Below are positions 1 through 64,000 of a DNA stretch of 64,000 bases, in pieces. How positions within the stretch are numbered: position 1 is the stretch's first letter; each line of letters opens with the position of its first letter. Below the pieces are notes generated by a model, which had not been told where the DNA came from, made no database searches, and worked only from the letters and a program-made list of their open reading frames with translations. This DNA is from Thermoanaerobaculia bacterium (GTDB taxonomy: Bacteria; Acidobacteriota; Thermoanaerobaculia; UBA5066), in the NCBI GenBank assembly GCA_036504335.1, contig DASXVJ010000017.1, positions 17,179 to 81,178 of the forward strand. The letters run 5' to 3'. Both the position numbers and the translations under genes were made by a program.

Positions 1-1557
1 CGCGAGATTTTCGGCCTCACGGCCGCATCGCTCGAGCCGCTGTCCTCCTTCGCCGGCCGGACGCTCGAGGGAACGTGGCGGCTCACCGTCACGGACGCCG
101 TGGCGGGTGGCGCGGGCAGGCTCGTGAGATGGGCGCTCTTCGTCGAGCCGTCGATCCCCGAGCCCGAGCCCGATTTCCCCGGCGCGACGTCCTTCGTCGC
201 GACGTCCGCGCACCGGATCGGAAAGCTCGGGGCCTTCTATACGACCGACGTCCGGCTCTTCAACACGGATCCCTTCCGGACGCACGACGTCCGCCTGCGG
301 TTCTCCCCGGCCGGCGGCGCCCCGCGCACGCTCACCGTGACGCTGCCGCCGCTCGCGACGCGGGCCCTCGAGGACGCCGTGCACGACACGTTCCGGATGG
401 AGGGCTACGGGCCGCTCTTCCTGAGCGCCCCTCCAGGCGTCGTCGCCGCATCCCGAACGTCCACGACCGCGCCGCGCGGCGGGTCTTTCGGGCTCTCGAT
501 CCCCGCCGAAGCCGCGGCCTCGGCCGCGGGGGCGGGCGCGACGCTCGTCCTCGTGCCGTGCTTCAAGGCCGCGGGCTTCCGCGTGAACGTCGGGGTGACG
601 GAGGTCTCCGGCCAGCCGGCCGCCGTCGAAATCGCCGTGCGCGACTCCTCCGGGACGCTGCGTGCCCTGATCCCGCGCGCCGTGCCGGCGGCGGGCCTCG
701 TGCAGGTCAACGACGTCTACGCGCTGACGCGCCTCGCGCCGGACGCCGCCGACCGGATCGAGGTGCGCGTCACCACCGGCCCGGGCCGCGTCGCCGCGTG
801 GGCGACGCCCGTCGACGACTCCACGAACGACGGCTCTTTCGTCTCCGCGCACCCCGCCTCCGCGAACCTGCTCATTCCCGCGGCGGCCCGCGCCTCGGGC
901 CAGTTCGGAGCGCGCTTCGTCACCGACCTCAAGGTCTCGAACGCCGGGCCCGATCCCGTCACCGTCCGGGTCGCGTTTTCCCCTCTCTCCGGGACCGCGC
1001 CCGCGCCCGCCTTCATCGTGCTCCGCGGGAGCCAGACGCGCGCCTTCGACGACGTTCTCGCCACGCTCTTCGGCGCAACGGCCGACACGGCGGGCGCGCT
1101 GCGCGTCTCCGCGCTCGAGGGCGGCTCCGTGTACGCGTCCTCGCGCACGTCGACCACGACGGACGCGGGCCGTTCCTACGGCCTCGCGATCGACCCGGCG
1201 GCCGGGGGCGCGCTGGCGGGGCCCGGCCGTCAGCTCGCGCTCACGTTCCTGTCGTCCTCCGCAGCCCGCCGGACGAACGTCGGCTTCGTCGAGACGTCCG
1301 GCCTGGCGACCCGCGTGACCGCGACGCTCCTCGCCCCGGACGGGACCCGGGTCGCGACACGGGAGCTCGCCCTCGACGCGCTCGGCGCCGTGCAGTGGAA
1401 CGACGTCTTCGCCGCGATGGGGGCCCCGCCGCTCGCCGACGTGTCGCTCATCGTCGACGTCGTTTCGGGCGGGAGCGTCGCCGCGTACGCGATCCTCGTC
1501 GACAACCGGACGAACGACGCGAGCTACTTCGCCGCTTCGCTCGTGCCCGCGCCCTGA
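1..1557 (+). CDS. Secreted repeat protein, 5' end outside window. N-terminal segment resembles a proprotein-convertase P-domain (GTWRLTVTD...G..G.L..W.L), followed by three ~150-aa internal repeats.
   Basis: Reading frame is open from nt 1 and in frame with ORF 100..1557. Motif LEGTWRLTVTDAVAGGAGRLVRWALFVEP matches the P-domain signature. Three repeats each begin with a 'VRLFNTD / VTDLKVSNAG / RTNVGFVETSG'-like block. Confidence 0.6.
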   Translation, partial: REIFGLTAASLEPLSSFAGRTLEGTWRLTVTDAVAGGAGRLVRWALFVEPSIPEPEPDFPGATSFVATSAHRIGKLGAFYTTDVRLFNTDPFRTHDVRLRFSPAGGAPRTLTVTLPPLATRALEDAVHDTFRMEGYGPLFLSAPPGVVAASRTSTTAPRGGSFGLSIPAEAAASAAGAGATLVLVPCFKAAGFRVNVGVTEVSGQPAAVEIAVRDSSGTLRALIPRAVPAAGLVQVNDVYALTRLAPDAADRIEVRVTTGPGRVAAWATPVDDSTNDGSFVSAHPASANLLIPAAARASGQFGARFVTDLKVSNAGPDPVTVRVAFSPLSGTAPAPAFIVLRGSQTRAFDDVLATLFGATADTAGALRVSALEGGSVYASSRTSTTTDAGRSYGLAIDPAAGGALAGPGRQLALTFLSSSAARRTNVGFVETSGLATRVTATLLAPDGTRVATRELALDALGAVQWNDVFAAMGAPPLADVSLIVDVVSGGSVAAYAILVDNRTNDASYFAASLVPAP

Positions 1558-2300
1558 CCGGGTTTTTCCGCGAGGATCAGCGCCGTCACGCCGAACGGCA
1601 GGCGCGCTTTCGCAACGAATCGGGCCTCCAAAGAAAGAAGAAAGAAGAAGATTTCTTCGAATGGTTCAGGAGCGAGGCCAAAATCGCTTCGAACTTCCTC
1701 GCGAGGACGGCCGCGCGCCTTCGCTCCCGTCACCTTTCTGAGAATCCCAATGGGGCCTGCCAGGAAGAAGTTAGCGTAGGTCGTGCGAACCACCGCGAGC
1801 CCGGCGTCTTTCACGAGCTTCTCGAGTCCTCCCGCCGTGTAGCGGCGCAGGGCGCCGACCGCGACGTCGTGCGCGCCCGCGAGGGCGTCGAACGCCGGCG
1901 CCGAGAGCGCGAGCGCCCCGCCCGGCGCGAGGACGCGCGTGATCTCGCGCGCGGCGCGGGCGTCGTCCGGCACCATGTAGAGGACGTCGCGCGAAAGCGC
2001 CGCCCGGAAGGTCGCGGCCCGGAACGGAAGGGCTTCGACCGATGCGCAAACGAGCGGCGCGGCCCCGCGGCGCCTCGCGAAACCGAGGGCGCGCAGCGAG
2101 ACGTCGACCCCCACCGCAGGGCCGCCGGCGGCGAGGTCCACGAGGTTGCGGCCGGTTCCGCAGCCGGCGTCGAGGGCGCGCGCGCCCGCGGCGCGCGTGA
2201 AGATTCCGGGCGCGAACGCGCGCGCGACCGCGCGCATCCCCCGATACCACCAGTACGCGTCCTCGCGGCCGAACATGATCTCGTATTCGCGGTCGTTCAT
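1524..2300 (-). CDS. Class I SAM-dependent methyltransferase. The C-terminal ~45 codons run through palindromic element copy A.
   Basis: LDAGCGTG glycine-rich SAM-binding motif; DVLYMVPD and LAPGGALALS motifs; ~200-aa Rossmann-type layout. The 3' end (nt 1615-1760) is the AT-richer element, read in frame as ...PFEEIFFFLLSLEARF... Confidence 0.7.
   Translation of the reverse strand: MNDREYEIMFGREDAYWWYRGMRAVARAFAPGIFTRAAGARALDAGCGTGRNLVDLAAGGPAVGVDVSLRALGFARRRGAAPLVCASVEALPFRAATFRAALSRDVLYMVPDDARAAREITRVLAPGGALALSAPAFDALAGAHDVAVGALRRYTAGGLEKLVKDAGLAVVRTTYANFFLAGPIGILRKVTGAKARGRPREEVRSDFGLAPEPFEEIFFFLLSLEARFVAKARLPFGVTALILAEKPGQGAGTSEAAK
1615..1760. repeat. Palindromic MITE-like element, copy A (in frame within the methyltransferase 3' end).
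   Basis: Polypurine head aaagaaagaagaaagaagaag + TIR-L GATTTCTTCGAATGG...; degenerate TIR-R ...CACCTTTCTGAGAATCC; local GC ~50 % vs ~70 % background. Confidence 0.6.
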
Positions 2301-2329
2301 CGGACTGGCTGCCTATAATCCGCCCGGTC

Positions 2330-3475
2330 GTGACCTCGCGCCAGCGTGTGATCGGAATGGGCCTCCTGTGGCTCGTTTGCGTGTGGGCCGTCGCGCTCGT
2401 CTCGCCCCGGATCGTCCCCTGGATGACCGGGACCAACCCGTGGACGTGGGACGTGGTTCGCCGCGTCACGCCGCTCACCCGCTGGGACTCGGGCTGGTAC
2501 GTGAACCTCGCCGAGGCCGGCTACTGGGAGCCCCCGACCCGGGTCGGACAGGAGACGAACCACGCGTTCTTTCCTCTCTACCCCGGCCTCATGCGCGGCC
2601 TCGTCCGGACGACGGGGATCGAGACGTCCCTCGCCGGGAATTTCGTCTCCGCCGCCGCGTTCCTCGCGGCCTTGCTTCTCTTCGCGGCGTGGACGAAGCG
2701 GCACTTCGGGGAGGAGCGTGTCCTGCCCGCGGTGCTCGTCCTGCTCGCGTTCCCGACGTCGTTCTTCTTCGCCACCGTGTACACCGAGGCGCTCGCCCTC
2801 GCGCTCGCCCTCGCGGCCGTGCTCTTCTTCGAGCGCGGCCGGCCGCTCGCCGGAGCCGCCGCGGGCGTCCTCGCGGGACTGACGCGGATCACGGGCCTCG
2901 TCCTCGCGCCGTACCTCGCGCTCGTCGCGTGGCGCGCGAGCCGCGAGGCCGGACATTCGGCCGGCCGGGCCGCGGCGCGCGCGGCGTTCGCGGGCGCCTC
3001 TCCGCTCGCGGGATTCGGCCTCTTCTGCCTCTATTTCTGGAGGCGCTTCGGCGACCCTCTCCTCTTCGTGAAGGCGCAGCACAACTGGAGCGGCCAGTCC
3101 AAGTCGATCTTCGACGGGCCGGCGCTCATCTGGCAGGCCGTCGTCGAGGACGTGACGCGCGGCCGGCTGCTCGGGGGCTCGCCCGCGCGGACGTTCGAAG
3201 GGCTCTATCTCCTTCTCTTCCTCGTCCTCGCGGCGGTCCTCCTCGCGCAGAAGCGGCGGCCCGAGGCGTTGTACGTCGTCCTCACCGTCGCGATCGTCCT
3301 CGCGTCCGGCACGCTCGAGAGCGCCGGCCGCTACGTGCTGCCCGCGTTCCCCGCATTCGCAGCGCTCGCCGGCCTCTCCGGCCGCCGCGGTTTCTTCGGC
3401 GCGCTCGTGGCGCTGAGCTCCGTCGCCGGCGCCCTCTACGTGTGGGCGTTCGTCCACTGGTACTGGGCCGGATGA
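2330..3475 (+). CDS. GT-C fold integral membrane glycosyl/mannosyltransferase (PIG-V / DUF2029-like).
   Basis: ~10 predicted TM helices; WDSGWYVNLAEAGY motif typical of PIG-V/bacterial mannosyltransferase families; divergent from the methyltransferase gene; 4-nt ATGA overlap with the downstream lipoprotein gene. Confidence 0.6.
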   Translation: MTSRQRVIGMGLLWLVCVWAVALVSPRIVPWMTGTNPWTWDVVRRVTPLTRWDSGWYVNLAEAGYWEPPTRVGQETNHAFFPLYPGLMRGLVRTTGIETSLAGNFVSAAAFLAALLLFAAWTKRHFGEERVLPAVLVLLAFPTSFFFATVYTEALALALALAAVLFFERGRPLAGAAAGVLAGLTRITGLVLAPYLALVAWRASREAGHSAGRAAARAAFAGASPLAGFGLFCLYFWRRFGDPLLFVKAQHNWSGQSKSIFDGPALIWQAVVEDVTRGRLLGGSPARTFEGLYLLLFLVLAAVLLAQKRRPEALYVVLTVAIVLASGTLESAGRYVLPAFPAFAALAGLSGRRGFFGALVALSSVAGALYVWAFVHWYWAG

Positions 3476-4260
3476 GAAGGACCGCCCCCCTCGCCGCCGC
3501 CGCGCTCGCCCTCGCGGGCCTCGGCTGCCGCCGGACGCCGGCGCCGTTTGGCGCGCACACCGCGTTCGTGCCGGTCGCGTTCCGGTCGAACAACCCCGGA
3601 CGGCCGCCGTGGGCGCCGAGGATCAGCGTGACGAATACGTCCGGCGCCCCGTCCACCGTGCGCCTGACCCGCTGGCCGCCGGACGCCGCCGATTCGGAGT
3701 CGACGCTCATCGGCCTGGCCGCCGGCGAGACGCGGCCCGTGCCTTCGCGCATTCCGCTCGCCAGCGTTTCCTCGTTCTTCTTCGAAGCAGGGTCTTCGTT
3801 CCTCGTCCGGGCGGAGATCGTCGACCGCCGGCGGATCGCCCCGTCACTCGCCGTGCCGGTCCTGAGAGCGGAGGACCTCGCGAGGCCGGGTGACCGTCTC
3901 ACGCTCGGGCCCATCGTGGACACGCCCGGGGAGCGCAGCCACTTCTGCTTCACGTACCCCGGCGTCGAGCGCGACGCCGTGCCTTTCCGCATTCACCTGC
4001 GGCTGACGGCGCCCGGCGGCGGCGCCCTCCTCTGGGAGGGAACGTTCGTCCTCACGGGGCTGCCCCTCGTGATCGACGACCCGTGGAAGCGCTTTCATCT
4101 CGCCCCGGGAACGGCGTTCGACGTCGACGTCGCGTTCCTCGGCAGCGCGAGGGGCCGCCCGGTCGCGCGAGGCATGTGGGTCTACGGCATCACGACCGAC
4201 CGCGCGACCGCGGCCTCGCGGTTCCTCGAGACGCGCGTCGTCCGCAGCTCAGCGCGCTGA
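3472..4260 (+). CDS. Hypothetical lipoprotein.
   Basis: N-terminus MRRTAPLAAAALALAGLGC has a lipobox (LAGLGC); ATG overlaps the stop of the upstream GT-C gene (ATGA); beta-rich sequence without low-complexity GC artefacts. Confidence 0.55.
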   Translation: MRRTAPLAAAALALAGLGCRRTPAPFGAHTAFVPVAFRSNNPGRPPWAPRISVTNTSGAPSTVRLTRWPPDAADSESTLIGLAAGETRPVPSRIPLASVSSFFFEAGSSFLVRAEIVDRRRIAPSLAVPVLRAEDLARPGDRLTLGPIVDTPGERSHFCFTYPGVERDAVPFRIHLRLTAPGGGALLWEGTFVLTGLPLVIDDPWKRFHLAPGTAFDVDVAFLGSARGRPVARGMWVYGITTDRATAASRFLETRVVRSSAR

Positions 4261-5355
4261 GGCGAGCACGGCTTCGATCACCTGGTCCGCCTCCGCATCC
4301 GTCAGCATCGGATCGAGCGGGAGCGAGACGACCTCGCGCATCGCGCGTTCGGTGACCGGGAGAGGCCCGCGCGGAAGAGAGGCGAACGCGGGCTGTTCGT
4401 GCACGGCACGCGGGTAGTGGACGTCGGTCCCGATCCCGCGCTCGGCGAGGCGCGCGCGGAAGGCGTCCCTGTCCGGCACGCGCACGACGTAGAGGTGGTG
4501 GGCCGGCGTCTCGCCCTCCCGCGCGGGGGGCGGAACGCGCACGGCGCCCGCGAGCGCGGAGTCGTACCGGGCGGCGATCGCCGCGCGCCGGCGGTTCCCG
4601 GCGCCGAGCTTGCGCAGCCGGACCCGCAGGGCCGCCGCCTGGACCTCGTCGAGCCGGCTGTTGTACCCCGGCTCCCCGGCGTCGTTGCGCGTCACGTAGC
4701 CGTAGGCCCTGAGGCGCGCGACGCGGTCCGCGACGGCCGCGTCGCCCTCGCCCGCGACCGTCACGGCGCCGCCGTCGCCGAGCGCCCCGAGGTTCTTCGT
4801 CGGGTAGAAGCTCCACGCCGCGGCGCGGCCGAACGTGCCCGCGGGCCGGCCGTTCCATGCGGCGCCGTGCGCCTGCGCGCAGTCCTCGACGAAAACGAGG
4901 CCGCGCGCGCTGGTGAAAGCGGAGAGGGCGTCGACGTCCGCGAGGCGGCCGTAGAGGTGGACGGGCAGGATCGCCTTCGTCCGCGGCGTCACCGCCGCGT
5001 CGAGCGCCCGGGCGTCCATCGTGAGACGTTCCTCGTCGACGTCCACGAAGACCGGCGTCGCGCCAGCCCGCAGAACGCCCGTCGCCGTCGGGGCGCACGT
5101 CATCGACACCGTCAGGACCTCGTCCCCCGGTCCGATCCCGAGCGCGCGCAGGGCGAGCGTGATCGCGTCCGTCCCGTTCGCCACGCCGACCGCGCGCGCG
5201 GCGCCGCAGAAGGCCGCCCACTCGAACTCGAACGCGGCGACCTCGCTGCCGAGGACGTAACGCCCGCGGCGCACGGCGGCGAGCACCGCGGCGGAGAGCT
5301 CGGGCTCGTCGCCCTCGGCGGCCCGCGCGAGGTCGAGGTACGGGACGCCGCTCAC
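4249..5355 (-). CDS. DegT/DnrJ/EryC1/StrS-family PLP-dependent sugar aminotransferase (ArnB/WecE-like).
   Basis: Strong family match across 369 aa (VPYLDL N-terminus, GDEVLTVSMTCAPTA, PLP-lysine region SFYPTKNLGALGDGG). Start placed at GTG 5355 rather than the upstream R/G-rich extension of the 666-aa ORF. Confidence 0.8.
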   Translation of the reverse strand: MSGVPYLDLARAAEGDEPELSAAVLAAVRRGRYVLGSEVAAFEFEWAAFCGAARAVGVANGTDAITLALRALGIGPGDEVLTVSMTCAPTATGVLRAGATPVFVDVDEERLTMDARALDAAVTPRTKAILPVHLYGRLADVDALSAFTSARGLVFVEDCAQAHGAAWNGRPAGTFGRAAAWSFYPTKNLGALGDGGAVTVAGEGDAAVADRVARLRAYGYVTRNDAGEPGYNSRLDEVQAAALRVRLRKLGAGNRRRAAIAARYDSALAGAVRVPPPAREGETPAHHLYVVRVPDRDAFRARLAERGIGTDVHYPRAVHEQPAFASLPRGPLPVTERAMREVVSLPLDPMLTDAEADQVIEAVLASAR

Positions 5356-6116
5356 GGCGAGCCTGCCGCCGCGTGGGCGACGCCGCGCGGCGTGTCGCGC
5401 CTGACCTGGATCTCCCACCAGAGCCGGAGGATGTTCACGCCCGTCGCAAACAGCCGGCGGAAGTTGAAGAACTGGGACTTCCCCGCGACGCGGTGGTAAT
5501 GGTGGACCGGGAAATCCACGAACCGGAAGCCCGCGAGCTCGAGCTTCTTGACGAGCTCGAGACAGATCACCCCGCTGGAGTGCTTCAGCGAGATCGCGTC
5601 GAGCGCCGTGCGGCGGATGAGGCGAAAGTCGCAGTCCACGTCGCGCACGTGGAACTGGAACAGGATCCTCATGAGGACGAGATAGATCTTGCCGATCACG
5701 ACCCGGTGGAGCGGGTCCGACCGGGCGATCTTGTAGCCGTTCACGACGTCGACGCCTTCCTGCAGGACCGGCAGGAACTTCTTCAGCTCGAGGACGTCGT
5801 ACTGGCCGTCCCCGTCCGTGTAGAAGACGAGGTCCTTCGTCGCGCCCGAGATGCCGGAGCGCAGGGCCGCGCCGTACCCGCGGTTGACGCCGTGCGACAC
5901 GACGCGCAGTTCGGGGTACTTCTCCTTCAGGGCCTCGAGGATCTCCGCGCTGTTGTCCTTCGAGCCGTCGTCCACGACGAGGATCTCGAAGTCCCGCCCC
6001 GCCTCGGTGCCGACGACGTGCGCGGCCGCGACGAGCGAGCCGATCGTCGCCGCGTCGTTGAAGCACGGGAAGAACATCGTGAGGCTCCCGGGAGCGGCCG
6101 CCATGGGGACGGACAT
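5352..6116 (-). CDS. GT2 family polyprenyl-phosphate glycosyltransferase (ArnC/DPM1-like).
   Basis: ILVVDDGSKDNS and YTDGDGQY (DXD) motifs; ~250 aa; stop/start overlap with the aminotransferase gene. Confidence 0.8.
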   Translation of the reverse strand: MSVPMAAAPGSLTMFFPCFNDAATIGSLVAAAHVVGTEAGRDFEILVVDDGSKDNSAEILEALKEKYPELRVVSHGVNRGYGAALRSGISGATKDLVFYTDGDGQYDVLELKKFLPVLQEGVDVVNGYKIARSDPLHRVVIGKIYLVLMRILFQFHVRDVDCDFRLIRRTALDAISLKHSSGVICLELVKKLELAGFRFVDFPVHHYHRVAGKSQFFNFRRLFATGVNILRLWWEIQVRRDTPRGVAHAAAGSP

Positions 6117-6148
6117 TGTATCGGGGGCGGCGGGTAGACTCCGCGGCC

Positions 6149-6586
6149 ATGAAGATCGCCCTCGGCTCGGACCACGCCGGCTTCGCGTACAAGGAGAAGA
6201 TCAAGGCCATGCTCCTCGGCCTGGGGCACGACGTGAAGGACTGCGGCACCTACACCGCGGACATGGTCGACTACCCCCTCTTCGTGCGGCCCGCGGCCGA
6301 GGCCGTGGCGCGCGGGGAGTGCGACCGCGGCATCGTCCTCGGCGGCTCCGGGAACGGCGAGGCCATCGTCGCGAACAAGGTGAAGGGGGTCCGCTGCGCG
6401 CTCTGCTGGAGCGAGGCGACCGCGAAGGCCGCCCGCGAGCACAACGACGCAAACGTGCTCTCACTGGGCGAGCGGATGATCCCCGAGGAGACCGCCCTCG
6501 CGGTCGTGCGCACCTTCCTCGAGACGCCCTTCGACCCCGCGGCGGGCGGCGGCCGCCACGCGCGGCGGATCGCGATGATCGAGTGA
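6149..6586 (+). CDS. rpiB: Ribose-5-phosphate isomerase B (RpiB/LacAB family).
   Basis: MKIALGSDHAGF...GIVLGGSGNGEAIVANKVKGVRCALC signature; 145 aa. Confidence 0.8.
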   Translation: MKIALGSDHAGFAYKEKIKAMLLGLGHDVKDCGTYTADMVDYPLFVRPAAEAVARGECDRGIVLGGSGNGEAIVANKVKGVRCALCWSEATAKAAREHNDANVLSLGERMIPEETALAVVRTFLETPFDPAAGGGRHARRIAMIE

Positions 6587-6620
6587 CGGCGACGCCGAAA
6601 TCTGCGATCCTCCGCGGCCC

Positions 6621-8255
6621 ATGATCGCGCTCTCCGGCATCAACAAGCAGTACGGCAGGCAGGTTCTGTTCGTCGACGCCTCCTTCCAGCTGAACGACGG
6701 CGAGAAGATCGGCCTCGTCGGCCCGAACGGGGCCGGCAAGACGACGATCTTCCGCCTCATCACGGGCGAGGAGCACGCCGACGACGGCGACGTGTCCGTG
6801 CCGAAAAAGCTGTCGATCGGCTACTTCAAGCAGGAGATCGACGAGATGGAGGGGCGGCCCGTCCTCGACGAGGCCATCGCGGGAAGCGGGCGCCTCGGCG
6901 ATCTCCACCACGAGCTCATCGACCTCGAGCACGCGCTCGCCGACCCGGCGCAGGCGGGCGACATGGAGAAGATCCTCGAGCGGTTCGGCGAGGTGCAGGG
7001 CGAGTACCAGCAGCGCGGCGGCTACGAGCTCGAGGCGCGCGCCCGCGAGGTTCTCCACGGCCTGGGATTCGACGACGAGCGCGTCGACGGCGACGTGGGC
7101 GCGCTCTCGGGCGGCTGGAAGATGCGCGTCGCGATGGCCAAGGTGCTCCTCGGCAGGCCCGACGTCCTCCTCATGGACGAGCCGACGAACCACCTCGACA
7201 TCGAGTCGATCCTCTGGCTGGAGGGCTACCTCAAGGGGTACCCCGGCTCGCTCCTCATGACGTGCCACGACCGGGACTTCATGAACCGCGTCGTGACGAA
7301 GGTCGTCGAGATCGACGCGGGCGAGACGATCACGTACTCCGGCAACTACGATTTCTACGAGCGCGAGCGCCTCCAGCGCGAAAGCCAGCGCGAAGCCGCG
7401 TTCGCACGGCAGCAGGCGATGCTCGCGAAGGAGAACCGCTTCATCGAGCGCTTCCAGACGCACGCCTCGAAGGCCGCCCAGGTGCAGAGCCGCGTCAAGA
7501 AGCTCGAGAAAATCGAAACGATCGAGCTGCCGAAGAAGCGCGCCGTCGTGCGTTTCGACTTCAAGGCGCCCGCGCGCTCGGGCGACGACGTCGCGGTCCT
7601 CGAGAAGCTTTCGAAGGGCTACGGCTCCAGGCGTCTCTACGACGGCTTCGACTTCCTCATCCGCCGCGGCGAGCGCTGGTGCGTGATGGGCGTGAACGGC
7701 GCCGGGAAGTCCACGCTCCTCAAGATGGTCGCGGGCATGCTGCCGCCCGACGACGGGTCGGTGCGCGTGGGCGCGAGCGTGAGGCTCGGCTACTTCTCGC
7801 AGCAGGCGCTCGACGTCCTCGACCCCGAGCTGACGGTGCTCGAGCAGGTGCAGAAGGACTTCCCCGCCGCCGGCATCGGCGTGCTCCGGGCCCTCGTCGG
7901 CGCTTTCCAGTTCTCGGGCGACGACGTGGACAAGAAGGTCCGCTTCCTCTCGGGCGGCGAGAAGTCCCGCCTCGTGATGGCCCGCATGCTGTTCGACCCG
8001 CCGAACTTCCTCGTGCTGGACGAGCCCACGAACCACCTCGACCTCGCAACGAAGGAGATGCTCGTCGACTCGCTCTCGAAGTTCGAAGGGACGATGCTCT
8101 TCGTCTCCCACGACCGCGCCTTCCTCCGCGGACTCTCGAACCGGGTCCTCGTGCTCTCCGAGAACGACTCGTCCGACCCGCCCCACGCCTACGGCGGCTC
8201 GTACGCCGAGTGGGTGTCGCGAACCGGTCACGAGGCGCCGGGCGTCCACGCATAA
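6621..8255 (+). CDS. ABC-F family ATPase (two tandem ABC domains, no TMD; EttA/Uup-like).
   Basis: Two Walker A motifs (GPNGAGKTT, GVNGAGKST), two LSGG signatures, inter-domain linker; 544 aa. Confidence 0.85.
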   Translation: MIALSGINKQYGRQVLFVDASFQLNDGEKIGLVGPNGAGKTTIFRLITGEEHADDGDVSVPKKLSIGYFKQEIDEMEGRPVLDEAIAGSGRLGDLHHELIDLEHALADPAQAGDMEKILERFGEVQGEYQQRGGYELEARAREVLHGLGFDDERVDGDVGALSGGWKMRVAMAKVLLGRPDVLLMDEPTNHLDIESILWLEGYLKGYPGSLLMTCHDRDFMNRVVTKVVEIDAGETITYSGNYDFYERERLQRESQREAAFARQQAMLAKENRFIERFQTHASKAAQVQSRVKKLEKIETIELPKKRAVVRFDFKAPARSGDDVAVLEKLSKGYGSRRLYDGFDFLIRRGERWCVMGVNGAGKSTLLKMVAGMLPPDDGSVRVGASVRLGYFSQQALDVLDPELTVLEQVQKDFPAAGIGVLRALVGAFQFSGDDVDKKVRFLSGGEKSRLVMARMLFDPPNFLVLDEPTNHLDLATKEMLVDSLSKFEGTMLFVSHDRAFLRGLSNRVLVLSENDSSDPPHAYGGSYAEWVSRTGHEAPGVHA

Positions 8256-8262
8256 TCCGCGG

Positions 8263-10059
8263 ATGCCCAAGGCGCGTTTCGCGGCCGCCCTCGCGGTCCT
8301 GGCCTGCGTCGCCCTCGCCGGCGCCGAGCGGGCGCGCTTCGGCCTCTGGACGACGTCCGACGAGCCCCCGCACCTCGCGGCCGCACGCGAGTGGCGGTAC
8401 GGCCCCGGGATGGTCTCGAACTTCGAGCACCCCGTCCTCATGAAGGTGATCGCGGGCAGCACGCTCCCCGCGGCAAAACCCGAGCTCGAGATCGACGAGA
8501 CCCGCGCCGGTCGGGCGGCGATTCCGTTCGTCCTCGCGCTCCTCGTCGTCGCGACCGGTCTTCTCGGCCGGGCCCTGGCCGGACCGGCGGCCGGCCTCGC
8601 GGCCGCCGCGGTCCTCGGGGTCGAGCCGACGTTCCGGGGCCACGGCACGCTCGTCCAGAGCGACGTCCTTCTGACGCTCTTCCTCGTCGCGGCTGCATTC
8701 GCGCTCGCGAAGGGCGCGAACGGCGATCGGCGCTGGCTCGCCGCGAGCGGCGTCCTCTACGGCCTCGCGATGGCGTCGAAGTACTCGGCATTCCCATTCC
8801 TTCTCGTATTCGCTGCCGTCGCAGTTCTTCGGCTCGGAACGAAGAGCACCGGAAGATTTTCTTTGAAGGGTAAGAGGGGCCCGGACCAGCGCCCGCCCGC
8901 ACGACGCCGCGCCTCGGAGCGGGCAGCCGGCGCACGCCGCGAGCCGCTCTCTTCACCTTCAAAGAGATCTCTTCTCTTTTCTTCCGTCTCCCGGGTCCTC
9001 GTCTTCATCGTCCTCCCCGCGCTCGCGACGCTCGCGCTCGTCCAGCTCCTCGCGTACGCGGGCACCACGGACGCCGCGTTCCGCCAGGGCCTCCGCGCAG
9101 CGTTCGAGGGGCTGCCGCAGGAGGGCGCGGTCGTGGCCCTCGCAAAGAAGTTTCCGAAGTGGATTGCGGGCTACGGCGCCGGCCTTCTCTTCGTGCAGGG
9201 GGTCGCGGGGCCCGGCGAGCGCTTCAACTACTTCTTCGGCCTCGTGCGCGGGACGGGATCGCTTCTCTACTTCCCGGTCGCGCTCGGAATCAAGCTCACG
9301 GCGGCGGCCGTCCTCGCGTCCCTCGCCGCCGTTGCCTTTGCCGTCGCGGGCTTCTTTCGCGGCCCGGTCCTTCGCCGTCTGCTCACGGCGCGGGCGGCGC
9401 TGCCCGCGGCGCTCGGAGGCGCCTACCTTCTCGCCGCGTGCGTCTCGAACGTGAACATCGGCGTCCGCCACGCTCTGCCCGCCGTGCCGTTGCTCCTCGT
9501 CGCCGCGGCCGCCGCCGGACGCGCACTTCTCGCGACGCGTCACCGGACGTTCCGCGCCCTCGCCGCCGCCGTCGTGCTCCTCGCCGCCGCGGAGTCGGCC
9601 CTCCGCCTCGGGCGCGAGATCTCCTTCGGCAACGTCCTCGTGGGGGGGCCGGCCGGCGTGCCGCCGATCCTCTCCGATTCGAACGTCGACTGGGGCCAGG
9701 AGCAGGGCCTCGTCTTCGAACGCGTGAAGCGCGGAGACCTCGGCAGGGTGGCGATCGCGGCCCTCCTCGTCGACGAGACGGGAGCGACGCGCGCCGGAGT
9801 CCTGGGCCTCGCGCTGAGGGCGGACGCTGGCGCCGACACGATCTTCTTCTCGCGCTTCCTCTGGGACCTCGCCGCGGCGATCGAGAAGAACGGCGACATG
9901 TATTCGAAATTCGTCTGGTTGCGCGGCTGGCTTCCGCCGCTGCGGCGCGGGCTCGAGGCGCGCGCGACGTCGGTCACGCCGTTCGGCGACGCCTACCTTC
10001 TCCTGCGCCTCAGGCCGGCTACGGCCGCCCCGTCGTCAGCGCCCGGCTCCATTCCGTGA
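8263..10059 (+). CDS. GT-C fold membrane glycosyltransferase (ArnT/PMT-like), with in-frame insertion of element copy B.
   Basis: Multi-TM protein with the LAMASKYSAFPF motif; residues ...LGTKSTGRFSLKGKRGPDQRPPARRRASERAAGARREPLSSPSKRSLLFSSVSRVL... are encoded by the AT-richer palindromic element at nt 8838-8997. Confidence 0.65.
   Translation: MPKARFAAALAVLACVALAGAERARFGLWTTSDEPPHLAAAREWRYGPGMVSNFEHPVLMKVIAGSTLPAAKPELEIDETRAGRAAIPFVLALLVVATGLLGRALAGPAAGLAAAAVLGVEPTFRGHGTLVQSDVLLTLFLVAAAFALAKGANGDRRWLAASGVLYGLAMASKYSAFPFLLVFAAVAVLRLGTKSTGRFSLKGKRGPDQRPPARRRASERAAGARREPLSSPSKRSLLFSSVSRVLVFIVLPALATLALVQLLAYAGTTDAAFRQGLRAAFEGLPQEGAVVALAKKFPKWIAGYGAGLLFVQGVAGPGERFNYFFGLVRGTGSLLYFPVALGIKLTAAAVLASLAAVAFAVAGFFRGPVLRRLLTARAALPAALGGAYLLAACVSNVNIGVRHALPAVPLLLVAAAAAGRALLATRHRTFRALAAAVVLLAAAESALRLGREISFGNVLVGGPAGVPPILSDSNVDWGQEQGLVFERVKRGDLGRVAIAALLVDETGATRAGVLGLALRADAGADTIFFSRFLWDLAAAIEKNGDMYSKFVWLRGWLPPLRRGLEARATSVTPFGDAYLLLRLRPATAAPSSAPGSIP
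8838..8997. repeat. Palindromic MITE-like element, copy B (in frame within GT-C gene 8263..10059).
   Basis: TIR-L ATTTTCTTTGAAGGGTAAGAGGGGC, GC-rich core, TIR-R GCCGCTCTCTTCACCTTCAAAGAGATC, then polypyrimidine tail tcttctcttttcttcc. Confidence 0.8.
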
Positions 10060-11995
10060 GCGTCCAGCCGCGCTGACGCGCGACGGCGACGGCGCCCGCG
10101 AAGGCCTCGCGCTGCGCCTCCGGCAGGCACGCGAAGTCTCCGGGCGGCGTCGCCATCGCGTGGACGAACAGGATCCACGGATGGCAGGCGAAGGAAGGCG
10201 AAGAGGGAGAGGAAGAAAAGAGAGAAGACGAAGATTTCTTTGAAAGGTAAGAGAGGGAGACGGCGGCGCCCGAACCGAGGCGCAGCGACTCGGCCACCAG
10301 CGCGACCGTACGAGGGTCATTCGCAGAAATCCTCTCTTCTCTTCTCTCGAGCTCCCGACCCACGGCGCCTGCCCGCGCGAAGTCCTTCACGTCGATCGCC
10401 CGGACGAGCTGATCCCGGAGCGCGTCGAAATAGGGATCGGCCCAGCCGGGATCGACGGGGCGCCAGAAACCCGGGCGCGGCGCAGCGAGCGCCAGCCTCA
10501 GCGCCGGCGCCGGCTCGAGCGAGCGGGCGGGCCGGAACGGCGGGTCGAGCTGCGGGAGACTGCCGTCCCAGCCGCCCTTCATGCGGGCGGCGAGCGCGAG
10601 CGCGTGGACGCGGATGGGGCTCCACGCGGGCGTCAGCGAGAAGTGGTGGGGCGCGGTTGCGAGGAGCGAGCCATCGGGCGCCCGGGTGATCTCGTACGGC
10701 GTGCCCGCGGCTCGCGACTCCGCGATGGGCTGCGGGGAAACGAGCGAGGAAAGCGCGTAGACCGCGGCGAACGGCGTGAGCGCGCCGAGCGCGTTCACGC
10801 AGACGCCTGCCGCGACGGCGAACGCTCCCGGAACGCGCCACGAACGGCCGTCTCCCGTGAACGCGGCCCCGGCCAGAGCCACGAGGCACGGCAGGGCCGG
10901 AACGACGAGGCGTGGTCCCCATCCCGCCTGCCCGTCCCACGCCCACCACGCGGAAGACGCGAGGAGCAGCGCGAGCGCGGACGCGGCGAGCGCGAGCGCA
11001 AGCCGCGCGTCGCGGCGGCGCAGCAGCAGGAAGCCAGGGATCGCGAAGGCCGTGAGCGGCGCGTACCAGAGAAGGCCCTTGTTCGGGAGAAGCGTCAGCC
11101 GCAGGAGCCCGGTGAGGAGCGGGTACGTGAACGTCTCTCCCCCGTACCCGCCTCCGAGCTTCCCGAACCGGGTCCATTCGAAGATAGACCAGAGAAGAAG
11201 AATTCCTATGAAGGTGAAGAGCAAGGGAAATGGCAGTGCGAGTCGGGTGGCCAGAGGTGCGCCAGCCCGCGCCGCGCGCCGTCGCTCCGCCCTCCCGCCC
11301 TTGACGGGAGGCGGCCTTCCGGCCCTATTACCTTCAGAGAAATCCTCCTCTTCTCTCTTCCCGACGACCGCGCACGCGAGAAGAGGCGCCACGACGAGGA
11401 CGAGCAGCGTCTTCGTCAGGATGGCAAAGCCCGCCGCGGCGCCGAGGACGCCCTGCCAGAAGCGGGACGCCGGCGATTCGCGCAGCTCCACGAGCGCGAG
11501 GACGGACAGCGCGACGCAGAGCGCCTGCAGGGGCTCGCCGTAGTCGCTGCCCGCGTAGCCCCAGAGCGGCGTCGCGAGGACGAGCGCCGCGCCGCCCGCG
11601 GCCGCCGGAATCCGCGCGGCGCCGAGCCGTTCGAGCGTCCGCGCCGCCGCCCACGCGCAGCCCGCGAGGCAGAGGATCGGCAGGAGGACGAAGATCGGAG
11701 ACGTGCGCGCCCCGCCCGTCGCGCGCGCGACCGCCGCCGGAATCGCCTCGACGAGCGAGAGCCCCATCCCGTAGCGCGACACGGCGTCCCCGCCGGGCCG
11801 CCGCGGCGCGTTGACGAAGTCGCGCGACACTCCGATCTCGAAGAAGCGGGCGACGGCCGCACCGGCGGAGAGCATTTCCCTCCCGTCCGGAATCAGGCCG
11901 TACGAACGCCCGTCCACGGTCGCGAGCAGGACGGCGAGCGTCCCGAGCGCGGCGAATCCCGCCGCCCGCCCCGCGCCGTCAGACGCCCAGCGCAC
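10019..11995 (-). CDS. GT-C fold membrane glycosyltransferase with a C-terminal TPR-like region. It carries two in-frame element insertions (copies C and D).
   Basis: Multi-TM N-terminal half (ILTKTLLVLVVAPLL, WAWDGQAGWGPR) and a soluble C-terminal domain. It is a paralog of the genes at 43968..45932 and 54659..56185. Elements C and D supply ~60-residue in-frame segments. Confidence 0.65.
   Translation of the reverse strand: MRWASDGAGRAAGFAALGTLAVLLATVDGRSYGLIPDGREMLSAGAAVARFFEIGVSRDFVNAPRRPGGDAVSRYGMGLSLVEAIPAAVARATGGARTSPIFVLLPILCLAGCAWAAARTLERLGAARIPAAAGGAALVLATPLWGYAGSDYGEPLQALCVALSVLALVELRESPASRFWQGVLGAAAGFAILTKTLLVLVVAPLLACAVVGKREEEDFSEGNRAGRPPPVKGGRAERRRAARAGAPLATRLALPFPLLFTFIGILLLWSIFEWTRFGKLGGGYGGETFTYPLLTGLLRLTLLPNKGLLWYAPLTAFAIPGFLLLRRRDARLALALAASALALLLASSAWWAWDGQAGWGPRLVVPALPCLVALAGAAFTGDGRSWRVPGAFAVAAGVCVNALGALTPFAAVYALSSLVSPQPIAESRAAGTPYEITRAPDGSLLATAPHHFSLTPAWSPIRVHALALAARMKGGWDGSLPQLDPPFRPARSLEPAPALRLALAAPRPGFWRPVDPGWADPYFDALRDQLVRAIDVKDFARAGAVGRELERREERISANDPRTVALVAESLRLGSGAAVSLSYLSKKSSSSLFSSSPSSPSFACHPWILFVHAMATPPGDFACLPEAQREAFAGAVAVARQRGWTLTEWSRALTTGRP
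10190..10350. repeat. Palindromic MITE-like element, copy C (in frame within GT-C gene 10019..11995).
   Basis: Head gaagaaaagagagaagacgaag + TIR-L ATTTCTTTGAAAGGTAAGAGAGGG; TIR-R CATTCGCAGAAATCC + tail tctcttctcttctctc. Confidence 0.75.
11175..11365. repeat. Palindromic MITE-like element, copy D (second in-frame copy within GT-C gene 10019..11995).
   Basis: Head gagaagaagaa + TIR-L TTCCTATGAAGGTGAAGAGCAAGGG; ~100-bp GC-rich core; TIR-R GGCCCTATTACCTTCAGAGAAATCC + tail tcctcttctctcttccc. Confidence 0.75.
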
Positions 11996-12050
11996 CGGGC
12001 ACCAGCCAGAAAGCGTCGACTGTCACCGTGGAGATTCTACGGGCGGGCGT

Positions 12051-12494
12051 TCAGTTCGTGGGCCGCTCGGAAAGGCTGTAGCAGCCTGGCGTCAGGCACG
12101 CGAGGCGCGCCGGCCCCGCCTTGACCGCGGAGTCGAAAGCGACGACGGGCACGACGGACACGCAGTCGGCCCCGGCCGGTTTGAAGCGGGTCGCAAGCGT
12201 GATCGTGCGCTGCTCGCCGGCGCCCATCGACCCGACGTCGACGTGACCGACCGGGACCGCCCCCGCCTTCGCGTCGAGAGCGACGCCCTTCGCGGCCGCC
12301 GTTCCGCGGTTCGAGACGCGAACCCGGAGCTTGAGCTCCTGTCCGAAGGCGGCGGGGAACGCCGGGTCGACGCTCACCTCGAGGACGCCCACATCGGGCG
12401 GCTGGGCGTGAGCGGGTGCGGCGGCCGGGACGAGGACCAGGGCCGCAGCGAGGACCGCGGCAAACGTCGAGCGGGGGCAGGTGGCATTCCGCAT
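12051..12494 (-). CDS. Small secreted protein with a CARDB-like beta-sandwich.
   Basis: Signal peptide MRNATCPRSTFAAVLAAALVLVPAAAPAHA; the VSNRGTAAAKGV pattern resembles a CARDB domain. Start assigned at an internal ATG of the 153-aa ORF. Confidence 0.45.
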   Translation of the reverse strand: MRNATCPRSTFAAVLAAALVLVPAAAPAHAQPPDVGVLEVSVDPAFPAAFGQELKLRVRVSNRGTAAAKGVALDAKAGAVPVGHVDVGSMGAGEQRTITLATRFKPAGADCVSVVPVVAFDSAVKAGPARLACLTPGCYSLSERPTN

Positions 12495-12624
12495 CTCGTC
12501 TCCTGTGCTCAAGGTGCGCCCCTCGCGGCCGATCGTCCACTCCCTTGGGTAGTCCCGACGCGCTAATCGCGCGTCCCGGAGCGCCAGAGGCTCGTTCTGG
12601 CCCCTGAGCGACAGGTTCCGGGCC

Positions 12625-13860
12625 TCACTCGGCGTCCTCGGAGCCGTCCGCGGACGGCTCCGGCGCTCCTTCGGCGCCCCGGCGGTACTCGTTGGGTGAG
12701 ACGCCGAACCGGGCCTTGAACCGGCGCGTGAAGTGCGACGGATCCTTGAAGCCTACGCGATACGCGATCTTCGTGACGGGGTCGTCAGCGGCCCGGATGA
12801 CGCGCGCGGCCTCGAGGAGACGCGCCTCCATGAGCCAGCTCATCGGGGTCGTGTCGAAGCGCTCCCGGAAGATCCGCTGAAGCGTGCGCAGCGAAACGCC
12901 CGCGATCTCCGCGAGCGACTCGGCCGTGAGGTCCTCGCGCAGGCGCGCCGGGAGATTCTGTTTGAGCCGCTCGATCGGGTCGTCGCCGGAGACGGGCGTC
13001 TCGCCCGCCGCGAGAACGGGCGGAGGCGCCGCGGCCCGGAGGACGGCCGCCTTCCGGACGCGCCAGCCGATCGCCACGAACACCGCGAGCACGCCGAGAG
13101 CCACGGCCGCCCAGGGCCGCGCATTCCGCGCGATCAGCGTGAGGAACCCCGGCGGCTGCAGCGCCGCCGTCGCCCACACCGCGGGTGACTCGAACGCCGT
13201 CCGGCCCCGGAAATCGACCGACGTGCGCATCGGAACGGGCTCGCCCGGGCGCATCGCGAGGTCGTTCACCGCGGCCGAGACTCCGAACAGCGCTCCGGGC
13301 GCCGGCTTGCCGCCCACGGCCGCCCACGGCACGGCGATCTCGACGCGATAGCCCGGGCTCTTCCCGGGCCCGGCCTCGGGCCCGTCCGCGACGGCGACCT
13401 CGATCGGCACGTTCATGCCCCAGTCCTTCGGCTGCGGGGCCGCGTCGGCCTCCGGCTCCGGGCGCACCGTTCCCGACAGGGCCGACGAACCCTTGAACGT
13501 CGTCCTTCGTCCGTCGCGCGAGACCGTGAACTGGTAGTCGTTCGTGTCCATCCGCGGCGTCGCCTCGCCCCGAACGTCGAGGAAAAGCTCGACGGAGTCG
13601 GACTTGAGGCCGAGATCGGGGTCCTCGTCCTCCCTCCCGAGCGTCACGTGCGTGCTGTCGCCTACCTCGAAGAGCACCCGGAGGGCGGTCTCGTCCCAGG
13701 CGAGCCGCAGTGTCGCGGGCGTCGCCCCGACGGCGAACGTCGCCGGCGCGACCGAGCCCCAGGGCCCGAGGTTGGCGTCCACGGGCGACGGCCTCTCGAG
13801 GAACAGGAGCCGAAGCCTCTCTCCGGGCCGGGCGGACCCGTCCCCCGCGGCGGCAGCCAC
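12625..13860 (-). CDS. Membrane-anchored AraC/XylS-family transcriptional regulator. It has an N-terminal ~250-aa beta-rich (CBM9/DOMON-like) domain, one TM helix and a C-terminal AraC HTH.
   Basis: C-terminal SLRTLQRIFRERFDTTPMSWLMEARLLEAARVI...GFKDPSHFTRRFKARFGVSPNEYRR is a classic AraC HTH. A TM helix (AAVALGVLAVFVAIGW) lies upstream, and the N-domain carries LRLAWDETALRVLF. The in-frame upstream 19 codons encode a signal-peptide-like LNRPLAVLLAAGLSA with only CTG as a possible start, so the start is uncertain. Confidence 0.7.
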   Translation of the reverse strand: MAAAAGDGSARPGERLRLLFLERPSPVDANLGPWGSVAPATFAVGATPATLRLAWDETALRVLFEVGDSTHVTLGREDEDPDLGLKSDSVELFLDVRGEATPRMDTNDYQFTVSRDGRRTTFKGSSALSGTVRPEPEADAAPQPKDWGMNVPIEVAVADGPEAGPGKSPGYRVEIAVPWAAVGGKPAPGALFGVSAAVNDLAMRPGEPVPMRTSVDFRGRTAFESPAVWATAALQPPGFLTLIARNARPWAAVALGVLAVFVAIGWRVRKAAVLRAAAPPPVLAAGETPVSGDDPIERLKQNLPARLREDLTAESLAEIAGVSLRTLQRIFRERFDTTPMSWLMEARLLEAARVIRAADDPVTKIAYRVGFKDPSHFTRRFKARFGVSPNEYRRGAEGAPEPSADGSEDAE

Positions 13861-14066
13861 GGCCGAGAGTCCGGCAGCGAGGAGGACGGCGAGGGGGCGA
13901 TTCAGGGTGCGCGGAGTTTATCCGAGGTCTCAGTCTCGGGTGCCGCCTCGCATCGGAGTGGCCCCGGCGCGCCACGGGCCCGTCTGGCGCTTCTGGGCAT
14001 GCGATCAACGCGCCGGGACCATGCGCAGAGGTTGAAAGGAGATCCCGGCCGGTGCATCTTCCACGC

Positions 14067-14561
14067 ATGACACGTCTGTCCGGCCTGCTCGCCGCCTCCG
14101 CTCTCACCGCGGCCTCCGCCTTCGCGCTCCCGCCGGAACAAAAGCCGGACGTCACGAGCCGCGGTGGATTGCGGATCGGCACCGTCCTGATCCCGTGGGG
14201 CGGCGCCGCTCCGGTCGAGCTCAAGGTCGCGGACGGGTCGCCGGCCGGACCCCAGACCTGCGTCTTCAACGCGACCTACGAGATGACGAACCTCGGCGGC
14301 GCCGCGACCGGCGCGCCCTTCACGAACCGCCTGCGCGTGGACGGCGCCGTCGTCGCGACGAGCACGGGCCTCGCCCTGAACGCCCGGGAGACGAAGAGCG
14401 TCGCGACCTCGCCGTCCCTCCCGGCCGGAACTCACGCGATCGAGCTCTCGCTCGACGACGACTCGTCCGTCGCCGAGTCCCGCGAGGACAACAACAGGTT
14501 CAAGGTCCTTTACGTTCTCAAGGCGCCGTGCGGCGCCGCGGGCGCCGCTCCGAAAAAATAG
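14067..14561 (+). CDS. Secreted CARDB-domain protein.
   Basis: Signal peptide MTRLSGLLAASALTAASAFA; CARDB-type pattern (FNATYEMTNLGGAATGAP...AGTHAIELSLDDDSSVAESREDNN). Confidence 0.6.
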   Translation: MTRLSGLLAASALTAASAFALPPEQKPDVTSRGGLRIGTVLIPWGGAAPVELKVADGSPAGPQTCVFNATYEMTNLGGAATGAPFTNRLRVDGAVVATSTGLALNARETKSVATSPSLPAGTHAIELSLDDDSSVAESREDNNRFKVLYVLKAPCGAAGAAPKK

Positions 14562-14580
14562 CCGCCCTGGACCGGCGCCT

Positions 14581-15243
14581 TCAGGAGTCGCCGTCGGTGT
14601 CCTCGCGGTGCCGGTCGATCCAGACCGCCCACGGGACGAACACGAGAAGCGCGAGCGTCCCGATCGCCACGGCGGCCACGTTCGGCGGCGGCGGCCCGAA
14701 CGCCGACCCCGCATAGAAGAAGAGGAGCACGGCGACGAGCGCGGCAAGCGCCCAACGGCCCACGGCGTCCTTCGGGCGCGTCGCTTTCGCATAGAGCCAG
14801 ACGCCCGCCGCGAACATCGGGACCTCGACGGCCAGCGTTCCGGGCACCGAGTTCCAGAGGCCCATGCCGACGAAGATCGAACTGCCGGGCCAGAGCGGGA
14901 GGTCCGGCCGGTGGACGATCGCGTCGCAGATCCAGTGGCTCACGACGCCGAGGGCCGAGACCCATCCGACGGCCGCGCTCCGGGTGAAGAAATGCGCGAG
15001 CGCGCCGTAGAGGAGGGCCCAGCCGACCGCCATCGCGAGACTGTGGGACCATGGGTAGGAGTCGAACGAGAAGTTCAGGAACGGGTTCGGCCCCCGTTCG
15101 ATGGTGACGTGCTCGATCCCGAGGAGGAGGAAGACGGGCCAGAGGAAATCGAGGAGGAACGGAGCCGCGAGGAGCCATCCGAGCGACCCTCGCGGCGCGC
15201 CCGCCTTGCTCGCGAACCCCACGGCGGCGTGCCCGATGAACAT
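14581..15243 (-). CDS. Membrane-bound metal-dependent hydrolase (DUF457 / YdjM-like).
   Basis: MFIGH start, conserved His residues in TM helices (SHWICD, HRPDLPLW), 4-5 TM segments. Confidence 0.7.
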   Translation of the reverse strand: MFIGHAAVGFASKAGAPRGSLGWLLAAPFLLDFLWPVFLLLGIEHVTIERGPNPFLNFSFDSYPWSHSLAMAVGWALLYGALAHFFTRSAAVGWVSALGVVSHWICDAIVHRPDLPLWPGSSIFVGMGLWNSVPGTLAVEVPMFAAGVWLYAKATRPKDAVGRWALAALVAVLLFFYAGSAFGPPPPNVAAVAIGTLALLVFVPWAVWIDRHREDTDGDS

Positions 15244-15252
15244 GCGATTTCC

Positions 15253-16917
15253 TCAGCGCAACAGGGCCCGGACGAGCCGGGCCACGTCGGGCGTTCCGAG
15301 ACCGGTCACGGGATCCCAGCCCTTCCCCGCAGGGAAGCCGGCGACGCCCGCGTACGTGTTGTTGCCGCGCACGACGTCCCGGAACGGAGCGGACGCGCCC
15401 CGCCCGGCGGCGTAGAGGGCCGCGTTCGCAGCGCCGAGGCGGGCCTTCTTCGCGGCGGCGCGCTCGGCGTTGATGCGCGCGATGAAGCCGGCCCAGATCG
15501 GGGCCGCCACGCTGGTGCCTCCCGCCGCGGCCCATTTTCCGCGGACGAAGATCGAGAGGCCGGGATCCGGCGACGCGACCGCGGCGACGTCGGGAATGCC
15601 GCGGCCCGTCACGCCCCTGCGCCCCGCGAAGGCGGCCTTCTGCCAGTCGGGGACCGCGATCAGCCGCGAGAACCCTCCGCCGGTGGCGCCGCGCCCCGGC
15701 CCGTCGTTCCAGGCCGTCTCGGAGAACGCGCGCCCGGACGGGAGGAGCTTCGTGCCGCCGACGGACGTGACTTCGGGGACGATGCTCGGAAAGTCGACGT
15801 GCCGCTGGCCGTCGTACCACCCGTCGTCGGGCAGCTCGTCGGCCGCGCCGGCGTCGCCGGACGCGCAGACGAACGTGACGCCGAGGAGCGCGCAGGCCTG
15901 GAAGAGCTGCCGGGTCTGGTCGTAGCGGCGCGACGTCGAGAACCCGTCCTCGGGCATTCCCCACGAGATCGACACCACGCCCGGGCGGCGCGCGTCCGGC
16001 GCGTCGAGAATCGCCGCGAGAAAATCCACCCACCCGGTGTCGACGTTCGGCGTCCACCAGAGGTCCATCTCGGCTTCGGGCGCGGTCGCGCGGACCCAGT
16101 CCATGTCGAGCGCGACCTCGACGTCGGCGTCGCCCGTGCGTCCGCTGTAATCGTTCTTCGCGCCGGAGACCGAGACCTCCGTGACGTCGGCCGCCGGGAG
16201 ACCGTACGCCGAGCAGAAGGCGGAGAAGTCCGCGCTCGAGAAGCCGCCACCGAACTCGAGGATCGCGACGCGCTCGCCGCGCCCGCCGGTCTCGACCGCT
16301 CCTGCGACGCCGTAGGCCGCGTGGATCTCCGCGGGCGTGTAGCCGCCGCCCGGTCCCCGGGCCTCCGCCGGTCCCCGCCGCGGCACGCGCGAGCGCTTCG
16401 GCGCGAGCAGCGGCGGGAAGCGGCGCGCCGCAGGTAGGTCGTTCAGGCCCGCGACGCCGCGGATCACGGCCGAGAGGGACGCCGGGATCGTCGGGTCGCG
16501 CTCGATTCCGTAGGCGCGCCTCCGGCCGTCCGCGAGGCCGCGAGGCGGCGCGAAAAGGCTGATCGGGGCGTCGAAGGCCCGCGCCACGGCCTCCGCCGAT
16601 CCGCTCGCCTGCACGGCCGTGCGGGCGCCGGAGACGCCCTCGACGCGCAGACCCGAGTCGCTGAGAAACGCGAGGACCGCGTCGAGGTCCTGGTAGCCGG
16701 GCGCGACGAGGTCCCGGACCTGGTCCGGCGTGAGGTGGCGGCCGTACGCGGCGCCGCTCGGGTCCGAGACGGCGTGGACGGCTTCGCGCAGGGCGCGCCC
16801 GTCCTTCGCGTGCAGGAGGACGCTGATCCTCACAGGCGCGTCGGCCGGGCAGGGCCCGACGCGCCGGCAGAGCGTCAGGCGGCGCGACATGTGGCGGACC
16901 AGCGTGAAACGTTGCAT
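15253..16917 (-). CDS. S53 family serine-carboxyl peptidase (sedolisin/kumamolisin-like) with N-terminal propeptide.
   Basis: Catalytic region ...GGTSVAAPIWAG...; SGDAG block; pro-domain GRHLTPDQV. Start placed at ATG 16917; the upstream part of the 695-aa ORF is R/G-rich junk. Confidence 0.8.
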   Translation of the reverse strand: MQRFTLVRHMSRRLTLCRRVGPCPADAPVRISVLLHAKDGRALREAVHAVSDPSGAAYGRHLTPDQVRDLVAPGYQDLDAVLAFLSDSGLRVEGVSGARTAVQASGSAEAVARAFDAPISLFAPPRGLADGRRRAYGIERDPTIPASLSAVIRGVAGLNDLPAARRFPPLLAPKRSRVPRRGPAEARGPGGGYTPAEIHAAYGVAGAVETGGRGERVAILEFGGGFSSADFSAFCSAYGLPAADVTEVSVSGAKNDYSGRTGDADVEVALDMDWVRATAPEAEMDLWWTPNVDTGWVDFLAAILDAPDARRPGVVSISWGMPEDGFSTSRRYDQTRQLFQACALLGVTFVCASGDAGAADELPDDGWYDGQRHVDFPSIVPEVTSVGGTKLLPSGRAFSETAWNDGPGRGATGGGFSRLIAVPDWQKAAFAGRRGVTGRGIPDVAAVASPDPGLSIFVRGKWAAAGGTSVAAPIWAGFIARINAERAAAKKARLGAANAALYAAGRGASAPFRDVVRGNNTYAGVAGFPAGKGWDPVTGLGTPDVARLVRALLR

Positions 16918-16919
16918 GG

Positions 16920-17366
16920 TCAGCGCCTCTCGACGTCCGCCAGGCGCTCCCAGACGAGCATCGCGTCCATCAGGTGCCCGCCCACGCTGACGGTCGGCGC
17001 GCTCGTGATGAGCCGGTTCCCGGCCACCTTGAAGAAACGGACCTGGTCCGTGCCGATCCAGTTCGGGAACAGCGAGTGCGTGACGTGGTGGACGACGACG
17101 CCGTGCGCGTTGTCCTCGACATACGTGCCCCCGTAGGCGAGGTAGCCCTTGAAGGCCGCCCCGATCTCCTCCGGAGTCCCCGTCTGGTGGTCGTTCAGCG
17201 CAAAACGAGGCCGATCGATTCGCATGATCTGCAGAGACATGTGCCCGGCCGGCTCGTAGAGGCACGACCCGGTCGCGTCGCGACCCACCGGGTAGACGAC
17301 CTGCCCGTCCGAGCGGAATTCGATGACGAGAAGGCGCCATGCGCCGACGAGTGCCGATTCGCCCAT
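16920..17366 (-). CDS. Lipocalin-like domain protein (PF13924-type).
   Basis: GAWRLLVIEFRSDGQVVYPVGRDATGSCLYEPAGHMS pattern typical of the lipocalin-like family; 2-nt spacing to the downstream S53 gene. Confidence 0.55.
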   Translation of the reverse strand: MGESALVGAWRLLVIEFRSDGQVVYPVGRDATGSCLYEPAGHMSLQIMRIDRPRFALNDHQTGTPEEIGAAFKGYLAYGGTYVEDNAHGVVVHHVTHSLFPNWIGTDQVRFFKVAGNRLITSAPTVSVGGHLMDAMLVWERLADVERR

Positions 17367-17437
17367 GATCGGAGGAATCCTACTCCGGGAAGCGGGAGCG
17401 CCGTCCGCAAAATCGGCCTTTCAGGGCGGTATGCTCC

Positions 17438-18100
17438 GTGCAAGGGACGTCTCGAGAGGGCCTCGGGGCCCCGGAGGATTCCGTGAACCCCACTCCAAGA
17501 TTCCTTCTCGCCGGCCTCGCTGCTCTCTTCCTCGCGGCGCCGGGCGCCGCCGACGTCGACGCCGGGCCGAACGTCACGCGCCTCGGCAAGACGGTCATGC
17601 GCTGGAGGGACGACTCCGTGCAGGTCGTCGTGGGATACCGCCACGCGCAGACCCATCTCGACCGGAAGTGGATCCTGCTCGACACCGGTCTCACCGTGTG
17701 GAGAGGCAAGCCCGTCGAAGTCTTTCGCGAAGACGTGTGGCTCGTGATGCCGGACGGCACGCGCCTCCCGATGCCGTCGCAGCGCCGCATGGCCGAGGGG
17801 ATCCCGGACCTGCGCCGGATGCTCAACGAAGCGAAGGTGCAGCGAGACCCGCTGAACGGCTACTTCCCCGGCGCCGTGCGCGAGGAGCGGCTCGGCTTCT
17901 TCGCAGTCCCCGGCGAGGAGATCGTCTTCGACAAGGTCGCCGTGAATTCGCGGACGCTCGCGTCGGGCGACATCTACTTCGAGTCCCCGAAAGCGGCGTG
18001 GGAGCCGGGAATCTACACGCTCGTCATCCAGAACCGGGACGTGCACGTGCGGCTGCCCCTGACACTCGGAATCGACGCGCCGCTCGAGCGCGTCCGATGA
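17438..18100 (+). CDS. Hypothetical secreted protein.
   Basis: Signal peptide ...PRFLLAGLAALFLAAPGAADVDA (possible GTG start at 17483); globular non-repetitive composition. Confidence 0.5.
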   Translation: MQGTSREGLGAPEDSVNPTPRFLLAGLAALFLAAPGAADVDAGPNVTRLGKTVMRWRDDSVQVVVGYRHAQTHLDRKWILLDTGLTVWRGKPVEVFREDVWLVMPDGTRLPMPSQRRMAEGIPDLRRMLNEAKVQRDPLNGYFPGAVREERLGFFAVPGEEIVFDKVAVNSRTLASGDIYFESPKAAWEPGIYTLVIQNRDVHVRLPLTLGIDAPLERVR

Positions 18101-18103
18101 CCT

Positions 18104-20593
18104 TCAGTCGCCGCCCTTCGCCCTGAGGCGAACCCACGCGGCGTTCACGGGCGCGGGCATCTCCGCGTCGCCTCCCCGCACGCTCTTCCAGATCGCCTCG
18201 TTGAGCGCGAGATCCGGCGCCGCGTCCTCCTTCGTGAAATCCCACGCGTTCGCCTCCGCCTGCATCGGCGCGCCGTCCGGGTTCATCTCGTAGAACGGGA
18301 TCTTCGTCTCGCGGTGGACGAAGGGCACGCCGTCCGGCGCGTCCGCGAAGGCGTGCGTCATCGGCGTCGCGGACGCGTCGTGCTGCGAAAGCGGCGGGAG
18401 GCCGAGGATCAGTTCCATCGTCCGGAGCATCGAGACCGTCGAGTACATCGTCGAGTCCACGAAGCCCTTCCGGCGCGTGTACGGCGAGATCACGAATCCC
18501 ACGGTCCGGTGCGCGTCGACGTGGTCCGAGCCGCTCTGCGCGTCGTCCTCGATCACGAAGATCGCGGTGTCCTTCCAGAACGGCGAATGCGAGATCGCCT
18601 CGACGAGGCGCCCGAGCGCGACGTCGTTCTCGGCGACCATCGCGCGCGGCGTGCGCTCGCCCTTTTTCGTCCCGGCCGTGTGGTCGTTCCCGAGGCGCAC
18701 GATCAGGAGGCGCGGCATCTCCTTCGCCTTGACGAACCCCCGGAACTCCTTCAGGAAGACGTCGACGCGCGCGTTGTCGAGGATGTCCATGTCGAAGCCC
18801 GGGTAGAAGGCGCAGGTCGCGCCCTCGAGCGCTCCCTCCATTCCCTTCGAGAGGCTCAGCACCGTGGGCGTCATCTCGGCCGCGACGCCCACGAACTCGC
18901 CGTAGTTCCGGAGCGTGAGCCCCGCCTTCGCGGCGGCGTCCCAGATGTAGCCGTTCGTCGGGAACGCGTTCGCGTCGTTGCCCTCGAAGAGGTAGTCGAA
19001 GCCCTTCGATCCGTAATCGGGCGGCCAGATCTTCTCGACGAAGTCCGTCGCGTACGCGGCCATCGACCAGTTGTGGCCGTCGGCCGACACCTCGGCGTCG
19101 CAGTAGAGGTTGTCGAGCAGGACGAACTCCTCGGCGAGGGCGTGGGCGTTCGGCGTCACGTCGCGCCCGAAGATCGTGAGCGCCGGATCGCCGTTTCCCA
19201 GCGGGAGGTCGCCGAGCACCTGGTCGTACGTGCGGTTCTCGCGGATGACGTAGACGACGTGCTGGATCGGAGACGCCCCGCCCGGCGCCGCCGGGACGAC
19301 GGCGGAGGCCTTCACCGGCTGCGCGCCGCGCGCCCCGGGACGACGGTTCGCATACGCGCGCGCCGTCGCCGCCGCGAGCGCCTTCGCCGACGGGACGTCG
19401 ATCCGCGACACAGAACCCGGAATCGTGCGCGTCTTCTTCCAGGGCTTCCCGTCTCCTTTCTTCGTCGGGTCCGGGCCGCCCACGGCGTTCGACCAGGACC
19501 AGCCGCCCTTCGCGTTCGCGACCCAGAGCGTCTTTCCATCCGAGGAGAGCGCGAGGGCGGCGGGATACCAGCCGCTCGGGATGAAGCCCCTCGTCCGGGC
19601 GGCTCGAAGATCGCCTCCGACGTCGACGACGGCCACGGCGTCGTCGTCGGCGTTCGCCACGTAGAGCGTTCGTCCGTCCGGGGAAAGCGCGAGCGCGTTC
19701 GGCGTCGAGCCGTCCGGGAGCGAGTCCGCCGACGGCGTGCCGGGGCCGTCGGGCCCCAGAGCGACGGAGATCTGCCGCGCGACCGTGCGCGAAGCGAGGT
19801 CGACGGCGGCGACGAGGTTGCGGTTCGACTGGGCGACGAAGAGCGTGCGGCCGTCGCGAGAGAAGAGCAGGTCCGAGGGGTGATCCGCGGTCTTCACGGT
19901 CGCGACGACGGCACCCGAGGCGGCGTCCACGAGCGTCACGGACGCGGCGCCCCAGTTCGCGACGGCGAGGAGCGTGCCGTCCGGCGAGAAGACCGGGCGG
20001 TAGGGGTGGACGCCGACCGGGACCGCGGCCGCCACGGTGCGCGACGCGAGGTCGACCCGGACGAGGTCGTTCAGCAGAATCCGCCCGGCCCACAGACTCT
20101 TCCCGTCGGCCGAGATCGCGAGGCCCGAGGGCGTCGCGTTCAGCTTGGCTGGTTCGTCCGGCCTGCGAAGGGAGAGGGGCTCCTCGGCGGCGAAGCGGTC
20201 GTTCTCGAGGCGGTAGACGAGGACGTTCTTCCCGCCGGCGCCCGCGAGGTACACGCGCTGTCCGTCCGGAGCGATCGCGAGGCCGAGCCAGGATTTCTTC
20301 ACGGGCTCTTTCGCGAGCAACTTCCCCGTCGCCGCGTCGAGAAGATGGAGCGACTGGTCGTCCGCCCCGGTGCACGCCGCGACGACGCGCTTTCCGTCCG
20401 GGGTGAGGGCGAGCGCGAAGGGATAGGGAGAGACCTCTGTCTGCGTTCCCGTCGGCGTCAGGAGGCGGCCGTTCGGCAGAAGCATCTCTCCCGTCGGGAG
20501 CTTCCCCGGGACGAAGCGCTCCGCGGCCGGGACGGAGGCCGGGAGAACGAGGACGAAGGCAAAGAGAAGATTTCTCAGAAGGTCGGACGGCAT
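18104..20593 (-). CDS. Secreted fusion of a YVTN-type beta-propeller (N-terminal) and a phosphoesterase (phospholipase C / acid phosphatase AcpA family, C-terminal).
   Basis: Repeated ~40-aa lactonase/YVTN blocks (LALSPDGRTLYVAN, LAISADGKSLW, VFSPDGTLLAVAN); phosphoesterase motifs VVYVIRENRTYDQVLGD, NYGEF, GNDHTAG. The signal peptide MPSDLLRNLLFAFVLVLPASVPAA is partly encoded by a half-element (copy E). Confidence 0.8.
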   Translation of the reverse strand: MPSDLLRNLLFAFVLVLPASVPAAERFVPGKLPTGEMLLPNGRLLTPTGTQTEVSPYPFALALTPDGKRVVAACTGADDQSLHLLDAATGKLLAKEPVKKSWLGLAIAPDGQRVYLAGAGGKNVLVYRLENDRFAAEEPLSLRRPDEPAKLNATPSGLAISADGKSLWAGRILLNDLVRVDLASRTVAAAVPVGVHPYRPVFSPDGTLLAVANWGAASVTLVDAASGAVVATVKTADHPSDLLFSRDGRTLFVAQSNRNLVAAVDLASRTVARQISVALGPDGPGTPSADSLPDGSTPNALALSPDGRTLYVANADDDAVAVVDVGGDLRAARTRGFIPSGWYPAALALSSDGKTLWVANAKGGWSWSNAVGGPDPTKKGDGKPWKKTRTIPGSVSRIDVPSAKALAAATARAYANRRPGARGAQPVKASAVVPAAPGGASPIQHVVYVIRENRTYDQVLGDLPLGNGDPALTIFGRDVTPNAHALAEEFVLLDNLYCDAEVSADGHNWSMAAYATDFVEKIWPPDYGSKGFDYLFEGNDANAFPTNGYIWDAAAKAGLTLRNYGEFVGVAAEMTPTVLSLSKGMEGALEGATCAFYPGFDMDILDNARVDVFLKEFRGFVKAKEMPRLLIVRLGNDHTAGTKKGERTPRAMVAENDVALGRLVEAISHSPFWKDTAIFVIEDDAQSGSDHVDAHRTVGFVISPYTRRKGFVDSTMYSTVSMLRTMELILGLPPLSQHDASATPMTHAFADAPDGVPFVHRETKIPFYEMNPDGAPMQAEANAWDFTKEDAAPDLALNEAIWKSVRGGDAEMPAPVNAAWVRLRAKGGD

Positions 20594-20595
20594 AC
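20555..20595. repeat. Half-copy or degenerate palindromic element (copy E) spanning the start codon and signal-peptide n-region of the phosphoesterase gene.
   Basis: aaagagaag + GATTTCTCAGAAGGTCGGACGGC matches head + TIR-L; no convincing right arm within 150 bp. Confidence 0.45.
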
Positions 20596-20617
20596 GGGGA
20601 GCGTATCGCGACGGACG

Positions 20618-23002
<2,385 letters not shown>

Positions 23003-23059
23003 CGGCGCATCTTAGGACGCCCGCCCGCCGGCATTCCGGGAGATTTCGCGCCGCGGTCG

Positions 23060-23095
23060 TCGGCCCGGCCTTCGTGTGACCACCTATAATTCCCC
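23060..23095 (+). promoter_or_regulatory. Candidate promoter of lpdA.
   Basis: Perfect TATAAT hexamer at 23085-23090, preceded by ttcgtgtgaccacc, ~55 nt upstream of the lpdA ATG; GGAGAG SD at 23137. Confidence 0.3.
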
Positions 23096-23146
23096 CGCCG
23101 CGCGAACGCTCCTGCCCCCGCGCGCGCCCTCATCAAGGAGAGTGAG

Positions 23147-24556
23147 ATGTACGACCTCGTCGTGATCGGCTCGGGACCCGGCGGCTACGTCGCCGCGATC
23201 CGCGCCTCGCAGCTCGGACTCAGGACCGCGATCGTCGAAAAGGACGCGAAGGCGCCCGGCGTCGGCCTCGGCGGCACGTGCCTCCATCGCGGCTGCATCC
23301 CGACCAAGGCGATGCTGAAGTCCGCGTCGCTCTACGACGAGACGAAGAACCACGCCGCGTCGTTCGGCGTGAGGACCGCGGGCGTCGAGCTGGACTTCCC
23401 GGGGGTCGTGAAGTTCCGCGACAAGGTCGTCTTCAAGGGCGCCAAGGGCGTCGAGTTCCTCATGAAGAAACACAAGGTCGACGTGCACCCCGGCACGGGG
23501 CGCCTCCTCGCCGCGAACCGCGTGGCCGTCACGGGCGACGGCGGCGAGACCGTGCTCGAGACGAAGAACGTCCTGATCGCGACCGGCTCGGTCCCGCGGG
23601 ATCTTCCCCACCTCAAGGCGGACGGCGTTTCGATCCTGAACTCCGACCACATCCTGAAGTCCACGTCCATCCCGAAGTCGCTCCTCGTGATCGGATCGGG
23701 CGCCGTGGGCTCCGAGTTCGCGTCGTGCTTCGCCCGCTACGGAACGAAGACGGTTCTCGTCGAGGTCCTCCCGCACATCCTCCCCATCGAGGATGAAGAG
23801 GTGTCGAAGGAAGTCGAGAAGGCGTTCCGGAAGAAGGGCATCGCGGTCCACGTGAAGACGGGTGTCGAGTCCGTCACGCCGAACGGTGACGGCAGCGTCA
23901 CGGTCGCGGCGAAAGGGCCGGACGGCGGGCCGATCTCGTGGTCCGTCGAGCAGGTCCTTCTCGCGGTCGGACGCAAGCCGGTCACCGAGGGCCTCGGCCT
24001 CGAGGCGCTCGGCGTCGCCGTCGAGCGCGGCTACGTGAAGGTCGACACGCACCAGCGCACGAGCGTCCCGGGCGTGTGGGCGATCGGCGACGTCACTCCG
24101 ACGATCTGGCTCGCACACGTGGCGTCCGCCGAGGGCATCGTGGCCGCCGAGACGATGGCGGGCCACCCGACGGTGCCCGTCAACCGCGACCAGGTTCCCG
24201 GCTGCACGTACTGCGACCCCGAGGTCGCCTCGATCGGGCTCACGGAGGCGAAGGCGAAGGAGCGCGGCTACGCGGTGAAGACGGGAAAGTTCCCGTTCGG
24301 CGTCCTCGCGAAGACGGCGATGGAGCCGTCGTCGGAGGGCTTCGTCAAGATCGTCTCCGATGCGAAGTACGACGAGATCCTCGGCGTCCACATCGTCGGG
24401 CCGCACGCGACGGAGCTCATCGCCGAGGGCGCCGCGATGCTCCGCCTCGAGGCGACGACCGAGGAGATGATCCGGACGATCCACGCGCACCCGACGCTCT
24501 CGGAGGCGCTCCACGAGGCGGCGGAGGCCGTTCACGGCCACAACATCCACGGGTAG
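23147..24556 (+). CDS. lpdA: Dihydrolipoyl dehydrogenase (E3).
   Basis: MYDLVVIGSGPGGYVAA...GGTCLHRGCIPTKAML redox-active disulfide, NAD and interface domains; 469 aa. Confidence 0.9.
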   Translation: MYDLVVIGSGPGGYVAAIRASQLGLRTAIVEKDAKAPGVGLGGTCLHRGCIPTKAMLKSASLYDETKNHAASFGVRTAGVELDFPGVVKFRDKVVFKGAKGVEFLMKKHKVDVHPGTGRLLAANRVAVTGDGGETVLETKNVLIATGSVPRDLPHLKADGVSILNSDHILKSTSIPKSLLVIGSGAVGSEFASCFARYGTKTVLVEVLPHILPIEDEEVSKEVEKAFRKKGIAVHVKTGVESVTPNGDGSVTVAAKGPDGGPISWSVEQVLLAVGRKPVTEGLGLEALGVAVERGYVKVDTHQRTSVPGVWAIGDVTPTIWLAHVASAEGIVAAETMAGHPTVPVNRDQVPGCTYCDPEVASIGLTEAKAKERGYAVKTGKFPFGVLAKTAMEPSSEGFVKIVSDAKYDEILGVHIVGPHATELIAEGAAMLRLEATTEEMIRTIHAHPTLSEALHEAAEAVHGHNIHG

Positions 24557-24665
24557 GACCCTCGGCCGCGTCGCGCTTGCGCTCCTCGGCGTCGCAGGCG
24601 CGACCGCCCTCGGCCACGCGCTCGGCGCGAATGCGACGACGGTCGGCTTCGTCTACCTCGTCGTC

Positions 24666-25628
24666 GTGCTTCTTTCGGCCGCGAGGCTCGGATTCCTGGG
24701 TTCCCTGGCCGCGTCCCTCGCGGCGACGGCCTGCTACCACTACTTCTTTCTTCCGCCCGCCGGGACGTGGACGATCTCGGACCCGGCGAACTGGGTCGCG
24801 CTGGGCGTCTTCCTTCTCACCTCGGTCTTCGTGAGCCGGCTCGTCGCGAAGGGGCAGAGCCGCGCCGAGGAGGCCGAGGCGCGGCGCGAGGAGGTCGAAG
24901 CGCTCCTCGCCGAGCGCGAGCGCTTCCTCGAGGAGCGGGCTCACCACGAGGCCCTCAAGGAGAGCGACGCGTTCAAGACGTCCCTTCTCCGGGCCGTTTC
25001 GCACGACCTGAGGACACCGATCACGGCGATCCGCCTCGGTCTCGAGCGCCTCCGGCGCTCCGCAGCGGACACGCCGGACGTCGACGCCGTTTCGGCGGAG
25101 ACCGAGCGCCTCTCGCGCCGGATCGACAACCTGCTCGCGGCCGCGCGCCTCGACGCGGGTGCGACCGTGCCGAGGCCCGAGCCCACCCCGCCCGCGGACC
25201 TGTTCCGGGGCGCCCTCGAGGCGCTGCCGCTCGTCCTCGCGGGCCGCCACGTGGCCGTGACCGTCGCGGAGGACACGCCGGACGCGCTCGCGGACCCCGC
25301 GCTGGCCGTCGAGGTTCTCGCGAACCTCCTCGAGAACGCGGCTCGAGCCGCGCGGCGCGACACGCCGCTCGAGCTCGCCGCCGGACCCGACCCCGGCGGA
25401 TCAGGGCGCGTGCGCCTCGAGGTGCGCGACCGCGGTCCGGGCGTCCCGGACGGCCTCGCGCGCGCCGCGGCCGGCGGCCCGTCCCCCGAGACGGGGCGCG
25501 GCCTCGGCCTCGTGATCTGCGTCTCGCTCGCCCACGCGATGGGCGGAACGATCGCCCTCCTCGCCCGTCCGGGCGGCGGCACGGTCGCGCGGCTCGAGCT
25601 CCCCGCCGCCGCGGAGGCCTCCGCATGA
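24666..25628 (+). CDS. Sensor histidine kinase (KdpD C-terminal-domain-like; N-terminally minimal).
   Basis: HisKA H-box SHDLRTPITAI, N/G boxes (LANLLENAARAA, GRGLGLVI). 36 in-frame codons immediately after the lpdA stop encode KdpD-like TM sequence (LGANATTVGFVYLVVVLL) without a canonical start, so the start is uncertain (GTG 24666 used). Confidence 0.7.
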   Translation: MLLSAARLGFLGSLAASLAATACYHYFFLPPAGTWTISDPANWVALGVFLLTSVFVSRLVAKGQSRAEEAEARREEVEALLAERERFLEERAHHEALKESDAFKTSLLRAVSHDLRTPITAIRLGLERLRRSAADTPDVDAVSAETERLSRRIDNLLAAARLDAGATVPRPEPTPPADLFRGALEALPLVLAGRHVAVTVAEDTPDALADPALAVEVLANLLENAARAARRDTPLELAAGPDPGGSGRVRLEVRDRGPGVPDGLARAAAGGPSPETGRGLGLVICVSLAHAMGGTIALLARPGGGTVARLELPAAAEASA

Positions 25629-26320
25629 TGCGCGGCCTCACCACCGTCCTCGTCGTCGACGACGACCCGGCCATCCGGCGCGGCCTCGCGGCGGAGCTCG
25701 AGGCGGCCGGCTACGACACGCTCGAGGCCGCCGACGGCGAGGAGGGAGCCCGCCTCGCCTCGGAGCGCGAGCCCGATCTCGTGCTCACGGACCTCGCGAT
25801 GCCCGCTGCGGACGGCTTCGAGCTGATCGCACGGCTGCGCAGGGCGGGGCGGACTCCGATCGTCGTCCTCTCCGTGCGCGGCGGCGATGCGGACAAAATC
25901 CGCGCCCTCGATCTCGGCGCCGACGACTACGTCGTCAAGCCGTTTTCCGTCCCCGAGCTCCTCGCGCGTGTGCGGGCGCAGCTGCGGCGCCACGCGGACG
26001 AGGGCGCGGCCGGCATCCTCGAGTTCCCCGGCCTCACGCTCGACCGCGAGCGCCGCCGGGTCGTCGTCGACGGGCGCGAGGTGCACCTCACGCCAACCGA
26101 GCTCTCGATCCTCGAGCTCCTCGCCGCGCACGCCGGCAAGCCCGTGACGATCCGGCAGATCATCGGGCGCGTCTGGTCCGGCGCGCCCGGGACGACGCCC
26201 GACGCCGTCCGCGTCCACGTCGGATCGCTGCGCCGGAAGATCGAGCCCGACCCGGCGCGCCCGCGCTACATCGTGACGGAGCCGTGGGTCGGCTACCGGT
26301 TCGTCGCCGAGCCGATCTGA
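25625..26320 (+). CDS. OmpR/PhoB-family response regulator (KdpE-like).
   Basis: Receiver VLVVDDDPAIRRGL...DLVLTDLAMP..., winged-helix RQIIGRVWSG...PRYIVTEPWVGYRF; ATGA overlap with the kinase gene. Confidence 0.85.
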   Translation: MMRGLTTVLVVDDDPAIRRGLAAELEAAGYDTLEAADGEEGARLASEREPDLVLTDLAMPAADGFELIARLRRAGRTPIVVLSVRGGDADKIRALDLGADDYVVKPFSVPELLARVRAQLRRHADEGAAGILEFPGLTLDRERRRVVVDGREVHLTPTELSILELLAAHAGKPVTIRQIIGRVWSGAPGTTPDAVRVHVGSLRRKIEPDPARPRYIVTEPWVGYRFVAEPI

Positions 26321-26327
26321 CGCTCCG

Positions 26328-28304
26328 TCAGACGGCTGCGCGCACGGGAAGGACGATCGCCGGCACACCGTCGGCCTGCAGCCGCCGCTGGATCGCCATT
26401 GCGGTCTCGTTGTGGAGGAGGCGCTGGTACCACTCCTCCTTCTTGAAGACGAGCTTCCCGCTGAAGACCATCGAGCGCGGGAACTCCCGCGCGGCGTCGC
26501 GGCACATCTCGACGACCTTCTCGACGGCCTCCGTTCCCGTCGCGAGACGCGCGGAGGCGTTCCAGCCGTGAGCGCGGCACCAGGCGACGTACTTTTCGAG
26601 GTTCGCGTGCGCGTCGGCCTCGAGACGCTGGAGCTCGTCGCTGCCCTTGAAGTTGCCGGAGTCGACGACGGCCGCCGAGACGAAGAGAAAGTTCTTGTAG
26701 TACTTCGGAAACAGCGAGTGGATGCTCAGGACCTGGTGGAGGCCGTAACCCGAGAAGCGGTCCACGGTGAGAATCGCCGTCGGAAGCGCGGGGTCGAGGG
26801 GCGGCGCGGCCGTCGTCGGAGCCGCGGGGCCGGGCAGCGGGACGAGGATCTCGTCGAGCCGCCTGAGGTCCGCCGCCACGCTCCGGTAGTGCCGCCGCAC
26901 GAGGAAGCACAGGGCGACGGTCGCGCTCGTCACGACGGTCGTCATCCAGCCGCCCTCGGCGAACTTCTCGTAGAGCGTGATCGCGAGGATCGTCATGCAG
27001 AGGAGGAGCCCGGTGCCGTGAATCGCGAGAAGGCCCTTCCACTGCGGCTCCTTCGCCCGGTCGACGATCCAGTGACGCGACATCCCGAGCTCGGTGAGCG
27101 TGAAGGTCAGGAAGACGTTGATCGAGTACATGACGACGAGGGTCGAGATGCTCCCTCGCGTGTAGAGGAGCGCGGCGCCCGCCGCGACGCCCATCACGAC
27201 GACGCCGTTCTGGGTCACGAGACGGTCCGAGAGCTGCGCGAACCGGTGGGGCATCCACGAGTCGACCGCCATGTTTCCGAGGACGCGCGGCCCGTCGAGG
27301 AAGCCCGTCTGGGCCGCAACGAAGAGGAGCGCCGCCTCCGAGACGAGGAGGACGACGACGAACGCCGTCCCGGCCGCGACGCCGCCCGGCCGGAAAGCGC
27401 CGAAGAGCGTGTCGAAGAGGACGAAGTTCATCGTCTTCCCCTCCTGCGGGCGCGCGCCGACGAGGAGGTAGCCGAACAGGATCCCGCCGGCCGTGAACGC
27501 GAGCGACACGGCCATGAGGAGCATCGTCTTCTTGCCCGTCTTCACGCGCGGCTCGCGGAGCATCGTGACGCCGTTCGAGACCGCCTCGATGCCGGTGTAG
27601 GTGCCGCCGCCCATCGAATAGGCGCGCAGGAGGACGAACGCGAGCGGCCAGAAGCCCATCGTCGACTTCGTCGCGTGCCAGTCGTGCGCCGCGCCGGCGA
27701 AGACGCCCGGAAGCGCGCCGAGGTGGATCGCGAAGGTGTAGAGGATCGTGAACGCGTGCGTCCCGATGAAGACGAGGAAGATCGGCGCGAGGACCGTCAC
27801 GGACTCCTTGACGCCGCGGAGGTTCAGGACGACGAGAAGGACGAGGACGACGACCTCGACGGGAAGCTTGTACGGGGCGAGATGCTGCGGCAGGAAGTTC
27901 CAGATCTGGTCGCACCCCGACGCGATCGAGACTGCGATCGTGAGGACGTAGTCGATGAGGAGCGCGCAGCCCGAGACGACGCCGGCCTTCTCGCCGAGAA
28001 GCTTGGTCGCGACGAGATACCCGCCGCCGCCGCCCGGGAAGTGCTCGATGAGGTTCGAGTACGCGAAGGAGATGACGCCGATCGTCACGGCCGTCATCGC
28101 GACGAGGACGATCGCGAGCGAGCGGTGCTCGCCGAGCGCGCGGAACGCCTCGTCCGGGCCATAGGCGGACGACGAGAGCCCGTCGGCGCCAAGGCCCACC
28201 CAGGCGAGGAACGCGACGAGGGACACCCGGTGGAAGACGTTCGGATCCTTGACGTCGCGGGGCTTGCCGAGGAGGACTTGGGAGATTCGGCTGGGGTCGG
28301 CCAT
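26328..28304 (-). CDS. APC-superfamily amino-acid permease with a C-terminal cytoplasmic extension.
   Basis: 12 TM helices with the APC consensus (GGGYLVATKLLGEKAG, AYSMGGGTYTGIEAVSNG) plus a ~230-aa C-terminal domain. Start at ATG 28304 (MADPSRISQ); the upstream extension of the 735-aa ORF is rejected. Confidence 0.8.
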   Translation of the reverse strand: MADPSRISQVLLGKPRDVKDPNVFHRVSLVAFLAWVGLGADGLSSSAYGPDEAFRALGEHRSLAIVLVAMTAVTIGVISFAYSNLIEHFPGGGGGYLVATKLLGEKAGVVSGCALLIDYVLTIAVSIASGCDQIWNFLPQHLAPYKLPVEVVVLVLLVVLNLRGVKESVTVLAPIFLVFIGTHAFTILYTFAIHLGALPGVFAGAAHDWHATKSTMGFWPLAFVLLRAYSMGGGTYTGIEAVSNGVTMLREPRVKTGKKTMLLMAVSLAFTAGGILFGYLLVGARPQEGKTMNFVLFDTLFGAFRPGGVAAGTAFVVVLLVSEAALLFVAAQTGFLDGPRVLGNMAVDSWMPHRFAQLSDRLVTQNGVVVMGVAAGAALLYTRGSISTLVVMYSINVFLTFTLTELGMSRHWIVDRAKEPQWKGLLAIHGTGLLLCMTILAITLYEKFAEGGWMTTVVTSATVALCFLVRRHYRSVAADLRRLDEILVPLPGPAAPTTAAPPLDPALPTAILTVDRFSGYGLHQVLSIHSLFPKYYKNFLFVSAAVVDSGNFKGSDELQRLEADAHANLEKYVAWCRAHGWNASARLATGTEAVEKVVEMCRDAAREFPRSMVFSGKLVFKKEEWYQRLLHNETAMAIQRRLQADGVPAIVLPVRAAV

Positions 28305-28427
28305 CGTGGGCCGCAGGGAGCGGCCCCGGATAGTGTGGGACAGGTCGGGTTCTGTGGCGAACTCCTTTAGGTTTTCTTTAGACCTTTCTCCGGACTTCCT
28401 CGGGTCCGGCGACGCAACTTCCTGACC

Positions 28428-28646
28428 ATGAAGGACCTCGCTCGCCCGGCTCTGCGCGGCCTCACCGCCGCCGCCCTCCTTGCCGTCGCGCTCGCCAGCC
28501 TCGTCGGCGGCGCGCTTCTCGCCGTCCCGCTGCACGGCGTCCTGCGCTTCGCCGTCGGGCTCGGAGGGTTCGCCGGATACGTAGGGTTCTTCGCGCGCGC
28601 CCTCGAGGGCCTCGGGCTCCGGTCCGTGCCGGCCTCCCTGCCATAA
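28428..28646 (+). CDS. Small hydrophobic ORF (72 aa), possible membrane peptide.
   Basis: Two hydrophobic helices; only ORF evidence in a short intergenic gap between the permease and apbE. Confidence 0.2.
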   Translation: MKDLARPALRGLTAAALLAVALASLVGGALLAVPLHGVLRFAVGLGGFAGYVGFFARALEGLGLRSVPASLP

Positions 28647-28654
28647 GGCAGGTG

Positions 28655-28700
28655 CATCAGTTGACGGGTTGCGTCCCGTGCGGCACCATCGCGCGACTGA
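28655..28700 (+). promoter_or_regulatory. Candidate promoter plus small inverted repeat upstream of the apbE-...-bfr operon.
   Basis: TTGACG (28661-28666), 17-nt spacer, CACCAT. Inverted repeat ACGGG-ttgcgt-CCCGT overlaps the spacer and is a possible repressor site. Confidence 0.3.
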
Positions 28701-28736
28701 GACTTAATCTCAATCGCTCAGGCGCCCGAGGAGACC

Positions 28737-29711
28737 ATGGAGACGCTCACCCGCCACATCGCCGTCATGGGAACAGCGCTCGCGCTGTCGGTCTCGGCGC
28801 CGACGCGCGGCACCGCGCTCGACGCGAGCGAGGCGGCGGTGCGCGCGGTCGAGGCGGCCGACGGCCTCCTCTCGACGTGGCGCGACGACACTCCCCTGGC
28901 CCGTCTGAACGCGGCGGCCCCGGGCGTCCCGCTCGAGGTCCCGGCGAAGCTCTTTCATCTCCTGAAAAGAGTCTTTGAGTGGGAGGAGAAGACCGGCCGC
29001 GCGTTCGACCCGACGGTGGCGCCCCTCGTGAGGGCATGGGGACTTCGGTCGGGAGGCCGCATCCCCGGCGCTTCGGAGCTGCTCGACGCCCGCCGCGCCA
29101 CGAGCCCTTCCCTCTTTTCATTCGAAGAGTCCTCTTCTTCCGTTTCCCGCCTCCACGGCGCGGCGGGCATCGACGAGGGCGCCTGGGGAAAGGGCTGGGC
29201 TCTCGACCGCGCGGCCGAAGCCGCGCGCGCCGCGGGAGCCACGGCGGTCGTTCTCGATCTCGGCGGCCAGATCCTCTCGTCCGGAGACGAAACCTCCGTC
29301 GCCGTAGCGCATCCTCGGGGCCGGGCGCGCACGGTCGCGACGCTCCGCCTGAAAGACGCCTCGGCCTCGACGTCCGGCAATTCCGAGCGCGGCCTGAGCG
29401 TCGAGGGCCGCCGTATCGGCCACCTTCTCGACGCGCGTACCGGAGAGCCCGCACCCGACTTCGGGTCCGTCACCGTCGTCGCGCCCGACGGGCTCACGGC
29501 CGACGTCCTCTCGACGGCGTTCTTCGTCCTCGGTCCTCAGGACGGTCTGGCTCTGTCGGAGCGCCTGAGGGCGGAAGGTGTGGCTCATGAAGCCTTGTTT
29601 TTCTTCGAAGGTGAAGAAGGGCAGGCATTGAGTGTTTCGATGTCGCCGGGGATGAAGCGCCTCGTCGCTTTTCCCCTTTCAAAGAGATCCCCTGAAGGAG
29701 TTCGCCCGTGA
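28737..29711 (+). CDS. apbE: FAD:protein FMN transferase (ApbE family flavin transferase). First gene of a 6-gene translationally coupled operon.
   Basis: RAFDPTVAPL, IDEGAWGKGWALD, GHLLDARTG and VLSTAFFVLG motifs. Element-like sequences are embedded in frame (solo arm 29105-29150; TIR pair 29598-29700). Confidence 0.8.
   Translation: METLTRHIAVMGTALALSVSAPTRGTALDASEAAVRAVEAADGLLSTWRDDTPLARLNAAAPGVPLEVPAKLFHLLKRVFEWEEKTGRAFDPTVAPLVRAWGLRSGGRIPGASELLDARRATSPSLFSFEESSSSVSRLHGAAGIDEGAWGKGWALDRAAEAARAAGATAVVLDLGGQILSSGDETSVAVAHPRGRARTVATLRLKDASASTSGNSERGLSVEGRRIGHLLDARTGEPAPDFGSVTVVAPDGLTADVLSTAFFVLGPQDGLALSERLRAEGVAHEALFFFEGEEGQALSVSMSPGMKRLVAFPLSKRSPEGVRP
29105..29150. repeat. Solo right arm of the palindromic element (copy F1), in frame within apbE.
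   Basis: GAGCCCTTCCCTCTTTTCATTCGAAGAG + tcctcttcttccgtttccc is near-identical to the right arm of copy G; no left arm nearby. Confidence 0.5.
29598..29700. repeat. Short palindromic element copy (F2) at the apbE 3' end.
   Basis: TIR-L TTTTTCTTCGAAGGTGAAGAAGGGCAGGC and TIR-R GCTTTTCCCCTTTCAAAGAGATCCCC ~45 bp apart; encodes ...ALFFFEGEEGQALSVSMSPGMKRLVAFPLSKRS in frame. Confidence 0.6.
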
Positions 29712-31084
29712 TTAGACGTACCACTCCGCGCGGCGCCGCCGCGGCCCTGTTCCTCGTTCTTTTCAGTCTTTTCTCCTTCCCCTCCCCCGCGTTCGCGGAT
29801 GAGACGCCGAAGGCGTCCGACCCGGCCGCGGAAAAGCGGCTGAAGGACCTCGAGCAGAAGCTCGACGTCGTCACGAAGGAGATCGAGGCGCTGCGTCTCG
29901 GTGAGTCGCCCTCGGCGGCTCCGCCGGCGGCGGCCGCCGCACCCGCGGCCGCCACGCCCGAGGCGACGGTCGCGCGCTTCGGCCTCGGGCCCGCCGCCGC
30001 GCGCGTCTATGCGAAGCGGGGCGTCTCGATCGGCGGGTATGGCGAGGTGCTCTATCAGGGCTTCTCGTCGTCGAAGCAGGACGGGACGGCCTCCGGCCTG
30101 ACGAACACGATCGACCTCTCGCGCGCCGTCTTCTACTTCGGCTACAAGTTCGACGACCACTTCGTCTTCAACTCGGAGGTCGAGTACGAACACGCGGTCG
30201 CCGCATCGGACAAACAGGGCGAGGTCGAGATCGAGTTCGCATACGTGGACTGGCTGAGCGCCTCGAAGGCGTTCCGCGCGCGCGCGGGCCTCATCCTCGT
30301 CCCGATGGGCTTCCTGAACGAGCTCCACGAACCGCCGACGTTCCTCGGCGCGCGCCGGAACGACGTCGAGACGCTCATCCTGCCCACGACGTGGCGCGAG
30401 CTCGGCCTCGGCGGATACGGTGAAGCCGGCCCGCTCGCGTACCGCCTCTTCTTCGTGAACGGACTGAACTCCGAGGGCTACACGGCCGAGGGAATTCGGG
30501 AGGGCCGTCAGGAAGGATCGCTCGCCAAGGCGCGCGACTTCGCCCTCACGGGCCGCCTCGACTTCGTCGGGATGAACGGCCTCGTCGCCGGCGCGTCGTT
30601 CTTCACGGGGTGTTCGGGGCAGGGCCGGCCGACGGCCTCGGGCGAGGCCGTTTGCGGGCGGACGACCGTGTGGGACGTCCACGCCGACTTCCGTTGGCGC
30701 GGCCTGTCGCTGCGCGCACTCGTCGCCGGCTCGACGATCTCCGACGCGGCCGCGCTCAGCGAGCTCAACGGCCTCTCGGGCGACGAGGGGATCGGCAGCC
30801 GCCAGCGCGGCTGGTACGCAGAGGCCGGGTTCGACGTCCTGACGCTCGTGCCGCGCACGAAGCTTTCGCTCACGCCCTTCGTCCGCTACGAGGAGTGGGA
30901 CACGCAGGCGTCGGTGCCGGACGGGTTCACCCGCAACCCGGAGAACGACGCGAGCCAGTGGACGGCCGGCGTCGTCTTCAAGCCCATCCCGCAGGTCGTG
31001 GTGAAGGTCGACGGACAATGGCGGAAGAACGCCGCGTCGACGGGCGTCAACCAGCTCAACGTCGCACTGGGGTATGAGTTTTGA
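29708..31084 (+). CDS. Outer-membrane beta-barrel porin-like protein (OprO/P-like) with an N-terminal coiled coil.
   Basis: Signal peptide ...LFLVLFSLFSFPSPAFA-DE; coiled coil AEKRLKDLEQKLDVVTKEIEALRL; alternating amphipathic beta strands; C-terminal ...LGYEF (terminal Phe); GTGA overlap with apbE. Confidence 0.6.
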   Translation: MIRRTTPRGAAAALFLVLFSLFSFPSPAFADETPKASDPAAEKRLKDLEQKLDVVTKEIEALRLGESPSAAPPAAAAAPAAATPEATVARFGLGPAAARVYAKRGVSIGGYGEVLYQGFSSSKQDGTASGLTNTIDLSRAVFYFGYKFDDHFVFNSEVEYEHAVAASDKQGEVEIEFAYVDWLSASKAFRARAGLILVPMGFLNELHEPPTFLGARRNDVETLILPTTWRELGLGGYGEAGPLAYRLFFVNGLNSEGYTAEGIREGRQEGSLAKARDFALTGRLDFVGMNGLVAGASFFTGCSGQGRPTASGEAVCGRTTVWDVHADFRWRGLSLRALVAGSTISDAAALSELNGLSGDEGIGSRQRGWYAEAGFDVLTLVPRTKLSLTPFVRYEEWDTQASVPDGFTRNPENDASQWTAGVVFKPIPQVVVKVDGQWRKNAASTGVNQLNVALGYEF

Positions 31085-31734
31085 GAAGCGAAGACGAAGA
31101 GAAGAAAGACGAGTTTCTTGGAAAGGAAGAGGGGCGTGGCCATAGCCTCGCGAGGCGAGCGCCGACGGCGCGCCTCCGCCCTTTCCCTCTTACCTTCAAA
31201 GAAATCTCTCTCTCTTTTCTCTTCGTAATCTTGCTCTCGTACCCGGTCCTCGCGAAGAGCTTCCTCACGCAGGAGGAAGCTCTTCGCCTCGCGTTTCCGA
31301 AGGGCGCGGTCGTGACGCGGAAGACGGCGTTCCTGTCCGAGGCGGACCGCGCGGAGGTCGCGCGCCGCTCGGGCGGCGCGCCGCCGCCCGGTCTCGTCGC
31401 GTACTACACCGCGACGCTGGACGGAAGGGACGCCGGGATGGCTTACTTCGACACGCACGTCGTCCGCACGCTCCCCGAGACGATCCTCGTCGCCGTCGAC
31501 CCGAAGGGCGCGATCACCCGGATCGAGGTCCTGTCCTTCTCCGAGCCGGAGGAGTACCTGCCGCGCGGGGCGTGGTACGGCCAGTTTCCCGGAAGATCGC
31601 TCGGCGACGAGCTCTCCGAGAAGAAGGGAATCCGCGCCGTGACGGGCGCCACGATCACGGTGCGCGTCACGGTCGAGGCGGCGCGCCGCGTCCTCGCGCT
31701 GGACGCGTTTCTCAAGGAGAGACCCCGCCGATGA
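31081..31734 (+). CDS. FMN-binding domain protein (NosR/RnfG/NqrC-type, likely ApbE substrate). N-terminus is supplied by element copy G.
   Basis: GIRAVTGATITVRVTVEAARRVL FMN_bind motif with the flavinylatable Thr. The first ~45 codons (MRSEDEEKKDEFLGKEEG...PFPLTFKEISLSFLF) lie inside the palindromic element. The TTG start overlaps the porin stop (TTGA). Confidence 0.7.
   Translation: MRSEDEEKKDEFLGKEEGRGHSLARRAPTARLRPFPLTFKEISLSFLFVILLSYPVLAKSFLTQEEALRLAFPKGAVVTRKTAFLSEADRAEVARRSGGAPPPGLVAYYTATLDGRDAGMAYFDTHVVRTLPETILVAVDPKGAITRIEVLSFSEPEEYLPRGAWYGQFPGRSLGDELSEKKGIRAVTGATITVRVTVEAARRVLALDAFLKERPRR
31085..31235. repeat. Palindromic MITE-like element, copy G (forms the 5' end of the FMN-binding protein gene).
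   Basis: Head gaagacgaagagaagaaagacgag + TIR-L TTTCTTGGAAAGGAAGAGGGGCGTGGCC; TIR-R GCCCTTTCCCTCTTACCTTCAAAGAAATC + tail tctctctcttttctcttcg. This is the best-preserved copy. Confidence 0.85.
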
Positions 31735-32156
31735 AGCGCTGGGCCGTCGTCCTGAACCATCTCGCGTGCCTCCTGGTCGGCCTCTCCGGCGTCGCCTACG
31801 GCGTCATGAAGTACTTCCTGTCCGGCGCGGACCCGGATTCTCGAGTCGGCCACCCGTGGCAACAGCCCATGCTGAAGGTCCACGTCCTCACGGCGCCGTT
31901 CCTGATCTTCGCGCTCGGCCTCGTCTTCAGCGGCCACGCGCTCCAGCGCTTCAAGGGCGGCGAGGACCCGGGCCGCGCGAGCGGCGCGGGCCTCCTCGGC
32001 CTCGCGGCGCCGCTCGTCCTGACGGGCCCGCTCATCCAGGTTCTCACCGGCGATGCCGCGCGGCAGTGGACGGGCTGGGCCCACGCCGCGCTCGGAGTCG
32101 TCTACGTCCTCGCGTACGCCGCGCACCTCCTCAAGAAGCGCCCGGGGGGCGCATGA
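31731..32156 (+). CDS. 4-TM His-rich membrane protein (DUF4405-like), putative b-type heme/electron-transfer subunit.
   Basis: Four hydrophobic helices with conserved His residues (HLACLL, VHVLTAPF, GHAL, AHLLKK); ATGA overlaps with both flanking genes. Confidence 0.5.
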   Translation: MKRWAVVLNHLACLLVGLSGVAYGVMKYFLSGADPDSRVGHPWQQPMLKVHVLTAPFLIFALGLVFSGHALQRFKGGEDPGRASGAGLLGLAAPLVLTGPLIQVLTGDAARQWTGWAHAALGVVYVLAYAAHLLKKRPGGA

Positions 32157-32395
32157 GCGCGCGACCTCACCCGGTCGCGGACGCGACGGCCGCTCCGCCG
32201 ATGACGGGGTGCGCCTGCACGGGGCGCTCGTTCGCCGAGGTTGAGCGACGCATGCACGGCGACCGTCTCCTGACGCTCGAGGCCGAGAGACTCACGGGGT
32301 GCGGCTCCCTCTGCACCGCGTGTCTCCCCGACCTTCGCGCATACTTGGTCCGGAAAACCGATCCGAGCCCCAAACAAGAATGGAGCGAATCATGA
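32153..32395 (+). CDS. bfd: Bacterioferritin-associated ferredoxin ([2Fe-2S] Bfd-like).
   Basis: CACTGRSF...TGCGSLCTAC matches the Bfd C-x-C...C-x2-C cluster pattern; 80 aa; immediately upstream of bfr. Confidence 0.7.
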   Translation: MSARPHPVADATAAPPMTGCACTGRSFAEVERRMHGDRLLTLEAERLTGCGSLCTACLPDLRAYLVRKTDPSPKQEWSES

Positions 32396-32862
32396 AAGGC
32401 GATCCCAAGGTCATCGAAATCCTCAACGACGTTCTCTGCGCCGAGCTCACGGCGGTCAACCAGTACTTCATCCACGGGATGATGTGCGGGAACTGGCGCT
32501 ATCAGACGCTCGCCAAGCACGGGCGCGACGAGTCCATCGACGAGATGAAGCACGCACAGAAGCTGATCGAGAGGATCCTCTACCTCGACGGCGTCCCGAA
32601 CATGCAGAAGTACATGAAGATCAACGTCGGCCAGACCGTCCCGGAGCAGCACGCCTTCGACCTCGACGTCGAGCGCGCGGCCGTCGCCCGGCTGAACGCC
32701 GGCCTCGAGGTCTGCCGGACCGCCGGCGACAACGGCTCACGCATGCTCCTCGAGGAGATCCTGAAAGAGGAGGAGGGGCACGTCGACTGGCTCGAGGCCC
32801 AGCTCCAGCAGATCGCCGACGTCGGCCTCCCGAACTACCTCGCGTTGCAGGCGGAGGATTAG
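32392..32862 (+). CDS. bfr: Bacterioferritin.
   Basis: MKGDPKVIEILNDVLCAELTAVNQYFIHGMMCGNWRY...; ferroxidase-centre Glu/His and heme-ligand Met conserved; GGAG SD 7 nt upstream. Confidence 0.9.
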   Translation: MKGDPKVIEILNDVLCAELTAVNQYFIHGMMCGNWRYQTLAKHGRDESIDEMKHAQKLIERILYLDGVPNMQKYMKINVGQTVPEQHAFDLDVERAAVARLNAGLEVCRTAGDNGSRMLLEEILKEEEGHVDWLEAQLQQIADVGLPNYLALQAED

Positions 32863-32894
32863 GCCGCCCGCGCCCGCCGGGCCGCTCTCCTTCC

Positions 32895-33881
32895 CTACTC
32901 TCCGGCCGTCTTCTTCTGCGCGAGGGCGGTCATGCCCGAGAGCCCGCCGAGGCCCATCGTCTCGACGGCGCTGGACGGCACGATGACCATCGAGCCCTTC
33001 TCCTTGATCGCCTCGTAGAGCATGTTCATCGCGCGCAGGTGCAGGGCGAGCGGGTGGTCCTTGTAGGCGTCCCCGGCCTCGACGAAGCGGGCCGAGATCT
33101 CGGTTTCCGCCGTGCCGAGGATGATGCGGGCCTGGCGCTCGCGCTCGGCCTGCGCCTGGCGGGACATCGCGTCCTCGAGATCGGCGGGGATCCGCACGTC
33201 GCGGATCTCGACGGACTGGACCGTGATCCCCCACGGGTTCGTCTTTTCGTCGAGGATCGTCTGGAGCTGCTTTCCGAGCTGCTCGCGCTCCGTGATCATC
33301 TCGGCGAGCATGTGGCGGCCGATCGTCTCGCGGAGCGCCGTCTGGGCCGACAGCGCGATGGCATCGAGGTAGTCGGCGACCTCGAGGACGGCCTTTTGCG
33401 CGTCCCACACGGTCCAGAACACGATCGCGTCGACGTTCACCGGCACCGTGTCCTTCGTCAGGGCCGACTCGGCCGAGACGTCCGTCACGCGGACGCGCTG
33501 GTCCACGAGGTGCGAGACCTGGTCGACGATCGGGATCAGGACGAAGAGCCCGGGCCCCTTGAGGCCCTGGAACTTCCCGAAGCGCAGGACGACGGCGCGC
33601 TCCCACTGGTTCGCCACCTTGAGCGCGAACATGAGATACACGCCGACCAGGATTCCGCCGAGGACCGGCCACGGCGACTGCGTCTGGACGGTCGCACCGA
33701 CGCCCGCGAGAACGGCGAAGGCGAACGCGAGGATGCTCGGTCCGCTCACGTAGCGCCGGGCCTGCAGGTCCTGCTCGCTGCGCCGCTGCCGGCGCTCGGA
33801 CGGGGTCGTGCGCGGGATCAGGGCCGCGGCGCGCGCCTCCTGCACCTGTTCCGCGGCCCGCTTGATCATTCTCGTGAGCAT
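32895..33881 (-). CDS. SPFH/band-7 (stomatin/prohibitin-like) membrane protein.
   Basis: N-terminal TM followed by an SPFH core (VVLRFGKFQGLKGPGLFVLIPIVD...) and a coiled-coil C-terminus. Confidence 0.8.
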   Translation of the reverse strand: MLTRMIKRAAEQVQEARAAALIPRTTPSERRQRRSEQDLQARRYVSGPSILAFAFAVLAGVGATVQTQSPWPVLGGILVGVYLMFALKVANQWERAVVLRFGKFQGLKGPGLFVLIPIVDQVSHLVDQRVRVTDVSAESALTKDTVPVNVDAIVFWTVWDAQKAVLEVADYLDAIALSAQTALRETIGRHMLAEMITEREQLGKQLQTILDEKTNPWGITVQSVEIRDVRIPADLEDAMSRQAQAERERQARIILGTAETEISARFVEAGDAYKDHPLALHLRAMNMLYEAIKEKGSMVIVPSSAVETMGLGGLSGMTALAQKKTAGE

Positions 33882-33887
33882 GGTCGG

Positions 33888-34280
33888 CTACCTCCTGCCG
33901 GCTTCCTCGGTCTTCGCGAGGAGGGCTTCGGCGAACTCTTCGTGCGTGAACCCCTGGGTCGTGGCGGTCGTCAGGAACTGGTCCACGAGGCGCTCGAGGG
34001 CCTTGCGGCGCTCGGCGGTCCTCTTCTCGGGCTTTCGGTCCGAGACGAACGTCCCGGTCCCCTGCTGCGTCTCGACGATCCCGCGGATCTCCATCTCGCG
34101 GTAGGCCCGCGCGATCGTGTTGAGGTTCACGGAGAGGTCCACGGCGAGCGCGCGCACGGTCGGGAGCTGGACGCCCGGCTTCAGCCGCCCGTCGGCGACG
34201 GCGAGGAGCACCTGGTCGATGACCTGCCGGTAGAACGGCACGCCGGACGCCGGGTCGAGGCGGAACGGGAGATTCGCCAC
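33888..34280 (-). CDS. GntR-family transcriptional regulator (short YtrA-like subfamily).
   Basis: Winged HTH PFYRQVIDQVLLAVADGRLKPGVQLPTVRALAVDLSVNLNTIARAYREME; GTG start; a palindromic operator lies just upstream. Confidence 0.8.
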   Translation of the reverse strand: MANLPFRLDPASGVPFYRQVIDQVLLAVADGRLKPGVQLPTVRALAVDLSVNLNTIARAYREMEIRGIVETQQGTGTFVSDRKPEKRTAERRKALERLVDQFLTTATTQGFTHEEFAEALLAKTEEAGRR

Positions 34281-34282
34281 TC

Positions 34283-34320
34283 TCTTAATGTACTAGTCAA
34301 CTAGTACAATGTCAAGGGTC
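34283..34320 (-). promoter_or_regulatory. Sigma-70-like promoter with embedded palindromic operator upstream of the GntR regulator gene (probable autoregulation site).
   Basis: Read in gene sense: CCCTTGACA-TTGTACTAGTTGACTAG-TACATT-AAGAGA-GTG. This is a TTGACA -35, a 17-nt spacer and a TACATT -10. Within it lies the perfect 9-bp inverted repeat TGTACTAGT-ca-ACTAGTACA (nt 34289-34308). GntR operators are typically of the GT-Nx-AC type. Confidence 0.5.
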
Positions 34321-34324
34321 GTCC

Positions 34325-34747
34325 TCAGGCCACGTCGGCGAGGGTCGTCTTCTCGAGCTTCGTGGAGACGAAGTCCCGGATCTCCTTGAACACCTTCAGG
34401 AGCCTCTTCTCGCGCTCGACGGGCGTGGACTCGTAGAAGTACGTGCTGACGGAATCCGTCGGCGCGAGGGCGCCGTCCAGCAGCCGGACGACCTCGGCCA
34501 GCGTGATCTTCGACGCCGGGCGCCCGAGCCGGTAGCCGCCGTGCGGCCCCTTCTGGCTCCTCACGAGGCCCGCCCGCTTGAGGGCCATCAGCAGCTGCTC
34601 GAGGAACTTCGCGGGCAGCCCCTGCGCCTCGGCGATGGCCGAGACCGCGACGTACCCGCCGCCCTCGGCCCGCGCGAGGTGGACGAGCGCGAGGAGGGCG
34701 TATTCGCTGCGGCGGGTGAGCTTCACGGCGGCATTCTCTCGCGTCAA
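34325..34747 (-). CDS. Rrf2-family transcriptional regulator lacking the Fe-S Cys triad (CymR-like), divergent from the sulfate-uptake operon.
   Basis: KLTRRSEYALLALVHLA...HTH...GPHGGYRL Rrf2 signature; no CX6CX5C cluster. The start may be the GTG at 34726. Confidence 0.8.
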   Translation of the reverse strand: MTRENAAVKLTRRSEYALLALVHLARAEGGGYVAVSAIAEAQGLPAKFLEQLLMALKRAGLVRSQKGPHGGYRLGRPASKITLAEVVRLLDGALAPTDSVSTYFYESTPVEREKRLLKVFKEIRDFVSTKLEKTTLADVA

Positions 34748-34790
34748 TAGTACTTGACTTAGTTAGTGGGATAAATAATATAAAGAGAGA
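34740..34790 (-). promoter_or_regulatory. AT-rich promoter region and GTCAA-N6-TTGAC palindrome at the start of the Rrf2 regulator gene (divergent from sbp).
   Basis: GTCAATAGTACTTGAC (34743-34758) overlaps the TTG start; upstream (gene sense) ctttatattatttatccc contains TATATT/TATTAT -10-like hexamers. Confidence 0.3.
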
Positions 34791-34985
34791 GAAGAGAAGA
34801 ATTTCTTAGAGGGTAAGAGGGGCATGGAACCGAACGTTCAGAACTTGCCGCGGCGCGGCAACCGCCCCGCCGCCTCGAGCATCCCTCCAAAGCGCCGCCC
34901 CTTCGTGCGCGCCGCCGCGGCCGCAGCTCTTCTCCTCACCTTCAAAGAAATCTTCTTTCCCTCTTCTCTTTCTCTCGCGGCTCCT
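34782..34985. repeat. Palindromic MITE-like element, copy H (contains the sbp RBS, ATG and signal-peptide coding region).
   Basis: Head aaagagagagaagagaag + TIR-L AATTTCTTAGAGGGTAAGAGGGGC, immediately followed by the ATG of sbp; TIR-R CTCTTCTCCTCACCTTCAAAGAAATC + tail ttctttccctcttctctttctctc. Confidence 0.85.
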
Positions 34986-35933
34986 CAGACGACGACGCTC
35001 CTCAACGTCTCGTACGACCCCACGCGCGAGCTTTACGAGGAAATCAACGCCGCGTTCCGGAAGAAGTGGGAGCCCGCCCACGGGCCGCTGACGATCAACC
35101 AGTCGCACGGCGGCTCGGGCAAGCAGGCCCGCGCGGTCCTCGACGGGCTCGAGGCCGACGTCGTGACGCTCGCGCTCGCGGGCGACATCGACGCGATCGC
35201 CGAAAGAAGCCGCCTCCTCCCCGCGAACTGGCAGTCCCGCCTGCCGCAGAACAGCGCGCCCTACACGTCCACGATCGTCCTGGTCGTCCGCAAAGGGAAC
35301 CCGAAGAAGATCCGCGACTGGGACGACCTCGGAAAGCCCGGCGTCTCCGTGATCACCCCGAACCCGAAGACCTCGGGCGGCGCGCGCTGGAACCACCTTG
35401 CCGCCTGGGGCTGGGCGCTCCGCCGGCCCGGCGGCGGCGAAGGTTCCGCCCGCGACTACCTGACCCGCTTCTACAGGAACGTCCCGGTCCTCGACACCGG
35501 CGCGCGCGGTTCAACCGTGACCTTCGCGGAAAGAGGAATCGGCGACGTTCTCGTCGCGTGGGAGAACGAGGCGTTCCTCCTCACGAAGGAGATCGGGAAG
35601 GACAGGTTCGAGATCGTCGTCCCGTCGGTCTCGATCCTCGCCGAGCCGCCCGTCGCCGTCGTCGACCGGAACGCCGACAAGCGCGGCACGCGCGCGGCGG
35701 CGCAGGCGTACCTCGAGTTCCTCTATACGGACGAGGCGCAGGAGATCATCGCGAAGCACCACTACCGCCCGCGCTCCGCGGCCGTCCTCGCCCGCCACGC
35801 CGCGCAGTTTCCGAAGGTCTCGCTCGTCACGATCGACGAGGCTTTCGGCGGCTGGAAGAAGGCCCGGAAGGCTCATTTCGACGACGGCGGCGTCTTCGAC
35901 GTCGTGACGGCCGCAATGCAGGGAGCCCGGTGA
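34824..35933 (+). CDS. sbp: Sulfate/thiosulfate-binding periplasmic protein.
   Basis: [25 protein letters not shown]...[37 protein letters not shown]...[13 protein letters not shown] is near-identical in pattern to Sbp/CysP. The ATG and the whole signal peptide lie inside element copy H. Confidence 0.9.
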
Positions 35934-37602
35934 CGGCCGCGCGCCGGCACGGCGTCCTCCCGGGCTTCGCTCCGGCGCTCTCGATGGCGTCGCTCTACGT
36001 GGGCCTCGTCGTCGTCCTCCCGCTCGCCGCGCTCGCGCTCAAGGCCGCGAGCCTCTCGGGCGGGGACTTCCTGCGGATCGTCACGGCGCCGCGCGCCCTC
36101 GCCGCGTACCGGCTGAGCTTCGGCGCGGCACTCCTCGCGGCGCTTCTGAACGCCGTCTTCGGTCTCCTCGTCGCGTGGGTCCTCGCGCGCTACCGGTTCC
36201 GCGGGCGCGTGGTCCTCGACGCGTTCGTGGACCTTCCGTTCGCCCTTCCGACCGCCGTCGCGGGCCTCACGCTCACGGCGCTCTACTCGGGCCAGGGCTG
36301 GATCGGCCGGTTTCTCGAGCCGCTCGGCCTCGAGGTCGCGTTCGCGCCCGCCGGCGTCGTCCTCGCGCTGACGTTCGTCGGCCTGCCCTTCGTCGTGCGC
36401 GCCGTCCAGCCGGTCCTCGAGGACCTCGACCCCGAGCTCGAGGAGGCCGCCGGCGTCCTCGGAGCCTCGCGCCTGCAGGCGTTCCTTCGCGTCGTCTTCC
36501 CGAACCTCCTCCCGCCCCTCCTCACGGGGTTCACGCTCGCGTTCGCCCGCGCGCTCGGGGAATACGGGTCGATCGTCTTCATCTCGGGCAACCTCCCGAT
36601 GAAGACCGAGATCGCGCCGCTCCTCATCGTCACGAAGCTCGAGCAGTTCGACGAGGCCGGCGCCACGGCGATTGCGGTCGTCCTCCTCCTCGCGTCCTTC
36701 GCGCTCGTCTTCGCCGCGAACGCCCTTCAGCGCTGGACGCGCCGGCTCGCCGGCGCCTCGGCCATGGCCGCGAGCCGGGGGTTCCGCCCCGCGCCGACGC
36801 TCGCCGAGCGGCCCGCCATCCGCAGGGCGCTCGTCGGCGGCGCGCTCGCGTTTCTCGGTGTTTTCGTCTTCCTCCCGCTCGCGTCGGTCTTCGCGCAGGC
36901 CCTGCAGAAAGGCCCGGCGCCCTACCTCGCGGCGATCTCCGAGCCGAACGCGGTGGCCGCGATCCGGCTCACGCTCCTCACGGCCGCGCTCGTGGTGCCG
37001 TTCCACCTCGTCTTCGGCCTCGTGACCGCGTGGTGTGTCGCGAAGTTCCGGTTCCGGGGCAAGAGCCTCCTCGTCACGCTCGTCGACCTCCCGTTCGCGG
37101 TCTCTCCCGTGATCGGCGGCCTCGTCTTCGTCCTGCTCTTTGGCCGACGCGGGCTCCTCGGGCCGTTCCTCGCTCTCCACGACTGGAAGGTGATCTACGC
37201 CGTGCCGGGCATCGTCCTGGCGACCCTCTTCGTGACGTTCCCGTTCGTGACGCGCGAGGTCCTCGCCGTGATGGAAGCGCAGGGCAACGACGAGGAGGAG
37301 GCCGCGCTCACGCTCGGCGCGGGCGGCTGGCAGACGTTCTTCCGCGTGACGCTCCCGAAGGTGCGCTGGGGTCTCCTCTACGGCGTCGTCCTCTGCAACG
37401 CGCGCGCGATGGGAGAGTTCGGCGCCGTGTCGGTCGTCTCGGGCCATATCCGCGGGGTCACGAACACGATCCCGCTTCACGTCGAGATCCTCTACAACGA
37501 GTACGACATGACGGGCGCGTTCGCCGTCGCGTCTCTCCTGACGTTCCTCGCGCTCGTGACGCTCGCCGTCCGGAAGGTCGAGGAAGCCCGGGTGGCTGCG
37601 CG

Positions 37603-37606
<4 letters not shown>
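35930..37606 (+). CDS. cysTW: Fused sulfate ABC transporter permeases CysT-CysW (single 558-codon frame).
   Basis: The first half matches CysT (VLPGF...[15 protein letters not shown]...EAAGVLGAS). The second half matches CysW ([15 protein letters not shown]...[18 protein letters not shown]...[10 protein letters not shown]). No stop separates the two halves. GTGA overlap with sbp, ATGA overlap with cysA. Confidence 0.8.
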
Positions 37607-38325
<719 letters not shown>

Positions 38326-38363
38326 CCTCCCGTCCGGCCCGGGGACCGGTTAGGCTTCGCGCC

Positions 38364-41027
38364 ATGCCGCAACCCGGGCCGCTCGATCCGGAATCCCTCC
38401 GCCTCGAGGAGGACCGCTCCCGCAAGGCGAACTGGAAACGCTGGGGGCCGTACCTTTCCGACCGCCAGTGGGGCACGGTGCGCGAGGACTACGGCGCGGA
38501 CGGCCAGCCCTGGACGTACTTCCCGCACGATCACGCGCGCTCGCGCGCCTACCGCTGGGGCGAGGACGGCCTCGCGGGCTTCTCCGACCGCCACGGGCTG
38601 ATCTGCCTCGCGCCGGCGCTCTGGAACGGCCGGGATCCGATCCTCAAGGAGCGCCTCTTCGGCCTCTCCGGGCCCGAAGGCAATCACGGCGAGGATGCGA
38701 AGGAATACTGGTTCCACCTCGACGGGACGCCCACTCATTCGTACATGCGGATGCTCTACAAGTACCCGCAGGCCGAGTTCCCGTACCGCACGCTCGTCGA
38801 GGAGAGCGCGCGGCGGAGCCGCCTCGACCCCGAGTTCGAGCTCCTCGACTCCGGCGCGTTCGAGGGGAGCCGCTACTGGGACGTGTTCGTCACGTACGCG
38901 AAGGCGTCTCCCGGGGACCTCCTCGTGACGATCGAGGCCGTGAACCGCGGACCCGACACGGCGCCGCTCCACGTCCTGCCGACGATCTGGTTCCGCAACA
39001 CGTGGTCGTGGGGCCTCGACGCGCGCCTGCCCCGCCTCGCCGCCGCTGAACCTCCGGCCGGCGCCGCCGCGATCGCGGTCCACCACCCGTACTACGGCGA
39101 TCGGACGCTCTACATCGAGGGCGCCCCCGATCTCCTGTTCACGGACAACATCACGAACGCGCGGCGGCTTTTCGGGGCCGAGAACGAGGGCCGGTTCGTG
39201 AAGGACGCATTCCACGAGCGCGTCGTCCACGGCGCCGAGGACGCCGTGAACCCCGCGGGCTACGGGACGAAGGCGGCCGCATGGTTCCGTCTCGACGTCC
39301 CCGCCGGCGAGTCGCGCACGGTGCGGCTGCGCCTCACGGACCGCTCCCTCGCGGCGCCGTTCGGCGAGGAGTTCGGCCGGGTCCTCGCGGCGCGCCGGGA
39401 CGAGTCGGACGCCTTCTACGCCCGCGTGATTCCCCGCGGGCTTTCCGGCGACGCGAAGAACGTCATGCGGCAGTCGTTCGCCGGCATGCTCTGGTCCAAG
39501 CAGTACTACGGCTACGACGTCGCGCGCTGGCTCAGGGGCGACCCCGGCCAGCCGCCCCCTCCGGACGAACGCCTCCGCGGGCGGAACGCCGGCTGGCAGA
39601 ACCTCTTCAACGCGGACGTCCTCTCGATGCCGGACAAGTGGGAGTACCCGTGGTACGCGGCGTGGGACCTCGCGTTCCACGCGATCCCGCTCGCGCTCGT
39701 GGACCCGGAGTTCGCCAAGGGCCAGCTCGTCCTCCTCCTGCGCGAGTGGTACATGCACCCGAACGGCCAGCTCCCCGCGTACGAGTGGAAGTTCGAGGAC
39801 GTGAACCCGCCCGTCCACGCCTGGGCCGCGTGGCGCGTCTACAAGATCGACGCGAAGCGCTCCGGAAGGCCCGACCGCGAGTTCCTCGCGCGCGTCTTCC
39901 ACAAGCTGCTCCTGAACTTCACCTGGTGGGTAAACCGCAAGGATCAGGACGGGAACAACGTCTTCCAGGGCGGCTTTCTCGGGCTCGACAACATCGGTCT
40001 CTTCGACCGCAGCACGCCGCTCCCGTCCGGCGCCACGCTTCAGCAGTCCGACGCGACGAGCTGGATGGGGATGTACTGCCTGAACATGGGCACGATCGCC
40101 CTCGAGCTCGCGCGCGAGGACAAGGCCTACGAGGACATCGCCTCGAAGTTCTTCGAGCACTTCATGCACATCTCGAAGGCGTTGAACGCGCCGGAGCGCG
40201 GCACGGGGCTCTGGGACGAGACGGACGGCTTCTTCTACGACGTCCTCAGGCTTTCCGACGGCCACGGGATCCCGATGCGGATCCAGTCCATGGTCGGCCT
40301 CATTCCGCTCTTCGCGGTGGCGACGCTCGAGCCGTTCGTCCTCGAGGCGTTTCCCGGCTTCCGCCGAAGGATGCAGTGGTTCCTCGACCACGGCTCGGCG
40401 TACGGGGCCAAGGTCGAGACGCAGTCGACCGTCGTCGGGACCCGGCGCCTGTTGTCCCTCGTCGGGAGGGAGCGCCTCCGGCGCATCCTCGACCCGCTCC
40501 TCGACCCGGACCGCTTCCTGTCCGACCACGGGATCCGGTCGCTCTCCCGGGCGCACCGCGACCACCCCTTCGTCGTGCCGTGGGACGGCCGGGAGCTGCG
40601 CGTCGACTACGAGCCGGCCGAGTCGCGGACCAGGCTCTTCGGGGGCAACTCGAACTGGCGCGGCCCGGTGTGGTTTCCGGTGAACTTCCTCCTGATCGAG
40701 TCGCTCCAGAAGTTCCACCACTTCTTCGGAGACTCCTTCACGGTGGAGTTTCCGAAGGGCTCCGGACGCGAGCTCACGCTCTGGCAGGTCGCCGACGAGC
40801 TTTCCCGGCGCCTCACCGGGATCTTCCTCGCCGGCCCGGACGGCCGGCGGCCCGCGTACGGCGGGACCGGGGTCTTCCAGACGGACCCCCACTGGAAGGA
40901 CCTCCTCCTCTTCCACGAGTATTTCAACGGCGACGACGGGGCCGGGCTCGGCGCCTCCCACCAGACGGGCTGGACCGGCCTCGTGGCCAAGCTCCTCCAG
41001 CAGACCGGGGACGGCCGGGCGGAATAG
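38364..41027 (+). CDS. Large (alpha/alpha)6-barrel glycoside hydrolase (GH63/MOGS-like).
   Basis: 887 aa; motifs [30 protein letters not shown] and [17 protein letters not shown] characteristic of the bacterial GH63-like family. Start at ATG 38364; the upstream ORF extension is GC junk. Confidence 0.7.
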
Positions 41028-41158
41028 AGGGGCCCCTTCGCGTCATCCACCACTGCGCCGCGGGCCCTTGGCCTGAGACAGAGTCTTTGATCCAGTCGCA
41101 ATCTCACTTCCGTAGTGGTATGAAGACCCCCACCCATCGAGCGAAAAAAGGAGGCCCC

Positions 41159-41533
41159 ATGAATCGTCGCCAGTTCGCCGCCACCCTCGGTGCCGCCGTC
41201 GCCGGCCTCGTCGCCGGCAAAACCCTCCTCGCCGACGACAAGCCCGCCGACAAGCCCGCCAAGCACGCCTGCAAGGGCCTGAACGCGTGCAAGGGCCAGG
41301 GAGGCTGCGCCACGAAGGAAAACTCCTGCGCGGGCGCGAACGCGTGCAAGGGCAAGGGCGGCTGCGCCACCGCGGCCAAGCACGACTGCGCCGGCAAGAA
41401 CGAGTGCAAGGGCCAGGGCGGCTGCAAGTCGGGCGACAACAAGTGCGCCGGCAAGAACTCGTGCAAGGGCAAGGGCGGCTGCGCCAGCCCGATGAAGAAC
41501 GCGATGAAGAAGGACGCCCCCAAGGCGGGCTGA
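41159..41533 (+). CDS. Cys-rich secreted RiPP precursor (bufferin/HvfA-like, 12-Cys type) with a twin-arginine-like signal peptide.
   Basis: AGGAGG RBS 7 nt upstream. The N-terminus is MNRRQFAATLGAAVAGLVAG. The mature region has 12 Cys in four NxCKG(Q/K)GGC + CAG repeats and is Lys/Gly/Ala-rich. A DUF692 gene and a DUF2063 gene follow immediately downstream. Confidence 0.75.
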   Translation: MNRRQFAATLGAAVAGLVAGKTLLADDKPADKPAKHACKGLNACKGQGGCATKENSCAGANACKGKGGCATAAKHDCAGKNECKGQGGCKSGDNKCAGKNSCKGKGGCASPMKNAMKKDAPKAG

Positions 41534-41545
41534 TCCCGCACGTTC

Positions 41546-42412
41546 ATGGGTGACCGCTTCGGGCTGCCCGACCTCGGCGTGGGGGTCGGGCTCCGCACCG
41601 TCCACTTCGGGCACATCCTCTCGAAGAAGCCCGACGTGGACTTCTACGAGGCCCTCACCGAGAACTTCCTCGACACGGGCGGGCGCCCGCTCCACGTGCT
41701 CGACCGCGTGGCGGAGCGGACGCCCGTCGTGCTGCACGGCGTCTCGATGTCGATCGGCGGGACCGACCCCCTCGACTTCGACTACGTCCGGAAGGTCAAG
41801 GCGCTCGCGGACCGCACGAAGGCGCTCTGGGTCTCGGACCACCTCTGCTTCACGGGCGTCATGGGGCGCAACACGCACGACCTGCTGCCCCTCCCCTACA
41901 CGGAGGAGACCCTGAAGCACGTCACGCAGCGCGTGAAGACCGTCTCGGACGTCCTCGAGCGGCCGCTCGTCCTCGAGAACCCGTCGTCCTATGTCGAGTT
42001 CCGGGCCTCGACGATCCCGGAGTGGACGTTCTTCGACCGGCTGCTCCGCGCCGCCGATTGCGGGATGCTCCTCGACGTCAACAACGTCTACGTGAGCTCC
42101 GTGAACCACGGTTTCGATCCCATCGCGTATCTCGACGCCCTGCCGCACGACCGCGTCGTCCAGTACCACCTCGCCGGCCACACGGACAAGGGAGCGTACC
42201 TTCTCGACACGCACAGCGCGCGCGTGAAGGATGAGGTCTGGAGCCTCTTCCGCCACGCCAACGCTCTCACGGGACCGCGCGCGACGCTCCTCGAATGGGA
42301 CGAGGACATCCCGGACTTCGAGACCGTCCACGCCGAAGCGAAGAAGGCTCTCGCCCACAGGCCTCCCCTCGTCCGGGCCGACGCCCGCGTGCCGGCGGCC
42401 GTCCATGCCTGA
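41546..42412 (+). CDS. DUF692 multinuclear non-heme iron oxidase (MNIO; MbnB/HvfB/BufB/TglH family), TIM-barrel.
   Basis: VGVGLRTVHFGHIL..., LHGVSMSIGGTDPLDFDYVRKVKALADR..., VSDHLCF, LLENPSSY, EWDEDIP are the conserved DUF692 blocks; 288 aa. Confidence 0.85.
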   Translation: MGDRFGLPDLGVGVGLRTVHFGHILSKKPDVDFYEALTENFLDTGGRPLHVLDRVAERTPVVLHGVSMSIGGTDPLDFDYVRKVKALADRTKALWVSDHLCFTGVMGRNTHDLLPLPYTEETLKHVTQRVKTVSDVLERPLVLENPSSYVEFRASTIPEWTFFDRLLRAADCGMLLDVNNVYVSSVNHGFDPIAYLDALPHDRVVQYHLAGHTDKGAYLLDTHSARVKDEVWSLFRHANALTGPRATLLEWDEDIPDFETVHAEAKKALAHRPPLVRADARVPAAVHA

Positions 42413-43208
42413 CCTCCGCGCCCTCGAGCGCTGGATGCAGGCCTCGATCGTGCACCCCGGCACGATCCAGGAGGCGATCCGCAGCCGCGCCGCCACCCGG
42501 CACCTTCCGCTGCGCGAGGCCGAGCGTGCGATCCTGCCCTCGAGGACGATGGCGCCCCTCGAGCGCCTCGCCGTCTACCAGGGCATGTATCCGCTGCGGA
42601 TGCACGACGCGCTCGCGGCGGATTACCCCGGCCTCAGGGCCTTTCTCGGCGATCACCTCTTCGAGCACTTCGTGGCCGACTACGTCGCGGTCCACCCGTC
42701 GCGGAGCTACACGCTCAACCGGCTCGGCGACCACGTCCCCGACTTCGTGAAGACGTGGCATCACCCGAAGCGCGCCTTCCTCGCGGACCTCGCCCGTCTC
42801 GAGCTCGCCGTGACGGAGACGTTCGACGCGGAAGACGACGCCCCGCCCGCAGCCCCGCCCTCGCACGTCGACACCGACTGGGAGAGCCGCCGCTTCACGC
42901 TCGCGCCGACGCTGCGGCTCCTGTCCTTCCGCCACGCGGCCGGTCCCGCGCTCGACGCGCTCAAGGCGGGTCGGCGCGCCTCCGCACCCCCGAGGGCCTC
43001 CTGGGCCGCCGTCCACCGCCGGAGCTGGGTCGTCTACCGCCTGGACCTGACGCGCGGGGAGTTCCACGTGCTGACGGCCCTCGCCGCGGGCCAGCCGCTT
43101 GGCAAAGCGCTGCGCCTCGCCGCCCGCAAGGCTGGCAAGCCGCTCTCCCCCGCCGCCGTCCGCCGGGCGTTCCGCATCTGGACCTCGGAGGGGATCCTCC
43201 GGGCCTGA
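42405..43208 (+). CDS. DUF2063 protein (MbnC/HvfC/BufC-type partner of the MNIO).
   Basis: 267 aa; N-terminal domain with LERLAVYQGMYPLRMHDALAADYPGLRAFLGD typical of DUF2063; 8-nt overlap with the DUF692 gene. Confidence 0.75.
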   Translation: MPDLRALERWMQASIVHPGTIQEAIRSRAATRHLPLREAERAILPSRTMAPLERLAVYQGMYPLRMHDALAADYPGLRAFLGDHLFEHFVADYVAVHPSRSYTLNRLGDHVPDFVKTWHHPKRAFLADLARLELAVTETFDAEDDAPPAAPPSHVDTDWESRRFTLAPTLRLLSFRHAAGPALDALKAGRRASAPPRASWAAVHRRSWVVYRLDLTRGEFHVLTALAAGQPLGKALRLAARKAGKPLSPAAVRRAFRIWTSEGILRA

Positions 43209-43212
43209 AGGC

Positions 43213-43446
43213 TCAGGGCTTCGGCTTCGGCGGCGGAAGCTCGCGCGCCACGACCTCGGATTTGAATCCCGCGCGGGCGTGCGAGCCGTCGCAGAACGGC
43301 TTGTTCTCCGAGTGGCCGCAGCGGCAGAGCCCGATCGAGGCGCGGCCCGACAGCCCGAACGGCCGGCCGGCGGCGTCCTCGAGCGTGACGGGGCCGCTCA
43401 CGAGCAGCGAGCCGTCGTTGCGAACGGTGATCTTGACGTCGGTCAC
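43213..43446 (-). CDS. CDGSH-type iron-sulfur domain protein.
   Basis: CRCGHSENKPFCDGSH motif; 77 aa; GTG start; 11 nt downstream of the thioredoxin gene. Confidence 0.6.
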   Translation of the reverse strand: MTDVKITVRNDGSLLVSGPVTLEDAAGRPFGLSGRASIGLCRCGHSENKPFCDGSHARAGFKSEVVARELPPPKPKP

Positions 43447-43457
43447 GTGGCCTCCGA

Positions 43458-43958
43458 TCAGGTCCTTTTCTTCTTCTCGTCCTTCTCGGCCGTCAGGAAC
43501 CTCTGGCGCGCGCCCTTCAGGAACTCGATCGCCAGCGCCGGTCCGTCCCAGCCCTCCATCGTGACGCCCTTGCCGAATCCGGGGCGCGACACGACGAGAG
43601 TCGGAAAGCCGCGCAGCCCGTAGCGGTCCGCGAGCTTCAGCATCTCGGGCGCGTTCGTTCCCGTCTCGCGCGACACGTCCCGCACGATGACCGGGACGTA
43701 GTCCTTCGCGATCTGATCCGCGACAGCCTTCTGCGAGAAGACCTGCTGCTCGAGGAGATGGCAGGGGCCGCACCAGTCGGCCGTGAAGAAGTAGAGAACG
43801 AGCTTGCCCGCCTTCTTCGCCTCGGCCTCCCCCGCGACGATGGGGCGCCACTTGACGAGGTCCTGCGGATGCGCGCCGGCGGGCCCGGCCGTGAGGAGGC
43901 CGAGGACGGCGAAAATGAACGCGCCCAACGGGCGCCGGATATCGCGGGCACCAGACAT
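43458..43958 (-). CDS. Periplasmic thioredoxin-fold thiol:disulfide oxidoreductase.
   Basis: Signal peptide ...LGAFIFAVLGLLTAGPAGAHP; active site WCGPCH; ~140-aa thioredoxin fold. Confidence 0.75.
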   Translation of the reverse strand: MSGARDIRRPLGAFIFAVLGLLTAGPAGAHPQDLVKWRPIVAGEAEAKKAGKLVLYFFTADWCGPCHLLEQQVFSQKAVADQIAKDYVPVIVRDVSRETGTNAPEMLKLADRYGLRGFPTLVVSRPGFGKGVTMEGWDGPALAIEFLKGARQRFLTAEKDEKKKRT

Positions 43959-43967
43959 GCCCGGATG

Positions 43968-45932
43968 TTAGCGCGGCGGCGCAGCCGCGGCGCCCGCATC
44001 CGAGCCGTCCGAGATCTCGGAGCTGAGCTCCCGAAAGCTCCGCGGCCACTCGGACGGCGGCCGGCGCAGGGCGTCCTGCATCGCGCGCGTCCGGATCCCG
44101 CGGGCCGCTTCGGCGAGGAGACCCGCGGCGTACGCATCCTGGCCGCGATCGCGCGCGCGAAGCGCCTGGACGAGCACGACCGGAGGAGCCCGCCGGACGC
44201 GATCCGGAAGCTCGTCGGCAAATACGTGCGCGGTTTCGTCCTGTCCCGACAAGCGCAGGCCCTCGAGACGGACGGCGGCCATGTATCCCGACGGCAGCAG
44301 CGCGAAGAGCGTCTCGGCGATCCGCGCCGCCCGGTCCGGCCGGCCGATGTCGAGATTGCGGAGCGCCTGGTCCGCAAGGCCCGCGTACCAGGCCGGGTTG
44401 TACGTTCCGGGGCGCTCGCCGCGCGGGTGCGCGAAGCTCATGAAGAGGTGCGGCCAGCGGAACGGCGTCGTGAGGTAGTTCACGAGCGGCGTCCGCGTCG
44501 TGATCATCGGCGAGGGCGGCGGCAGGTCCGGTACGGCGTCCGGATGCGCCCCCAGCCAGGGCGGGCGCAGCAGCCTTTCGCGGCGCTCGTCGTCGCCGAG
44601 CTCCGCGAACCGGACCCCGAGGAGGAACGGGTGGACCCGGAACGCCGAGAACCCGGCGTCGGACGCCGCCGGAACGTACCGCCAGAGCCGGTACGTTCCG
44701 TTCTCCCCGCGCGGAGGGCGAAACGAAGCCGGGTACTCCGCGTACAGCTCGTGGGACACGCGGGCGAGTCCCGTCGACGACACGTAGAAGAACGAGGCCG
44801 CCTCGGATTCGAACGTCCCGAGCGCGTTGACGCCGATCCCGAGCGCGACGAGCGCCGTCCCGGCCGTGCGCCAGAGGCGCGAGGCCGCGGCCGTCCCCGC
44901 GACGGCGGCGAGAACCGGCACGAGCGGAACGAGGAAGCGCGGCCCCCATCCCCCGCTTCCGTCCCAGGCCCACCACCGGGCGTACACGGCGAGGAACGCC
45001 ACGCAGAGGGCGGCGACGGAGATCGTGGCCGCGCGCGTCGCCGCGGCGCGCGCGAGGGGCGCGAGGGCGACGAACGCGAGGACCGCGAGCGGGAAATAGA
45101 GGAGCAGCCCCTTGTTGGGGCCGACGAGAAGGCGCCATGCTCCGTCGAGGAACGGGTGCGCGAACTTCTGGTCGCCGTAGGACGAGAACGGCTTCCCGAA
45201 ACGCACGAACTCGAATGCGAGCATCGCGACGAGGGGCCCGGCGGCCCCCGCCGCCGCCGCGGCCACGAGCCGGAGCCGCGCGCGCGACGGCGGCCACGCG
45301 GCCGGGACGAGCGGCAGGAGCGCCAGCGGCGCGAACGCGAGGTTCACGGATTTCGTGAGGACGAGCCAGCCCGCGAAGAAGCCGGCGGCCGCGGCCCGCC
45401 GTGCGGCGGCTCCGTTCCCGACCTCGGCCGCCCGGACCGCGAACAGGACCGCGAAGACGAGACAGGCCGCCTGGAGCGGCTCGGAGAACCCGTACGCGGT
45501 GTAGGCCCACAGCGGCGATCCGAGGGCCGTCCCGAAGACGGCGAGCCCCTGGCCGAACGCGCCGGCGCCGAGCGCCGCGGCGAGCAGCCCGGCGCCCGCC
45601 GCGGCCGCCGTCACGAGGAGCACCTCGAGGAACACGAACAGGGTCTGCGAGGTGCGGGCCCCGAACGCCGCCTCCCAGGGCCGCGCCAGAGCGGCGAAGG
45701 GCGCCTCGACGAGCGGAAGGCCCATCCCGTAGGGAGCCACGGCGTCGCCCCCCGCCCGCGCGATGCTGAAGTGCTGGTTGCGGGAGATCCCGATCTCCCC
45801 CGCCGTCGCCATCGAGATCGCCGTGTAGAGCATCTGCTGCTCGTCGCTCACGGTCCCGAACGTCCGCTCCTCGGCCGTCGCGGCAAGCAGAAGGAACGCC
45901 GCCGCGACGCAGGCGGCGAGGCGGCGGCTCAC
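43968..45932 (-). CDS. GT-C fold membrane glycosyltransferase with C-terminal TPR-like region, paralog of 10019..11995.
   Basis: RFGKPFSSYGDQKFAHPFLDGAWRLLVGPNKGLLLYFPL and WAWDGSGGWGPRFLVPLVPVL align with the other two paralogs. Start at GTG 45932 overlaps the LOG-gene stop. Confidence 0.65.
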   Translation of the reverse strand: MSRRLAACVAAAFLLLAATAEERTFGTVSDEQQMLYTAISMATAGEIGISRNQHFSIARAGGDAVAPYGMGLPLVEAPFAALARPWEAAFGARTSQTLFVFLEVLLVTAAAAGAGLLAAALGAGAFGQGLAVFGTALGSPLWAYTAYGFSEPLQAACLVFAVLFAVRAAEVGNGAAARRAAAAGFFAGWLVLTKSVNLAFAPLALLPLVPAAWPPSRARLRLVAAAAAGAAGPLVAMLAFEFVRFGKPFSSYGDQKFAHPFLDGAWRLLVGPNKGLLLYFPLAVLAFVALAPLARAAATRAATISVAALCVAFLAVYARWWAWDGSGGWGPRFLVPLVPVLAAVAGTAAASRLWRTAGTALVALGIGVNALGTFESEAASFFYVSSTGLARVSHELYAEYPASFRPPRGENGTYRLWRYVPAASDAGFSAFRVHPFLLGVRFAELGDDERRERLLRPPWLGAHPDAVPDLPPPSPMITTRTPLVNYLTTPFRWPHLFMSFAHPRGERPGTYNPAWYAGLADQALRNLDIGRPDRAARIAETLFALLPSGYMAAVRLEGLRLSGQDETAHVFADELPDRVRRAPPVVLVQALRARDRGQDAYAAGLLAEAARGIRTRAMQDALRRPPSEWPRSFRELSSEISDGSDAGAAAAPPR

Positions 45933-46528
45933 CGCCGGTCCTCGCCCCCGTGTGCCGGCAGCGCCGGACGAGATGCGCCCGAGAGCGCACGGCGCACCGC
46001 GGCGGCGGGGTCGGTCTCGACGGCGAAGAAGTCGGCGCCCTCCCGGGCGAATCCCTCGTCCGCGATCCGGCGCGTCGCCGCGAGAAGCGGGTCGAAGAAG
46101 CCGGAGCGGTTGTAAAGGACGATCGGGCGGGCGTGGTGTCCCAGCTGGCGCCACGTCACGATCTCGAAGAACTCGTCGAGCGTGCCGTACCCGCCGGGCA
46201 GCGCGAGGAAGCCGTCCGCCATGTCGGCCATGAGCGCCTTGCGCTCGTGCATCGTGTTCACGACCTCGAGACGCGTGAGACCGCCGTGCGCGACCTCCTT
46301 CGCGAAGAGGCCGGCGGGAATCACGCCGAATGCGATGCCGCCCTCCTCGAGCACCGCGTCCGCGAGGACGCCCATGAGCCCGACGCGCCCGCCGCCGAAG
46401 ACGAGGCCGGCGCCCGCGCGGGCGATCTCGCGGCCCACCGCGGCCGCCTCGTCGGCGTACGCGGTCGAGACGCCGGCGCGCGCCCCGCAGAACACGGCGA
46501 GCATGGGACGGTCGAAAGGCGGGGCCAT
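45929..46528 (-). CDS. LOG-family (Rossmann-fold nucleotide-binding / cytokinin riboside 5'-monophosphate phosphoribohydrolase-like) protein.
   Basis: MLAVFCGARAG...GLVFGGGRVGLMG...PGGYGTLDEFFE LOG/TIGR00730 signature. Confidence 0.8.
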   Translation of the reverse strand: MAPPFDRPMLAVFCGARAGVSTAYADEAAAVGREIARAGAGLVFGGGRVGLMGVLADAVLEEGGIAFGVIPAGLFAKEVAHGGLTRLEVVNTMHERKALMADMADGFLALPGGYGTLDEFFEIVTWRQLGHHARPIVLYNRSGFFDPLLAATRRIADEGFAREGADFFAVETDPAAAVRRALSGASRPALPAHGGEDRR

Positions 46529-46573
46529 CCCCCGGATGATGCCCGATCCCGCGCCTCCTGCTAAGGTCCGCCC

Positions 46574-47170
46574 GTGGAATCGCCCGGTCCACTCGATCCC
46601 GCCCGCGCCGCCCTCAGGGCCGCCCTCCGCCGCCACGTCCCGGCGGACGAGCGCGAGGCGGGCGACCGCGCAGCCATCCTCGCGCTCGTCGAGACCGAAT
46701 CCGCCTGCTTCGCGCGGAAGACGTTCGCGCCGGGGCACGTGACGGGCAGCGGCTTCATCGTCCACGCCGCCTCCCGGCGCGTGCTCCTGCACCACCACCG
46801 CCGGCTCGACGCATGGCTCCAGATGGGCGGCCACGACGAGGGTGAGAGCGACCCGCGGGCGACGGCGCTCCGCGAGAGCGCGGAGGAGTCGGGCCTGACG
46901 GACCTCGTCCTCCTGTCGGACGAGATCCTGGACGTCGACGTCCACCCGATCCCGGCGGGCAAGGGCGAGCCGCCTCACCTCCACCACGACGTGCGCTACG
47001 CGCTCGCGACGCGCACGCCCGACGCGATCCGCCGGGACGACGCCGAGTCGATCGCATTGCGCTGGTTCACGCTCGACGAGGCGGCCGCCGCGATGGCCGA
47101 CCCCGACGCGACCCGGGCGCTCGCGCGCCTCGCGCGGCTGCTGGACGGCGCGCGGGACGCCAGCCGGTAA
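46574..47170 (+). CDS. NUDIX hydrolase.
   Basis: Nudix box GGHDEGESDPRATALRESAEESGL; GTG start. Confidence 0.7.
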   Translation: MESPGPLDPARAALRAALRRHVPADEREAGDRAAILALVETESACFARKTFAPGHVTGSGFIVHAASRRVLLHHHRRLDAWLQMGGHDEGESDPRATALRESAEESGLTDLVLLSDEILDVDVHPIPAGKGEPPHLHHDVRYALATRTPDAIRRDDAESIALRWFTLDEAAAAMADPDATRALARLARLLDGARDASR

Positions 47171-47176
47171 GGGCCG

Positions 47177-49024
47177 TCAGCGCCCTTCGAGGGCGTCGGC
47201 GTTCGCGTCTTCGAGCGCGGCCGCGTCGGCGTACATCTCGTCGATGGCGTCGCGGTACTTCGAGACGACCACGCGGCGCTTGATCTTCATCGTCGGGGTC
47301 AGCTCGCCGCCCTCGATCGAGAAGTCCTCCGTGAGGAGGCGGAACGCGCGGATCTGGCGCTCGTGCGGCTCGTCGCCGTTCAGGATCTCGATCGCCTGCT
47401 TGAACAGCGAGAGCACCTTCGGGTCCGCGACGAGCTCCTGGCGGGTCCGGTAGGACACGTTCGCGCCCATCGCCCAGCTCTCGAGCTTCTCGAAGTTCGG
47501 GACGACGAGGGCCGAGAGGAACTTCTGCCGGTCGCCGATCAGGACCGCCGAGGAGACGAAGCGAACGGCCTTGAGCGCGGCCTCGATCGGGGCCGGCGCG
47601 ATGTTCTTGCCGTAGGCGTTGATCAGGATCTCCTTCTTGCGATCCGTGAGCGTCAGGAAGCCGTCGAGGTCGAAGGAGCCGATGTCGCCCGTGAGGAACC
47701 AGCCGTCGGCGTCGAAGACGCGGGCCGTCTCCTCGGGCTTCCGCCAGTAGCCGCCGTCCATGATGCTCGGCCCTTTCGCAAGGACCTCGCCGTCCGGCGC
47801 GATCTTGAGCGTGACGCCCGGGATCGCCCGGCCGACGGTGCCGAGACGCCATTCGCCCGGCCGGTTGCACGAGAGGACGGGGCTCGTCTCCGTGAGGCCG
47901 TAACCCTCGTAGACCTCGACGCCCGCGGCCCAGAAGAACGCCGCGACGTCGTGCGCGAGGGGTGCGCCCCCCGAGATCGCGAAAAGGAACCGGCCGCCGA
48001 GGCGGGCCTTGATCTTCCCGAAGACGAGGCGGTCCGCGATCCGGTACTTGAGCCGGAGGAAGAACGGCGGTCTCTCGCCGGACTCGACGGCCCGGAGGTG
48101 CATCGCGCCGATCTGCACGCCCCATTCGAAGATCGCGCGGCGCAGGGCCGGGGCGGCGTCCACGGCGTTCCGGACGCGCGCGAGCATCTTCTCGTAGACG
48201 CGCGGCACGGCGGCGAAGCAGTGCGGCTTGATCTCGGCGAAATTCTCGGACAGCTTGTCGATCGACTCCGCGTACGCGATCGTCGCCGCGCGCGAGAAGT
48301 ACAGGTAGTCGACCATCCGCTCGAAGACGTGCGAGAGCGGCAGGAACGACAGCGCGATCATGTCCGGCGTCACGTCGAACAGCGTCGAGCACGTCGCGAC
48401 GTTCGCGACGAAGTTGCCGTGCGTCAGGATCGCGCCCTTCGGCTCGCCCGTCGTGCCCGACGTGTAGATCATCGTCGCGAGGTCCGTCGGGAGGATGGAC
48501 GAGGCCCGCTCCTCCCAGGCCTCGGGGTCCGCCGCGAGGGCCGAGAGCCCCTTCTGGACCACCGTCTCGAACGGGACGGCCCGGCCCGCGCTCCACGGGA
48601 CGTGCTCGAGCACGACGACGTGCCTGAGCTCCGGGCAGCGGTCGCGCACGTCGAGGACCTTCTGGAGCTCGATCGCGTTCGAGACGACGGCGACCTTCGC
48701 GAGCGAGTCCCGGAGGATGTACTCCACCTGCGGCGCGAGGTACGAGGTGTAGATGGGGACGGTCAGCGCTCCCAGCGAGAGCGTCGCGAAGTCCGTCATG
48801 GGCCACTCGGGCCGGTTCTCCGAGAGGATCGCGACGCGGTCCTGCCGGTCGACGCCGAGGAGGGCCAGCCCGAGCGCCAGCCCCTTCGTCCGCTCCTCGA
48901 ACTCGCCGGCGGAGACGGGCTTCCAGGCCCCGTCCACCTTCGAGACGAGCAGCTCCGCCTTCCCGCTCGCGGAAGCGTGGCGGAAGTAGTCGACGAGAGT
49001 TCTCGCGGGAAGGGCTTCGATCAC
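47177..49024 (-). CDS. Long-chain fatty-acid--CoA ligase (AMP-binding superfamily).
   Basis: AMP-binding motif YTSGTTGEPKGAILTHGN, acyl-adenylate motifs GYGLTETS, TGDIG...DRKKEIL; 615 aa. Confidence 0.85.
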   Translation of the reverse strand: MIEALPARTLVDYFRHASASGKAELLVSKVDGAWKPVSAGEFEERTKGLALGLALLGVDRQDRVAILSENRPEWPMTDFATLSLGALTVPIYTSYLAPQVEYILRDSLAKVAVVSNAIELQKVLDVRDRCPELRHVVVLEHVPWSAGRAVPFETVVQKGLSALAADPEAWEERASSILPTDLATMIYTSGTTGEPKGAILTHGNFVANVATCSTLFDVTPDMIALSFLPLSHVFERMVDYLYFSRAATIAYAESIDKLSENFAEIKPHCFAAVPRVYEKMLARVRNAVDAAPALRRAIFEWGVQIGAMHLRAVESGERPPFFLRLKYRIADRLVFGKIKARLGGRFLFAISGGAPLAHDVAAFFWAAGVEVYEGYGLTETSPVLSCNRPGEWRLGTVGRAIPGVTLKIAPDGEVLAKGPSIMDGGYWRKPEETARVFDADGWFLTGDIGSFDLDGFLTLTDRKKEILINAYGKNIAPAPIEAALKAVRFVSSAVLIGDRQKFLSALVVPNFEKLESWAMGANVSYRTRQELVADPKVLSLFKQAIEILNGDEPHERQIRAFRLLTEDFSIEGGELTPTMKIKRRVVVSKYRDAIDEMYADAAALEDANADALEGR

Positions 49025-49067
49025 GTGCGTTGCCCGGAGATTATGCCGAATCGCCGGGATTCGGCGC

Positions 49068-50273
49068 CTACAGCACCGTCAGGCCCACGGAAAGGACGTC
49101 CGCGCAGCCCGACCGGATGTCGTCGAGGACGGCCGGGCCCGGGCCCTGGTCGACCTGGATGCGGGCGCACGCGGCCTCGGCGCCGGCGAAGACGACGTTC
49201 TCGGTCTGCTGGACGTTGATCCCGGCGGCCCTGAGGACGCCGAAGACGTGCGCGAGGACGCCCACGCGGTCGCGGTGCCGCACGGTGAGGAGGTGAGTCG
49301 CGGGAGTCCGGCTCGCGAGGTTGACGGCGTTCGGGATCGCGCCCGTCGCCACGAACGCGGCGACGATGCGGACGGTCTCGGCCGCGATCGCGTTCTGCGC
49401 CTGGTCCGTCGAGGCGCCGACGTGGTGCGACCCGACGACGCCGGGGAACTTCACGATCTCGTCCTCGAACGTGCCGCTCCCGCCGGCAGGCTCCTTCTCG
49501 AAGACGTCGAGGCCGGCACGGACCCCGCGCTCCGCGATCGCCTTGCGCAGGGCGGCCGCGTCCACGATCTCGCCGCGGCTCGTGTTCACGAAGAAGGCTC
49601 CCGGCTTCAGCGCCTCGAAGAACTTCGCGTCCAGGAAGCCTTTCGTCTCCTTCGTGAGGGCGCAGTGGACCGACACCGCGTCCGAAGCGGCCGCGAGCGC
49701 GTGGATCGAGTCGGCGCGCGCCACGCCGAGCCGCTCGGCATGATCGTCGTCGAGCGAGCGGCTCCACGCGACGACGGGCATCCCGAACGCCTGTGCGCGC
49801 GTCACGACCTCGAGTCCGATCGCCCCGAGGCCGATCACGCCGAGCGTCCGGCCCGCGAGACCCTTCGCCTTGCCGTACTCGGCCTTGTTCCAGACGCCGT
49901 TCCGGAGATCGACGGCCTGATCGACGAGACGCCGGTCGAGCGCGAGCAGGAGCCCCCACGCCAGCTCGGCGACCGCGATCGCGTTCTTGCCCGGGCAGTT
50001 CGAGACCGCGACGGCCCGCGCGGAGGCGGCCGCGAGGTCGATCGTATTCACGCCCGCGCCGGCCCGGACGATCAGGGAGAGGCCGGAGGCCTTCTCGATC
50101 TCGGCCGCGGTCACCTTCGTCGAGCGGACGACGAGGACGTCGGCGCGCGACTCCGCGAGCCGGGCGCCGAGAGTCTCGCCCTCCAGCTTCGGCTCGTAAA
50201 GGACCTCGCAGCCGAGGCCCTTCAGCCCCTCGAGCCCGGCCTCCTCGAACTTGTCGGCGACGAGAACCTTCAT
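49068..50273 (-). CDS. serA: D-3-phosphoglycerate dehydrogenase with C-terminal ACT domain.
   Basis: MKVLVADKF..., NAD-binding GVIGLGAIG, catalytic NTSRGEIVD...HHVGAST, C-terminal ACT. Start at an internal ATG of the TTG-initiated 504-aa ORF. Confidence 0.85.
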   Translation of the reverse strand: MKVLVADKFEEAGLEGLKGLGCEVLYEPKLEGETLGARLAESRADVLVVRSTKVTAAEIEKASGLSLIVRAGAGVNTIDLAAASARAVAVSNCPGKNAIAVAELAWGLLLALDRRLVDQAVDLRNGVWNKAEYGKAKGLAGRTLGVIGLGAIGLEVVTRAQAFGMPVVAWSRSLDDDHAERLGVARADSIHALAAASDAVSVHCALTKETKGFLDAKFFEALKPGAFFVNTSRGEIVDAAALRKAIAERGVRAGLDVFEKEPAGGSGTFEDEIVKFPGVVGSHHVGASTDQAQNAIAAETVRIVAAFVATGAIPNAVNLASRTPATHLLTVRHRDRVGVLAHVFGVLRAAGINVQQTENVVFAGAEAACARIQVDQGPGPAVLDDIRSGCADVLSVGLTVL

Positions 50274-50280
50274 GCGCGCC

Positions 50281-51507
50281 TCAGAAGCGGTGGACGAAGA
50301 GGCCCGAACGCAGCTTCGGCTCGAACCACGTGGACTTCGGCGGCATCGTGACGCCCGCGTCCGCGATCGCCATGACGTCCGAGATCTGCGTCGGATACAT
50401 CGCGAACGCCACCGCGCCGCGTCCCGAGCGCACGCGCTCCTCGAGCTCCGAGGTGCCGCGGATCCCGCCGACGAAGTCGATCCGCGGGTCCGTGCGCGGA
50501 TCGCCGATGCCGAGGACGGGCGCGAGGAGACGGTCCTGGAGGATGGAGACGTCGAGGGCGGAAACCGGATCGTTTCCAGCAACCGGCTCGCGAGGGGTAA
50601 GGGTCTGCCAATTTTCTTTGAGGTAAAGAGAGAAGGTCCCGCGGCGGCTCGGCTCGGGCGCTTCGGCAGGCTTCACGTCGAACCGCTCTTTTACCTTTCT
50701 AAGAAAATCTTCTTCTCCCAGTCCCCCTAAATCCTTCACGACCCGGTTGTACGGGAGGATCGCGAGCTGGCGGTCCGGGAAGATCGCCGCCGGGAACCAG
50801 TTCACCGGGTGGTCGTCGGCGAGGGGTCCCTTCGCCGCGAGCGCCGCACGGGCGCGCGACGCGGAGGCGCAGCGGTGATGGCCGTCCGCGACGTAGAGGA
50901 GCGGCACCGCCGCGAACGCCGAGACGAAGAACGCGACGTCCGTCTCCGGGACCAGCCAGAGCGTGTGCCGGACCGCGTCGGGCGCCTCGAAATCGAACTC
51001 GGGCGCCTGCGCCGTCACGGCCGCGACGCGCGCATCGATCGCGTCGACGGCGCGGTACGTCAGGAAGACCGGCTCGGCGTGCGCGGACTGCGTCAGCAGG
51101 TGGCGGACGCGGTCGTCCTCCTTGTCCCTGCGGGTCTTCTCGTGCTTTCGGACGACGTCCGTGTCGTAGTCGTCCACGGAGCAGGCCGCCACGAAGCCGT
51201 CCTGCGACCGCCCTCTCCAGGTCTGGCGGTAGATGAGGAGGCGCGGAACGGGGTCTCCGACGAGCGTCCCGTCGGCGAAGAACCGGTCGAGATTCTCCCT
51301 CCCCTTCGCGTAGACCTCGTCGGCGTGGATGTCGGTCGTCTCGGCGAGGTCGATCTCGGGACGGCAGACGTGGAGGAACGACACGGGATTGCCGGCCGCG
51401 AGGGCGCGGGCTTCCTTCGTGTCGACGACGTCGTAGGGCACGGAGGCGACGCGCGCGGCGAGAGCCTTCGGCGGGCGGCCGGAACGGAATGGTCGAATGC
51501 GAGCCAT
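50281..51507 (-). CDS. DUF1015 family protein (conserved serA-linked protein), with in-frame insertion of element copy I.
   Basis: SVPYDVVDT and YVADGHHRCAS DUF1015 signatures. Residues ...VVKDLGGLGEEDFLRKVKERFDVKPAEAPEPSRRGTFSLYLKENW... are encoded by the palindromic element at nt 50595-50725. Confidence 0.8.
   Translation of the reverse strand: MARIRPFRSGRPPKALAARVASVPYDVVDTKEARALAAGNPVSFLHVCRPEIDLAETTDIHADEVYAKGRENLDRFFADGTLVGDPVPRLLIYRQTWRGRSQDGFVAACSVDDYDTDVVRKHEKTRRDKEDDRVRHLLTQSAHAEPVFLTYRAVDAIDARVAAVTAQAPEFDFEAPDAVRHTLWLVPETDVAFFVSAFAAVPLLYVADGHHRCASASRARAALAAKGPLADDHPVNWFPAAIFPDRQLAILPYNRVVKDLGGLGEEDFLRKVKERFDVKPAEAPEPSRRGTFSLYLKENWQTLTPREPVAGNDPVSALDVSILQDRLLAPVLGIGDPRTDPRIDFVGGIRGTSELEERVRSGRGAVAFAMYPTQISDVMAIADAGVTMPPKSTWFEPKLRSGLFVHRF
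50595..50725. repeat. Palindromic MITE-like element, copy I (in frame within DUF1015 gene).
   Basis: TIR-L AATTTTCTTTGAGGTAAAGAGAGAAGG; TIR-R CGCTCTTTTACCTTTCTAAGAAAATC + tail ttcttctcccagtcccc; no polypurine head on the left side. Confidence 0.8.
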
Positions 51508-51623
51508 GGGCGGAGAGTATCAACCGAACGCCCCGGCAGGTGGCCTCGGGAGGGTCCGACTTGCGCCGGGTGCTAGACTTTTTCGATCGATCGGACCCCG
51601 GTGAGGCGAAAGGAATCCGCGGA

Positions 51624-51896
51624 ATGAAACTGTACGTCGGCAACCTCTCCTACGGCGTGAACGATTCGTCCCTCCGGGCCCTGTTCGAGGCCTACGGCGC
51701 GGTGGAGTCCGCCACCGTCGTCGCCGACCGCGACTCGGGCCGTTCCAAGGGCTTCGGCTTCGTGGAGATGAGCGACGCGGACGCCCAGAAGGCGATCCAG
51801 GCGCTCAACGGCTCCCAGCACGACGGCCGCACGATCCGCGTGAACGAGGCGCGCCCGAAGACCGACGCGCCCCGCGAGTCGAGGGGCCCCCGCTGA
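51624..51896 (+). CDS. RRM-type RNA-binding protein (Rbp).
   Basis: RNP2 LYVGNL and RNP1 KGFGFVEM motifs; 90 aa. Confidence 0.85.
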   Translation: MKLYVGNLSYGVNDSSLRALFEAYGAVESATVVADRDSGRSKGFGFVEMSDADAQKAIQALNGSQHDGRTIRVNEARPKTDAPRESRGPR

Positions 51897-53623
51897 CCCG
51901 TCCGGGAGCGCCCGGCGGCGCCCCCCTCCCGCTCAAGAGAATCCTGACGGCCGCGGTCCTCCCGATCGCGGCCTTTTTTCTCCTGACCGGCGCCGGGCCC
52001 TCGGGCGACGACCTCGTCTTCACGAACGCGCGCGTCCTGGACGGCACGGGCGCCCCGTGGTTCCGCGCCGACGTCGCGGTCGCGGGCGGCCGCATCGCCG
52101 CCGTCGGCTCGCTGCCCGAGGCCCGCCTCGCCCGCGCCGCGCGGCGGATCGACGCGTCCGGCCTGTTCCTCGCCCCCGGATTCATCGACCTCCTCGGGCA
52201 GTCCGAGTACAACGTCCTCGTCGACGCCCGGGCCGCCTCGAAGATCACGCAGGGCATCACGACCGAGATCACGGGCGAGGGCGATTCGATCGCTCCGAAC
52301 GACGAGAAGATGTTCCGGGAGGCCGAGCCGACGTGGAAGCGCTACGGCGTCCGCGCGGACTTTTTCACGCTCGCGAACTACTTCGCCCGTTTCGCAAAGG
52401 CCCCGCCCACGATCAATCTCGGCACGTTCGTCGGCAGCGGCGGACTGCGCCAGCTCGTCGTCGGCGGCGAAAACCGCCGTGCGACGCCGGCCGAGCTCGC
52501 GCGCATGGCCGGCGAGGTCGAGAAGGCGATGAAGGACGGCGCCCTCGGCCTCTCGTCGTCCCTCCAGTACGTGCCGGACATCTACAACTCCACCGACGAG
52601 ATCGTCGCGATGGCGAAGGCCGCCGCGAGGCACGGCGGCGTGTACTTCGTGCATCAGCGCTCGGAGAGCAACGCGATCGACGCGTCGCTCGGCGAGGTCT
52701 TCCGGGTCGCGCGCGAAGCGGCGATCCCGGCGAACGTCTGGCACCTCAAGACGGCCTACAGGCGCAACTGGGGCCGGATGCCCGCCGTCCTCGCGCGCCT
52801 CGAAGCCGCGCGCGCGGAGGGCCTCGACGTCGCCGCGAACCAGTACCCGTGGACGGCGGCTTCGAATCCGCTCGACTCGTGCCTGCCGCCCTGGATGCGC
52901 GAGGGAGGCAAGGAGAAGCTCCTGGCGCGCCTGAAGGACGCCGCCCAGCGCGAGAGGGCGAAGGCGGACATGGCCCGCGACGCGGACGACTGGCAGAACC
53001 AGTACTTCGGCAGCGGCGGCCCGTCCCGGATCATCGTCTCGACGGTCCTCACGCCCTCCCTGAAGTCCTTCGAGGGGAAAACGGTCGAGGAGATCGCGGC
53101 CGGGCAGAAGAAGGACCCGCGCGACGCCCTGATGGACGTCGTCCTCGCGGACGGAGGCCGCTCGTCCTGCATCTTCTTCTGCATGGACGAGGAGGACGTG
53201 AAGTCGGCGCTGAAGCACCGGCTCGTGTCGTTCTGCACCGACTCGGGCGCCTCGGCCACGGACGGCATTCTGTCGGAGGAGAAGTCTCACCCGCGCGGAT
53301 GGGCCTCTACCGCCCGCATCCTCGGAACGTACGTGCGGGACGAGAAGGTCCTGCCGCTCGAGGAAGCCGTCCGGAAAATGACGTCGTTCGCGGCGGCGCG
53401 CGCAGGCCTGAAGAACCGCGGCCTTCTCAAGGAGGGCTTCCCCGCCGATCTCGTCGCGTTCGACCTCGCGAAGGTGAAGGCCGTCTCGACGTACGCGGAC
53501 CCGCTCCGGTACTCGGAGGGATTCCCCTACGTGGCCGTCAACGGCGCCCTCGTCGTGGACGGCGGCCGGATCACCTCGGAGCGCCCAGGACGGGCGCTCC
53601 GAGGGCCCGGGTTCGCGCGCTGA
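51893..53623 (+). CDS. N-acyl-D-amino-acid deacylase (D-aminoacylase, amidohydrolase superfamily) with a signal peptide. Start codon uncertain.
   Basis: A clear family match continues in frame ~138 codons upstream of the first ATG (52310). The upstream part reads ...KRILTAAVLPIAAFFLLTGAGPSGDDLVFTNARVLDGTG..., but that stretch contains no ATG/GTG/TTG. The only candidate is a CTG overlapping the rbp stop (cCTGAc). Conserved blocks include GGVYFVHQRSE and SDSGAS. Confidence 0.6.
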   Translation: MTRPGAPGGAPLPLKRILTAAVLPIAAFFLLTGAGPSGDDLVFTNARVLDGTGAPWFRADVAVAGGRIAAVGSLPEARLARAARRIDASGLFLAPGFIDLLGQSEYNVLVDARAASKITQGITTEITGEGDSIAPNDEKMFREAEPTWKRYGVRADFFTLANYFARFAKAPPTINLGTFVGSGGLRQLVVGGENRRATPAELARMAGEVEKAMKDGALGLSSSLQYVPDIYNSTDEIVAMAKAAARHGGVYFVHQRSESNAIDASLGEVFRVAREAAIPANVWHLKTAYRRNWGRMPAVLARLEAARAEGLDVAANQYPWTAASNPLDSCLPPWMREGGKEKLLARLKDAAQRERAKADMARDADDWQNQYFGSGGPSRIIVSTVLTPSLKSFEGKTVEEIAAGQKKDPRDALMDVVLADGGRSSCIFFCMDEEDVKSALKHRLVSFCTDSGASATDGILSEEKSHPRGWASTARILGTYVRDEKVLPLEEAVRKMTSFAAARAGLKNRGLLKEGFPADLVAFDLAKVKAVSTYADPLRYSEGFPYVAVNGALVVDGGRITSERPGRALRGPGFAR

Positions 53624-53630
53624 CGGGGCG

Positions 53631-54536
53631 CTACCGGGCGGCCACAGGAGCCGCTGCAGGCACCCGCTGCCACTTTTTCATGAGGTCGACGACGATGTCG
53701 CCGATTCGGAGGAGGTTTTCCTGGCTGGACCCGCCGAGGTGCGGCGTCATGAGGACGTTCGGCGCCGCGAGGAGCGGGCTGTTCGGATCGGGCGGGTCGC
53801 TGAGGTAGACGTCGGTCGCGTACGCGCGGACCTTGCCCGAGGCGAGGGCCGCCGCGAGATCGGCCTCGACGACGATCGAGCCGCGCGCCGTGTTCACGAG
53901 GATGACGCCGTCCTTCATCTTCGCGATCGTGTGCTCGTTCACGAGGCCGCGCGTCTCGGCCGTGGCCGGGACGTGGAAGCTGATGAAGTCGGCGCGCTTG
54001 AAGAGCTCGTCGAGGTCGTCCACGAGCTCGGCGAGCGCGTGGTTCGCGATCTGCGGGTCGTAGGCGAGGACCTTCATCCCGAAGGCCTGCGCGCGGCGGG
54101 CGACCTCGGTGCCGATCAGGCCGGCGCCCACGAGGCCGAGCGTCTTGCCGAAGAGCTCGGTGCGCTTGAGCTCCTTCTTGAGGAAGCGGCCGCCCTTGAG
54201 TCCGACGTGGCCCTCGACGACGCGGCTCGGGACCGCGAGCAGGAGCGCCATCGTGAGCTCCGCCACGGCGACCGACGACGCGCGCGGCGTGTTCTTCACG
54301 TCGATCCCGCGCTCGCGACAGGCCTGGATGTCGACGTTGTCGAGGCCGACGCCGCCCCGGATCACGAGCTTGAGGTTCGGAGCGTTCGCGAGGTAGTCGC
54401 GCGTGACCTTCGTCTTCGAGCGGACGAGGACGACGTCGGCCTCCTTGAGGCGGGCGGCGTCGGTGAGGACCTCGCCGAACGGGGCGAGGCGTTTGGGAAG
54501 CGATTCGTCGAACGAATCGGCCAGCAGGATCTTCAT
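53631..54536 (-). CDS. D-isomer-specific 2-hydroxyacid dehydrogenase (glyoxylate/hydroxypyruvate reductase-like).
   Basis: NAD-binding GLVGAGLIGTEVARRA, catalytic NTARGSIVVEADL...TPHLGGSS; start MKILLADSF. Confidence 0.8.
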   Translation of the reverse strand: MKILLADSFDESLPKRLAPFGEVLTDAARLKEADVVLVRSKTKVTRDYLANAPNLKLVIRGGVGLDNVDIQACRERGIDVKNTPRASSVAVAELTMALLLAVPSRVVEGHVGLKGGRFLKKELKRTELFGKTLGLVGAGLIGTEVARRAQAFGMKVLAYDPQIANHALAELVDDLDELFKRADFISFHVPATAETRGLVNEHTIAKMKDGVILVNTARGSIVVEADLAAALASGKVRAYATDVYLSDPPDPNSPLLAAPNVLMTPHLGGSSQENLLRIGDIVVDLMKKWQRVPAAAPVAAR

Positions 54537-54658
54537 GTGGGCCTCCAACCTTCGGGCACGCCCCGCGTCAGGGCAGGGACGCGTCCCTTCTACATGCTGA
54601 GGACCGGACGGGTGGGCGGCCATGATGAACCCGTATCAGGGGCGCCGAGGCGCCGGGG

Positions 54659-56185
54659 TCAGTGCGCCGCGGGTCCGCGCCCCGGCCCCTCGGCCCAGGC
54701 GAGAAGGCGCGCGGCGTCCGGGTCCGCGGGCGACAGCCGGACCGCCTCCCTGAGCCACGGGAGAGCGCGTGCGGTCTCCCCGCGGCCGAGATAGCCGGCG
54801 GCGGAACGAACGAGGAGGCGCGGGACCATCGGCGAAACCGCCGGAAGGCCCAGGGCGCGCCGCAGCCACCAGGGAGAGACCGACGCGGCCGCGTCGGGGG
54901 GCGGGCCGCCCTCCGTGACGCCGCCCGCCAGCCATGGGCGGCTGAGCTCGACCCCGCCGACGTTCCGGGCGGCAAGCCAGGCGTGGCCCACGACGGGAGC
55001 GAGGGAAGGAATCGTCGAAACGCGCAGGGGCCCCGCCGCCGGCCACGCGACTCCCGCGGGAGGACGGAGAGCCTCGGCGTAGCCGTCCCACGCTCCCGGC
55101 GCGATCAGGACGCCCGGAAGGTTGACCAGAGCTCCCGCGACGAACGCGGCGCGCACCGCCCCCGCCGCGACGAGAGCCGCGGGGGCGGCGAGAAGCGGCA
55201 GCACCGGCAGCAGGTGCCGCGGGCCCCACGCGGTGCCGCCCTCCCAGCTCCACCAGCGCGCCACGACGAGAAGGTGCAGGAGCGGCGCCCCCGCGCAGAG
55301 CCACAGGGCCGCGCGCGGCGCGACCCTCAGGCCGACGACGCCCGCCACGACCACGGGAGCGAAGAGGAGAAGGCCCCGGCCCGGCGAGAGGAGGAGACCG
55401 AAGAGGCCCGTTCCGATCGGCGTCGTGAAGCGGAGCATTTCGTCGCCGTAACCCGTCGCGAAGAACGATCCGTAGAGGAGCCGGTTGGCCGCGGCGTGGA
55501 GGCACAGGGCGGCGGCGAAGGTCCCCATCGCGCGCAGGGCTCGCCCGCCGGCGCGATGGGTCCGGTCGTCGAGGACGAAAGCGAGGATCAGCACCGGCGT
55601 CGTCGCCCACAGGATGGGCTTGAGAAGACACGCGCCCGCCCACGGGACTGCGGCGACGGAAGGCTCGCGGCCCGCGAGAAGGAGCGCCGCTCCCGACGCG
55701 AGACCCGCGGCCGCGAACGGCTCGACGAACGAATCCGCCGCGTAGGGCCAGAGAAACGTCCCCGCGACGAACGCCGCTTCCCAGGGTCCCGTCGCGTCCG
55801 GGCGCAGAACGCGCACGAGCCACCCGAACGCGAGTCCGGCGAGCAGGACCCCGGCCGACCACGTGAACGCCGTCACGGCGTCGACGCCCGCCGCGCCGAT
55901 CCCGCGGCGGACGAGCCACGCGGCGCCCAGGCCGGGAAGCGGCACGAGGGACGGAAACAGGCCGTACTTCGAATGGTGCGCGGGCGCGACCTCGGGAGTC
56001 GACGCGTCGGCGGGAGGCATCCGCCCGAAACCGGGCCCGCCCTGCACGAAGAGCCCCAGCGATTCCGAGACGACCTCCGCCCCGTCGGCCGTCGCCACCG
56101 CTCTTCCGATGTACGGCAGGGCGACGACGGCGAGGAGAGCGAGCAGGGAAACGCGCCTCGGGCGCGAGACCGGGCCTTCAGCCAT
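54659..56185 (-). CDS. GT-C fold membrane glycosyltransferase, third paralog.
   Basis: WSWEGGTAWGPRHLLPVLPLLA and multi-TM architecture align with the 10019..11995 and 43968..45932 genes; start overlaps the ABC exporter stop. Confidence 0.6.
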   Translation of the reverse strand: MAEGPVSRPRRVSLLALLAVVALPYIGRAVATADGAEVVSESLGLFVQGGPGFGRMPPADASTPEVAPAHHSKYGLFPSLVPLPGLGAAWLVRRGIGAAGVDAVTAFTWSAGVLLAGLAFGWLVRVLRPDATGPWEAAFVAGTFLWPYAADSFVEPFAAAGLASGAALLLAGREPSVAAVPWAGACLLKPILWATTPVLILAFVLDDRTHRAGGRALRAMGTFAAALCLHAAANRLLYGSFFATGYGDEMLRFTTPIGTGLFGLLLSPGRGLLLFAPVVVAGVVGLRVAPRAALWLCAGAPLLHLLVVARWWSWEGGTAWGPRHLLPVLPLLAAPAALVAAGAVRAAFVAGALVNLPGVLIAPGAWDGYAEALRPPAGVAWPAAGPLRVSTIPSLAPVVGHAWLAARNVGGVELSRPWLAGGVTEGGPPPDAAASVSPWWLRRALGLPAVSPMVPRLLVRSAAGYLGRGETARALPWLREAVRLSPADPDAARLLAWAEGPGRGPAAH

Positions 56186-58103
56186 TGGGGCGGCGCAGCG
56201 TATCCACGGCTTCCGCGAGGGCCGGAGGGACCTCGGGAGACTCCTCCGCGGTCTCGCGCGGGATCGGGTCGCCTTCGCCCGGAGCGAGGAAGAGGTTGCT
56301 CTCGAGGCCGTGCTGCTTCGTGTACATGTCCCAGTAACGCCCGCGGGCTGCGAACAGCGTCTCGTGCGTGCCGTGCTCGACGATCAGGCCGTTCTCGACG
56401 ACGAGGATCTGGTCCGCGCGGCGGATCGTCGACAGCCGGTGGGCGATCACGAACGTCGTGCGGCCCTTCATGAGATACGAGAGCCCCTGCTGGATGAGGG
56501 CCTCGGACTCCGAGTCGAGGCTCGACGTCGCCTCGTCGAGGATCAGGATGCGCGGGTCCGCGAGGATCGCCCTCGCGATCGAGACGCGCTGGCGCTGGCC
56601 TCCGGAGAGCTTGACGCCGCGCTCGCCGACGATCGTGTCGTATTTCTTCTCGAAGCTCTCCGCGAATTCGTCCACGCGCGCGATCCGGCAGGCCTCGAGG
56701 ATCGTCTCCTCCGGTGCGTCGGGACGGGAGAAGGCGACGTTCTCGCGGATCGTGCCGTCGAAGAGGAACGTCTCCTGCAGAACGACGCCGAGCGCCGTCC
56801 GGTACGAATCCAGCCGCACGGCCGAGAGGTCGACCCCGTCCACGAGGACGCGGCCGCCCGTCGGGCCGTGGAACGCGGCGACGAGGCCGATGATCGTGGA
56901 CTTGCCCGAGCCGGAAGGGCCGACGAGCGCCGTCACCGTGCCGGGCGCCGCGCGGAACGAGATCCCGTGGAGGACCTCCTTTCCTTCGTCGTAGGAGAAA
57001 CGCACGTCCTCGAACACGAGGTCGCCCGCGAGGGACGGCAGCGAGACGGTTCGCTTCGGGTCGGCGTCCTCCGGGCTCTCCGCCAGGATCTCGCGCGTCC
57101 GCTCGAGGCCGGCGAGGGCCTCCGTGAGCTGCGTGCCGATGGCGACGATCTGGAAGATCGGGGCGACGAGGAAGCCGAGGAAGACCGTGTACGTGAAGAA
57201 GCCGCCCAGTGTGAGCGTCCCGGCGAGGATCTGCTTCGTGCCCACGAACATCACGACCGCGCCCACGATCCCGAGGAGGACGGTCGAGGAGAGGCTCATG
57301 ACGCTCGTCGAGGTCAGCGTCTTCAGGACGTTGTCGAGGAGGCGCTGCACGCCGGTCGAGAACGTCTTCTCCTCGCGCTCTTCGGCGTGGTAGCCCTTCA
57401 CGACCCGGACGCCGCCGAGGGATTCGGAGAGCCGGCCCGCGACCTCCGCGTGGAGCTTCGCGCGCTCGCGAAAGATCGGCCGGATCGTCCCGAACGCCCT
57501 GTTCAGCACGACGCCGAACCCCACCAGGAACGCGAAGGCCATGAGGGTCATCGTCGCGCTGATCTTGAAGAGGACGACGAGCGCGATCGCGGCCGTGAGG
57601 AGACCGCCGGCGAATTCGACGAGGCCCGTCCCGATGAGGTTCCGCACGCCCTCGACGTCGCTCATGATCCGCGAGACGAGCGCGCCGGTCTTGTTCGCGT
57701 CGAAATACGCGACGGGCAGCCGCCCGACGTGCGCCTGTACCTTGCGGCGCAGCTCGGCAATGAGGCGCTGCGCGGCCTTGGACAGGACCTGGGTCAGGGA
57801 GAACGACGTCACGCCCTGGATCAGCGTCGCCGTGACGACCGCGCCGAGGAGCGGCAGCAGCATCTCCGTGTGTCGCTTGCCGATCACGTCGTCGATGAGG
57901 TACTTCGTGGACGCCGGCAGCACGAGCCCCGACACGCGGTTGACCGCCATCAGGACCATCCCGAGCGCGAGGATTCCCTTGCGCGGCGCGACGAGCGCCT
58001 TGATGTCCGGCAGCAGCGCCACGAGCCGCTGCGACTTCGGCGGTTTCGGCCCCTCGTTCCGCAGCTTGCCGCCCGCGCGCTCGGGATTCGGGAGGCGGCC
58101 CAT
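56178..58103 (-). CDS. ABC exporter, fused TMD-NBD (MsbA/lipid-linked glycan exporter-like).
   Basis: 6-TM domain followed by Walker [38 protein letters not shown]. Start at ATG 58103; the upstream 254 codons of the ORF are R/G-rich junk. Confidence 0.85.
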   Translation of the reverse strand: MGRLPNPERAGGKLRNEGPKPPKSQRLVALLPDIKALVAPRKGILALGMVLMAVNRVSGLVLPASTKYLIDDVIGKRHTEMLLPLLGAVVTATLIQGVTSFSLTQVLSKAAQRLIAELRRKVQAHVGRLPVAYFDANKTGALVSRIMSDVEGVRNLIGTGLVEFAGGLLTAAIALVVLFKISATMTLMAFAFLVGFGVVLNRAFGTIRPIFRERAKLHAEVAGRLSESLGGVRVVKGYHAEEREEKTFSTGVQRLLDNVLKTLTSTSVMSLSSTVLLGIVGAVVMFVGTKQILAGTLTLGGFFTYTVFLGFLVAPIFQIVAIGTQLTEALAGLERTREILAESPEDADPKRTVSLPSLAGDLVFEDVRFSYDEGKEVLHGISFRAAPGTVTALVGPSGSGKSTIIGLVAAFHGPTGGRVLVDGVDLSAVRLDSYRTALGVVLQETFLFDGTIRENVAFSRPDAPEETILEACRIARVDEFAESFEKKYDTIVGERGVKLSGGQRQRVSIARAILADPRILILDEATSSLDSESEALIQQGLSYLMKGRTTFVIAHRLSTIRRADQILVVENGLIVEHGTHETLFAARGRYWDMYTKQHGLESNLFLAPGEGDPIPRETAEESPEVPPALAEAVDTLRRPNG

Positions 58104-58111
58104 CGGGCTCT

Positions 58112-59254
58112 TTATCGCGGCCACGCGGCCTCTTCTTCCGTGAACGATATGCCCCGCGCCGCGAGGCCCGAGACGAACGCGTCCCAGAGCTTCACGTCGC
58201 GGCCGAGGTTCTCGGGCGGGTGGACGCCGGGCGTCCGGAAAGCGCCCGAGGCGAGGAGATGCGCACCGATCACGCAGGGATACCCCGTCGTGCGCGCCAT
58301 CGACGTGGCCCCGGTCCTCGGGTCCGTCCGGTCGAAGAGGCCGTGAACGAGGCGGAAACCGGCACTCCCACGCGATCCGTGCGACACGACCCGCAGCACC
58401 GTGAACTCCTCCTCGCCGGGTTTCCTCTTCCACTGCGGGAAGATGAGCGCCTCGGCGACGGCCCGCGGCGCGACACGGACGCCCCCGGCCTCGACGGGCG
58501 TCTCGGAGAAGAATCCGGCCTCTCTGAGGAAGCGCGCCTTCTCCGCGTGGCCGGGCCAGCGCAGCGTCCGCTCGCAGAGGTTCTTCGCCTTCACGGTCGT
58601 CAGGACCGTGCGCAGGCCGTCGCTCAGGAACCCCTCGAGCGTGCCCGTTCCCGGCGCCTCGAACGGCTCGACGTCGGAGAGCGCCGGCTTCGTGACGACG
58701 CGCCCGTCCACGACGAGGCGGGCGGGGCGCGTGTACTCCTCGAGGACGTCCGTCGGCGAGAAGACCGCGCAGTACTCCCACGGCGGGACGCGCTTGACCG
58801 GGAGGCCGCCGACGGAGATCACGACGGAGTCGAGGACGTCGAAGCGCGCGGCGGCGCGGCCGCACGCGAGGTTCGAGAGGCCGGGCGAGACGCCGCAGTC
58901 CACGATCGCGGCGACGCCTTTCGCCTTCGCGAGCGCGTCGAGGACGAGCGGATCCTCCGGGGCGAACGAGATGTCCGAGACCGGCTTGCCGCAGTCGAGG
59001 ACCGTCTTCAGCATCGCGTGGCCGAGGAAGCCCGGCACCGCGCCGACGACGACGTCCGCGCCCGCGACGGCCTGCGCGAGGGCGGATGCGCTGGAAAGAT
59101 CCGCACGCTTCGTCGCGAGGCGCGGGATTCCCGCGAGCGCGCCGAGCGCGGCCTCGCTGAAGTCGAGGGCGGTCACGTCGAAACCGTCCTCCGCGAGCGT
59201 CCGCGCCACGAATCCGCCGACGAGCCCGGCTCCGAGGACGGCGATCTTCCCCAT
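58112..59254 (-). CDS. Saccharopine-dehydrogenase-family NAD(P)-dependent oxidoreductase.
   Basis: MGKIAVLGAGLVGGFVA Rossmann motif; Sacchrp_dh N- and C-terminal regions; start at internal ATG. Confidence 0.75.
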   Translation of the reverse strand: MGKIAVLGAGLVGGFVARTLAEDGFDVTALDFSEAALGALAGIPRLATKRADLSSASALAQAVAGADVVVGAVPGFLGHAMLKTVLDCGKPVSDISFAPEDPLVLDALAKAKGVAAIVDCGVSPGLSNLACGRAAARFDVLDSVVISVGGLPVKRVPPWEYCAVFSPTDVLEEYTRPARLVVDGRVVTKPALSDVEPFEAPGTGTLEGFLSDGLRTVLTTVKAKNLCERTLRWPGHAEKARFLREAGFFSETPVEAGGVRVAPRAVAEALIFPQWKRKPGEEEFTVLRVVSHGSRGSAGFRLVHGLFDRTDPRTGATSMARTTGYPCVIGAHLLASGAFRTPGVHPPENLGRDVKLWDAFVSGLAARGISFTEEEAAWPR

Positions 59255-59262
59255 GCGGGCGC

Positions 59263-59709
59263 CTACTTCCTTCCGACGAGGAACATGCCGGCGACGATCA
59301 GGAGCGTGCCGAGCCAGCGGTTCGAGCCCACGGACTCGCCGAGCACGAGGGCCGACGCGGCGAGGAGAAACACGAAGTAGAGCGCCGAGATGACGGGCGC
59401 CGCGAAGCTGATCTCGAACCGCGACAGGGCCGTCAGCCAGACGAGGTTCGTCAGCGCTCCGAGAGCGTACCCCGCGAGGATGAGCGGGGTCGTGAAGATC
59501 CGGCGGATCAGGATCGTGAAACCCTCGACGCTCACGCTGATCGGCCCGCCCTGCGTGACGCCCGCCTTGAGGAACAGCTGGTTCGCACAACTCATCGCCG
59601 CGACCGCCGCGAGGAGCAGCAGGTGCGCGCCGTAGCGGGAAAAGACGTCGCCGTACCTCACCGTTCCCCTCCTCCGTCCGCCGAACGCGGCCCGGCGCCA
59701 TCTTGCCAC
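59263..59709 (-). CDS. SMR/EamA-like 4-TM small membrane protein (ArnE/ArnF-type flippase subunit-like).
   Basis: Four TM helices, ~110-aa core similar to ArnE/ArnF; start uncertain (probably the internal GTG/ATG near MSCANQLFLKAG). Confidence 0.5.
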   Translation of the reverse strand: MARWRRAAFGGRRRGTVRYGDVFSRYGAHLLLLAAVAAMSCANQLFLKAGVTQGGPISVSVEGFTILIRRIFTTPLILAGYALGALTNLVWLTALSRFEISFAAPVISALYFVFLLAASALVLGESVGSNRWLGTLLIVAGMFLVGRK

Positions 59710-59722
59710 GCGCCCCCCGGCT

Positions 59723-60628
59723 TCATGGCCGACCGGGCTTCGTGAGCAGGAGATTCATCCAGTTCTGCGTGCGTGCGCGGCAGGTCTCGAGGATCTCGGC
59801 TGGCCCCAGCGTGCGGCGCGTGGATTCGGGCGTCTCGATGTCCTCGAATCGGAAGCCGAGGCCCTCGAGCACCGCCAGCAGACGCCCCGCGTCAGCCTGC
59901 GCCCGCTCGAGAGCCTCCGGCCAGATCTCGAGAAACAGCGTGACGTTCGGAAGCCCGAGCAGCCGCTGCGCACCTGCCACGACGAGCGCCTCGGCGCCCT
60001 GTACGTCCACCTTCACGAGAACTCCCGCCTCGAACGTGAGGGCTTCGTCCGCGAACCGGTCGAGGAAGACCGCTTCGACGTCCACCGAGCGGCCGGACGA
60101 CGTGCGGACCGAGCCCGCCTCGAGGGAATGCGCCCCGAAGTTGGCGTCGTCGAGGTGCAGACGCAGGACGCCTGCCCGGTCCGAGACGGCCGCATTGATG
60201 AGCCGGACGTTCGCGAACCCGTTTTCGGCCGCGTTTCGGGTCAGGAGCGCGAAATTGTGCGGCTCCGGCTCGAAGGCCCAGACGCGACCCGAAGATCCGA
60301 CCGCCCGCGCCGCGAGGAGCGTGTAGTAGCCGATGTTCGCCCCGACGTCGAAGACACACATGCCTTCCCGCAGGTGCGCGAGGAACGCGGCGGTCTCCGA
60401 CGGTTCCCAGACGCCCTCGCCGAGAAGGTGGGTCGCAATGACGCGGTCGCGGGTATCCACCCACATGGGAAGCCCGTTCGCGACGACGCGGCGCTCGCCA
60501 CCCGGAAAGACGAAGCGGTGAACCAGCGCGTAGGTCTGGCGGGCGCCGGGGACGCGCGCAAATCCCCCACGGTTGAGCACGGCCACCGCACGCGAAAACG
60601 CGCGCTGGAATCCCGTTCCCATCGTCAT
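59723..60628 (-). CDS. FkbM-family methyltransferase.
   Basis: VFDVGANIGYYTLLAA...RVWAFEPEPHNFALLTRN FkbM signature; ATG 60628. Confidence 0.75.
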   Translation of the reverse strand: MTMGTGFQRAFSRAVAVLNRGGFARVPGARQTYALVHRFVFPGGERRVVANGLPMWVDTRDRVIATHLLGEGVWEPSETAAFLAHLREGMCVFDVGANIGYYTLLAARAVGSSGRVWAFEPEPHNFALLTRNAAENGFANVRLINAAVSDRAGVLRLHLDDANFGAHSLEAGSVRTSSGRSVDVEAVFLDRFADEALTFEAGVLVKVDVQGAEALVVAGAQRLLGLPNVTLFLEIWPEALERAQADAGRLLAVLEGLGFRFEDIETPESTRRTLGPAEILETCRARTQNWMNLLLTKPGRP

Positions 60629-61689
60629 GCGAGCTCCCCGTAGACGGCGTCGTGGGCTCGGACGCAGGTCTCGAGCGTGAGCTGACCCGCTCTCCGGAGA
60701 CCCGCATCGACGAGCCCGGCCGGGTTCCGGAGCACGTCCTCGATCCCGCTCGCGACGTCGGCGGCGGAGAGGGGGTCCACGTACCGCGCCGCCTCGCCGC
60801 AGACCTCCGGAAGCGAGGTTCCGCGCGACACGACGACGGGACACCCGCAGGCCATCGCCTCGACCGGCGGAAGCCCGAAGCCCTCCCAGAGGCTCGGGAA
60901 CACCAATACGGACGCCGTCTGATAGAGGTTGACGAGCTCGGCGTCGCTCACGAGCCCGCGGCTGACGACCCCGTCCGGGAGCGCCCGGCCGGCATGGCCG
61001 GCCCCGGTCAGCACGAGCGTGAGATCCGGCCGGCGCGCACGCACGCGGGCAAACGCCTCGAAGAGGCGCGCGTGGTTCTTATGCGGCCAGAAATTCGCCG
61101 GATAGAGGAGGAAGGGCTCCCGTGGTGCGGAGCCCGGGCGGAACCGTTCGGGATCCACGCCGTGCGGGATGATGCGAATCTTCTCCGCGGGAACTCCGAG
61201 GTGGCGCACGAGCGAGTCGGCACTGAACGCGCTCATCGTGACGACGATGCGTGCCGCGTTCGCCGTCCGCGCGTACATCCAGGTCCGGTAGGCGCGCTCC
61301 GGCCGCGAGAAGAACTCCGGATGCACCTCGTGCTGGACGTCCGGAATACTCACCGCCGACGGGATTCCGGGGCTGTAGGGAATCATGCCCACGAGCGGGA
61401 AGTGAAGTGCGTCGACGCCGCCCGCCAGCATCTCGCAGACGACCGGGCGCGGCCGTGCGATCGCGCGCGCCATCGCGAGAGCCCGGCCCGGAAGCGTCCG
61501 GGCGCCGGGATACCCTTCGATCACGCGCGCGGGCAGTCCTCCGCCCGCGTCCGGCGCGATGCCGGGAAGAAGGGCGACGTAGTCGCGCGAGCCCCACCGC
61601 GCGAGGCCCCGGCAGAGGTCCCGGGCGTAGCGCTCGGACCCTGCGCCCGACGCGCCCGGGACGAGCGTGAGGAGGCTGAGCCCGATCAC
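60625..61689 (-). CDS. GT1 (GT-B fold, GT4-like) glycosyltransferase.
   Basis: C-terminal EGFGLPPVEAMACGCPVVVS motif; GTG start 61689 overlapping the upstream stop (GTGA). Confidence 0.75.
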   Translation of the reverse strand: MIGLSLLTLVPGASGAGSERYARDLCRGLARWGSRDYVALLPGIAPDAGGGLPARVIEGYPGARTLPGRALAMARAIARPRPVVCEMLAGGVDALHFPLVGMIPYSPGIPSAVSIPDVQHEVHPEFFSRPERAYRTWMYARTANAARIVVTMSAFSADSLVRHLGVPAEKIRIIPHGVDPERFRPGSAPREPFLLYPANFWPHKNHARLFEAFARVRARRPDLTLVLTGAGHAGRALPDGVVSRGLVSDAELVNLYQTASVLVFPSLWEGFGLPPVEAMACGCPVVVSRGTSLPEVCGEAARYVDPLSAADVASGIEDVLRNPAGLVDAGLRRAGQLTLETCVRAHDAVYGELA

Positions 61690-62408
61690 GCCGGCCGCCT
61701 GACGAAGAGCTTGTCGGCCTCGATCGGAAGGCCTCCCTCTTCGAGCTCGTTGAGCGTCGCGGCCTCGTCGAAGCCGCGCGCCGCGAGGAGGGCTCGGAGA
61801 CTCTCGTACGAGCCGGACGGGCCGTAGCTCACCTCGAGAAGCAGCGCGGCGCACCGCGGCCAGAGAGCGCCCATGCCCTCGAGCGCCTCGGCCTCGGCCC
61901 CCTGGAGGTCCAGCTTCACGAGGATCCGGTCGCCCGTCACGCCGATTCCGTCGAGGCGCACGGTCTCGACGTCCCACCACGGACGATCCGCGGCGGCCTC
62001 GACGGCGACGCTGCACGACGTCGTCGCGTCGGTGGGCTGCGTCAGGCGGAGGCGTCCGGGGGCCTTCCACAAGGCGGCCTCCACGACGCGAAATCCCTGC
62101 CGGCGCAGGATCGCGGCCGACGGCGGATGAGGCTCGACGCACACCAGTGGAAGACCCGGACACGAGGCGCGCGCGGCGAGCGCAAACTCTCCGACGGACG
62201 CGCCGCCGTCCACGATGGAGTCGAATCCGCCCGTCCGCAGAAGATGCCGGAGGCGCGCGTGCCGGAGAAAGACCTTCGAGAGCCTCGCGAGGAGGCCGGC
62301 GAGCGGCCCGACGCGGAACACGGCTCCGATCCCGGCAAGTCCGAACCGGTAGACCGCGAGCTGGCGCCGCGAGTGCGACCCCGCGCCGGCGGCGGGCCGC
62401 GCCGTCAA
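61686..62408 (-). CDS. FkbM-family methyltransferase (second copy).
   Basis: SIVDGGASVGEFALAARA...VCVEPHPPSAAILR FkbM pattern; TTG start overlapping the stop of the upstream GT1 (TTGA). Confidence 0.65.
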   Translation of the reverse strand: MTARPAAGAGSHSRRQLAVYRFGLAGIGAVFRVGPLAGLLARLSKVFLRHARLRHLLRTGGFDSIVDGGASVGEFALAARASCPGLPLVCVEPHPPSAAILRRQGFRVVEAALWKAPGRLRLTQPTDATTSCSVAVEAAADRPWWDVETVRLDGIGVTGDRILVKLDLQGAEAEALEGMGALWPRCAALLLEVSYGPSGSYESLRALLAARGFDEAATLNELEEGGLPIEADKLFVRRPA

Positions 62409-63460
62409 GCCGCTCCCCGGGCCAGGCCGCTCACGAGCCCGACGAGGTCCGGAAGATGGCGGCGGTAGTCGGTGGCCTCGGCCGCCGCTTTCTCCTTCTC
62501 CATTGCTCCCGCGAGACCGGAGAAGAGCACCGTGCGCCCCGTCGCCCGTGCGTTCCAGAATTTCGACGGAAACACGGCCTTCGTGAGCTCCGGATGGGCC
62601 GCGACGAGATGCACCTCGGCGTCCCAGTACGCGCGGACGAGGTCCGACGGCTTCTTCAGGGCAGGCCCCGCGCGGATCCAGTCGGGCAGCCGCGCCAACC
62701 CGGGGCCGTCCCCCTGCACCGTGATCTCGAATCCCTCGCCGCGCAGCCTCTCGCACAGCGCGAGAAAGCTCGGGAGATGGTGCCCCCACCCGAGGTTTCC
62801 CGAGTAGAGCGCGGTGCGCGGGCGAAACGGCCGGGCTGCCCCGAGGTCGAGGGTCGGCCAGTTCCGGATGACCCGCGCATTCGCGCCATCGTAGCCGAGG
62901 TTTCCCGCAGCCTTGACGACCAGATCCCACCGGGCGAGACGCCCCTCCCAGGCCGCCGAGAAGCGCCGGCGAAGCGGAAGCGGGAAGTCGACGACGCCGC
63001 GGATCAGCTCCGGGTAGAAGTCCTGGAGCCAGTAGACGCCGCGCGCGCCCCTCGCGTGGATCTGGCGGATCAGCCCGATCGTCGTCGGCGGGGCGCTCGT
63101 GACGACGACGACGTCGCCGGGCGATACCGACCGCTCGATCTCCGCCGCGAAAGCGCCCCGGACCGATTCGTATTCGAGGGCCGTCGAAATCAGGCGTCCC
63201 CGCTTCCCTTCGCGGTGCGCCACGCGCTCGATGGCCGTCGCCGGGGCCGGCCGCTCGCCGGCGCGGTAGGTGCCCGTCCCTCCCACGAGCCGGACGCGGA
63301 CGAAGGATGCCGCGAGCGCGTCCGCGAGCTGTTCGGCGTAGAGGCCGGTCGGAGCGTCGTCCGGCCACAGGTACTGCGACAGGACGTGGACGACTCCGGG
63401 CCGCGGCGCCGGAGGGGGCTCCGGCTTCATCTCCGGAAGTTGCGCAGCTTGATCTGCCAT
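62405..63460 (-). CDS. GT1-like (GT-B fold) glycosyltransferase.
   Basis: 351 aa; N-terminal VVHVLSQYLWPDDAPTGLYAEQLADAL..., C-terminal nucleotide-sugar binding half; ATG at 63460. Confidence 0.7.
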   Translation of the reverse strand: MADQAAQLPEMKPEPPPAPRPGVVHVLSQYLWPDDAPTGLYAEQLADALAASFVRVRLVGGTGTYRAGERPAPATAIERVAHREGKRGRLISTALEYESVRGAFAAEIERSVSPGDVVVVTSAPPTTIGLIRQIHARGARGVYWLQDFYPELIRGVVDFPLPLRRRFSAAWEGRLARWDLVVKAAGNLGYDGANARVIRNWPTLDLGAARPFRPRTALYSGNLGWGHHLPSFLALCERLRGEGFEITVQGDGPGLARLPDWIRAGPALKKPSDLVRAYWDAEVHLVAAHPELTKAVFPSKFWNARATGRTVLFSGLAGAMEKEKAAAEATDYRRHLPDLVGLVSGLARGAA

Positions 63461-64000
63461 TCCTCGCGGCGGTGGCGGAGTCCGGACTCCAGCATCACGC
63501 CCGTGAGCAGCGAGAAGAGCGCGAGGTTCATGAGGGCCGCCGCGAGGATCGCAAGGGGAAAGCGTCCGACGAGGTGCGTCTGGAAGTACTCGGTGACGGG
63601 CAGGTAACCCGCCGCGAGCCCCGCCGTGAAGAACAGGGCGGACACCATCGCGAAGAACTCGAACGGGCGGTAGTCGCGGAACAGAACCACGATGAGGCGC
63701 AGGATCCGGATTCCGTCGCGCACCGTCCGGAGCTTCGAGGAGGTTCCCTCGGCGCGCTCACGGAACGGGATCGGCGCCTCCGCCACGCGGAAACCCTTCT
63801 CGACCGCCTGGATCGTGAGCTCCGTCTCGAGCTCGAAGCCGCGGAACAGGATCGGAACGTTCTTGTAGAAGCGCCGCGTGAAGAGCCTCAGCCCCGAGAA
63901 GAGGTCGCCGGGCGCATACCCGAAAACGAGTCGCATCGCCCCGTGGAACAGGGCCGAACCTCCGCGATGGAAGCGGCGGAACACGGCGGGCTGGGCCTCC
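63427..64000 (-). CDS. GT2 polyprenyl-phosphate glycosyltransferase, 3' portion only (5' end beyond window).
   Basis: C-terminal half of a DPM1/ArnC/GtrB-type GT2 with two C-terminal TM helices (FRRF..G..LF...RL.TRRFY...). The frame remains open to nt 64000. Confidence 0.6.
   Translation of the reverse strand, partial: EAQPAVFRRFHRGGSALFHGAMRLVFGYAPGDLFSGLRLFTRRFYKNVPILFRGFELETELTIQAVEKGFRVAEAPIPFRERAEGTSSKLRTVRDGIRILRLIVVLFRDYRPFEFFAMVSALFFTAGLAAGYLPVTEYFQTHLVGRFPLAILAAALMNLALFSLLTGVMLESGLRHRREEWQIKLRNFRR

Follow-up and report, generated by a model that had tools for sequence, protein, structure and literature searches.

A family of short AT-rich repeat units, mostly in inverted pairs, in protein-coding genes of a high-GC Thermoanaerobaculia clade

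The 64,000-nt stretch of Thermoanaerobaculia DNA analysed here (the window) is about 70% GC, and AT-richer, near-palindromic segments lie in its genes. The locus raises the question of what exactly is repeated, and how it came to lie in coding sequence with the reading frame kept. A preliminary description reported ten copies of a multi-copy palindromic family in coding genes of this 70% GC lineage. A profile built from the arms recovers exactly those ten sites, with 17 half-units (seven inverted pairs and three single units, none being expected by chance) and essentially no further matches. The 23-mer of the preliminary description, with up to three mismatches, gives three matches against 0.00 expected from shuffled sequence. 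The shared architecture is also borne out; a polypurine head, ATTTCTTTGAAGGTAAGAGGGG, a GC-rich middle, a complementary arm and a polypyrimidine tail are visible in the sequence and the alignment, and most sites are among the few 60-nt stretches of the window below 50% GC. The sites are as follows, inverted pairs being given without strand.

1633-1676, + strand (purine-rich on the + strand): single unit, profile match (E=9e-5), C-terminal tail of a methyltransferase gene.
8841-8985 (arms 8841-8879 and 8943-8985): inverted pair, profile and fold, GT-C/PMT_2 glycosyltransferase gene (GT-C1), 8263-10059 (+).
10217-10347 (arms 10217-10257 and 10316-10347): inverted pair, profile and fold, site 2 of a second GT-C gene (GT-C2), 10019-11995 (-), residues 550-593.
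11182-11364 (arms 11182-11225 and 11320-11364): inverted pair, profile match, site 1 of GT-C2, residues 211-272.
20556-20588, + strand: single unit, profile match, overlapping the start and signal peptide (MPSDLLRNLLFAFVLVL) of a beta-propeller/phosphoesterase gene, 18104-20593 (-).
29106-29150, - strand: single unit, profile match, inside ApbE (28737-29711, +), residues 124-138, SPSLFSFEESSSSVSR.
29580-29692 (arms 29580-29622 and 29668-29692): inverted pair, profile and fold, C-terminus of ApbE.
31096-31228 (arms 31096-31138 and 31180-31228): inverted pair, profile and fold, 5' end of the FMN_bind gene (TTG 31081-31734, +).
34782-34966 (arms 34782-34826 and 34930-34966): inverted pair, profile and fold, between the promoter and the mature domain of Sbp.
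50589-50727 (arms 50589-50636 and 50682-50727): inverted pair, over native codons 260-307 of the DUF1015 gene, 50281-51507 (-).

As had been proposed, every copy falls within the open reading frame of an identified gene, or at its 5' or 3' edge, and leaves the frame intact; the frame in which the arms are read varies from host to host. The copy placed at 1615 by the preliminary description has one good arm, 1633-1676, which codes for ..LAPEPFEEIFFFLLS.. in the methyltransferase gene (1524-2300, -) and is also present in the close relative L063; it is not a full pair, as the possible partner near 1735-1757, found by eye, is only degenerate.

The repeated entity is the arm alone and not the whole hairpin. 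It spans about 40-50 nt and consists of a GA tract, GATTTCTTWGAAGG and TAAGAGGGG, in that order. The spacer between the arms, previously described as the variable core of a mobile unit of 110-200 bp, is host sequence; cores from non-orthologous loci show no likeness to each other (best similarity score 14.5 vs 12.5 for shuffles), and one core is a conserved AMP-binding C-terminal motif. Identity between arms is 0.56 within an element and 0.60 between elements, the arms resembling the family consensus and not their own partner. Over 86 units, mean complementarity is 22.3 on the side of the expected partner vs 14.3 on the control side. A common inverted-repeat consensus around locus-specific intragenic segments, conserved at the nucleotide level regardless of reading frame, would suit intragenic invertons, in which the arms are the sites of a global invertase that flips a gene segment of 45-140 bp and so switches or recodes the host protein; inversions within genes, with inverted repeats on either side, have been described in other bacteria (PMC10028968). 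We regard this as very improbable. No assembly has an inverted core (the 16 clade-A DUF1015 genes are all collinear, as is every orthologous core), partner arms are only ~56% identical, there is no recombinase nearby, and flipping would scramble conserved enzyme cores.

The preliminary description held that the copies are in-frame insertions. This is true in part: extra sequence relative to orthologs is found at GT-C1 (+96 nt), GT-C2 (+48 and +21), FMN_bind (+90) and in the Sbp leader, but not in DUF1015 or ApbE. In GT-C1, the 5' arm and 50 nt of the core make up the 96 nt (32 aa) missing from L063, which is 91% identical at the nucleotide level. The window and L063 share the 3' arm, which covers a native loop when compared with a 52%-identical homolog. 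At site 1 of GT-C2, the purine arm that is 5' in the gene sense (KREEEDFSEGNR) is a 48-nt indel with a further 21 nt in the core, and is missing from L063 and from P0253, P0255, P0258 and P0270; the gene-sense 3' arm codes for a native membrane helix, PLLFTFIGILLLW, with the invariant W269. Site 2 lines up approximately with native residues of distant homologs, and its core carries an insertion that ranges from 0 to 17 aa among relatives. In FMN_bind, the 5' arm and core form a 90-nt in-frame insertion in the N-region of the signal peptide; the window and L059 alone have it. The hydrophobic region is formed by the 3' arm (LTFKEISLSFLF), which is kept in L059, L061 and L062 and degenerate in L060. 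Of the two Sbp arms, L062 has the 3' one alone (exactly 45 nt) and L060 has neither; the window, L059 and L061 carry both. The indels at these four sites are thus 45, 48, 21, 90 and 96 nt; as every one is a multiple of three and the arms contain no in-frame stops, the units are read through by the ribosome. Two copies had also been thought to donate a ribosome-binding site and start codon. The GTG at 31136 that follows the FMN_bind arm opens another frame, which ends at a TAA, and the gene in fact starts at TTG 31081, located 5' of the element; such donation is therefore possible at best for the Sbp copy, where the -10 hexamer of the promoter ends at 34781 and ATG 34824 and GTG 34905 are candidate starts.

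DUF1015 is a case of the opposite kind. The gene shows no length change at the element site compared to 80+ homologs down to 41% identity, and every homolog down to 41-53% identity has native residues where the two arms lie. The AT-rich motif codons occur only in a clade with at least 78% identity. The third-position A/T fraction peaks at 0.5-0.6 in the arms vs a gene mean of 0.12, in clade A only, and the arm is present in 14 of 15 clade-A loci. The motif GATTT(T)CTTAGAA(A)GGTG is found in two reading registers, one in each of two subclades. Derived amino-acid replacements fall on 9 of 25 arm codons vs 14 of 368 codons elsewhere (p=1.7e-6). In these alignments, the arms have replaced native codons at the cost of amino-acid changes at conserved positions. 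Native sequence is likewise replaced in ApbE, the GT-C2 helix and the GT-C1 loop. The internal ApbE unit (29106-29150) recurs at this position in L059-L062. Aligned with solved ApbE structures, it leaves a gap of at most one residue and thus overwrites native sequence rather than being inserted. The C-terminal ApbE pair, orthologous in L059-L062, lies just 5' of where the next gene has its ribosome-binding site and GTG (29708), and its arm 29580-29622 covers native C-terminal residues. Intermediate cases are an MBL-fold enzyme (+3 and +11 aa) and ProRS (+6 aa). Orthologs with native residues at the element positions, which the preliminary description had itself named as evidence against insertion, were found for the DUF1015 arms, the internal ApbE arm and the 3' arms of GT-C2 and GT-C1.

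These alignments bear directly on the model of the preliminary description, in which non-autonomous MITEs or RPE-like palindromes of 110-200 bp transposed whole and in frame and their cores have since diverged. Terminal inverted repeats that fold as hairpins, a multi-copy and lineage-restricted family, and in-frame extra sequence at GT-C1, GT-C2, FMN_bind and Sbp are what such a model predicts, and RPEs too are old and found at orthologous positions (PMC10969869). It is nonetheless unlikely in our view, since the cores are host sequence unrelated among loci and DUF1015, with arms and core native in register at unchanged length, contradicts it. Net length gain is continuous, from 0 to about 32 aa. 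Polymorphisms take away one arm and never the whole element, no whole-element presence/absence polymorphism being seen among the compared orthologous loci. A consistent target-site duplication was not found at the compared sites; nor did a search of ~0.8 Mb, which covered the cognate transposase suggested earlier, find an enzyme, donor, autonomous element or partner transposase. With sites orthologous across genomes, the family shows no sign of the recent movement that the word mobile would imply.

An exact 20-mer search of 185,579 species genomes gave 54 matches. About half are in 15 high-GC Thermoanaerobaculia/Acidobacteriota assemblies, all 15 at species level, with partners nearby; the rest stand alone and come almost entirely from low-GC genomes. 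The unit sites of the window recur orthologously in L059-L063, and no units were found in 145 kb of sister-clade loci or in L057 or L064. This distribution indicates that the units were present in the common ancestor of one Thermoanaerobaculia clade and are old and vertically inherited at orthologous sites. Loss is piecemeal. At four of the four polymorphic sites examined, the missing arm is one coding for a dispensable charged loop, and the one retained overlaps a hydrophobic helix or a signal peptide; singlets at other loci show no orientation bias, based on rough gene calls. Arms have been lost repeatedly without obvious replacement. We estimate that ~70% of the A/T third positions in arms would survive neutrally. 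The clade is shallow, and preservation of the arms may reflect purifying selection or slow neutral decay alike, in a functional element or a relic.

Overwriting of coding DNA by substitution, in several frames and with tolerable peptides, at orthologous sites common to related species, matches the description of DNA uptake sequences (PMC2817400). By analogy, biased uptake or recombination would favour DNA carrying the motif, which point mutations then accumulate. Uptake sequences have a density of about one per kb (1,471 and 1,892 per genome; PMC2817400). The units are sparse and patchy, the clade-A flanks (~110 kb, unbiased) giving three matches, the DUF1015 site aside, vs nine sites in 35 kb of the window. 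They are also mostly paired and 40-50 nt long, and true insertions of 45-96 nt exist; such a molecular drive is highly unlikely here.

All seven pairs fold as long hairpins, as the preliminary description had anticipated, five of the seven with z-scores between -2 and -7 compared to shuffled sequence. In the mRNA, the hairpin could serve in processing or stability, or mask the region where translation starts; of the two arms, the purine one looks like a ribosome-binding site and the pyrimidine one like the 16S rRNA sequence complementary to it. Stems this long and stable (z-scores down to -7) are in line with such a role, several pairs enclose a translation start or lie next to one (Sbp, the junction of ApbE and the next gene, the L050/L051 site), and the Sbp transcript would start with the purine arm. 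A sense-strand G·U bias is however absent (107 sense vs 95 antisense, p=0.44), partner arms show neither excess similarity nor compensation, the arms of DUF1015 orthologs are often unpaired with a fold z-score of ~0, Rfam has no matching family for the element, and many copies are singlets or in mid-gene. We therefore consider action at the RNA level improbable, and infer that the drive acts on the DNA sequence and neither on the protein nor on an mRNA hairpin.

A drive on DNA could reflect function. The units would then be cis-acting signals, paired recognition sites for a clade-specific DNA-binding protein (a regulator, nucleoid protein or domesticated transposase), maintained and in some cases created by selection. 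Overwriting of DUF1015 codons despite the cost to conserved residues, retention of the motif in two registers, likeness of the arms to the family consensus rather than to their partner, and conserved site positions across genomes all argue for it. The unit core also has dyad symmetry (TTCTnAGAA or TTCnnnGAA), and about half of the sites are at gene 5' ends, operon junctions or domain linkers. On the other side, the conserved 40-50 nt with a long GA tract far exceed a usual operator, the centre-to-centre spacing of the inverted doublets is continuous (71-165 nt) without helical phasing, the host genes are functionally diverse, lost arms are not obviously replaced, no candidate binding protein was found, and the depth of the clade makes conservation indistinguishable from inertia. 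We regard a cis-acting signal as possible, although rather doubtful.

The explanation that we favour, tentatively, is an old, lineage-specific DNA-level repeat of REPIN/RPE-like character that spread by short-patch copying and is tolerated in frame, not a classical mini-transposon. Units entered genes either by short in-frame insertion (net gain 3 to about 32 codons) or by replacing native codons at unchanged length. Most likely, the unit would have spread as a selfish or commensal sequence through short-patch ectopic copying, guided by microhomology and resembling gene conversion; the family may have been seeded by a sequence-specific DNA enzyme comparable to the REP-associated transposases. 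Selection on the host proteins would then have left only in-frame, chemically compatible outcomes, with purine arms giving charged loops or helices and pyrimidine arms giving Leu/Phe/Ser-rich helices, strands and signal peptides. Ectopic copying is proposed only to reconcile insertion with overwriting, and we know of no established precedent in bacteria at ~55-63% local identity. Positive selection for a functional pair of binding sites explains the overwriting of DUF1015 at least as simply.

Several known systems share part of this pattern. Intragenic invertons also have inverted repeats in genes around a short locus-specific segment (PMC10028968), but no assembly here has a flipped orientation and no invertase was identified. 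Correia, ERIC and Nezha MITEs resemble the pairs in terminal inverted repeats, hairpin potential and small size, and some bacterial MITEs occasionally fuse in frame with host ORFs (PMC10969869); internal sequence of their own, target-site duplications and whole-element presence/absence are MITE traits not found here. USS/DUS likewise come to lie in coding DNA through substitutions, in several frames with acceptable peptides, and are common to related species (PMC2817400); their cores are 9-12 nt, about one per kb and mostly single, whereas the units are 40-50 nt, patchy, mostly paired and in some cases true insertions. RPEs too are palindromic repeats of ~100-150 bp in unrelated coding genes, read in frame, old and at orthologous positions, with a tolerated extra peptide (PMC10969869). 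However, RPEs are whole inserted units, each coding for a conserved peptide, in AT-rich obligate intracellular hosts; in this 70% GC free-living Acidobacteriota only arms of ~45 nt repeat around a host-derived middle, are read in different frames and in several cases overwrite native residues without insertion. REPINs, the REP doublets mobilised by RAYT transposases, differ in being extragenic and GC-rich, with a few discrete spacing classes and a spacer that belongs to the element, compared to intragenic, AT-rich units in a GC-rich genome with continuous spacing over native coding sequence. What they have in common with the units is the inverted doublet, singlets that look like decaying remnants, and long-term vertical inheritance within a lineage (PMC3337134).

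At about 70% GC overall, the window has few 60-nt stretches below 50% GC, and the reported sites lie mostly among them. Ten sites share one layout, a GA-rich head, ATTTCTTTGAAGGTAAGAGGGG, a GC-rich middle, the complementary CCCCTCTTACCTTCAAAGAAAT and a polypyrimidine tail. After reverse-complementing the right arms, all 17 were aligned and a profile was built from the alignment. Searching the window with it recovered exactly those 17 half-units (E-values 5e-6 to 0.05), arranged as seven inverted pairs and three singles; the single extra match was at noise level (E = 6.3). The 23-mer of the preliminary description has 0.00 matches expected from shuffles. All seven pairs, whose arms are inverted repeats by alignment and profile, fold as long hairpins. 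Profile recovery, shuffle expectation and folds together confirm that a multi-copy palindromic family occupies the ten sites. A generic inverted-repeat search picked up nothing but GC-rich chance pairs and overlooked the family, so that the purpose-built arm profile was required. Rfam covariance models gave no match at the gathering score across the 64-kb window.

Eight of the ten window sites lie wholly within coding sequence. The hosts, as assigned by Pfam, and one neighbouring gene are:

8263–10059, plus strand, GT-C/PMT_2 glycosyltransferase (GT-C1), with a pair at 8841–8985
10019–11995, minus strand, second GT-C/PMT_2 glycosyltransferase (GT-C2), convergent with the first, with site 1 at 11182–11364
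28737–29711, plus strand, ApbE
29708–31084, gene downstream of ApbE, without a Pfam match; its start follows closely on the C-terminal pair of ApbE
31096–31228, pair in the gene of an FMN_bind protein
34782–34966, pair in Sbp
50281–51507, minus strand, DUF1015 protein, with a pair at 50589–50727
further hosts: a methyltransferase and a secreted beta-propeller/phosphoesterase

Translation of the host ORFs shows that the arms are read in differing frames, one arm giving several peptides (EEDFSEGNR, GRFSLKGKR or ERISAND; LTFKEI, SLSYLSKK or PLLFTFIG). The earlier statement that units sit within ORFs with the frame kept holds for these translations and also for the indels between orthologs, which measure 45, 48, 21, 90 and 96 nt, all multiples of three. 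The core of the unit contains only a short dyad, TTCTnAGAA or TTCnnnGAA, and no GTAG or CGTC head was seen in the units. In two copies the host start codon had been described as following the arm; at the FMN_bind gene, the GTG after the arm is out of frame, and the true start is a TTG at 31081 that overlaps the upstream stop codon.

The segments between the arms are not shared. Cores of non-orthologous pairs reach a maximum similarity of 14.5 against 12.5 for shuffles, and high similarity is found only between orthologous loci of different genomes. The cores in the DUF1015 and AMP-binding genes are native coding sequence, the latter encoding the conserved AMP-binding motif LAKYKVPR..LPRT..GKV. 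As non-orthologous cores are unlike each other, the repeated entity is the arm of approximately 40–50 nt; the 110–200-bp element with its own variable core, as first envisaged, dissolves into host sequence that is unrelated between loci. Arm identity within an element is 0.56, compared with 0.60 between arms of different elements. Birth of the partner arm by inverted duplication was rejected, since the similarity between partners does not exceed that between arms of different elements. The spacing of the arms (71–165 nt) shows no helical phasing, and DNA looping with such phasing was likewise discarded.

DUF1015 is the decisive case. The window protein was compared with 120 close homologs, 80 metagenomic loci (53–90% identity) and representatives at 41–56% identity. 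Homologs are all about 400–420 residues long, and the window protein aligns with them across the arms without any net gain or loss of residues. The segment ..LNGLTPEQFLAKVGEKFEV..ASFGMYLQGKWYTL.. belongs to the native protein across phyla, and AT-rich, motif-like codons at the arms are found only in clade A, the unit-bearing clade (at least 78% DUF1015 identity). Clade A has GAA GAT TTT CTT AGA AAG GTG where the sister clade, the relatives without units, has GAG GGC TTC CTC GCC GAG GTG. The fraction of A/T third positions in clade A peaks at 0.5–0.6 in arm 1 and 0.3–0.35 in arm 2 (gene mean 0.12); in the sister clade it is flat at 0.06. Third-position identity within clade A is 0.74, a divergence too shallow to exclude neutral persistence, and we therefore do not claim purifying selection on these positions. 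Amino acid changes on the clade-A branch affect 9 of 25 arm codons as compared with 14 of 368 codons elsewhere (odds ratio 14, p = 1.7e-6), including residues conserved in all other clades; MYLxGxW, for example, is replaced by LFFEENW. The nucleotide motif GATTT(T)CTTAGAA(A)GGTG occurs in two subclades in two registers (KEDFLRKVRER and TGDFLEGVRKR), from which it follows that the nucleotide sequence is kept and not the peptide. Overwriting at conserved residues and survival of the motif through a register shift imply that a force on DNA sequence must override protein constraint. To our knowledge, a force of this kind is hardly documented beyond DNA uptake sequences. The surroundings of this gene, whose family is of unknown function, form a conserved neighbourhood (window 49068–51900, and the loci L001 and L056–L058); serA, D-3-phosphoglycerate dehydrogenase with an ACT domain, always lies 8–60 nt downstream, and a small RRM_1 RNA-binding protein always precedes DUF1015 on the opposite strand.

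Native residues are also overlaid outside DUF1015. At GT-C2 site 1 the 3′ arm encodes the native helix PLLFTFIGILLLW, which includes the invariant W269 and aligns without gaps to homologs of 48–54% identity. The 3′ arm of GT-C1 overlies a native loop, and the internal arm and first C-terminal arm of ApbE align almost gaplessly to solved ApbE structures. Two cases are intermediate, an MBL-fold enzyme with +3 and +11 residues relative to human NAPE-PLD and a ProRS with +6 residues, exactly the motif core LPFKEN. In the NAPE-PLD-like enzyme of locus L035 (2900–2960), the polypyrimidine tail of one arm has grown into 14 consecutive serines encoded by TCN repeats, which adds 11 residues compared with the human structure 4qn9. 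Neither cores of host sequence nor overwriting of zero length can be accounted for by a cut-and-paste MITE.

True insertions exist alongside. Relative to L063, a syntenic locus with 91% nucleotide identity, GT-C1 is longer by 96 nt, made up of the 5′ arm and 50 nt of core; at GT-C2 site 1 the excess is 48 + 21 nt. Several relatives lack the 5′ arm at this GT-C2 site and more distant ones have it; its absence is thus a loss. The 3′ ends of the two GT-C genes overlap by 41 nt (window 10019–10059), an arrangement kept in L063 (11790–11830). The FMN_bind gene has a 90-nt in-frame insertion in the N-region of the signal peptide, found only in the window and in the syntenic locus L059. In Sbp, whose mature domain begins at residue 57, three genomes carry both arms; L062 has the 3′ arm alone, as exactly 45 nt, and L060 has neither. 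The polymorphisms take out one arm with part of the core, and one-arm states arise by deletion. At all four indel sites the retained arm codes for a hydrophobic helix or signal-peptide segment. By-eye inspection of the indel junctions revealed no consistent direct repeat. Insertion relative to orthologs, which had been claimed throughout, therefore stands for the 5′ arms of GT-C1, GT-C2 site 1, FMN_bind and Sbp, and falls for DUF1015, the internal arm of ApbE, the GT-C2 helix and the 3′ arm of GT-C1, all native residues. The pyrimidine sense-strand arm was considered as the primary unit and rejected, as singlets in 34 loci comprise about 10 purine and 8 pyrimidine arms (rough gene calls); strand asymmetry is seen only in the identity of the lost arm at the four polymorphic sites that were aligned.

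In the divergent intergenic region between an Rrf2 regulator and Sbp (window 34747–34830; L059–L062), a promoter or operator, ATAATACTTGACTnnnnnnGTGGGATAAATAATATAA, is strongly conserved; its −35 is TTGACT and its −10 TAATAT. The Sbp start lies 8 nt after the −10 in L062 (GTG) and 7 nt after it in L060 (ATG), and these mRNAs would be leaderless or nearly so. In L060 (10772–10840) only MLATLAVVT precedes the mature LLNVSYDP, so that this periplasmic binding protein lacks a credible signal peptide. This gene may be a deletion derivative from which both arms have been removed.

We tentatively favour a selfish or commensal repeat resembling REPINs and RPEs. Short-patch ectopic conversion guided by microhomology would copy units into sequence that is already partly similar, a mode of spread that we infer, and selection at the protein level would then filter the outcomes. 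Such a filter would place purine arms in charged loops and helices and pyrimidine arms in Leu/Phe/Ser-rich segments, with net gains of 0 to 32 codons and loss of the dispensable arm. The chief alternative is that selection maintains the units as a functional pair of sites for protein binding. It would explain the overwriting of DUF1015 more simply; it fits less well with a length of 40–50 nt, diverse hosts and repeated losses, and we consider it rather unlikely.

Mismatches and folds bear on whether the units act as DNA or as RNA. G·U and A·C mismatches number 107 and 95, with no sense-strand bias (p = 0.44), and in DUF1015 orthologs the arms are often unpaired, with fold z-scores about 0. The arm identities, the lack of G·U bias, the non-pairing in DUF1015 and the unphased spacing all argue against a selected mRNA hairpin, which was rejected, and for the DNA sequence of each unit. 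No transposase or recombinase was present among the window ORFs scanned. In 0.78 Mb of loci, arm pairs 0.3–4 kb apart, as expected of a candidate autonomous element, were only combinations of separate elements, so these loci offer no such candidate. No inverted core was seen in 16 clade-A DUF1015 genes or in orthologous loci, all consensus assemblies, which hide minority orientations. The lone reverse-complement match, between loci L009 and L015, came from a contig in opposite orientation and was dismissed as a sign of core inversion. Neither invertons nor RNA elements have positive evidence. More speculatively, the units might not be relics. An active, clade-specific system might write a DNA signal of about 45 nt as inverted pairs, by substitution and short insertion, with a dedicated enzyme (a domesticated transposase or recombinase) that recognises the pairs and possibly inverts, excises or converts the 45–140-bp segment or nucleates a protein–DNA complex. 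We regard this as distinctly unlikely; if true, genes across the genome would carry an intragenic signal of a new kind, around which protein sequence evolves.

The range of the family was scanned with an exact 20-mer, one genome per species, giving 54 loci. About half belong to 15 Thermoanaerobaculia/Acidobacteriota assemblies of 65–73% GC and have partner arms and further units nearby; the remainder are lone matches, nearly all in low-GC genomes. The window's own assembly belongs to Thermoanaerobaculia (protein record P0121). Units occupy matching positions in syntenic loci of five other genomes (L059–L062 and L063), and the DUF1015 arm was detected in 14 of 15 clade-A loci. They are absent from 145 kb of sister-clade loci and from the loci L057 and L064. 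Unbiased clade-A flanks, the DUF1015 site itself aside, contain 3 matches in roughly 110 kb as compared with 9 sites in 35 kb of the window, and this sparseness makes the family patchy. A drive resembling an uptake signal is disfavoured, as density is low and patchy and the units are paired. By extrapolation, copy number would be on the order of 100 per genome. An envelope-gene regulon was rejected, as hosts elsewhere include UDG, ProRS, SpoU, MeaB and AMP-binding enzymes. Matches among viral contigs were chance hits in AT-rich phages, apart from one contig of 67% GC (L145), and a phage origin was rejected. L145 has a good repeat unit at 3454–3489 and may be either a prophage or a chromosomal piece from this clade that was misclassified. 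We hold with high confidence that the family is old and clade-specific, made of units of about 45 nt that mostly form inverted doublets around host sequence, are translated through, are inherited vertically and are lost piecemeal.

In-frame palindromic repeats in genes have so far been a hallmark of Rickettsia. They are not confined to reduced, AT-rich genomes; a free-living lineage of 70% GC has them, in glycosyltransferases, signal peptides and core enzymes. The units also serve as a sharp clade marker, and they produce annotation artefacts in high-GC metagenome assemblies (fused ApbE genes, wrong starts and inflated signal peptides). Public gene calls P0136, P0151, P0169, P0189, P0195, P0197 and P0198 fuse ApbE to the downstream 450-residue protein (window 28737–31084) into products of 708–752 residues. 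This is an artefact of such assemblies, probably caused by the repeat-bearing junction remaining open in frame. The operon is conserved (window 28737–32200; L059–L062) and comprises ApbE, a secreted protein of 458 residues (29708–31084), the FMN_bind protein and a protein of about 145 residues, which suggests a flavinylated extracytoplasmic redox module with an uncharacterised large subunit.

Searches of the full-text literature brought up no account of such elements from Thermoanaerobaculia or Acidobacteriota. The units share terminal inverted repeats and hairpin potential with MITEs. MITEs derive their internal sequence from a parent insertion sequence and leave whole-element empty sites with target-site duplication; here, non-orthologous cores are at shuffle level, indels involve one arm and DUF1015 shows no length change. 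RPEs, with which the family was compared by description, are likewise palindromic repeats within ORFs with the frame kept, and are in-frame, old and orthologous (PMC10969869), but any one RPE family specifies a single conserved peptide, always in the same frame, whereas these arms give several peptides and two registers in DUF1015. REPINs pair inverted units around a variable spacer, have singlets that decay and are inherited vertically (PMC3337134); the present units match them in two short inverted units, variable spacer, hairpin, vertical inheritance and one-arm states from deletion, although REPINs are extragenic and most of the window sites are wholly coding. Uptake sequences overwrite coding DNA (PMC2817400), and the motif in DUF1015 was similarly made by substitution without length change. 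Their density is high and rather even, at about one per kb, unlike the 3 per roughly 110 kb of clade-A flank. As in intragenic invertons, inverted repeats flank a segment within a gene. The family thus lacks at least one defining feature each of RPEs, REPINs and uptake sequences, its nearest known counterparts. Its unusual feature, which is well supported, is the overwriting of native codons; unlike RPEs and MITEs, this dispersed repeat can do so with protein length unchanged.

Follow-up and report, generated by a model that had tools for sequence, protein, structure and literature searches.

Four genes, encoding an ApbE-family flavin transferase, an outer-membrane porin, a secreted FMN-binding protein (FMN_bind) and a small membrane protein with four transmembrane helices (4-TM), form the conserved unit of a six-gene operon. 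On balance, this four-protein core and the palindromic operator that precedes it probably constitute a Fur-repressed, flavinylation-based periplasmic ferric-reductase module, with the Bfd-like ferredoxin and the bacterioferritin (Bfr) encoded downstream belonging to the same regulon. The operon occupies positions 28737-32862 on the plus strand of the window, that is, the whole 64-kb stretch of DNA that was analysed. When the sequence was re-read, all six ORFs and all five 4-nt overlaps claimed in the initial annotation were recovered. The features are as follows:

28661..28666, plus strand: -35-like hexamer TTGACG, putative operon promoter, read from the sequence
28698..28712, plus strand: palindromic 7-1-7 operator TGAGACTTAATCTCA, predicted Fur-family box, 39 nt before the ApbE ATG
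28737..29711, plus strand: ApbE-family FAD:protein FMN transferase, 324 aa, no signal peptide (Pfam PF02424)
29708-29711, plus strand: ApbE/porin junction, GTGA, from the sequence
29708..31084, plus strand: outer-membrane porin, 458 aa, with signal peptide, N-terminal coiled coil, 16-strand barrel and C-terminal Phe
31081-31084, plus strand: porin/FMN_bind junction, TTGA, from the sequence
31081..31734, plus strand: secreted FMN-binding protein, 217 aa from a TTG start, mature from about 31255
31642-31653, plus strand: predicted flavinylation site, motif TGAT, residues 188-191 (Thr-191 at 31651-31653)
31731-31734, plus strand: FMN_bind/4-TM junction, ATGA, from the sequence
31731..32156, plus strand: 4-TM membrane protein, 141 aa, putative di-heme b cytochrome
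31881-31883, 31935-31937, 32082-32084 and 32124-32126, plus strand: His codons of the 4-TM protein (H51, H69, H118 and H132, respectively)
32153-32156, plus strand: 4-TM/Bfd junction, ATGA, from the sequence
32153..32395, plus strand: Bfd-like [2Fe-2S] ferredoxin, 80 aa (Fer2_BFD and Cys pattern)
32392-32395, plus strand: Bfd/bacterioferritin junction, ATGA, from the sequence
32392..32862, plus strand: bacterioferritin, 156 aa (TIGR00754, Pfam Ferritin)

The 4-nt overlaps indicate a single transcription unit and possibly reflect translational coupling, but they carry no implication of stoichiometric co-expression, which had been read into them. A strict scan of the region returned no promoter and no convincing terminator. 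Since the sigma-70 scan gave no full promoter, the hexamer at 28661..28666 is only a candidate; TTGAC(G/A/C) is found at the equivalent place in close relatives. We infer that the operon genes are co-transcribed from behind the Fur-type operator.

Related loci, 85 in number, were gathered with an FMN_bind alignment as the query. The 80 genomes examined were all Acidobacteriota MAGs, assigned to Thermoanaerobaculia wherever a name was given; the host of the window is itself an uncultured soil or sediment acidobacterium. The porin gene was present in 75 of 75 loci, an ApbE gene directly upstream of it in 73 of 75, and the 4-TM gene in 77 of 85, and the four-gene module was found in about 260 species-level genomes. 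One lower-GC relative (L089) has the same four parts in a different order, with a 4TM::ApbE fusion. Of the 85 loci, L009 alone has all six genes in the order of the window, and nearly all have the four-gene core. Bfd and/or Bfr adjoin the module in only five of the 85: the window, L009, L007 and L019 have Bfd, and L013 has Bfr only. In the window and L009 these genes follow the 4-TM gene; in L007, L019 and L013 they precede ApbE, and in L007 and L019 bfd has an operator copy of its own in front. This rarity, and the occurrence on either side of the module, mark Bfd-Bfr as a lineage-specific addition, and the six-protein unit originally proposed is thus reduced to four.

The Bfd and Bfr proteins resemble the adjacent bfd and bfr products known from Pseudomonas aeruginosa. 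The window Bfd matched Fer2_BFD (PF04324) with E = 8e-4 and 20.1 bits, under the cut-off of 26; its translation has a four-Cys [2Fe-2S] pattern, as in the Pseudomonas pair, here read as C20-x-C22...C55-x2-C58, and its gene adjoins bfr. The bacterioferritin matched TIGR00754 (2.8e-55, 186.6 bits, cut-off 125.55) and Pfam Ferritin (1.6e-35), and retains the ferroxidase residues E18, E51 and H54 along with the heme ligand M52. Classic bfr genes are expressed at high iron; the pair in the window differs from that of P. aeruginosa in its predicted transcription, along with an uptake module, from behind a Fur-type operator. In the literature collection that was searched, no paper combined ApbE, flavinylation and bacterioferritin.

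All six proteins might instead form one integrated machine, in which Bfd exchanges electrons with the 4-TM cytochrome on the cytoplasmic side and wires the iron of Bfr to the flavoprotein. The bfd start overlaps the 4-TM stop (32153-32156), the gene order is identical in L009, and the conserved core supplies no cytoplasmic donor of its own. A small cytoplasmic metal-cluster partner is also hinted at in L001, where a Cys-rich protein with four CxxC motifs, differing from Bfd, is encoded directly after the 4-TM gene. Were Bfd the cytoplasmic donor of the cytochrome, bacterioferritin storage would be wired directly to periplasmic iron reduction. We consider this arrangement unlikely, however, as most modules have no Bfd, the pair lies upstream of ApbE in three of the five loci and has a separate operator in two of these, and the role of a canonical storage pair fully accounts for its presence.

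The iron link rests on the operator and on neighbouring genes. The 7-1-7 palindrome TGAGACTnAGTCTCA (window 28698-28712) is the sole match with up to one mismatch in the 64-kb window; 59 of 73 related loci have an equivalent site in the 300 nt preceding ApbE. Across 1.51 Mb, 116 matching sites were found, nearly all of them before the module, in the fur/FTR1 intergenic region of relatives, or before bfd. In L089, a near-canonical Fur box, TGAAAATGATTTTCA, occupies the equivalent place. Because the fur/FTR1 intergenic region has this palindrome too, Fur control of the module is predicted, and the promoter region carries what by sequence is a conserved Fur-family operator; the operon would then be regulated by Fur, in agreement with the link to iron that had been suggested earlier. 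Genes for Fur and the permease FTR1/EfeU lie within 8 kb of the module in 45 of 64 loci, the neighbouring regulator belonging to PF01475 with Fur models as its best NCBIfam matches; the 64-kb window itself contains no Fur, no FTR1 and no other iron transporter. A peroxide or oxidative-stress regulon was considered, with PerR as the regulator, a cytochrome resembling the superoxide oxidase CybB, and detoxification by Bfr and a CCP-like gene product. The best matches of the regulator to Fur models, the divergent FTR1/EfeU gene sharing its operator, and the near-canonical Fur, not PerR, box in L089 make this explanation highly improbable.

The 4-TM protein is probably a di-heme b cytochrome. Conservation of its histidines, set beforehand as the test by which the proposal could fall, was upheld: none of H51, H69, H118 and H132 varies in 76 species-level orthologues. 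Among 117 representatives with 28-51% identity, the first three are again invariant and H132 is conserved in at least 90%. H51 and H69 lie on TM2, and H118 and H132 on TM4. The predicted model consists of four helices (pLDDT 83) whose fold is compatible with di-heme cytochromes b, with the two His pairs predicted near opposite membrane faces. Membership of DUF4405 (PF14358), which had been put forward for checking, did not survive Pfam thresholds: hmmscan gave the window protein no Pfam match, DUF4405 being absent at E<=0.1, and the 20 of 117 relatives that matched (best E = 0.002) all scored below the 26.7-bit cut-off, so that DUF4405 is a remote relative only. The weak matches among relatives were mostly to di-heme cytochrome b families, with cytochrome b561 and DUF4405 below threshold. 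A profile search against all PDB chains gave no meaningful match. At 50% identity the family comprises about 1,300 clusters. Fusions to ApbE occur in other lineages: eight of the ten longest relatives have the form 4TM+TM5+ApbE. These fusions tie the protein to flavinylation and place its C-terminus in the cytoplasm, and the topology read from them has both termini inside.

Weak CopD matches in 11 of the 117 relatives raise the alternative of a metal-ion permease that binds metal through membrane histidines. This we regard as very doubtful, since the histidines are paired near both membrane faces, the commonest weak matches are to cytochrome families, and the protein is fused to ApbE and always linked to FMN_bind. 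In addition, the TM4 pair is 14 residues apart, a spacing known from bis-His di-heme ligation in cytochrome b and FdnI. The protein differs from the PF01292 cytochromes (cytochrome b561, FdnI, HyaC and CybB) in having H51 and H69 both on TM2, rather than one each on TM1 and TM2, and it has no above-threshold sequence match to them.

The initial annotation had described an FMN-binding protein with a target Thr motif, and both parts of this description are borne out. The protein scored 33.7 bits for FMN_bind (PF04205; cut-off 22) and contains TGAT; xGA[T/S] is retained in 70 of the 71 loci in which the position of the motif could be found. The nearest solved relative is RnfG (E = 4.4e-8). Inspection by eye showed a hydrophobic region of Sec type as well as an AxA-like cleavage site, the charged N-terminal stretch being a variable insert in the n-region of the signal peptide. 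The TTG codon is the likely gene start, because in L010, L018 and L019 the same overlapping start gives a short signal peptide of the usual kind. From the HMM match, the motif and the secretion signal, the protein is predicted to be the ApbE substrate.

The enzyme itself is clearly of the ApbE family (PF02424, residues 11-277, E = 5e-59, 200.4 bits, cut-off 25.6). A signal peptide or lipobox was looked for in it and none was found: the ORF begins 10 residues before the MGT motif, with an in-frame stop 13 codons upstream. The same type of ApbE occurs throughout the clade of the window, and a hydrophobic N-terminal segment is present in distant copies and fusions. Flavinylation of extracytoplasmic domains by ApbE, as had been proposed, is therefore not straightforward in this clade; periplasmic flavinylation is not explained, which counts against the favoured reading. 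Tat export of a pre-flavinylated FMN_bind protein was considered and rejected: close relatives have short Sec-type signal peptides, no twin-arginine motif is conserved among relatives sharing this ApbE type, and the long charged N-terminus is the variable insert. Where flavinylation can occur becomes a concrete question when, as here, the substrate is secreted and its ApbE has no signal peptide.

The earlier designation of the middle gene as a porin was confirmed by its fold. The protein has a signal peptide, an OprP-like 16-strand beta-barrel and a C-terminal aromatic residue. No Pfam or NCBIfam porin family, Porin_O_P included, matched at E<=0.1, and its profile gave no meaningful match among all PDB chains. 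It differs from the phosphate-specific porins OprP/OprO and the coiled-coil porin DcaP in sequence (14% identity, no sequence-level match) and in being encoded within a redox operon. Two other assignments were considered. A DUF3570 flavinylated outer-membrane protein was rejected for the lack of an HMM match and of a conserved [S/T]GA[S/T], the sole GAS-like string (VAGAS) varying in orthologues (VGGAF in L005, VGGSG in L008), and the mere 16 strands of the barrel make an MtrAB-like porin-flavoprotein conduit unlikely.

In the favoured ferric-reductase reading, ApbE would attach FMN to Thr-191 of the secreted flavoprotein. The 4-TM protein would reside in the inner membrane, holding two b-hemes, each between a TM2 and a TM4 histidine, with H51/H118 towards the periplasm and H69/H132 towards the cytoplasm. 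Electrons taken from the quinol pool, or from an unlinked donor in the cytoplasm, would cross the membrane through this protein and reach the flavoprotein. The dedicated OprP-like porin may admit the substrate, most likely a ferric complex, to the periplasm, where the flavoprotein would convert Fe(III) to Fe(II). Import of Fe(II) would fall to FTR1/EfeU, encoded beside the module in most relatives and, for the window, to a transporter outside it. Bfd and Bfr would act as a canonical iron-storage and mobilization pair of the same regulon, drawn into the same transcript in this lineage. Heme binding, the direction of electron flow and Fe(III) as the substrate are thus predicted features, and the comparative data support the original idea of an extracytoplasmic flavin/heme electron-transfer module linked to iron. 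In a fuller version, the module would be a hitherto unrecognized reductive iron-uptake pathway of Acidobacteriota, complete across the envelope, with the 4-TM family as a sixth class of transmembrane cytochrome associated with flavinylation; in the window clade, ApbE would flavinylate the substrate in the cytoplasm, prior to Sec export, and Bfd would have become the donor. That all of these parts hold is distinctly unlikely.

Further points count against the ferric-reductase reading. The conserved core encodes no electron donor, the window itself lacks Fur and any iron transporter, FTR1-type permeases classically partner an Fe(II) oxidase, not a reductase, and L038, L051, L052 and L054 have a CCP/MauG-like di-heme peroxidase gene inserted behind the same operator. 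This peroxidase, reminiscent of EfeB, and the adjacency of FTR1/EfeU would also suit oxidative uptake as in FtrABCD/EfeUOB, with Fe(II) oxidized for FTR1 and the FMN protein and cytochrome carrying electrons inward like FtrB/FtrD. Similarities to those systems include the neighbouring, predictedly Fur-controlled permease in relatives and a membrane electron carrier that accompanies it, as FtrD does. In contrast to them, the module has no P19, cupredoxin, multicopper oxidase, EfeO or DyP, its redox partner is a flavoprotein, and FTR1 is absent from the window. The low potential of covalently bound FMN suits it to reducing Fe(III) rather than oxidizing Fe(II). The characterized flavinylated iron systems discussed in PMC8238504 are, moreover, all reductive, and an oxidative route is improbable. 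The same parts (ApbE, a secreted FMN_bind protein and a membrane electron carrier) also occur in dissimilatory extracellular electron transfer of the Listeria FmnB/PplA type, and respiration of Fe(III) or other acceptors by such a pathway is judged very unlikely here.

The locus had been described as an arrangement not matching any known system, which is true in part. Flavinylation-linked iron assimilation (PMC8238504, Meheust et al. 2021) and DUF4405 cytochromes (PMC11334425, Huang et al. 2024) have been published, but an architecture of porin, 4-TM protein and Fur box is absent from both papers. In the former, MsrQ-like and PepSY-like flavinylation clusters were found to co-localize with iron transporters, and ferric reduction for uptake was proposed. 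Those systems share with the window an apbE gene, a secreted FMN_bind protein with [S/T]GA[S/T], and a His-ligated heme membrane protein, putative here. The window differs in its membrane component, an approximately 140-aa 4-TM family that has no Pfam model and falls outside the five published classes (NapH-like, MsrQ-like, PepSY-like, DsbD and NQR/RNF-like), and in its constant dedicated porin, its Acidobacteriota host and the signal-peptide-less ApbE of its clade. PMC8238504 makes no mention of porin, ferritin or cytochrome b. Heme b binding was shown experimentally for DUF4405 proteins encoded beside apbE and for the ferrosome protein FezC (PMC11334425). The resemblance lies in a small membrane protein with four conserved His next to apbE, and the tie of FezC to iron storage parallels Bfr; the DUF4405 example, however, has six TM helices rather than four, occurs in Proteobacteria and Firmicutes, and serves Flavodoxin_4 substrates. 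As the window protein fails the DUF4405 HMM, Pfam-based mining would miss it.

For redox chemistry outside the cytoplasm, electron transfer based on flavinylation is coming to be seen as a widespread alternative to multiheme cytochromes, and its membrane components are still being catalogued. The locus defines a compact module with two families, the putative di-heme cytochrome and the porin, that lack both a Pfam model and a solved relative. It also defines a probable Fur box for the abundant, essentially uncultured Thermoanaerobaculia of soil and sediment, which offers a handle on iron acquisition in Acidobacteriota.

Six ORFs on the + strand of the window (28737-32862) are linked by five 4-nt start/stop overlaps, and all junctions were found in the window sequence exactly as described by the initial annotation, which had read the genes as one coupled flavin/heme operon tied to iron. 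The window derives from the MAG of an uncultured member of Thermoanaerobaculia (Acidobacteriota), and the porin matches NCBI VGM13_06800 with 100% identity. The operon is flanked by genes unrelated to iron: it is preceded by an amino-acid-permease-like gene and a response regulator, and followed by Band_7, GntR, Rrf2 and a sulfate-type ABC system.

Genes and junctions of the operon in the window, with results of HMM scans
First gene, + strand: ApbE (PF02424, 5e-59)
29708-29711, + strand: overlap GTGA
Second gene, + strand: porin, without family match
31081-31084, + strand: overlap TTGA
Third gene, + strand: FMN_bind (PF04205, 33.7 bits against a cut-off of 22)
31731-31734, + strand: overlap ATGA
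Fourth gene, + strand: 4-TM protein, without family match
32153-32156, + strand: overlap ATGA
Fifth gene, + strand: Bfd-like 80-aa protein (Fer2_BFD sub-threshold, 20.1 against 26 bits; CxC...CxxC cysteines)
32392-32395, + strand: overlap ATGA
32392-32862, + strand: bacterioferritin, Bfr (TIGR00754, 186.6 bits against a cut-off of 125.55)

A scan of the FMN_bind profile over one genome per GTDB species revealed 260 relatives, the best 80 of which were all from Acidobacteriota MAGs, the named ones being Thermoanaerobaculia. Gene mapping in these 80 loci, and in five from an exact look-up, defined a conserved module consisting of the first four genes. Fur and FTR1/EfeU flank this module in the majority of its more distant copies.

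Neighbors of FMN_bind in related loci (denominators are assessable loci)
Porin, directly upstream: 75/75
ApbE, upstream of the porin: 73/75
4-TM gene, downstream: 77/85
Fur-family regulator, within 8 kb: 45/64
FTR1/EfeU permease, within 8 kb: 45/64

Of the eight loci that lack the 4-TM gene, at least three encode, in its place, another His-bearing membrane protein of 182 residues (L076:10480-11028, L078:10486-11034 and L066:10492-11040; coordinates are those of each related locus). This four-TM protein, whose histidines lie together on a single helix (THSHLP...LTHLM), has no match in Pfam or NCBIfam and may be a non-orthologous replacement. All four parts are present in a lower-GC lineage (L089, 57% GC; 6144-9452), in the order porin, FMN_bind (with an AGAT site) and a 4TM::ApbE fusion. 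A module variant without ApbE was observed in a Polarisedimenticolaceae locus (L003:3513-10027), where Fur, a porin, an FMN_bind-like protein retaining a TGAS site and the 4-TM protein are followed by two ABC_membrane+ABC_tran half-transporters; a search for the operator discussed below found no site in this locus.

The 141-aa 4-TM protein was predicted to form a four-helix membrane bundle (pLDDT 83). Histidine conservation, chosen beforehand as a test that could refute the initial reading, was complete (100%) across 76 species-level orthologues for all four residues, namely H51 and H69 in TM2 and H118 and H132 in TM4. An exhaustive profile search extended the family to 1335 cluster representatives, and among 117 representatives at only 28-51% identity, H51, H69 and H118 were invariant and H132 was at least 90% conserved. 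Eight of the ten longest members are fusions of the 4-TM unit to a fifth TM helix and ApbE, which ties the family to flavinylation. These fusions also place the 4-TM C-terminus in the cytoplasm, so that H51 and H118 face the periplasm and H69 and H132 the cytoplasm, which is how a transmembrane di-heme wire would be laid out. The protein is best described as a putative heme-binding cytochrome; a His-lined metal permease, in which the same residues would bind the metal, is a very unlikely alternative. A periplasmic loop, DP(D/F)S.V.NHPWQP (residues 34-45, window 31830-31865, including H41), is conserved nearly as well as the four membrane histidines, and may offer the flavoprotein a docking or metal site.

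The closest precedent for this protein is the DUF4405 proteins adjoining apbE, which bind heme b and to which the ferrosome protein FezC is related (Huang et al. 2024, PMC11334425); their heme binding lends credibility to the cytochrome assignment. Those proteins were mined with a Pfam model that the 4-TM family fails, and the examples come from Proteobacteria and Firmicutes and are associated with other substrates. Meheust et al. 2021 (PMC8238504) described five flavinylation-associated transmembrane electron-transfer classes, several of them linked to iron assimilation; none is the 4-TM family, and porin, ferritin and cytochrome b are not mentioned there. The concept of a flavinylation-linked system is already established; in the literature searched, no paper was found that combines ApbE, flavinylation and bacterioferritin. 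The module is compact, includes two uncharacterised families, and has a wide distribution within a poorly studied phylum.

A check of the ApbE N-terminus revealed recurring upstream pseudo-peptides (LRLSLCL, LRLRLNLNP and TETESQS), which proved to be a single DNA motif in translation, the 7-1-7 palindrome TGAGACTnAGTCTCA (extended form aTTGAGACTGAaTCTCAAt). The window copy, TGAGACTTAATCTCA (28698-28712), has one mismatch, lies 39 nt ahead of the ApbE ATG and 31 nt past a TTGACG, and is the sole good match within 64 kb. Of 116 sites in 1.51 Mb of related loci, nearly all fall either within the 300 nt preceding ApbE (59/73 loci) or in the intergenic region between fur and FTR1. A further site directly precedes bfd in L007 and L019, and in L089 a near-canonical Fur box, TGAAAATGATTTTCA, occupies the equivalent place upstream of the porin gene. 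In four loci, the operator precedes a gene inserted between FTR1 and ApbE, rather than ApbE itself:

L051:5737-7395 and L038:5267-7417 (also in L052 and L054): CCP/MauG-like protein of ~550 aa with two CxxCH motifs (CCP_MauG, 1.2e-6)

The palindrome probably represents the Thermoanaerobaculia Fur box, and from its distribution a single Fur-type regulon is predicted, which would take in the module, fur, FTR1 and bfd-bfr. The iron-responsive transcription raised by the initial annotation is, to this extent, predicted in silico from a shared, conserved operator. A PerR-type stress regulon is highly unlikely.

The best-supported reading of the operon core, with moderate confidence, is a Fur-repressed reductive iron-acquisition module. 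The porin would let ferric species in, the flavinylated periplasmic protein would reduce them with electrons brought across the inner membrane by the putative di-heme cytochrome, and Fe(II) would be taken in via FTR1 or another permease. Oxidative uptake resembling FtrABCD/EfeUOB, which would also employ an FTR1/EfeU-type permease, is unlikely. Dissimilatory electron transfer is less likely still. A porin-flavoprotein conduit like MtrAB was also considered unlikely, because a folded domain does not fit within a 16-strand barrel.

The six genes did not hold together as one unit. Bfr lies beside the module in 5/85 loci and its position varies: in the window and L009 the Bfd-Bfr pair follows the 4-TM gene, and in L007 and L019 it precedes ApbE, as does Bfr alone in L013. 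The six-gene operon therefore consists of a four-gene module and a lineage-specific, movable pair; the earlier reading is partly supported. An integrated Bfd-cytochrome-Bfr machine is unlikely, and Bfd-Bfr is interpreted as an ordinary storage pair within the same predicted regulon as the reductive module. Lying behind a predicted Fur-type operator, the window bfr (32392-32862) would be expressed when iron is scarce, opposite to the way bacterioferritin is classically regulated. In L001 (8519-9085) and L002, the slot held by Bfd in the window is occupied by a 188-aa protein that carries four CxxC motifs and matches no family; it begins at the 4-TM stop and could be a cytoplasmic metal-cluster partner.

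The ApbE of the window clade lacks a signal peptide, since its ORF starts ~10 residues ahead of the conserved MGT motif and an in-frame stop is found 13 codons upstream. In more distant copies of the module, and in the 4TM::ApbE fusions, an N-terminal hydrophobic segment is present. FMN_bind of the window clade keeps both a Sec-type signal peptide and the flavinylation Thr.

28737-28775, + strand: ApbE start without signal peptide (likewise in L007, L009-L027, L047 and L067)
31081-31254, + strand: N-terminal part of the FMN_bind ORF, with a predicted TTG start overlapping the porin stop

Ahead of its hydrophobic signal region, FMN_bind bears a charged, purine-rich, low-complexity insert of ~40 aa (EDEEKKDEFLGKEEGRG...). 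The length of this insert differs from one close relative to another, and L010, L018 and L019 lack it. Tat export as an explanation for the signal-peptide-less ApbE was rejected, the charged N-terminal stretch being this variable insert.

Two further genes were observed near the module. In several loci (L046:6438-7220 and L041:~6490-7300, both - strand), a convergent gene for a ~260-aa secreted protein of no assigned family is situated between FTR1 and the ApbE operator. In the close relative L007 (16302-17973), an MbnB_TglH_ChrH and HvfC_N gene pair, of a type that occurs in metal-binding peptide clusters, is located ~6 kb downstream of the module.

Follow-up and report, generated by a model that had tools for sequence, protein, structure and literature searches.

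The locus described here is very probably a bufA2-bufB2-bufC2 operon of the bufferin 2 (Buf2, or BUF_6/12Cys) type from an uncultured member of the Thermoanaerobaculia, and it belongs to that described family as an ordinary member rather than as a distinct subfamily. It was analysed within a 64,000-nucleotide stretch of DNA (hereafter, the window) and consists of three plus-strand ORFs that encode a precursor, an MNIO/DUF692 enzyme, and a DUF2063 partner (Table 1). The precursor also carries a twin-arginine-type motif which, judging from the alignments, appears to be a real conserved feature of these peptides that has been little described.

Table 1. Features of the bufA2-bufB2-bufC2 operon, with positions counted from the first nucleotide of the window.
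Feature	Position	Strand	Description and basis
bufA2 precursor	41159-41533 (including stop)	+	124 aa, starts MNRRQFAATLGAAVAGLVAG, 12 Cys
Shine-Dalgarno-like AGGAGG	41149..41154	+	4 nt (CCCC) before the bufA2 ATG; read from sequence
Putative signal peptide, aa 1-25	41159..41233	+	n-region MNRRQF; h-region ATLGAAVAGLVAG; cleavage after LLA25 inferred
Core peptide, aa 26-124, and stop codon	41234..41533	+	NF050166 match; 12 Cys
6-Cys unit 1, aa 34-71	41258..41371	+	AKHACKG...GGCAT; self-alignment with unit 2
6-Cys unit 2, aa 73-110	41375..41488	+	AKHDCAG...GGCAS; tandem duplicate of unit 1
bufB, MNIO (formerly DUF692)	41546..42412	+	288 aa; NF050167, PF05114, ligand alignment
bufC, DUF2063/HvfC_N and RRE-like domain	42405..43208	+	267 aa; PF09836, AlphaFold2, Foldseek

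An earlier note on this DNA had proposed a three-gene, bufferin-type MNIO RiPP operon, and this proposal holds: all three ORFs are found on the plus strand, and family models match the precursor, the DUF692 protein, and the DUF2063 protein. Some of the finer measurements required correction. The 8-nt overlap of bufB and bufC agrees with the coordinates (42405 versus 42412), but the precursor stop codon and the MNIO ATG are 12 rather than 13 nt apart, and the AGGAGG site, although present, is separated from the start codon by 4 nt and reaches the reported 7 only if one counts from inside the motif. The A-B-C order and its tight spacing recur in relatives from the Acidobacteriota, Planctomycetota, Verrucomicrobiota, and others. 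BufC is 100% identical to a protein from a Thermoanaerobaculia MAG, and BufB is 92-94% identical in named MAGs. An Rfam search of positions 40500-43800 (E ≤ 1) found no riboswitch or leader RNA, and a scan of 40800-43700 returned no sigma-70-like promoter and only two terminator-like sites, both weak and at chance level. In public records such precursors still go by "hypothetical protein", and "DNA-binding domain-containing protein" is the name given to the partner.

When a small ORF is called in GC-rich DNA, one should ask whether it arose by chance or whether the cluster is a decaying remnant. High-GC DNA does yield many long spurious ORFs here on both strands, and an antisense ORF at 41104-41616 also has a high GC3, of 0.90. 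Against a chance origin, however, stand a GC3 of 0.94 in the precursor ORF that agrees with bufB (0.94) and bufC (0.93), thousands of homologs with invariant Cys residues, a curated HMM that the precursor passes, a ribosome binding site with conserved operon spacing, and substitutions relative to 13 orthologs that are skewed to third codon positions (333 differences, versus 189 at first and 156 at second positions). Decay is contradicted by bufB and bufC, which are intact and keep every catalytic residue. We therefore consider the chance-ORF reading effectively refuted, and the probability that either explanation holds negligible; the small ORF is a genuine gene, in line with the earlier note, and ORFs read across the operon in antisense or in alternative frames were rejected as GC-rich artefacts. 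An in-frame ATG at 41120 would extend the precursor to 137 aa, but the start at 41159 is preferred because homologs begin with MNRRQF and the JGI gene call agrees.

The precursor contains exactly 12 Cys (residues 38, 44, 50, 57, 63, 69, 77, 83, 89, 96, 102, and 108) and the four N-x-C-K-G-(Q/K)-G-G-C repeats originally read in it. The description of these repeats as interleaved with C-A-G applies to three of the four remaining Cys; the first lies in C-K-G. In an alignment of 62 precursor sequences, every Cys but one is invariant (11 of 12); the exception, Cys108, is conserved in 90% or more. The core consists of two 6-Cys units that arose by a clean tandem duplication: their ungapped 38-aa self-alignment scores 160, versus 44 ± 8.3 in shuffles, and the Cys spacing (6-6-7-6-6) is identical in both. 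The family comprises 6,821 scored homologs, and 1,701 representatives at 50% clustering. An AlphaFold2 model of the precursor, built with 62 homologs, showed no fold (mean pLDDT 45.7) and was uninformative, so the published two-domain prediction is unconfirmed here.

The HMM searches that the earlier note had proposed matched the DUF692, DUF2063, and BufA2 models. The precursor passes the NCBIfam equivalog NF050166 (Cu_RiPP_BufA2) at 63.3 bits (cutoff 60). The match falls into two stretches, one for each 6-Cys unit, and the score is barely over the cutoff because the model spans a single 6-Cys domain. Pfam DUF7640 gave 25.5 bits, under its cutoff, while the DUF2282 model PF10048 found no match in the precursor at E ≤ 1 and no EGKCG repeats occur in it. 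Among published Buf2 members, approximately 90% have 6 Cys and the rest have 12 in duplicated 6-Cys domains (PMC12452194), and NACKG is a common captophorin 5-mer (PMC13097082). Since the 12-Cys CKGxGGC pattern has thus already been published as part of the Buf2 "Cys-Lys" group, which falls within the proposed captophorin class, and both the BufA2 and BufB models are passed, the suggestion that the repeat marks a distinct subfamily has to be abandoned. The absence of DoxX was correctly noted, there being no such gene within ±10 kb of the operon, but it is unremarkable because the founding Caulobacter buf2ABC cluster also lacks DoxX (PMC11626156).

The identification of the DUF692 protein as an MNIO is borne out by 353.6 bits against PF05114 (MbnB_TglH_ChrH) and by the equivalog NF050167 (MNIO_BufB; 346.6 bits, cutoff 310). 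Loss of the iron ligands had been named as a reason to doubt the enzyme. Using alignments to 3BWW, TglH, and MbnB, and the ligand list from work on MbnB (PMC9060507), we located all nine metal ligands in BufB: H64, H99, E144, D177, N180, H208, D221, H223, and E250, equivalent to H54, H90, E133, D163, N166, H192, D208, H210, and E239 of MbnB. The catalytic base is D252, the counterpart of FonB D249. In MNIOs the residue after the catalytic Asp is a specificity site, occupied in Cys-Lys enzymes by an Asp that pairs with a substrate Lys (PMC13097082). BufB has the acidic residue E253 at this site, which aligns to the Phe of "ERDF" in the Lys-Cys enzyme 3BWW; Ala is found in most other relatives of this BufB clade.

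The partner is a DUF2063 protein, as had been proposed, passing PF09836 with 59.3 bits (cutoff 27.2). Its AlphaFold2 model (pLDDT 87.4, pTM 0.80) matches TglI in Foldseek (8HI7_A, probability 1.00, TM 0.60) and NGO1945 (3DEE, with a target-normalised TM of 0.68); the RRE of TbiB1 is a weak match for its C-terminal part. On this model, BufC is predicted to comprise an N-terminal DUF2063/HvfC_N helical domain and a C-terminal RRE-like beta-sheet/helix domain. The score against NF050145 (HvfC) is far below the cutoff (40.5 bits versus 142), and BufC matched no BufC-specific model.

The nearest characterised system is buf2ABC of Caulobacter vibrioides (CCNA_03001-02999), which shares with the window the precursor-MNIO-DUF2063 order, the lack of DoxX, and a precursor that combines C-K-G/G-G-C motifs with an N-terminal signal, a putative one in the window. 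The literature on bufferins reports a change of -4.03 Da on the central Cys, absorbance at 305 nm, induction by copper, and protection against copper (PMC11626156, PMC12452194, PMC13097082), and in both systems one would expect 5-thiooxazoles on the central Cys and a disulfide between the outer ones. The window differs in having 12 Cys, the approximately 10% minority form, rather than 6, an RR-x-F n-region rather than a reported Sec signal, a host from the Acidobacteriota rather than the Alphaproteobacteria, Glu rather than Asp after the catalytic Asp, and no known SigF/NrsF regulon context.

Other MNIO clusters are more distant. Bufferin 1 clusters (buf1ABCD; Cupriavidus gig operons) belong to a common MNIO subfamily, have a DUF2063-RRE partner and, like Buf2, a signal-peptide precursor with a thiooxazole copper-binding product, but their precursor is a 4-Cys DUF2282 protein, whereas that of the window has no PF10048 match, and they usually include DoxX and in many cases sigma/anti-sigma genes. 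Oxazolin (HvfABC of Haemophilus influenzae), fontiphorin, and gonophorin are "Lys-Cys" captophorins with EGKCG repeats, which resemble the window in their MNIO with a DUF2063-type partner, their repeat-rich Cys precursors and, as predicted for the window, copper binding. This group, which supplies the closest enzyme of solved structure (3BWW), places Lys before Cys (E-G-K-C-G) and has Phe after the catalytic Asp. BufB stays below the cutoff of the HvfB model NF003818 (260.5 bits versus 360), and FonBC leaves an NACKG substrate unprocessed (PMC13097082). Methanobactin MbnABC has the MNIO fold, the iron ligands, and a copper-binding Cys-derived heterocycle in common with the window, but a short leader-type precursor without a signal peptide, MbnC as partner, and an oxazolone-thioamide in a secreted chalkophore; BufB scores 66.2 bits against the MbnB model TIGR04159 (cutoff 325). 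As for TglHI of the 3-thiaglutamate pathway, the BufC model matches the partner chain of its holoenzyme (8HI7_A) and BufB aligns with TglH (8HCI_D), but that system excises the Cys beta-carbon, acts on another substrate, and lacks a signal peptide.

By analogy with these systems, the 124-aa precursor would be made in the cytoplasm, where BufB, using iron and O2 and anchored to its substrate by the DUF2063/RRE-like BufC, would carry out the four-electron oxidation of particular core Cys to 5-thiooxazoles. If Caulobacter Buf2 is a guide, the four central Cys of each 6-Cys unit would be modified, with the first and last left unmodified and joined in a disulfide, so that the whole precursor could carry as many as 8 thiooxazoles, with 2 disulfides (about -36 Da). 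The signal would carry the peptide across the inner membrane into the periplasm, with cleavage probably after LLA25, and there the mature peptide of ~99 aa may bind excess Cu(I)/Cu(II). The chemistry, the choice of modified Cys, the copper binding, and the periplasmic role are all inferred in this way.

Two alternatives concern the product and its function. The earlier note spoke of "thiooxazole/oxazolone-thioamide", a wording that would allow BufB to form oxazolone-thioamide pairs, as in methanobactin and in the first proposal for oxazolin/HvfA, and the two groups are isomeric and hard to distinguish (PMC13097082). We think this very unlikely, and retain only the thiooxazole part of that wording, which is what one would expect from this type of enzyme and partner: NMR and alkylation data on bufferin 1, fontiphorin, and re-examined oxazolin favour 5-thiooxazoles for MNIOs with DUF2063-type partners (PMC11626156, PMC13097082), and the MbnB model gives BufB a score far below its cutoff, as mentioned above. 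The peptide might also be a thiooxazole product with a role other than copper buffering, directed for example at another thiophilic metal or at iron/redox homeostasis. No copper-related genes, sigma factor (SigF), or anti-sigma factor (NrsF) occur near the operon, the genes conserved around it encode a CDGSH Fe-S protein, a thioredoxin-like protein of the periplasm, an Rrf2 regulator, an ABC transporter resembling Fbp, and a ferritin, and MerC-bufferin fusions suggest that bufferins may serve other metals (PMC12452194). Because there are no copper genes nearby and the neighbours look iron- or redox-related, copper specificity is a prediction from homology. However, the missing sigma/anti-sigma genes are hardly informative, as Buf2 clusters are generally without them (PMC12452194), the neighbours lie on the opposite strand or behind an unrelated glycosidase gene and are gone in more distant relatives, and every characterised member binds copper (PMC11626156, PMC13097082). 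A non-copper role is thus unlikely, though less so than the oxazolone-thioamide, and a copper-binding peptide is the reading we keep.

Within the window, the glycosidase gene separates bufA from the Rrf2, ABC transporter, and ferritin genes; in two of the related loci (L003 and L012), the ABC transporter directly adjoins bufA. The CDGSH and thioredoxin genes were considered as cluster members and rejected, being convergent, conserved only in the query's own clade, and absent in distant relatives.

The N-terminus of the precursor has an n/h/c architecture like that of a signal peptide, with an RR-x-F n-region that is Tat-like on a motif reading. The h-region is rich in Ala and Gly, and Lys21 lies in the c-region. 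A motif of the S/T-R-R-x-F-L-K type was found at the n/h-region boundary with RR conserved; in the window it reads N-R-R-Q-F-A-A, the residues at +3 and +4 (A, A) deviating from the F-L-K consensus. RR-x-F is invariant in the clade of the window. Among close homologs 110 of 120 have it, as do 64 of 145 diverse representatives (~44%).

Both bufferin survey papers (one of them PMC11626156) describe these peptides as Sec-exported and never mention Tat, and our search of the text-searchable papers and supplements on Tat with bufferin, MNIO, or RiPP found nothing relevant. The same operon and chemistry could go with Sec export, the twin Arg being simply the positive n-region of a Sec signal. The window N-terminus matches neither of the curated Tat profiles TIGR01409 and PF10518, and reaches only a weak 14.4 bits against TIGR02811 (cutoff 48.45), so that the earlier description of a Tat-like signal stands for the conserved motif but not at the level of profiles. 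The h-region AAVAGxxAG is homologous in the RR and non-RR classes, and its Kyte-Doolittle hydrophobicity, on a crude definition of the h-region, is 1.62 in RR-type and 1.40 in non-RR precursors, the opposite of the usual trend; a small hydrophilic peptide that is predicted to be unstructured would also have no obvious need for Tat. Yet Sec n-regions tolerate exchange of K and R, whereas the basic pair is RR in 64 cases versus 11 for KK, RK, and KR together. Across phyla, F occupies +2 in 167 of 171 sequences (98%) and K/R occupies +4 in 109 of 171 (64%), and in the 62-sequence alignment conservation reaches at least 90% at Arg3 and Arg4 while the residues around them vary. The basic c-region residue Lys21 is typical of Sec avoidance, and TIGR01409 is passed by one family member, that of Bremerella cremea (22.7 bits versus a cutoff of 16.7), whereas no Tat model matched the non-RR controls. 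On the conservation of RR-x-F, we find export through Tat plausible and moderately favour it, while giving Sec export rather less than an even chance.

Some possible discriminators should not be relied upon. Hydrophobicity of the h-region, crudely defined as it was, does not separate Tat from Sec here, as RR-type signals are not the less hydrophobic, and an RR-type signal is no marker of the 12-Cys form, being found in 6-Cys forms as well. The annotated part of the window (1-52 kb) contains no Tat genes. In our sample, RR-type signals are dominant in the Acidobacteriota and Planctomycetota, sometimes with a lipobox. DoxX is present in 4 of 40 RR-type loci versus 11 of 15 non-RR loci, but a strict rule that RR means no DoxX does not hold, since at one locus (L017) an RR-type bufA is directly preceded by doxX.

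As a bufferin cluster the operon adds little, the family being already among the largest RiPP groups, with curated models that name both precursor and enzyme. Its wider meaning lies in the signal. Bufferins have been described as rare Sec-dependent RiPPs, and RR-x-F marks this clade and many others; a broad share of Buf2 bufferins, that of the window included, could be exported by Tat rather than Sec and would then be the first RiPP class to take this route, a generalisation to which we assign about an even chance. Bremerella cremea is one of the cultured hosts in which this could be studied. The skew of DoxX between the signal types is a first testable hint on the role of DoxX (BufD), and Tat export, if true, might account for the scarcity of DoxX in RR-type clusters. 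If the motif is functional, it would reorder events, with modification placed before translocation: the peptide would be exported only after heterocyclisation and perhaps folding in the cytoplasm, possibly with its metal already bound.

The precursor passes the NCBIfam model NF050166, 'BufA2 family periplasmic bufferin-type metallophore', in two stretches (63.3 bits, cutoff 60), and the bufB product scores 346.6 bits against NF050167, 'MNIO family bufferin maturase', whose cutoff is 310, so the bufferin-type assignment proposed in the earlier note was right. The bufB product falls under the cutoffs of the HvfB (260.5 vs 360 bits), MbnB (66 vs 325), ApyH, and ChrH models. In Pfam, BufB matches MbnB_TglH_ChrH (353.6 bits) and BufC matches DUF2063 (59.3 bits), and the precursor has a sub-threshold match to DUF7640.

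By these matches, the operon is a well-formed Buf2-type bufferin (captophorin), that is, a member of a very large known family in an uncultured acidobacterial lineage. The earlier note had instead argued for a distinct subfamily, but this argument fails because the literature already describes exactly this architecture: a 6/12-Cys repeat unlike the EGKCG and DUF2282 types, without DoxX, is the known third group. BUF_6/12Cys was defined by Leprevost et al. with Caulobacter BufA2 and a DoxX-less buf2ABC cluster (PMC11626156). Approximately 90% of Buf2 precursors possess 6 conserved cysteines, the rest having 12 in the form of duplicated 6-Cys domains, and sigma/anti-sigma genes are absent from Buf2 clusters (PMC12452194). 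These precursors are grouped as 'Cys-Lys' captophorins, with NACKG among the common 5-mers (PMC13097082).

Features of the operon and its immediate surroundings (positions in the window)
Feature	Position	Strand	Remark
MGH1-like glycosidase	38364-41027		between the Fbp-like ABC transporter and bufA
AGGAGG (RBS-like)	41149-41154	+	4 nt before the precursor ATG
bufA2 precursor ORF	41159-41533	+	124 aa plus stop, read from the sequence
DUF692 gene (bufB)	41546-42412	+	12 nt past the precursor stop
DUF2063 gene (bufC)	42405-43208	+	8-nt overlap with bufB
CDGSH iron-sulfur protein	43213-43446	-	downstream, convergent to bufC
Signal-bearing thioredoxin-like protein	43458-43958	-	downstream, convergent to bufC
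654-aa membrane protein	43968-45932	-	downstream, convergent to bufC

All three co-directional genes were found as claimed, including the overlap between bufB and bufC, though two distances needed correction: the spacing from AGGAGG to the ATG had been given wrongly, and the gap between precursor and bufB is one nucleotide shorter than the 13 nt reported. Starting instead from the in-frame ATG at 41120 would lengthen the precursor by 13 residues (MKTPTHRAKKGGP; 41120-41158) and would place the AGGAGG inside the coding region. We favour 41159 as the start, because homologs begin MNRRQF and an independent JGI gene call is also 124 aa long.

Judged by composition, substitution pattern, and conservation, the small precursor ORF is a real gene. 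Its GC3 is 0.94, like that of bufB and bufC, and differences from 13 orthologs number 189, 156, and 333 at the first, second, and third codon positions, respectively. In a 62-sequence precursor alignment, 11 of the cysteines never vary and the remaining one is conserved in at least 90% of sequences. Homologs made up 6,821 of the 8,000 candidates scored, and clustering the family at 50% leaves 1,701 representatives. The window forms part of the 224-kb JGI metagenome contig Ga0376481_000108. An NCBI protein of a Thermoanaerobaculia MAG matches BufC at 100% identity, and BufB is 92-94% identical to its counterparts in several Thermoanaerobaculia/Acidobacteriota MAGs; public records use the name "hypothetical protein" for the precursors and "DNA-binding domain-containing protein" for BufC.

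The precursor begins MNRRQFAATLGAAVAGLVAGK and carries cysteines at residues 38, 44, 50, 57, 63, 69, 77, 83, 89, 96, 102, and 108. A residue count bore out the claim of exactly 12 cysteines and four N-x-C-K-G-(Q/K)-G-G-C repeats; the interleaved C-A-G motifs hold for three of four, but the first is C-K-G. An ungapped 38-residue alignment pairs residues 34-71 with 73-110 (score 160 vs 44 +/- 8.3 for shuffles) with identical Cys spacing, and on this alignment the core is a tandem duplication. With 62 homologs, AlphaFold2 did not fold the precursor confidently (pLDDT 45.7); in published predictions, BufA2-type cores form small domains. Among family members P0011, P0159, P0227, P0157, and P0220 are variants with 18 or 25 cysteines, and two proteins of 430-465 aa in which a normal MDRREFTK... 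signal is followed by Arg-rich sequence; the latter may be frameshifted calls or fusions.

Ligand residues in BufB were assigned by alignment to 3BWW, TglH, and two MbnBs together with the published MbnB ligand list (PMC9060507). All nine are intact (H64, H99, E144, D177, N180, H208, D221, H223, and E250), the loss of which the earlier note had named as grounds for refutation. D252 matches the catalytic base FonB-Asp249. In Cys-Lys enzymes, the site after the catalytic Asp is an Asp that touches the substrate Lys (PMC13097082). The BufB residue here, E253, aligns to a Phe of 3BWW, a Lys-Cys-type enzyme; it is acidic and fits a C-K substrate, yet most other relatives of the BufB clade have Ala. 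Residues 250-254 (window 42293-42307) read EWDED in the query's clade and EWDA[D/K/N/R/S] in most of the other relatives surveyed (L007-L086), and the MNIO specificity site thus seems more variable than the literature describes.

The BufC model, built from 52 sequences (pLDDT 87.4, pTM 0.80), resembles in Foldseek both TglI of the TglHI holoenzyme (probability 1.00, TM about 0.6) and NGO1945, the structure that founded DUF2063 (target-normalised TM 0.68). At the C-terminal end, the sheet and helices of the model bear a weak resemblance to TbiB1's leader-binding RRE. The predicted fold agrees with the published description of DUF2063 plus RRE.

BufB and BufC both lack a signal peptide, and modification would therefore be cytoplasmic, which fits the literature. 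By homology, BufBC would turn selected cysteines into 5-thiooxazoles by four-electron oxidation (-4.03 Da each). Caulobacter Buf2 keeps its outermost two cysteines, probably as a disulfide, and is modified at the four central ones, a change of -16 Da that becomes -18 once the disulfide is counted (PMC11626156). Doubling this pattern would yield at most 8 heterocycles together with 2 disulfides, about -36 Da, in the 12-Cys product. Export of the modified peptide would follow, with cleavage probably after LLA25, and the mature form is predicted by homology to chelate copper in the periplasm.

The earlier note reported no DoxX gene, and none lies within +/-10 kb of the operon. In an 80-locus survey (L007-L086), DoxX occurred in the fetched locus of 4/40 loci with RR-type precursors versus 11/15 without the pair, a skew confounded by clade and not absolute, since at L017, a locus of the query's own clade, an RR-type bufA is immediately preceded by doxX. 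Gene order took four forms (A-B-C, A-B-C-D, D-A-B-C, and A-B-D-C, where D is DoxX/BufD).

The CDGSH, thioredoxin-like, and membrane protein genes follow bufC in every locus of the query's clade (L007-L018) with enough flank and are not kept in more distant relatives; we treat the trio as local synteny. The upstream neighbour of bufA varies among relatives. In the window, an Fbp-like ABC transporter (SBP, 540-aa permease, and ATPase) shares region 34824-41027 with the glycosidase, and at two related loci, L003 (3347-6866) and L012 (82-2420), the transporter ATPase gene directly abuts bufA on the same strand. Rrf2 and GntR regulators lie divergent and upstream. Upstream of the Band_7, GntR, and Rrf2 genes is a co-directional run at approximately 30100-32900 (15591-19716 in locus L088) of ApbE, a 458-aa unknown, FMN_bind, two small unknowns, and ferritin, possibly a module for redox or iron handling. 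No Rfam element was detected in 40500-43800 (E <= 1), nor a sigma-70-like promoter in 40800-43700. One relative (L006, 3047-9202) has two MNIO clusters side by side: HbpS-like, MNIO, HvfC_N, and a weak BufA1 (DUF2282) match, the precursor unusually last, and approximately 1.5 kb further a Sec-type Buf2 A-B-C followed by a TonB-dependent receptor.

The Tat-like signal held up in part: RR-x-F is conserved in the clade and in many relatives, but the N-terminus of the precursor itself (RRQFAA) matches neither TIGR01409 nor PF10518, and TIGR02811 only weakly (14.4 bits). RR-x-F lies beside the h-region in 110 of the 120 closest homologs and in 64/145 analysable representatives at 50% clustering (44%), the latter including precursors of both the 6-Cys and the 12-Cys form, whose cleavage sites are SPI-like or of the lipobox kind. 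Within the motif class, F occupies +2 in 167/171 and K/R occupies +4 in 109/171. The basic pair is RR 64 times versus 11 for KK, RK, and KR combined; it is either canonical RRxF or absent, and the family is therefore bimodal, which looks like a Tat/Sec split and unlike a generic positive n-region. Against Tat, RR-type h-regions are no less hydrophobic than others; no Tat genes appear among those annotated in the window. Weighing these points, we lean modestly toward Tat export of the window precursor.

The query's clade (species-representative genomes) is uniformly RR with 12 cysteines, and a sister Thermoanaerobaculia group begins 'MNSRDLA...', without RR. Planctomycetota precursors mostly read '...LNRRDFxKL...GCG'; loci L046, L049, L050, L059, L074-L077, L084, and L086 show LNRRDFxKL, then a lipobox (GCG) and 9-10 cysteines. 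The Bremerella cremea JCM 17758 member (L075) has an N-terminus that scores 22.7 bits against TIGR01409, above the cutoff of 16.7; N-termini of non-RR controls match no Tat model. These Planctomycetota Buf2 signals look like Tat-type lipoprotein signals.

Tat is tied to bufferins, MNIOs, or RiPP precursors nowhere in the searchable text of papers and supplements, figures and publisher-only files excepted. The Tat-like signal is real, conserved across much of the family, and apparently undiscussed. It is the one part of the earlier interpretation that goes beyond the literature, and B. cremea JCM 17758 offers a cultured organism in which a Tat-type signal can be tested.
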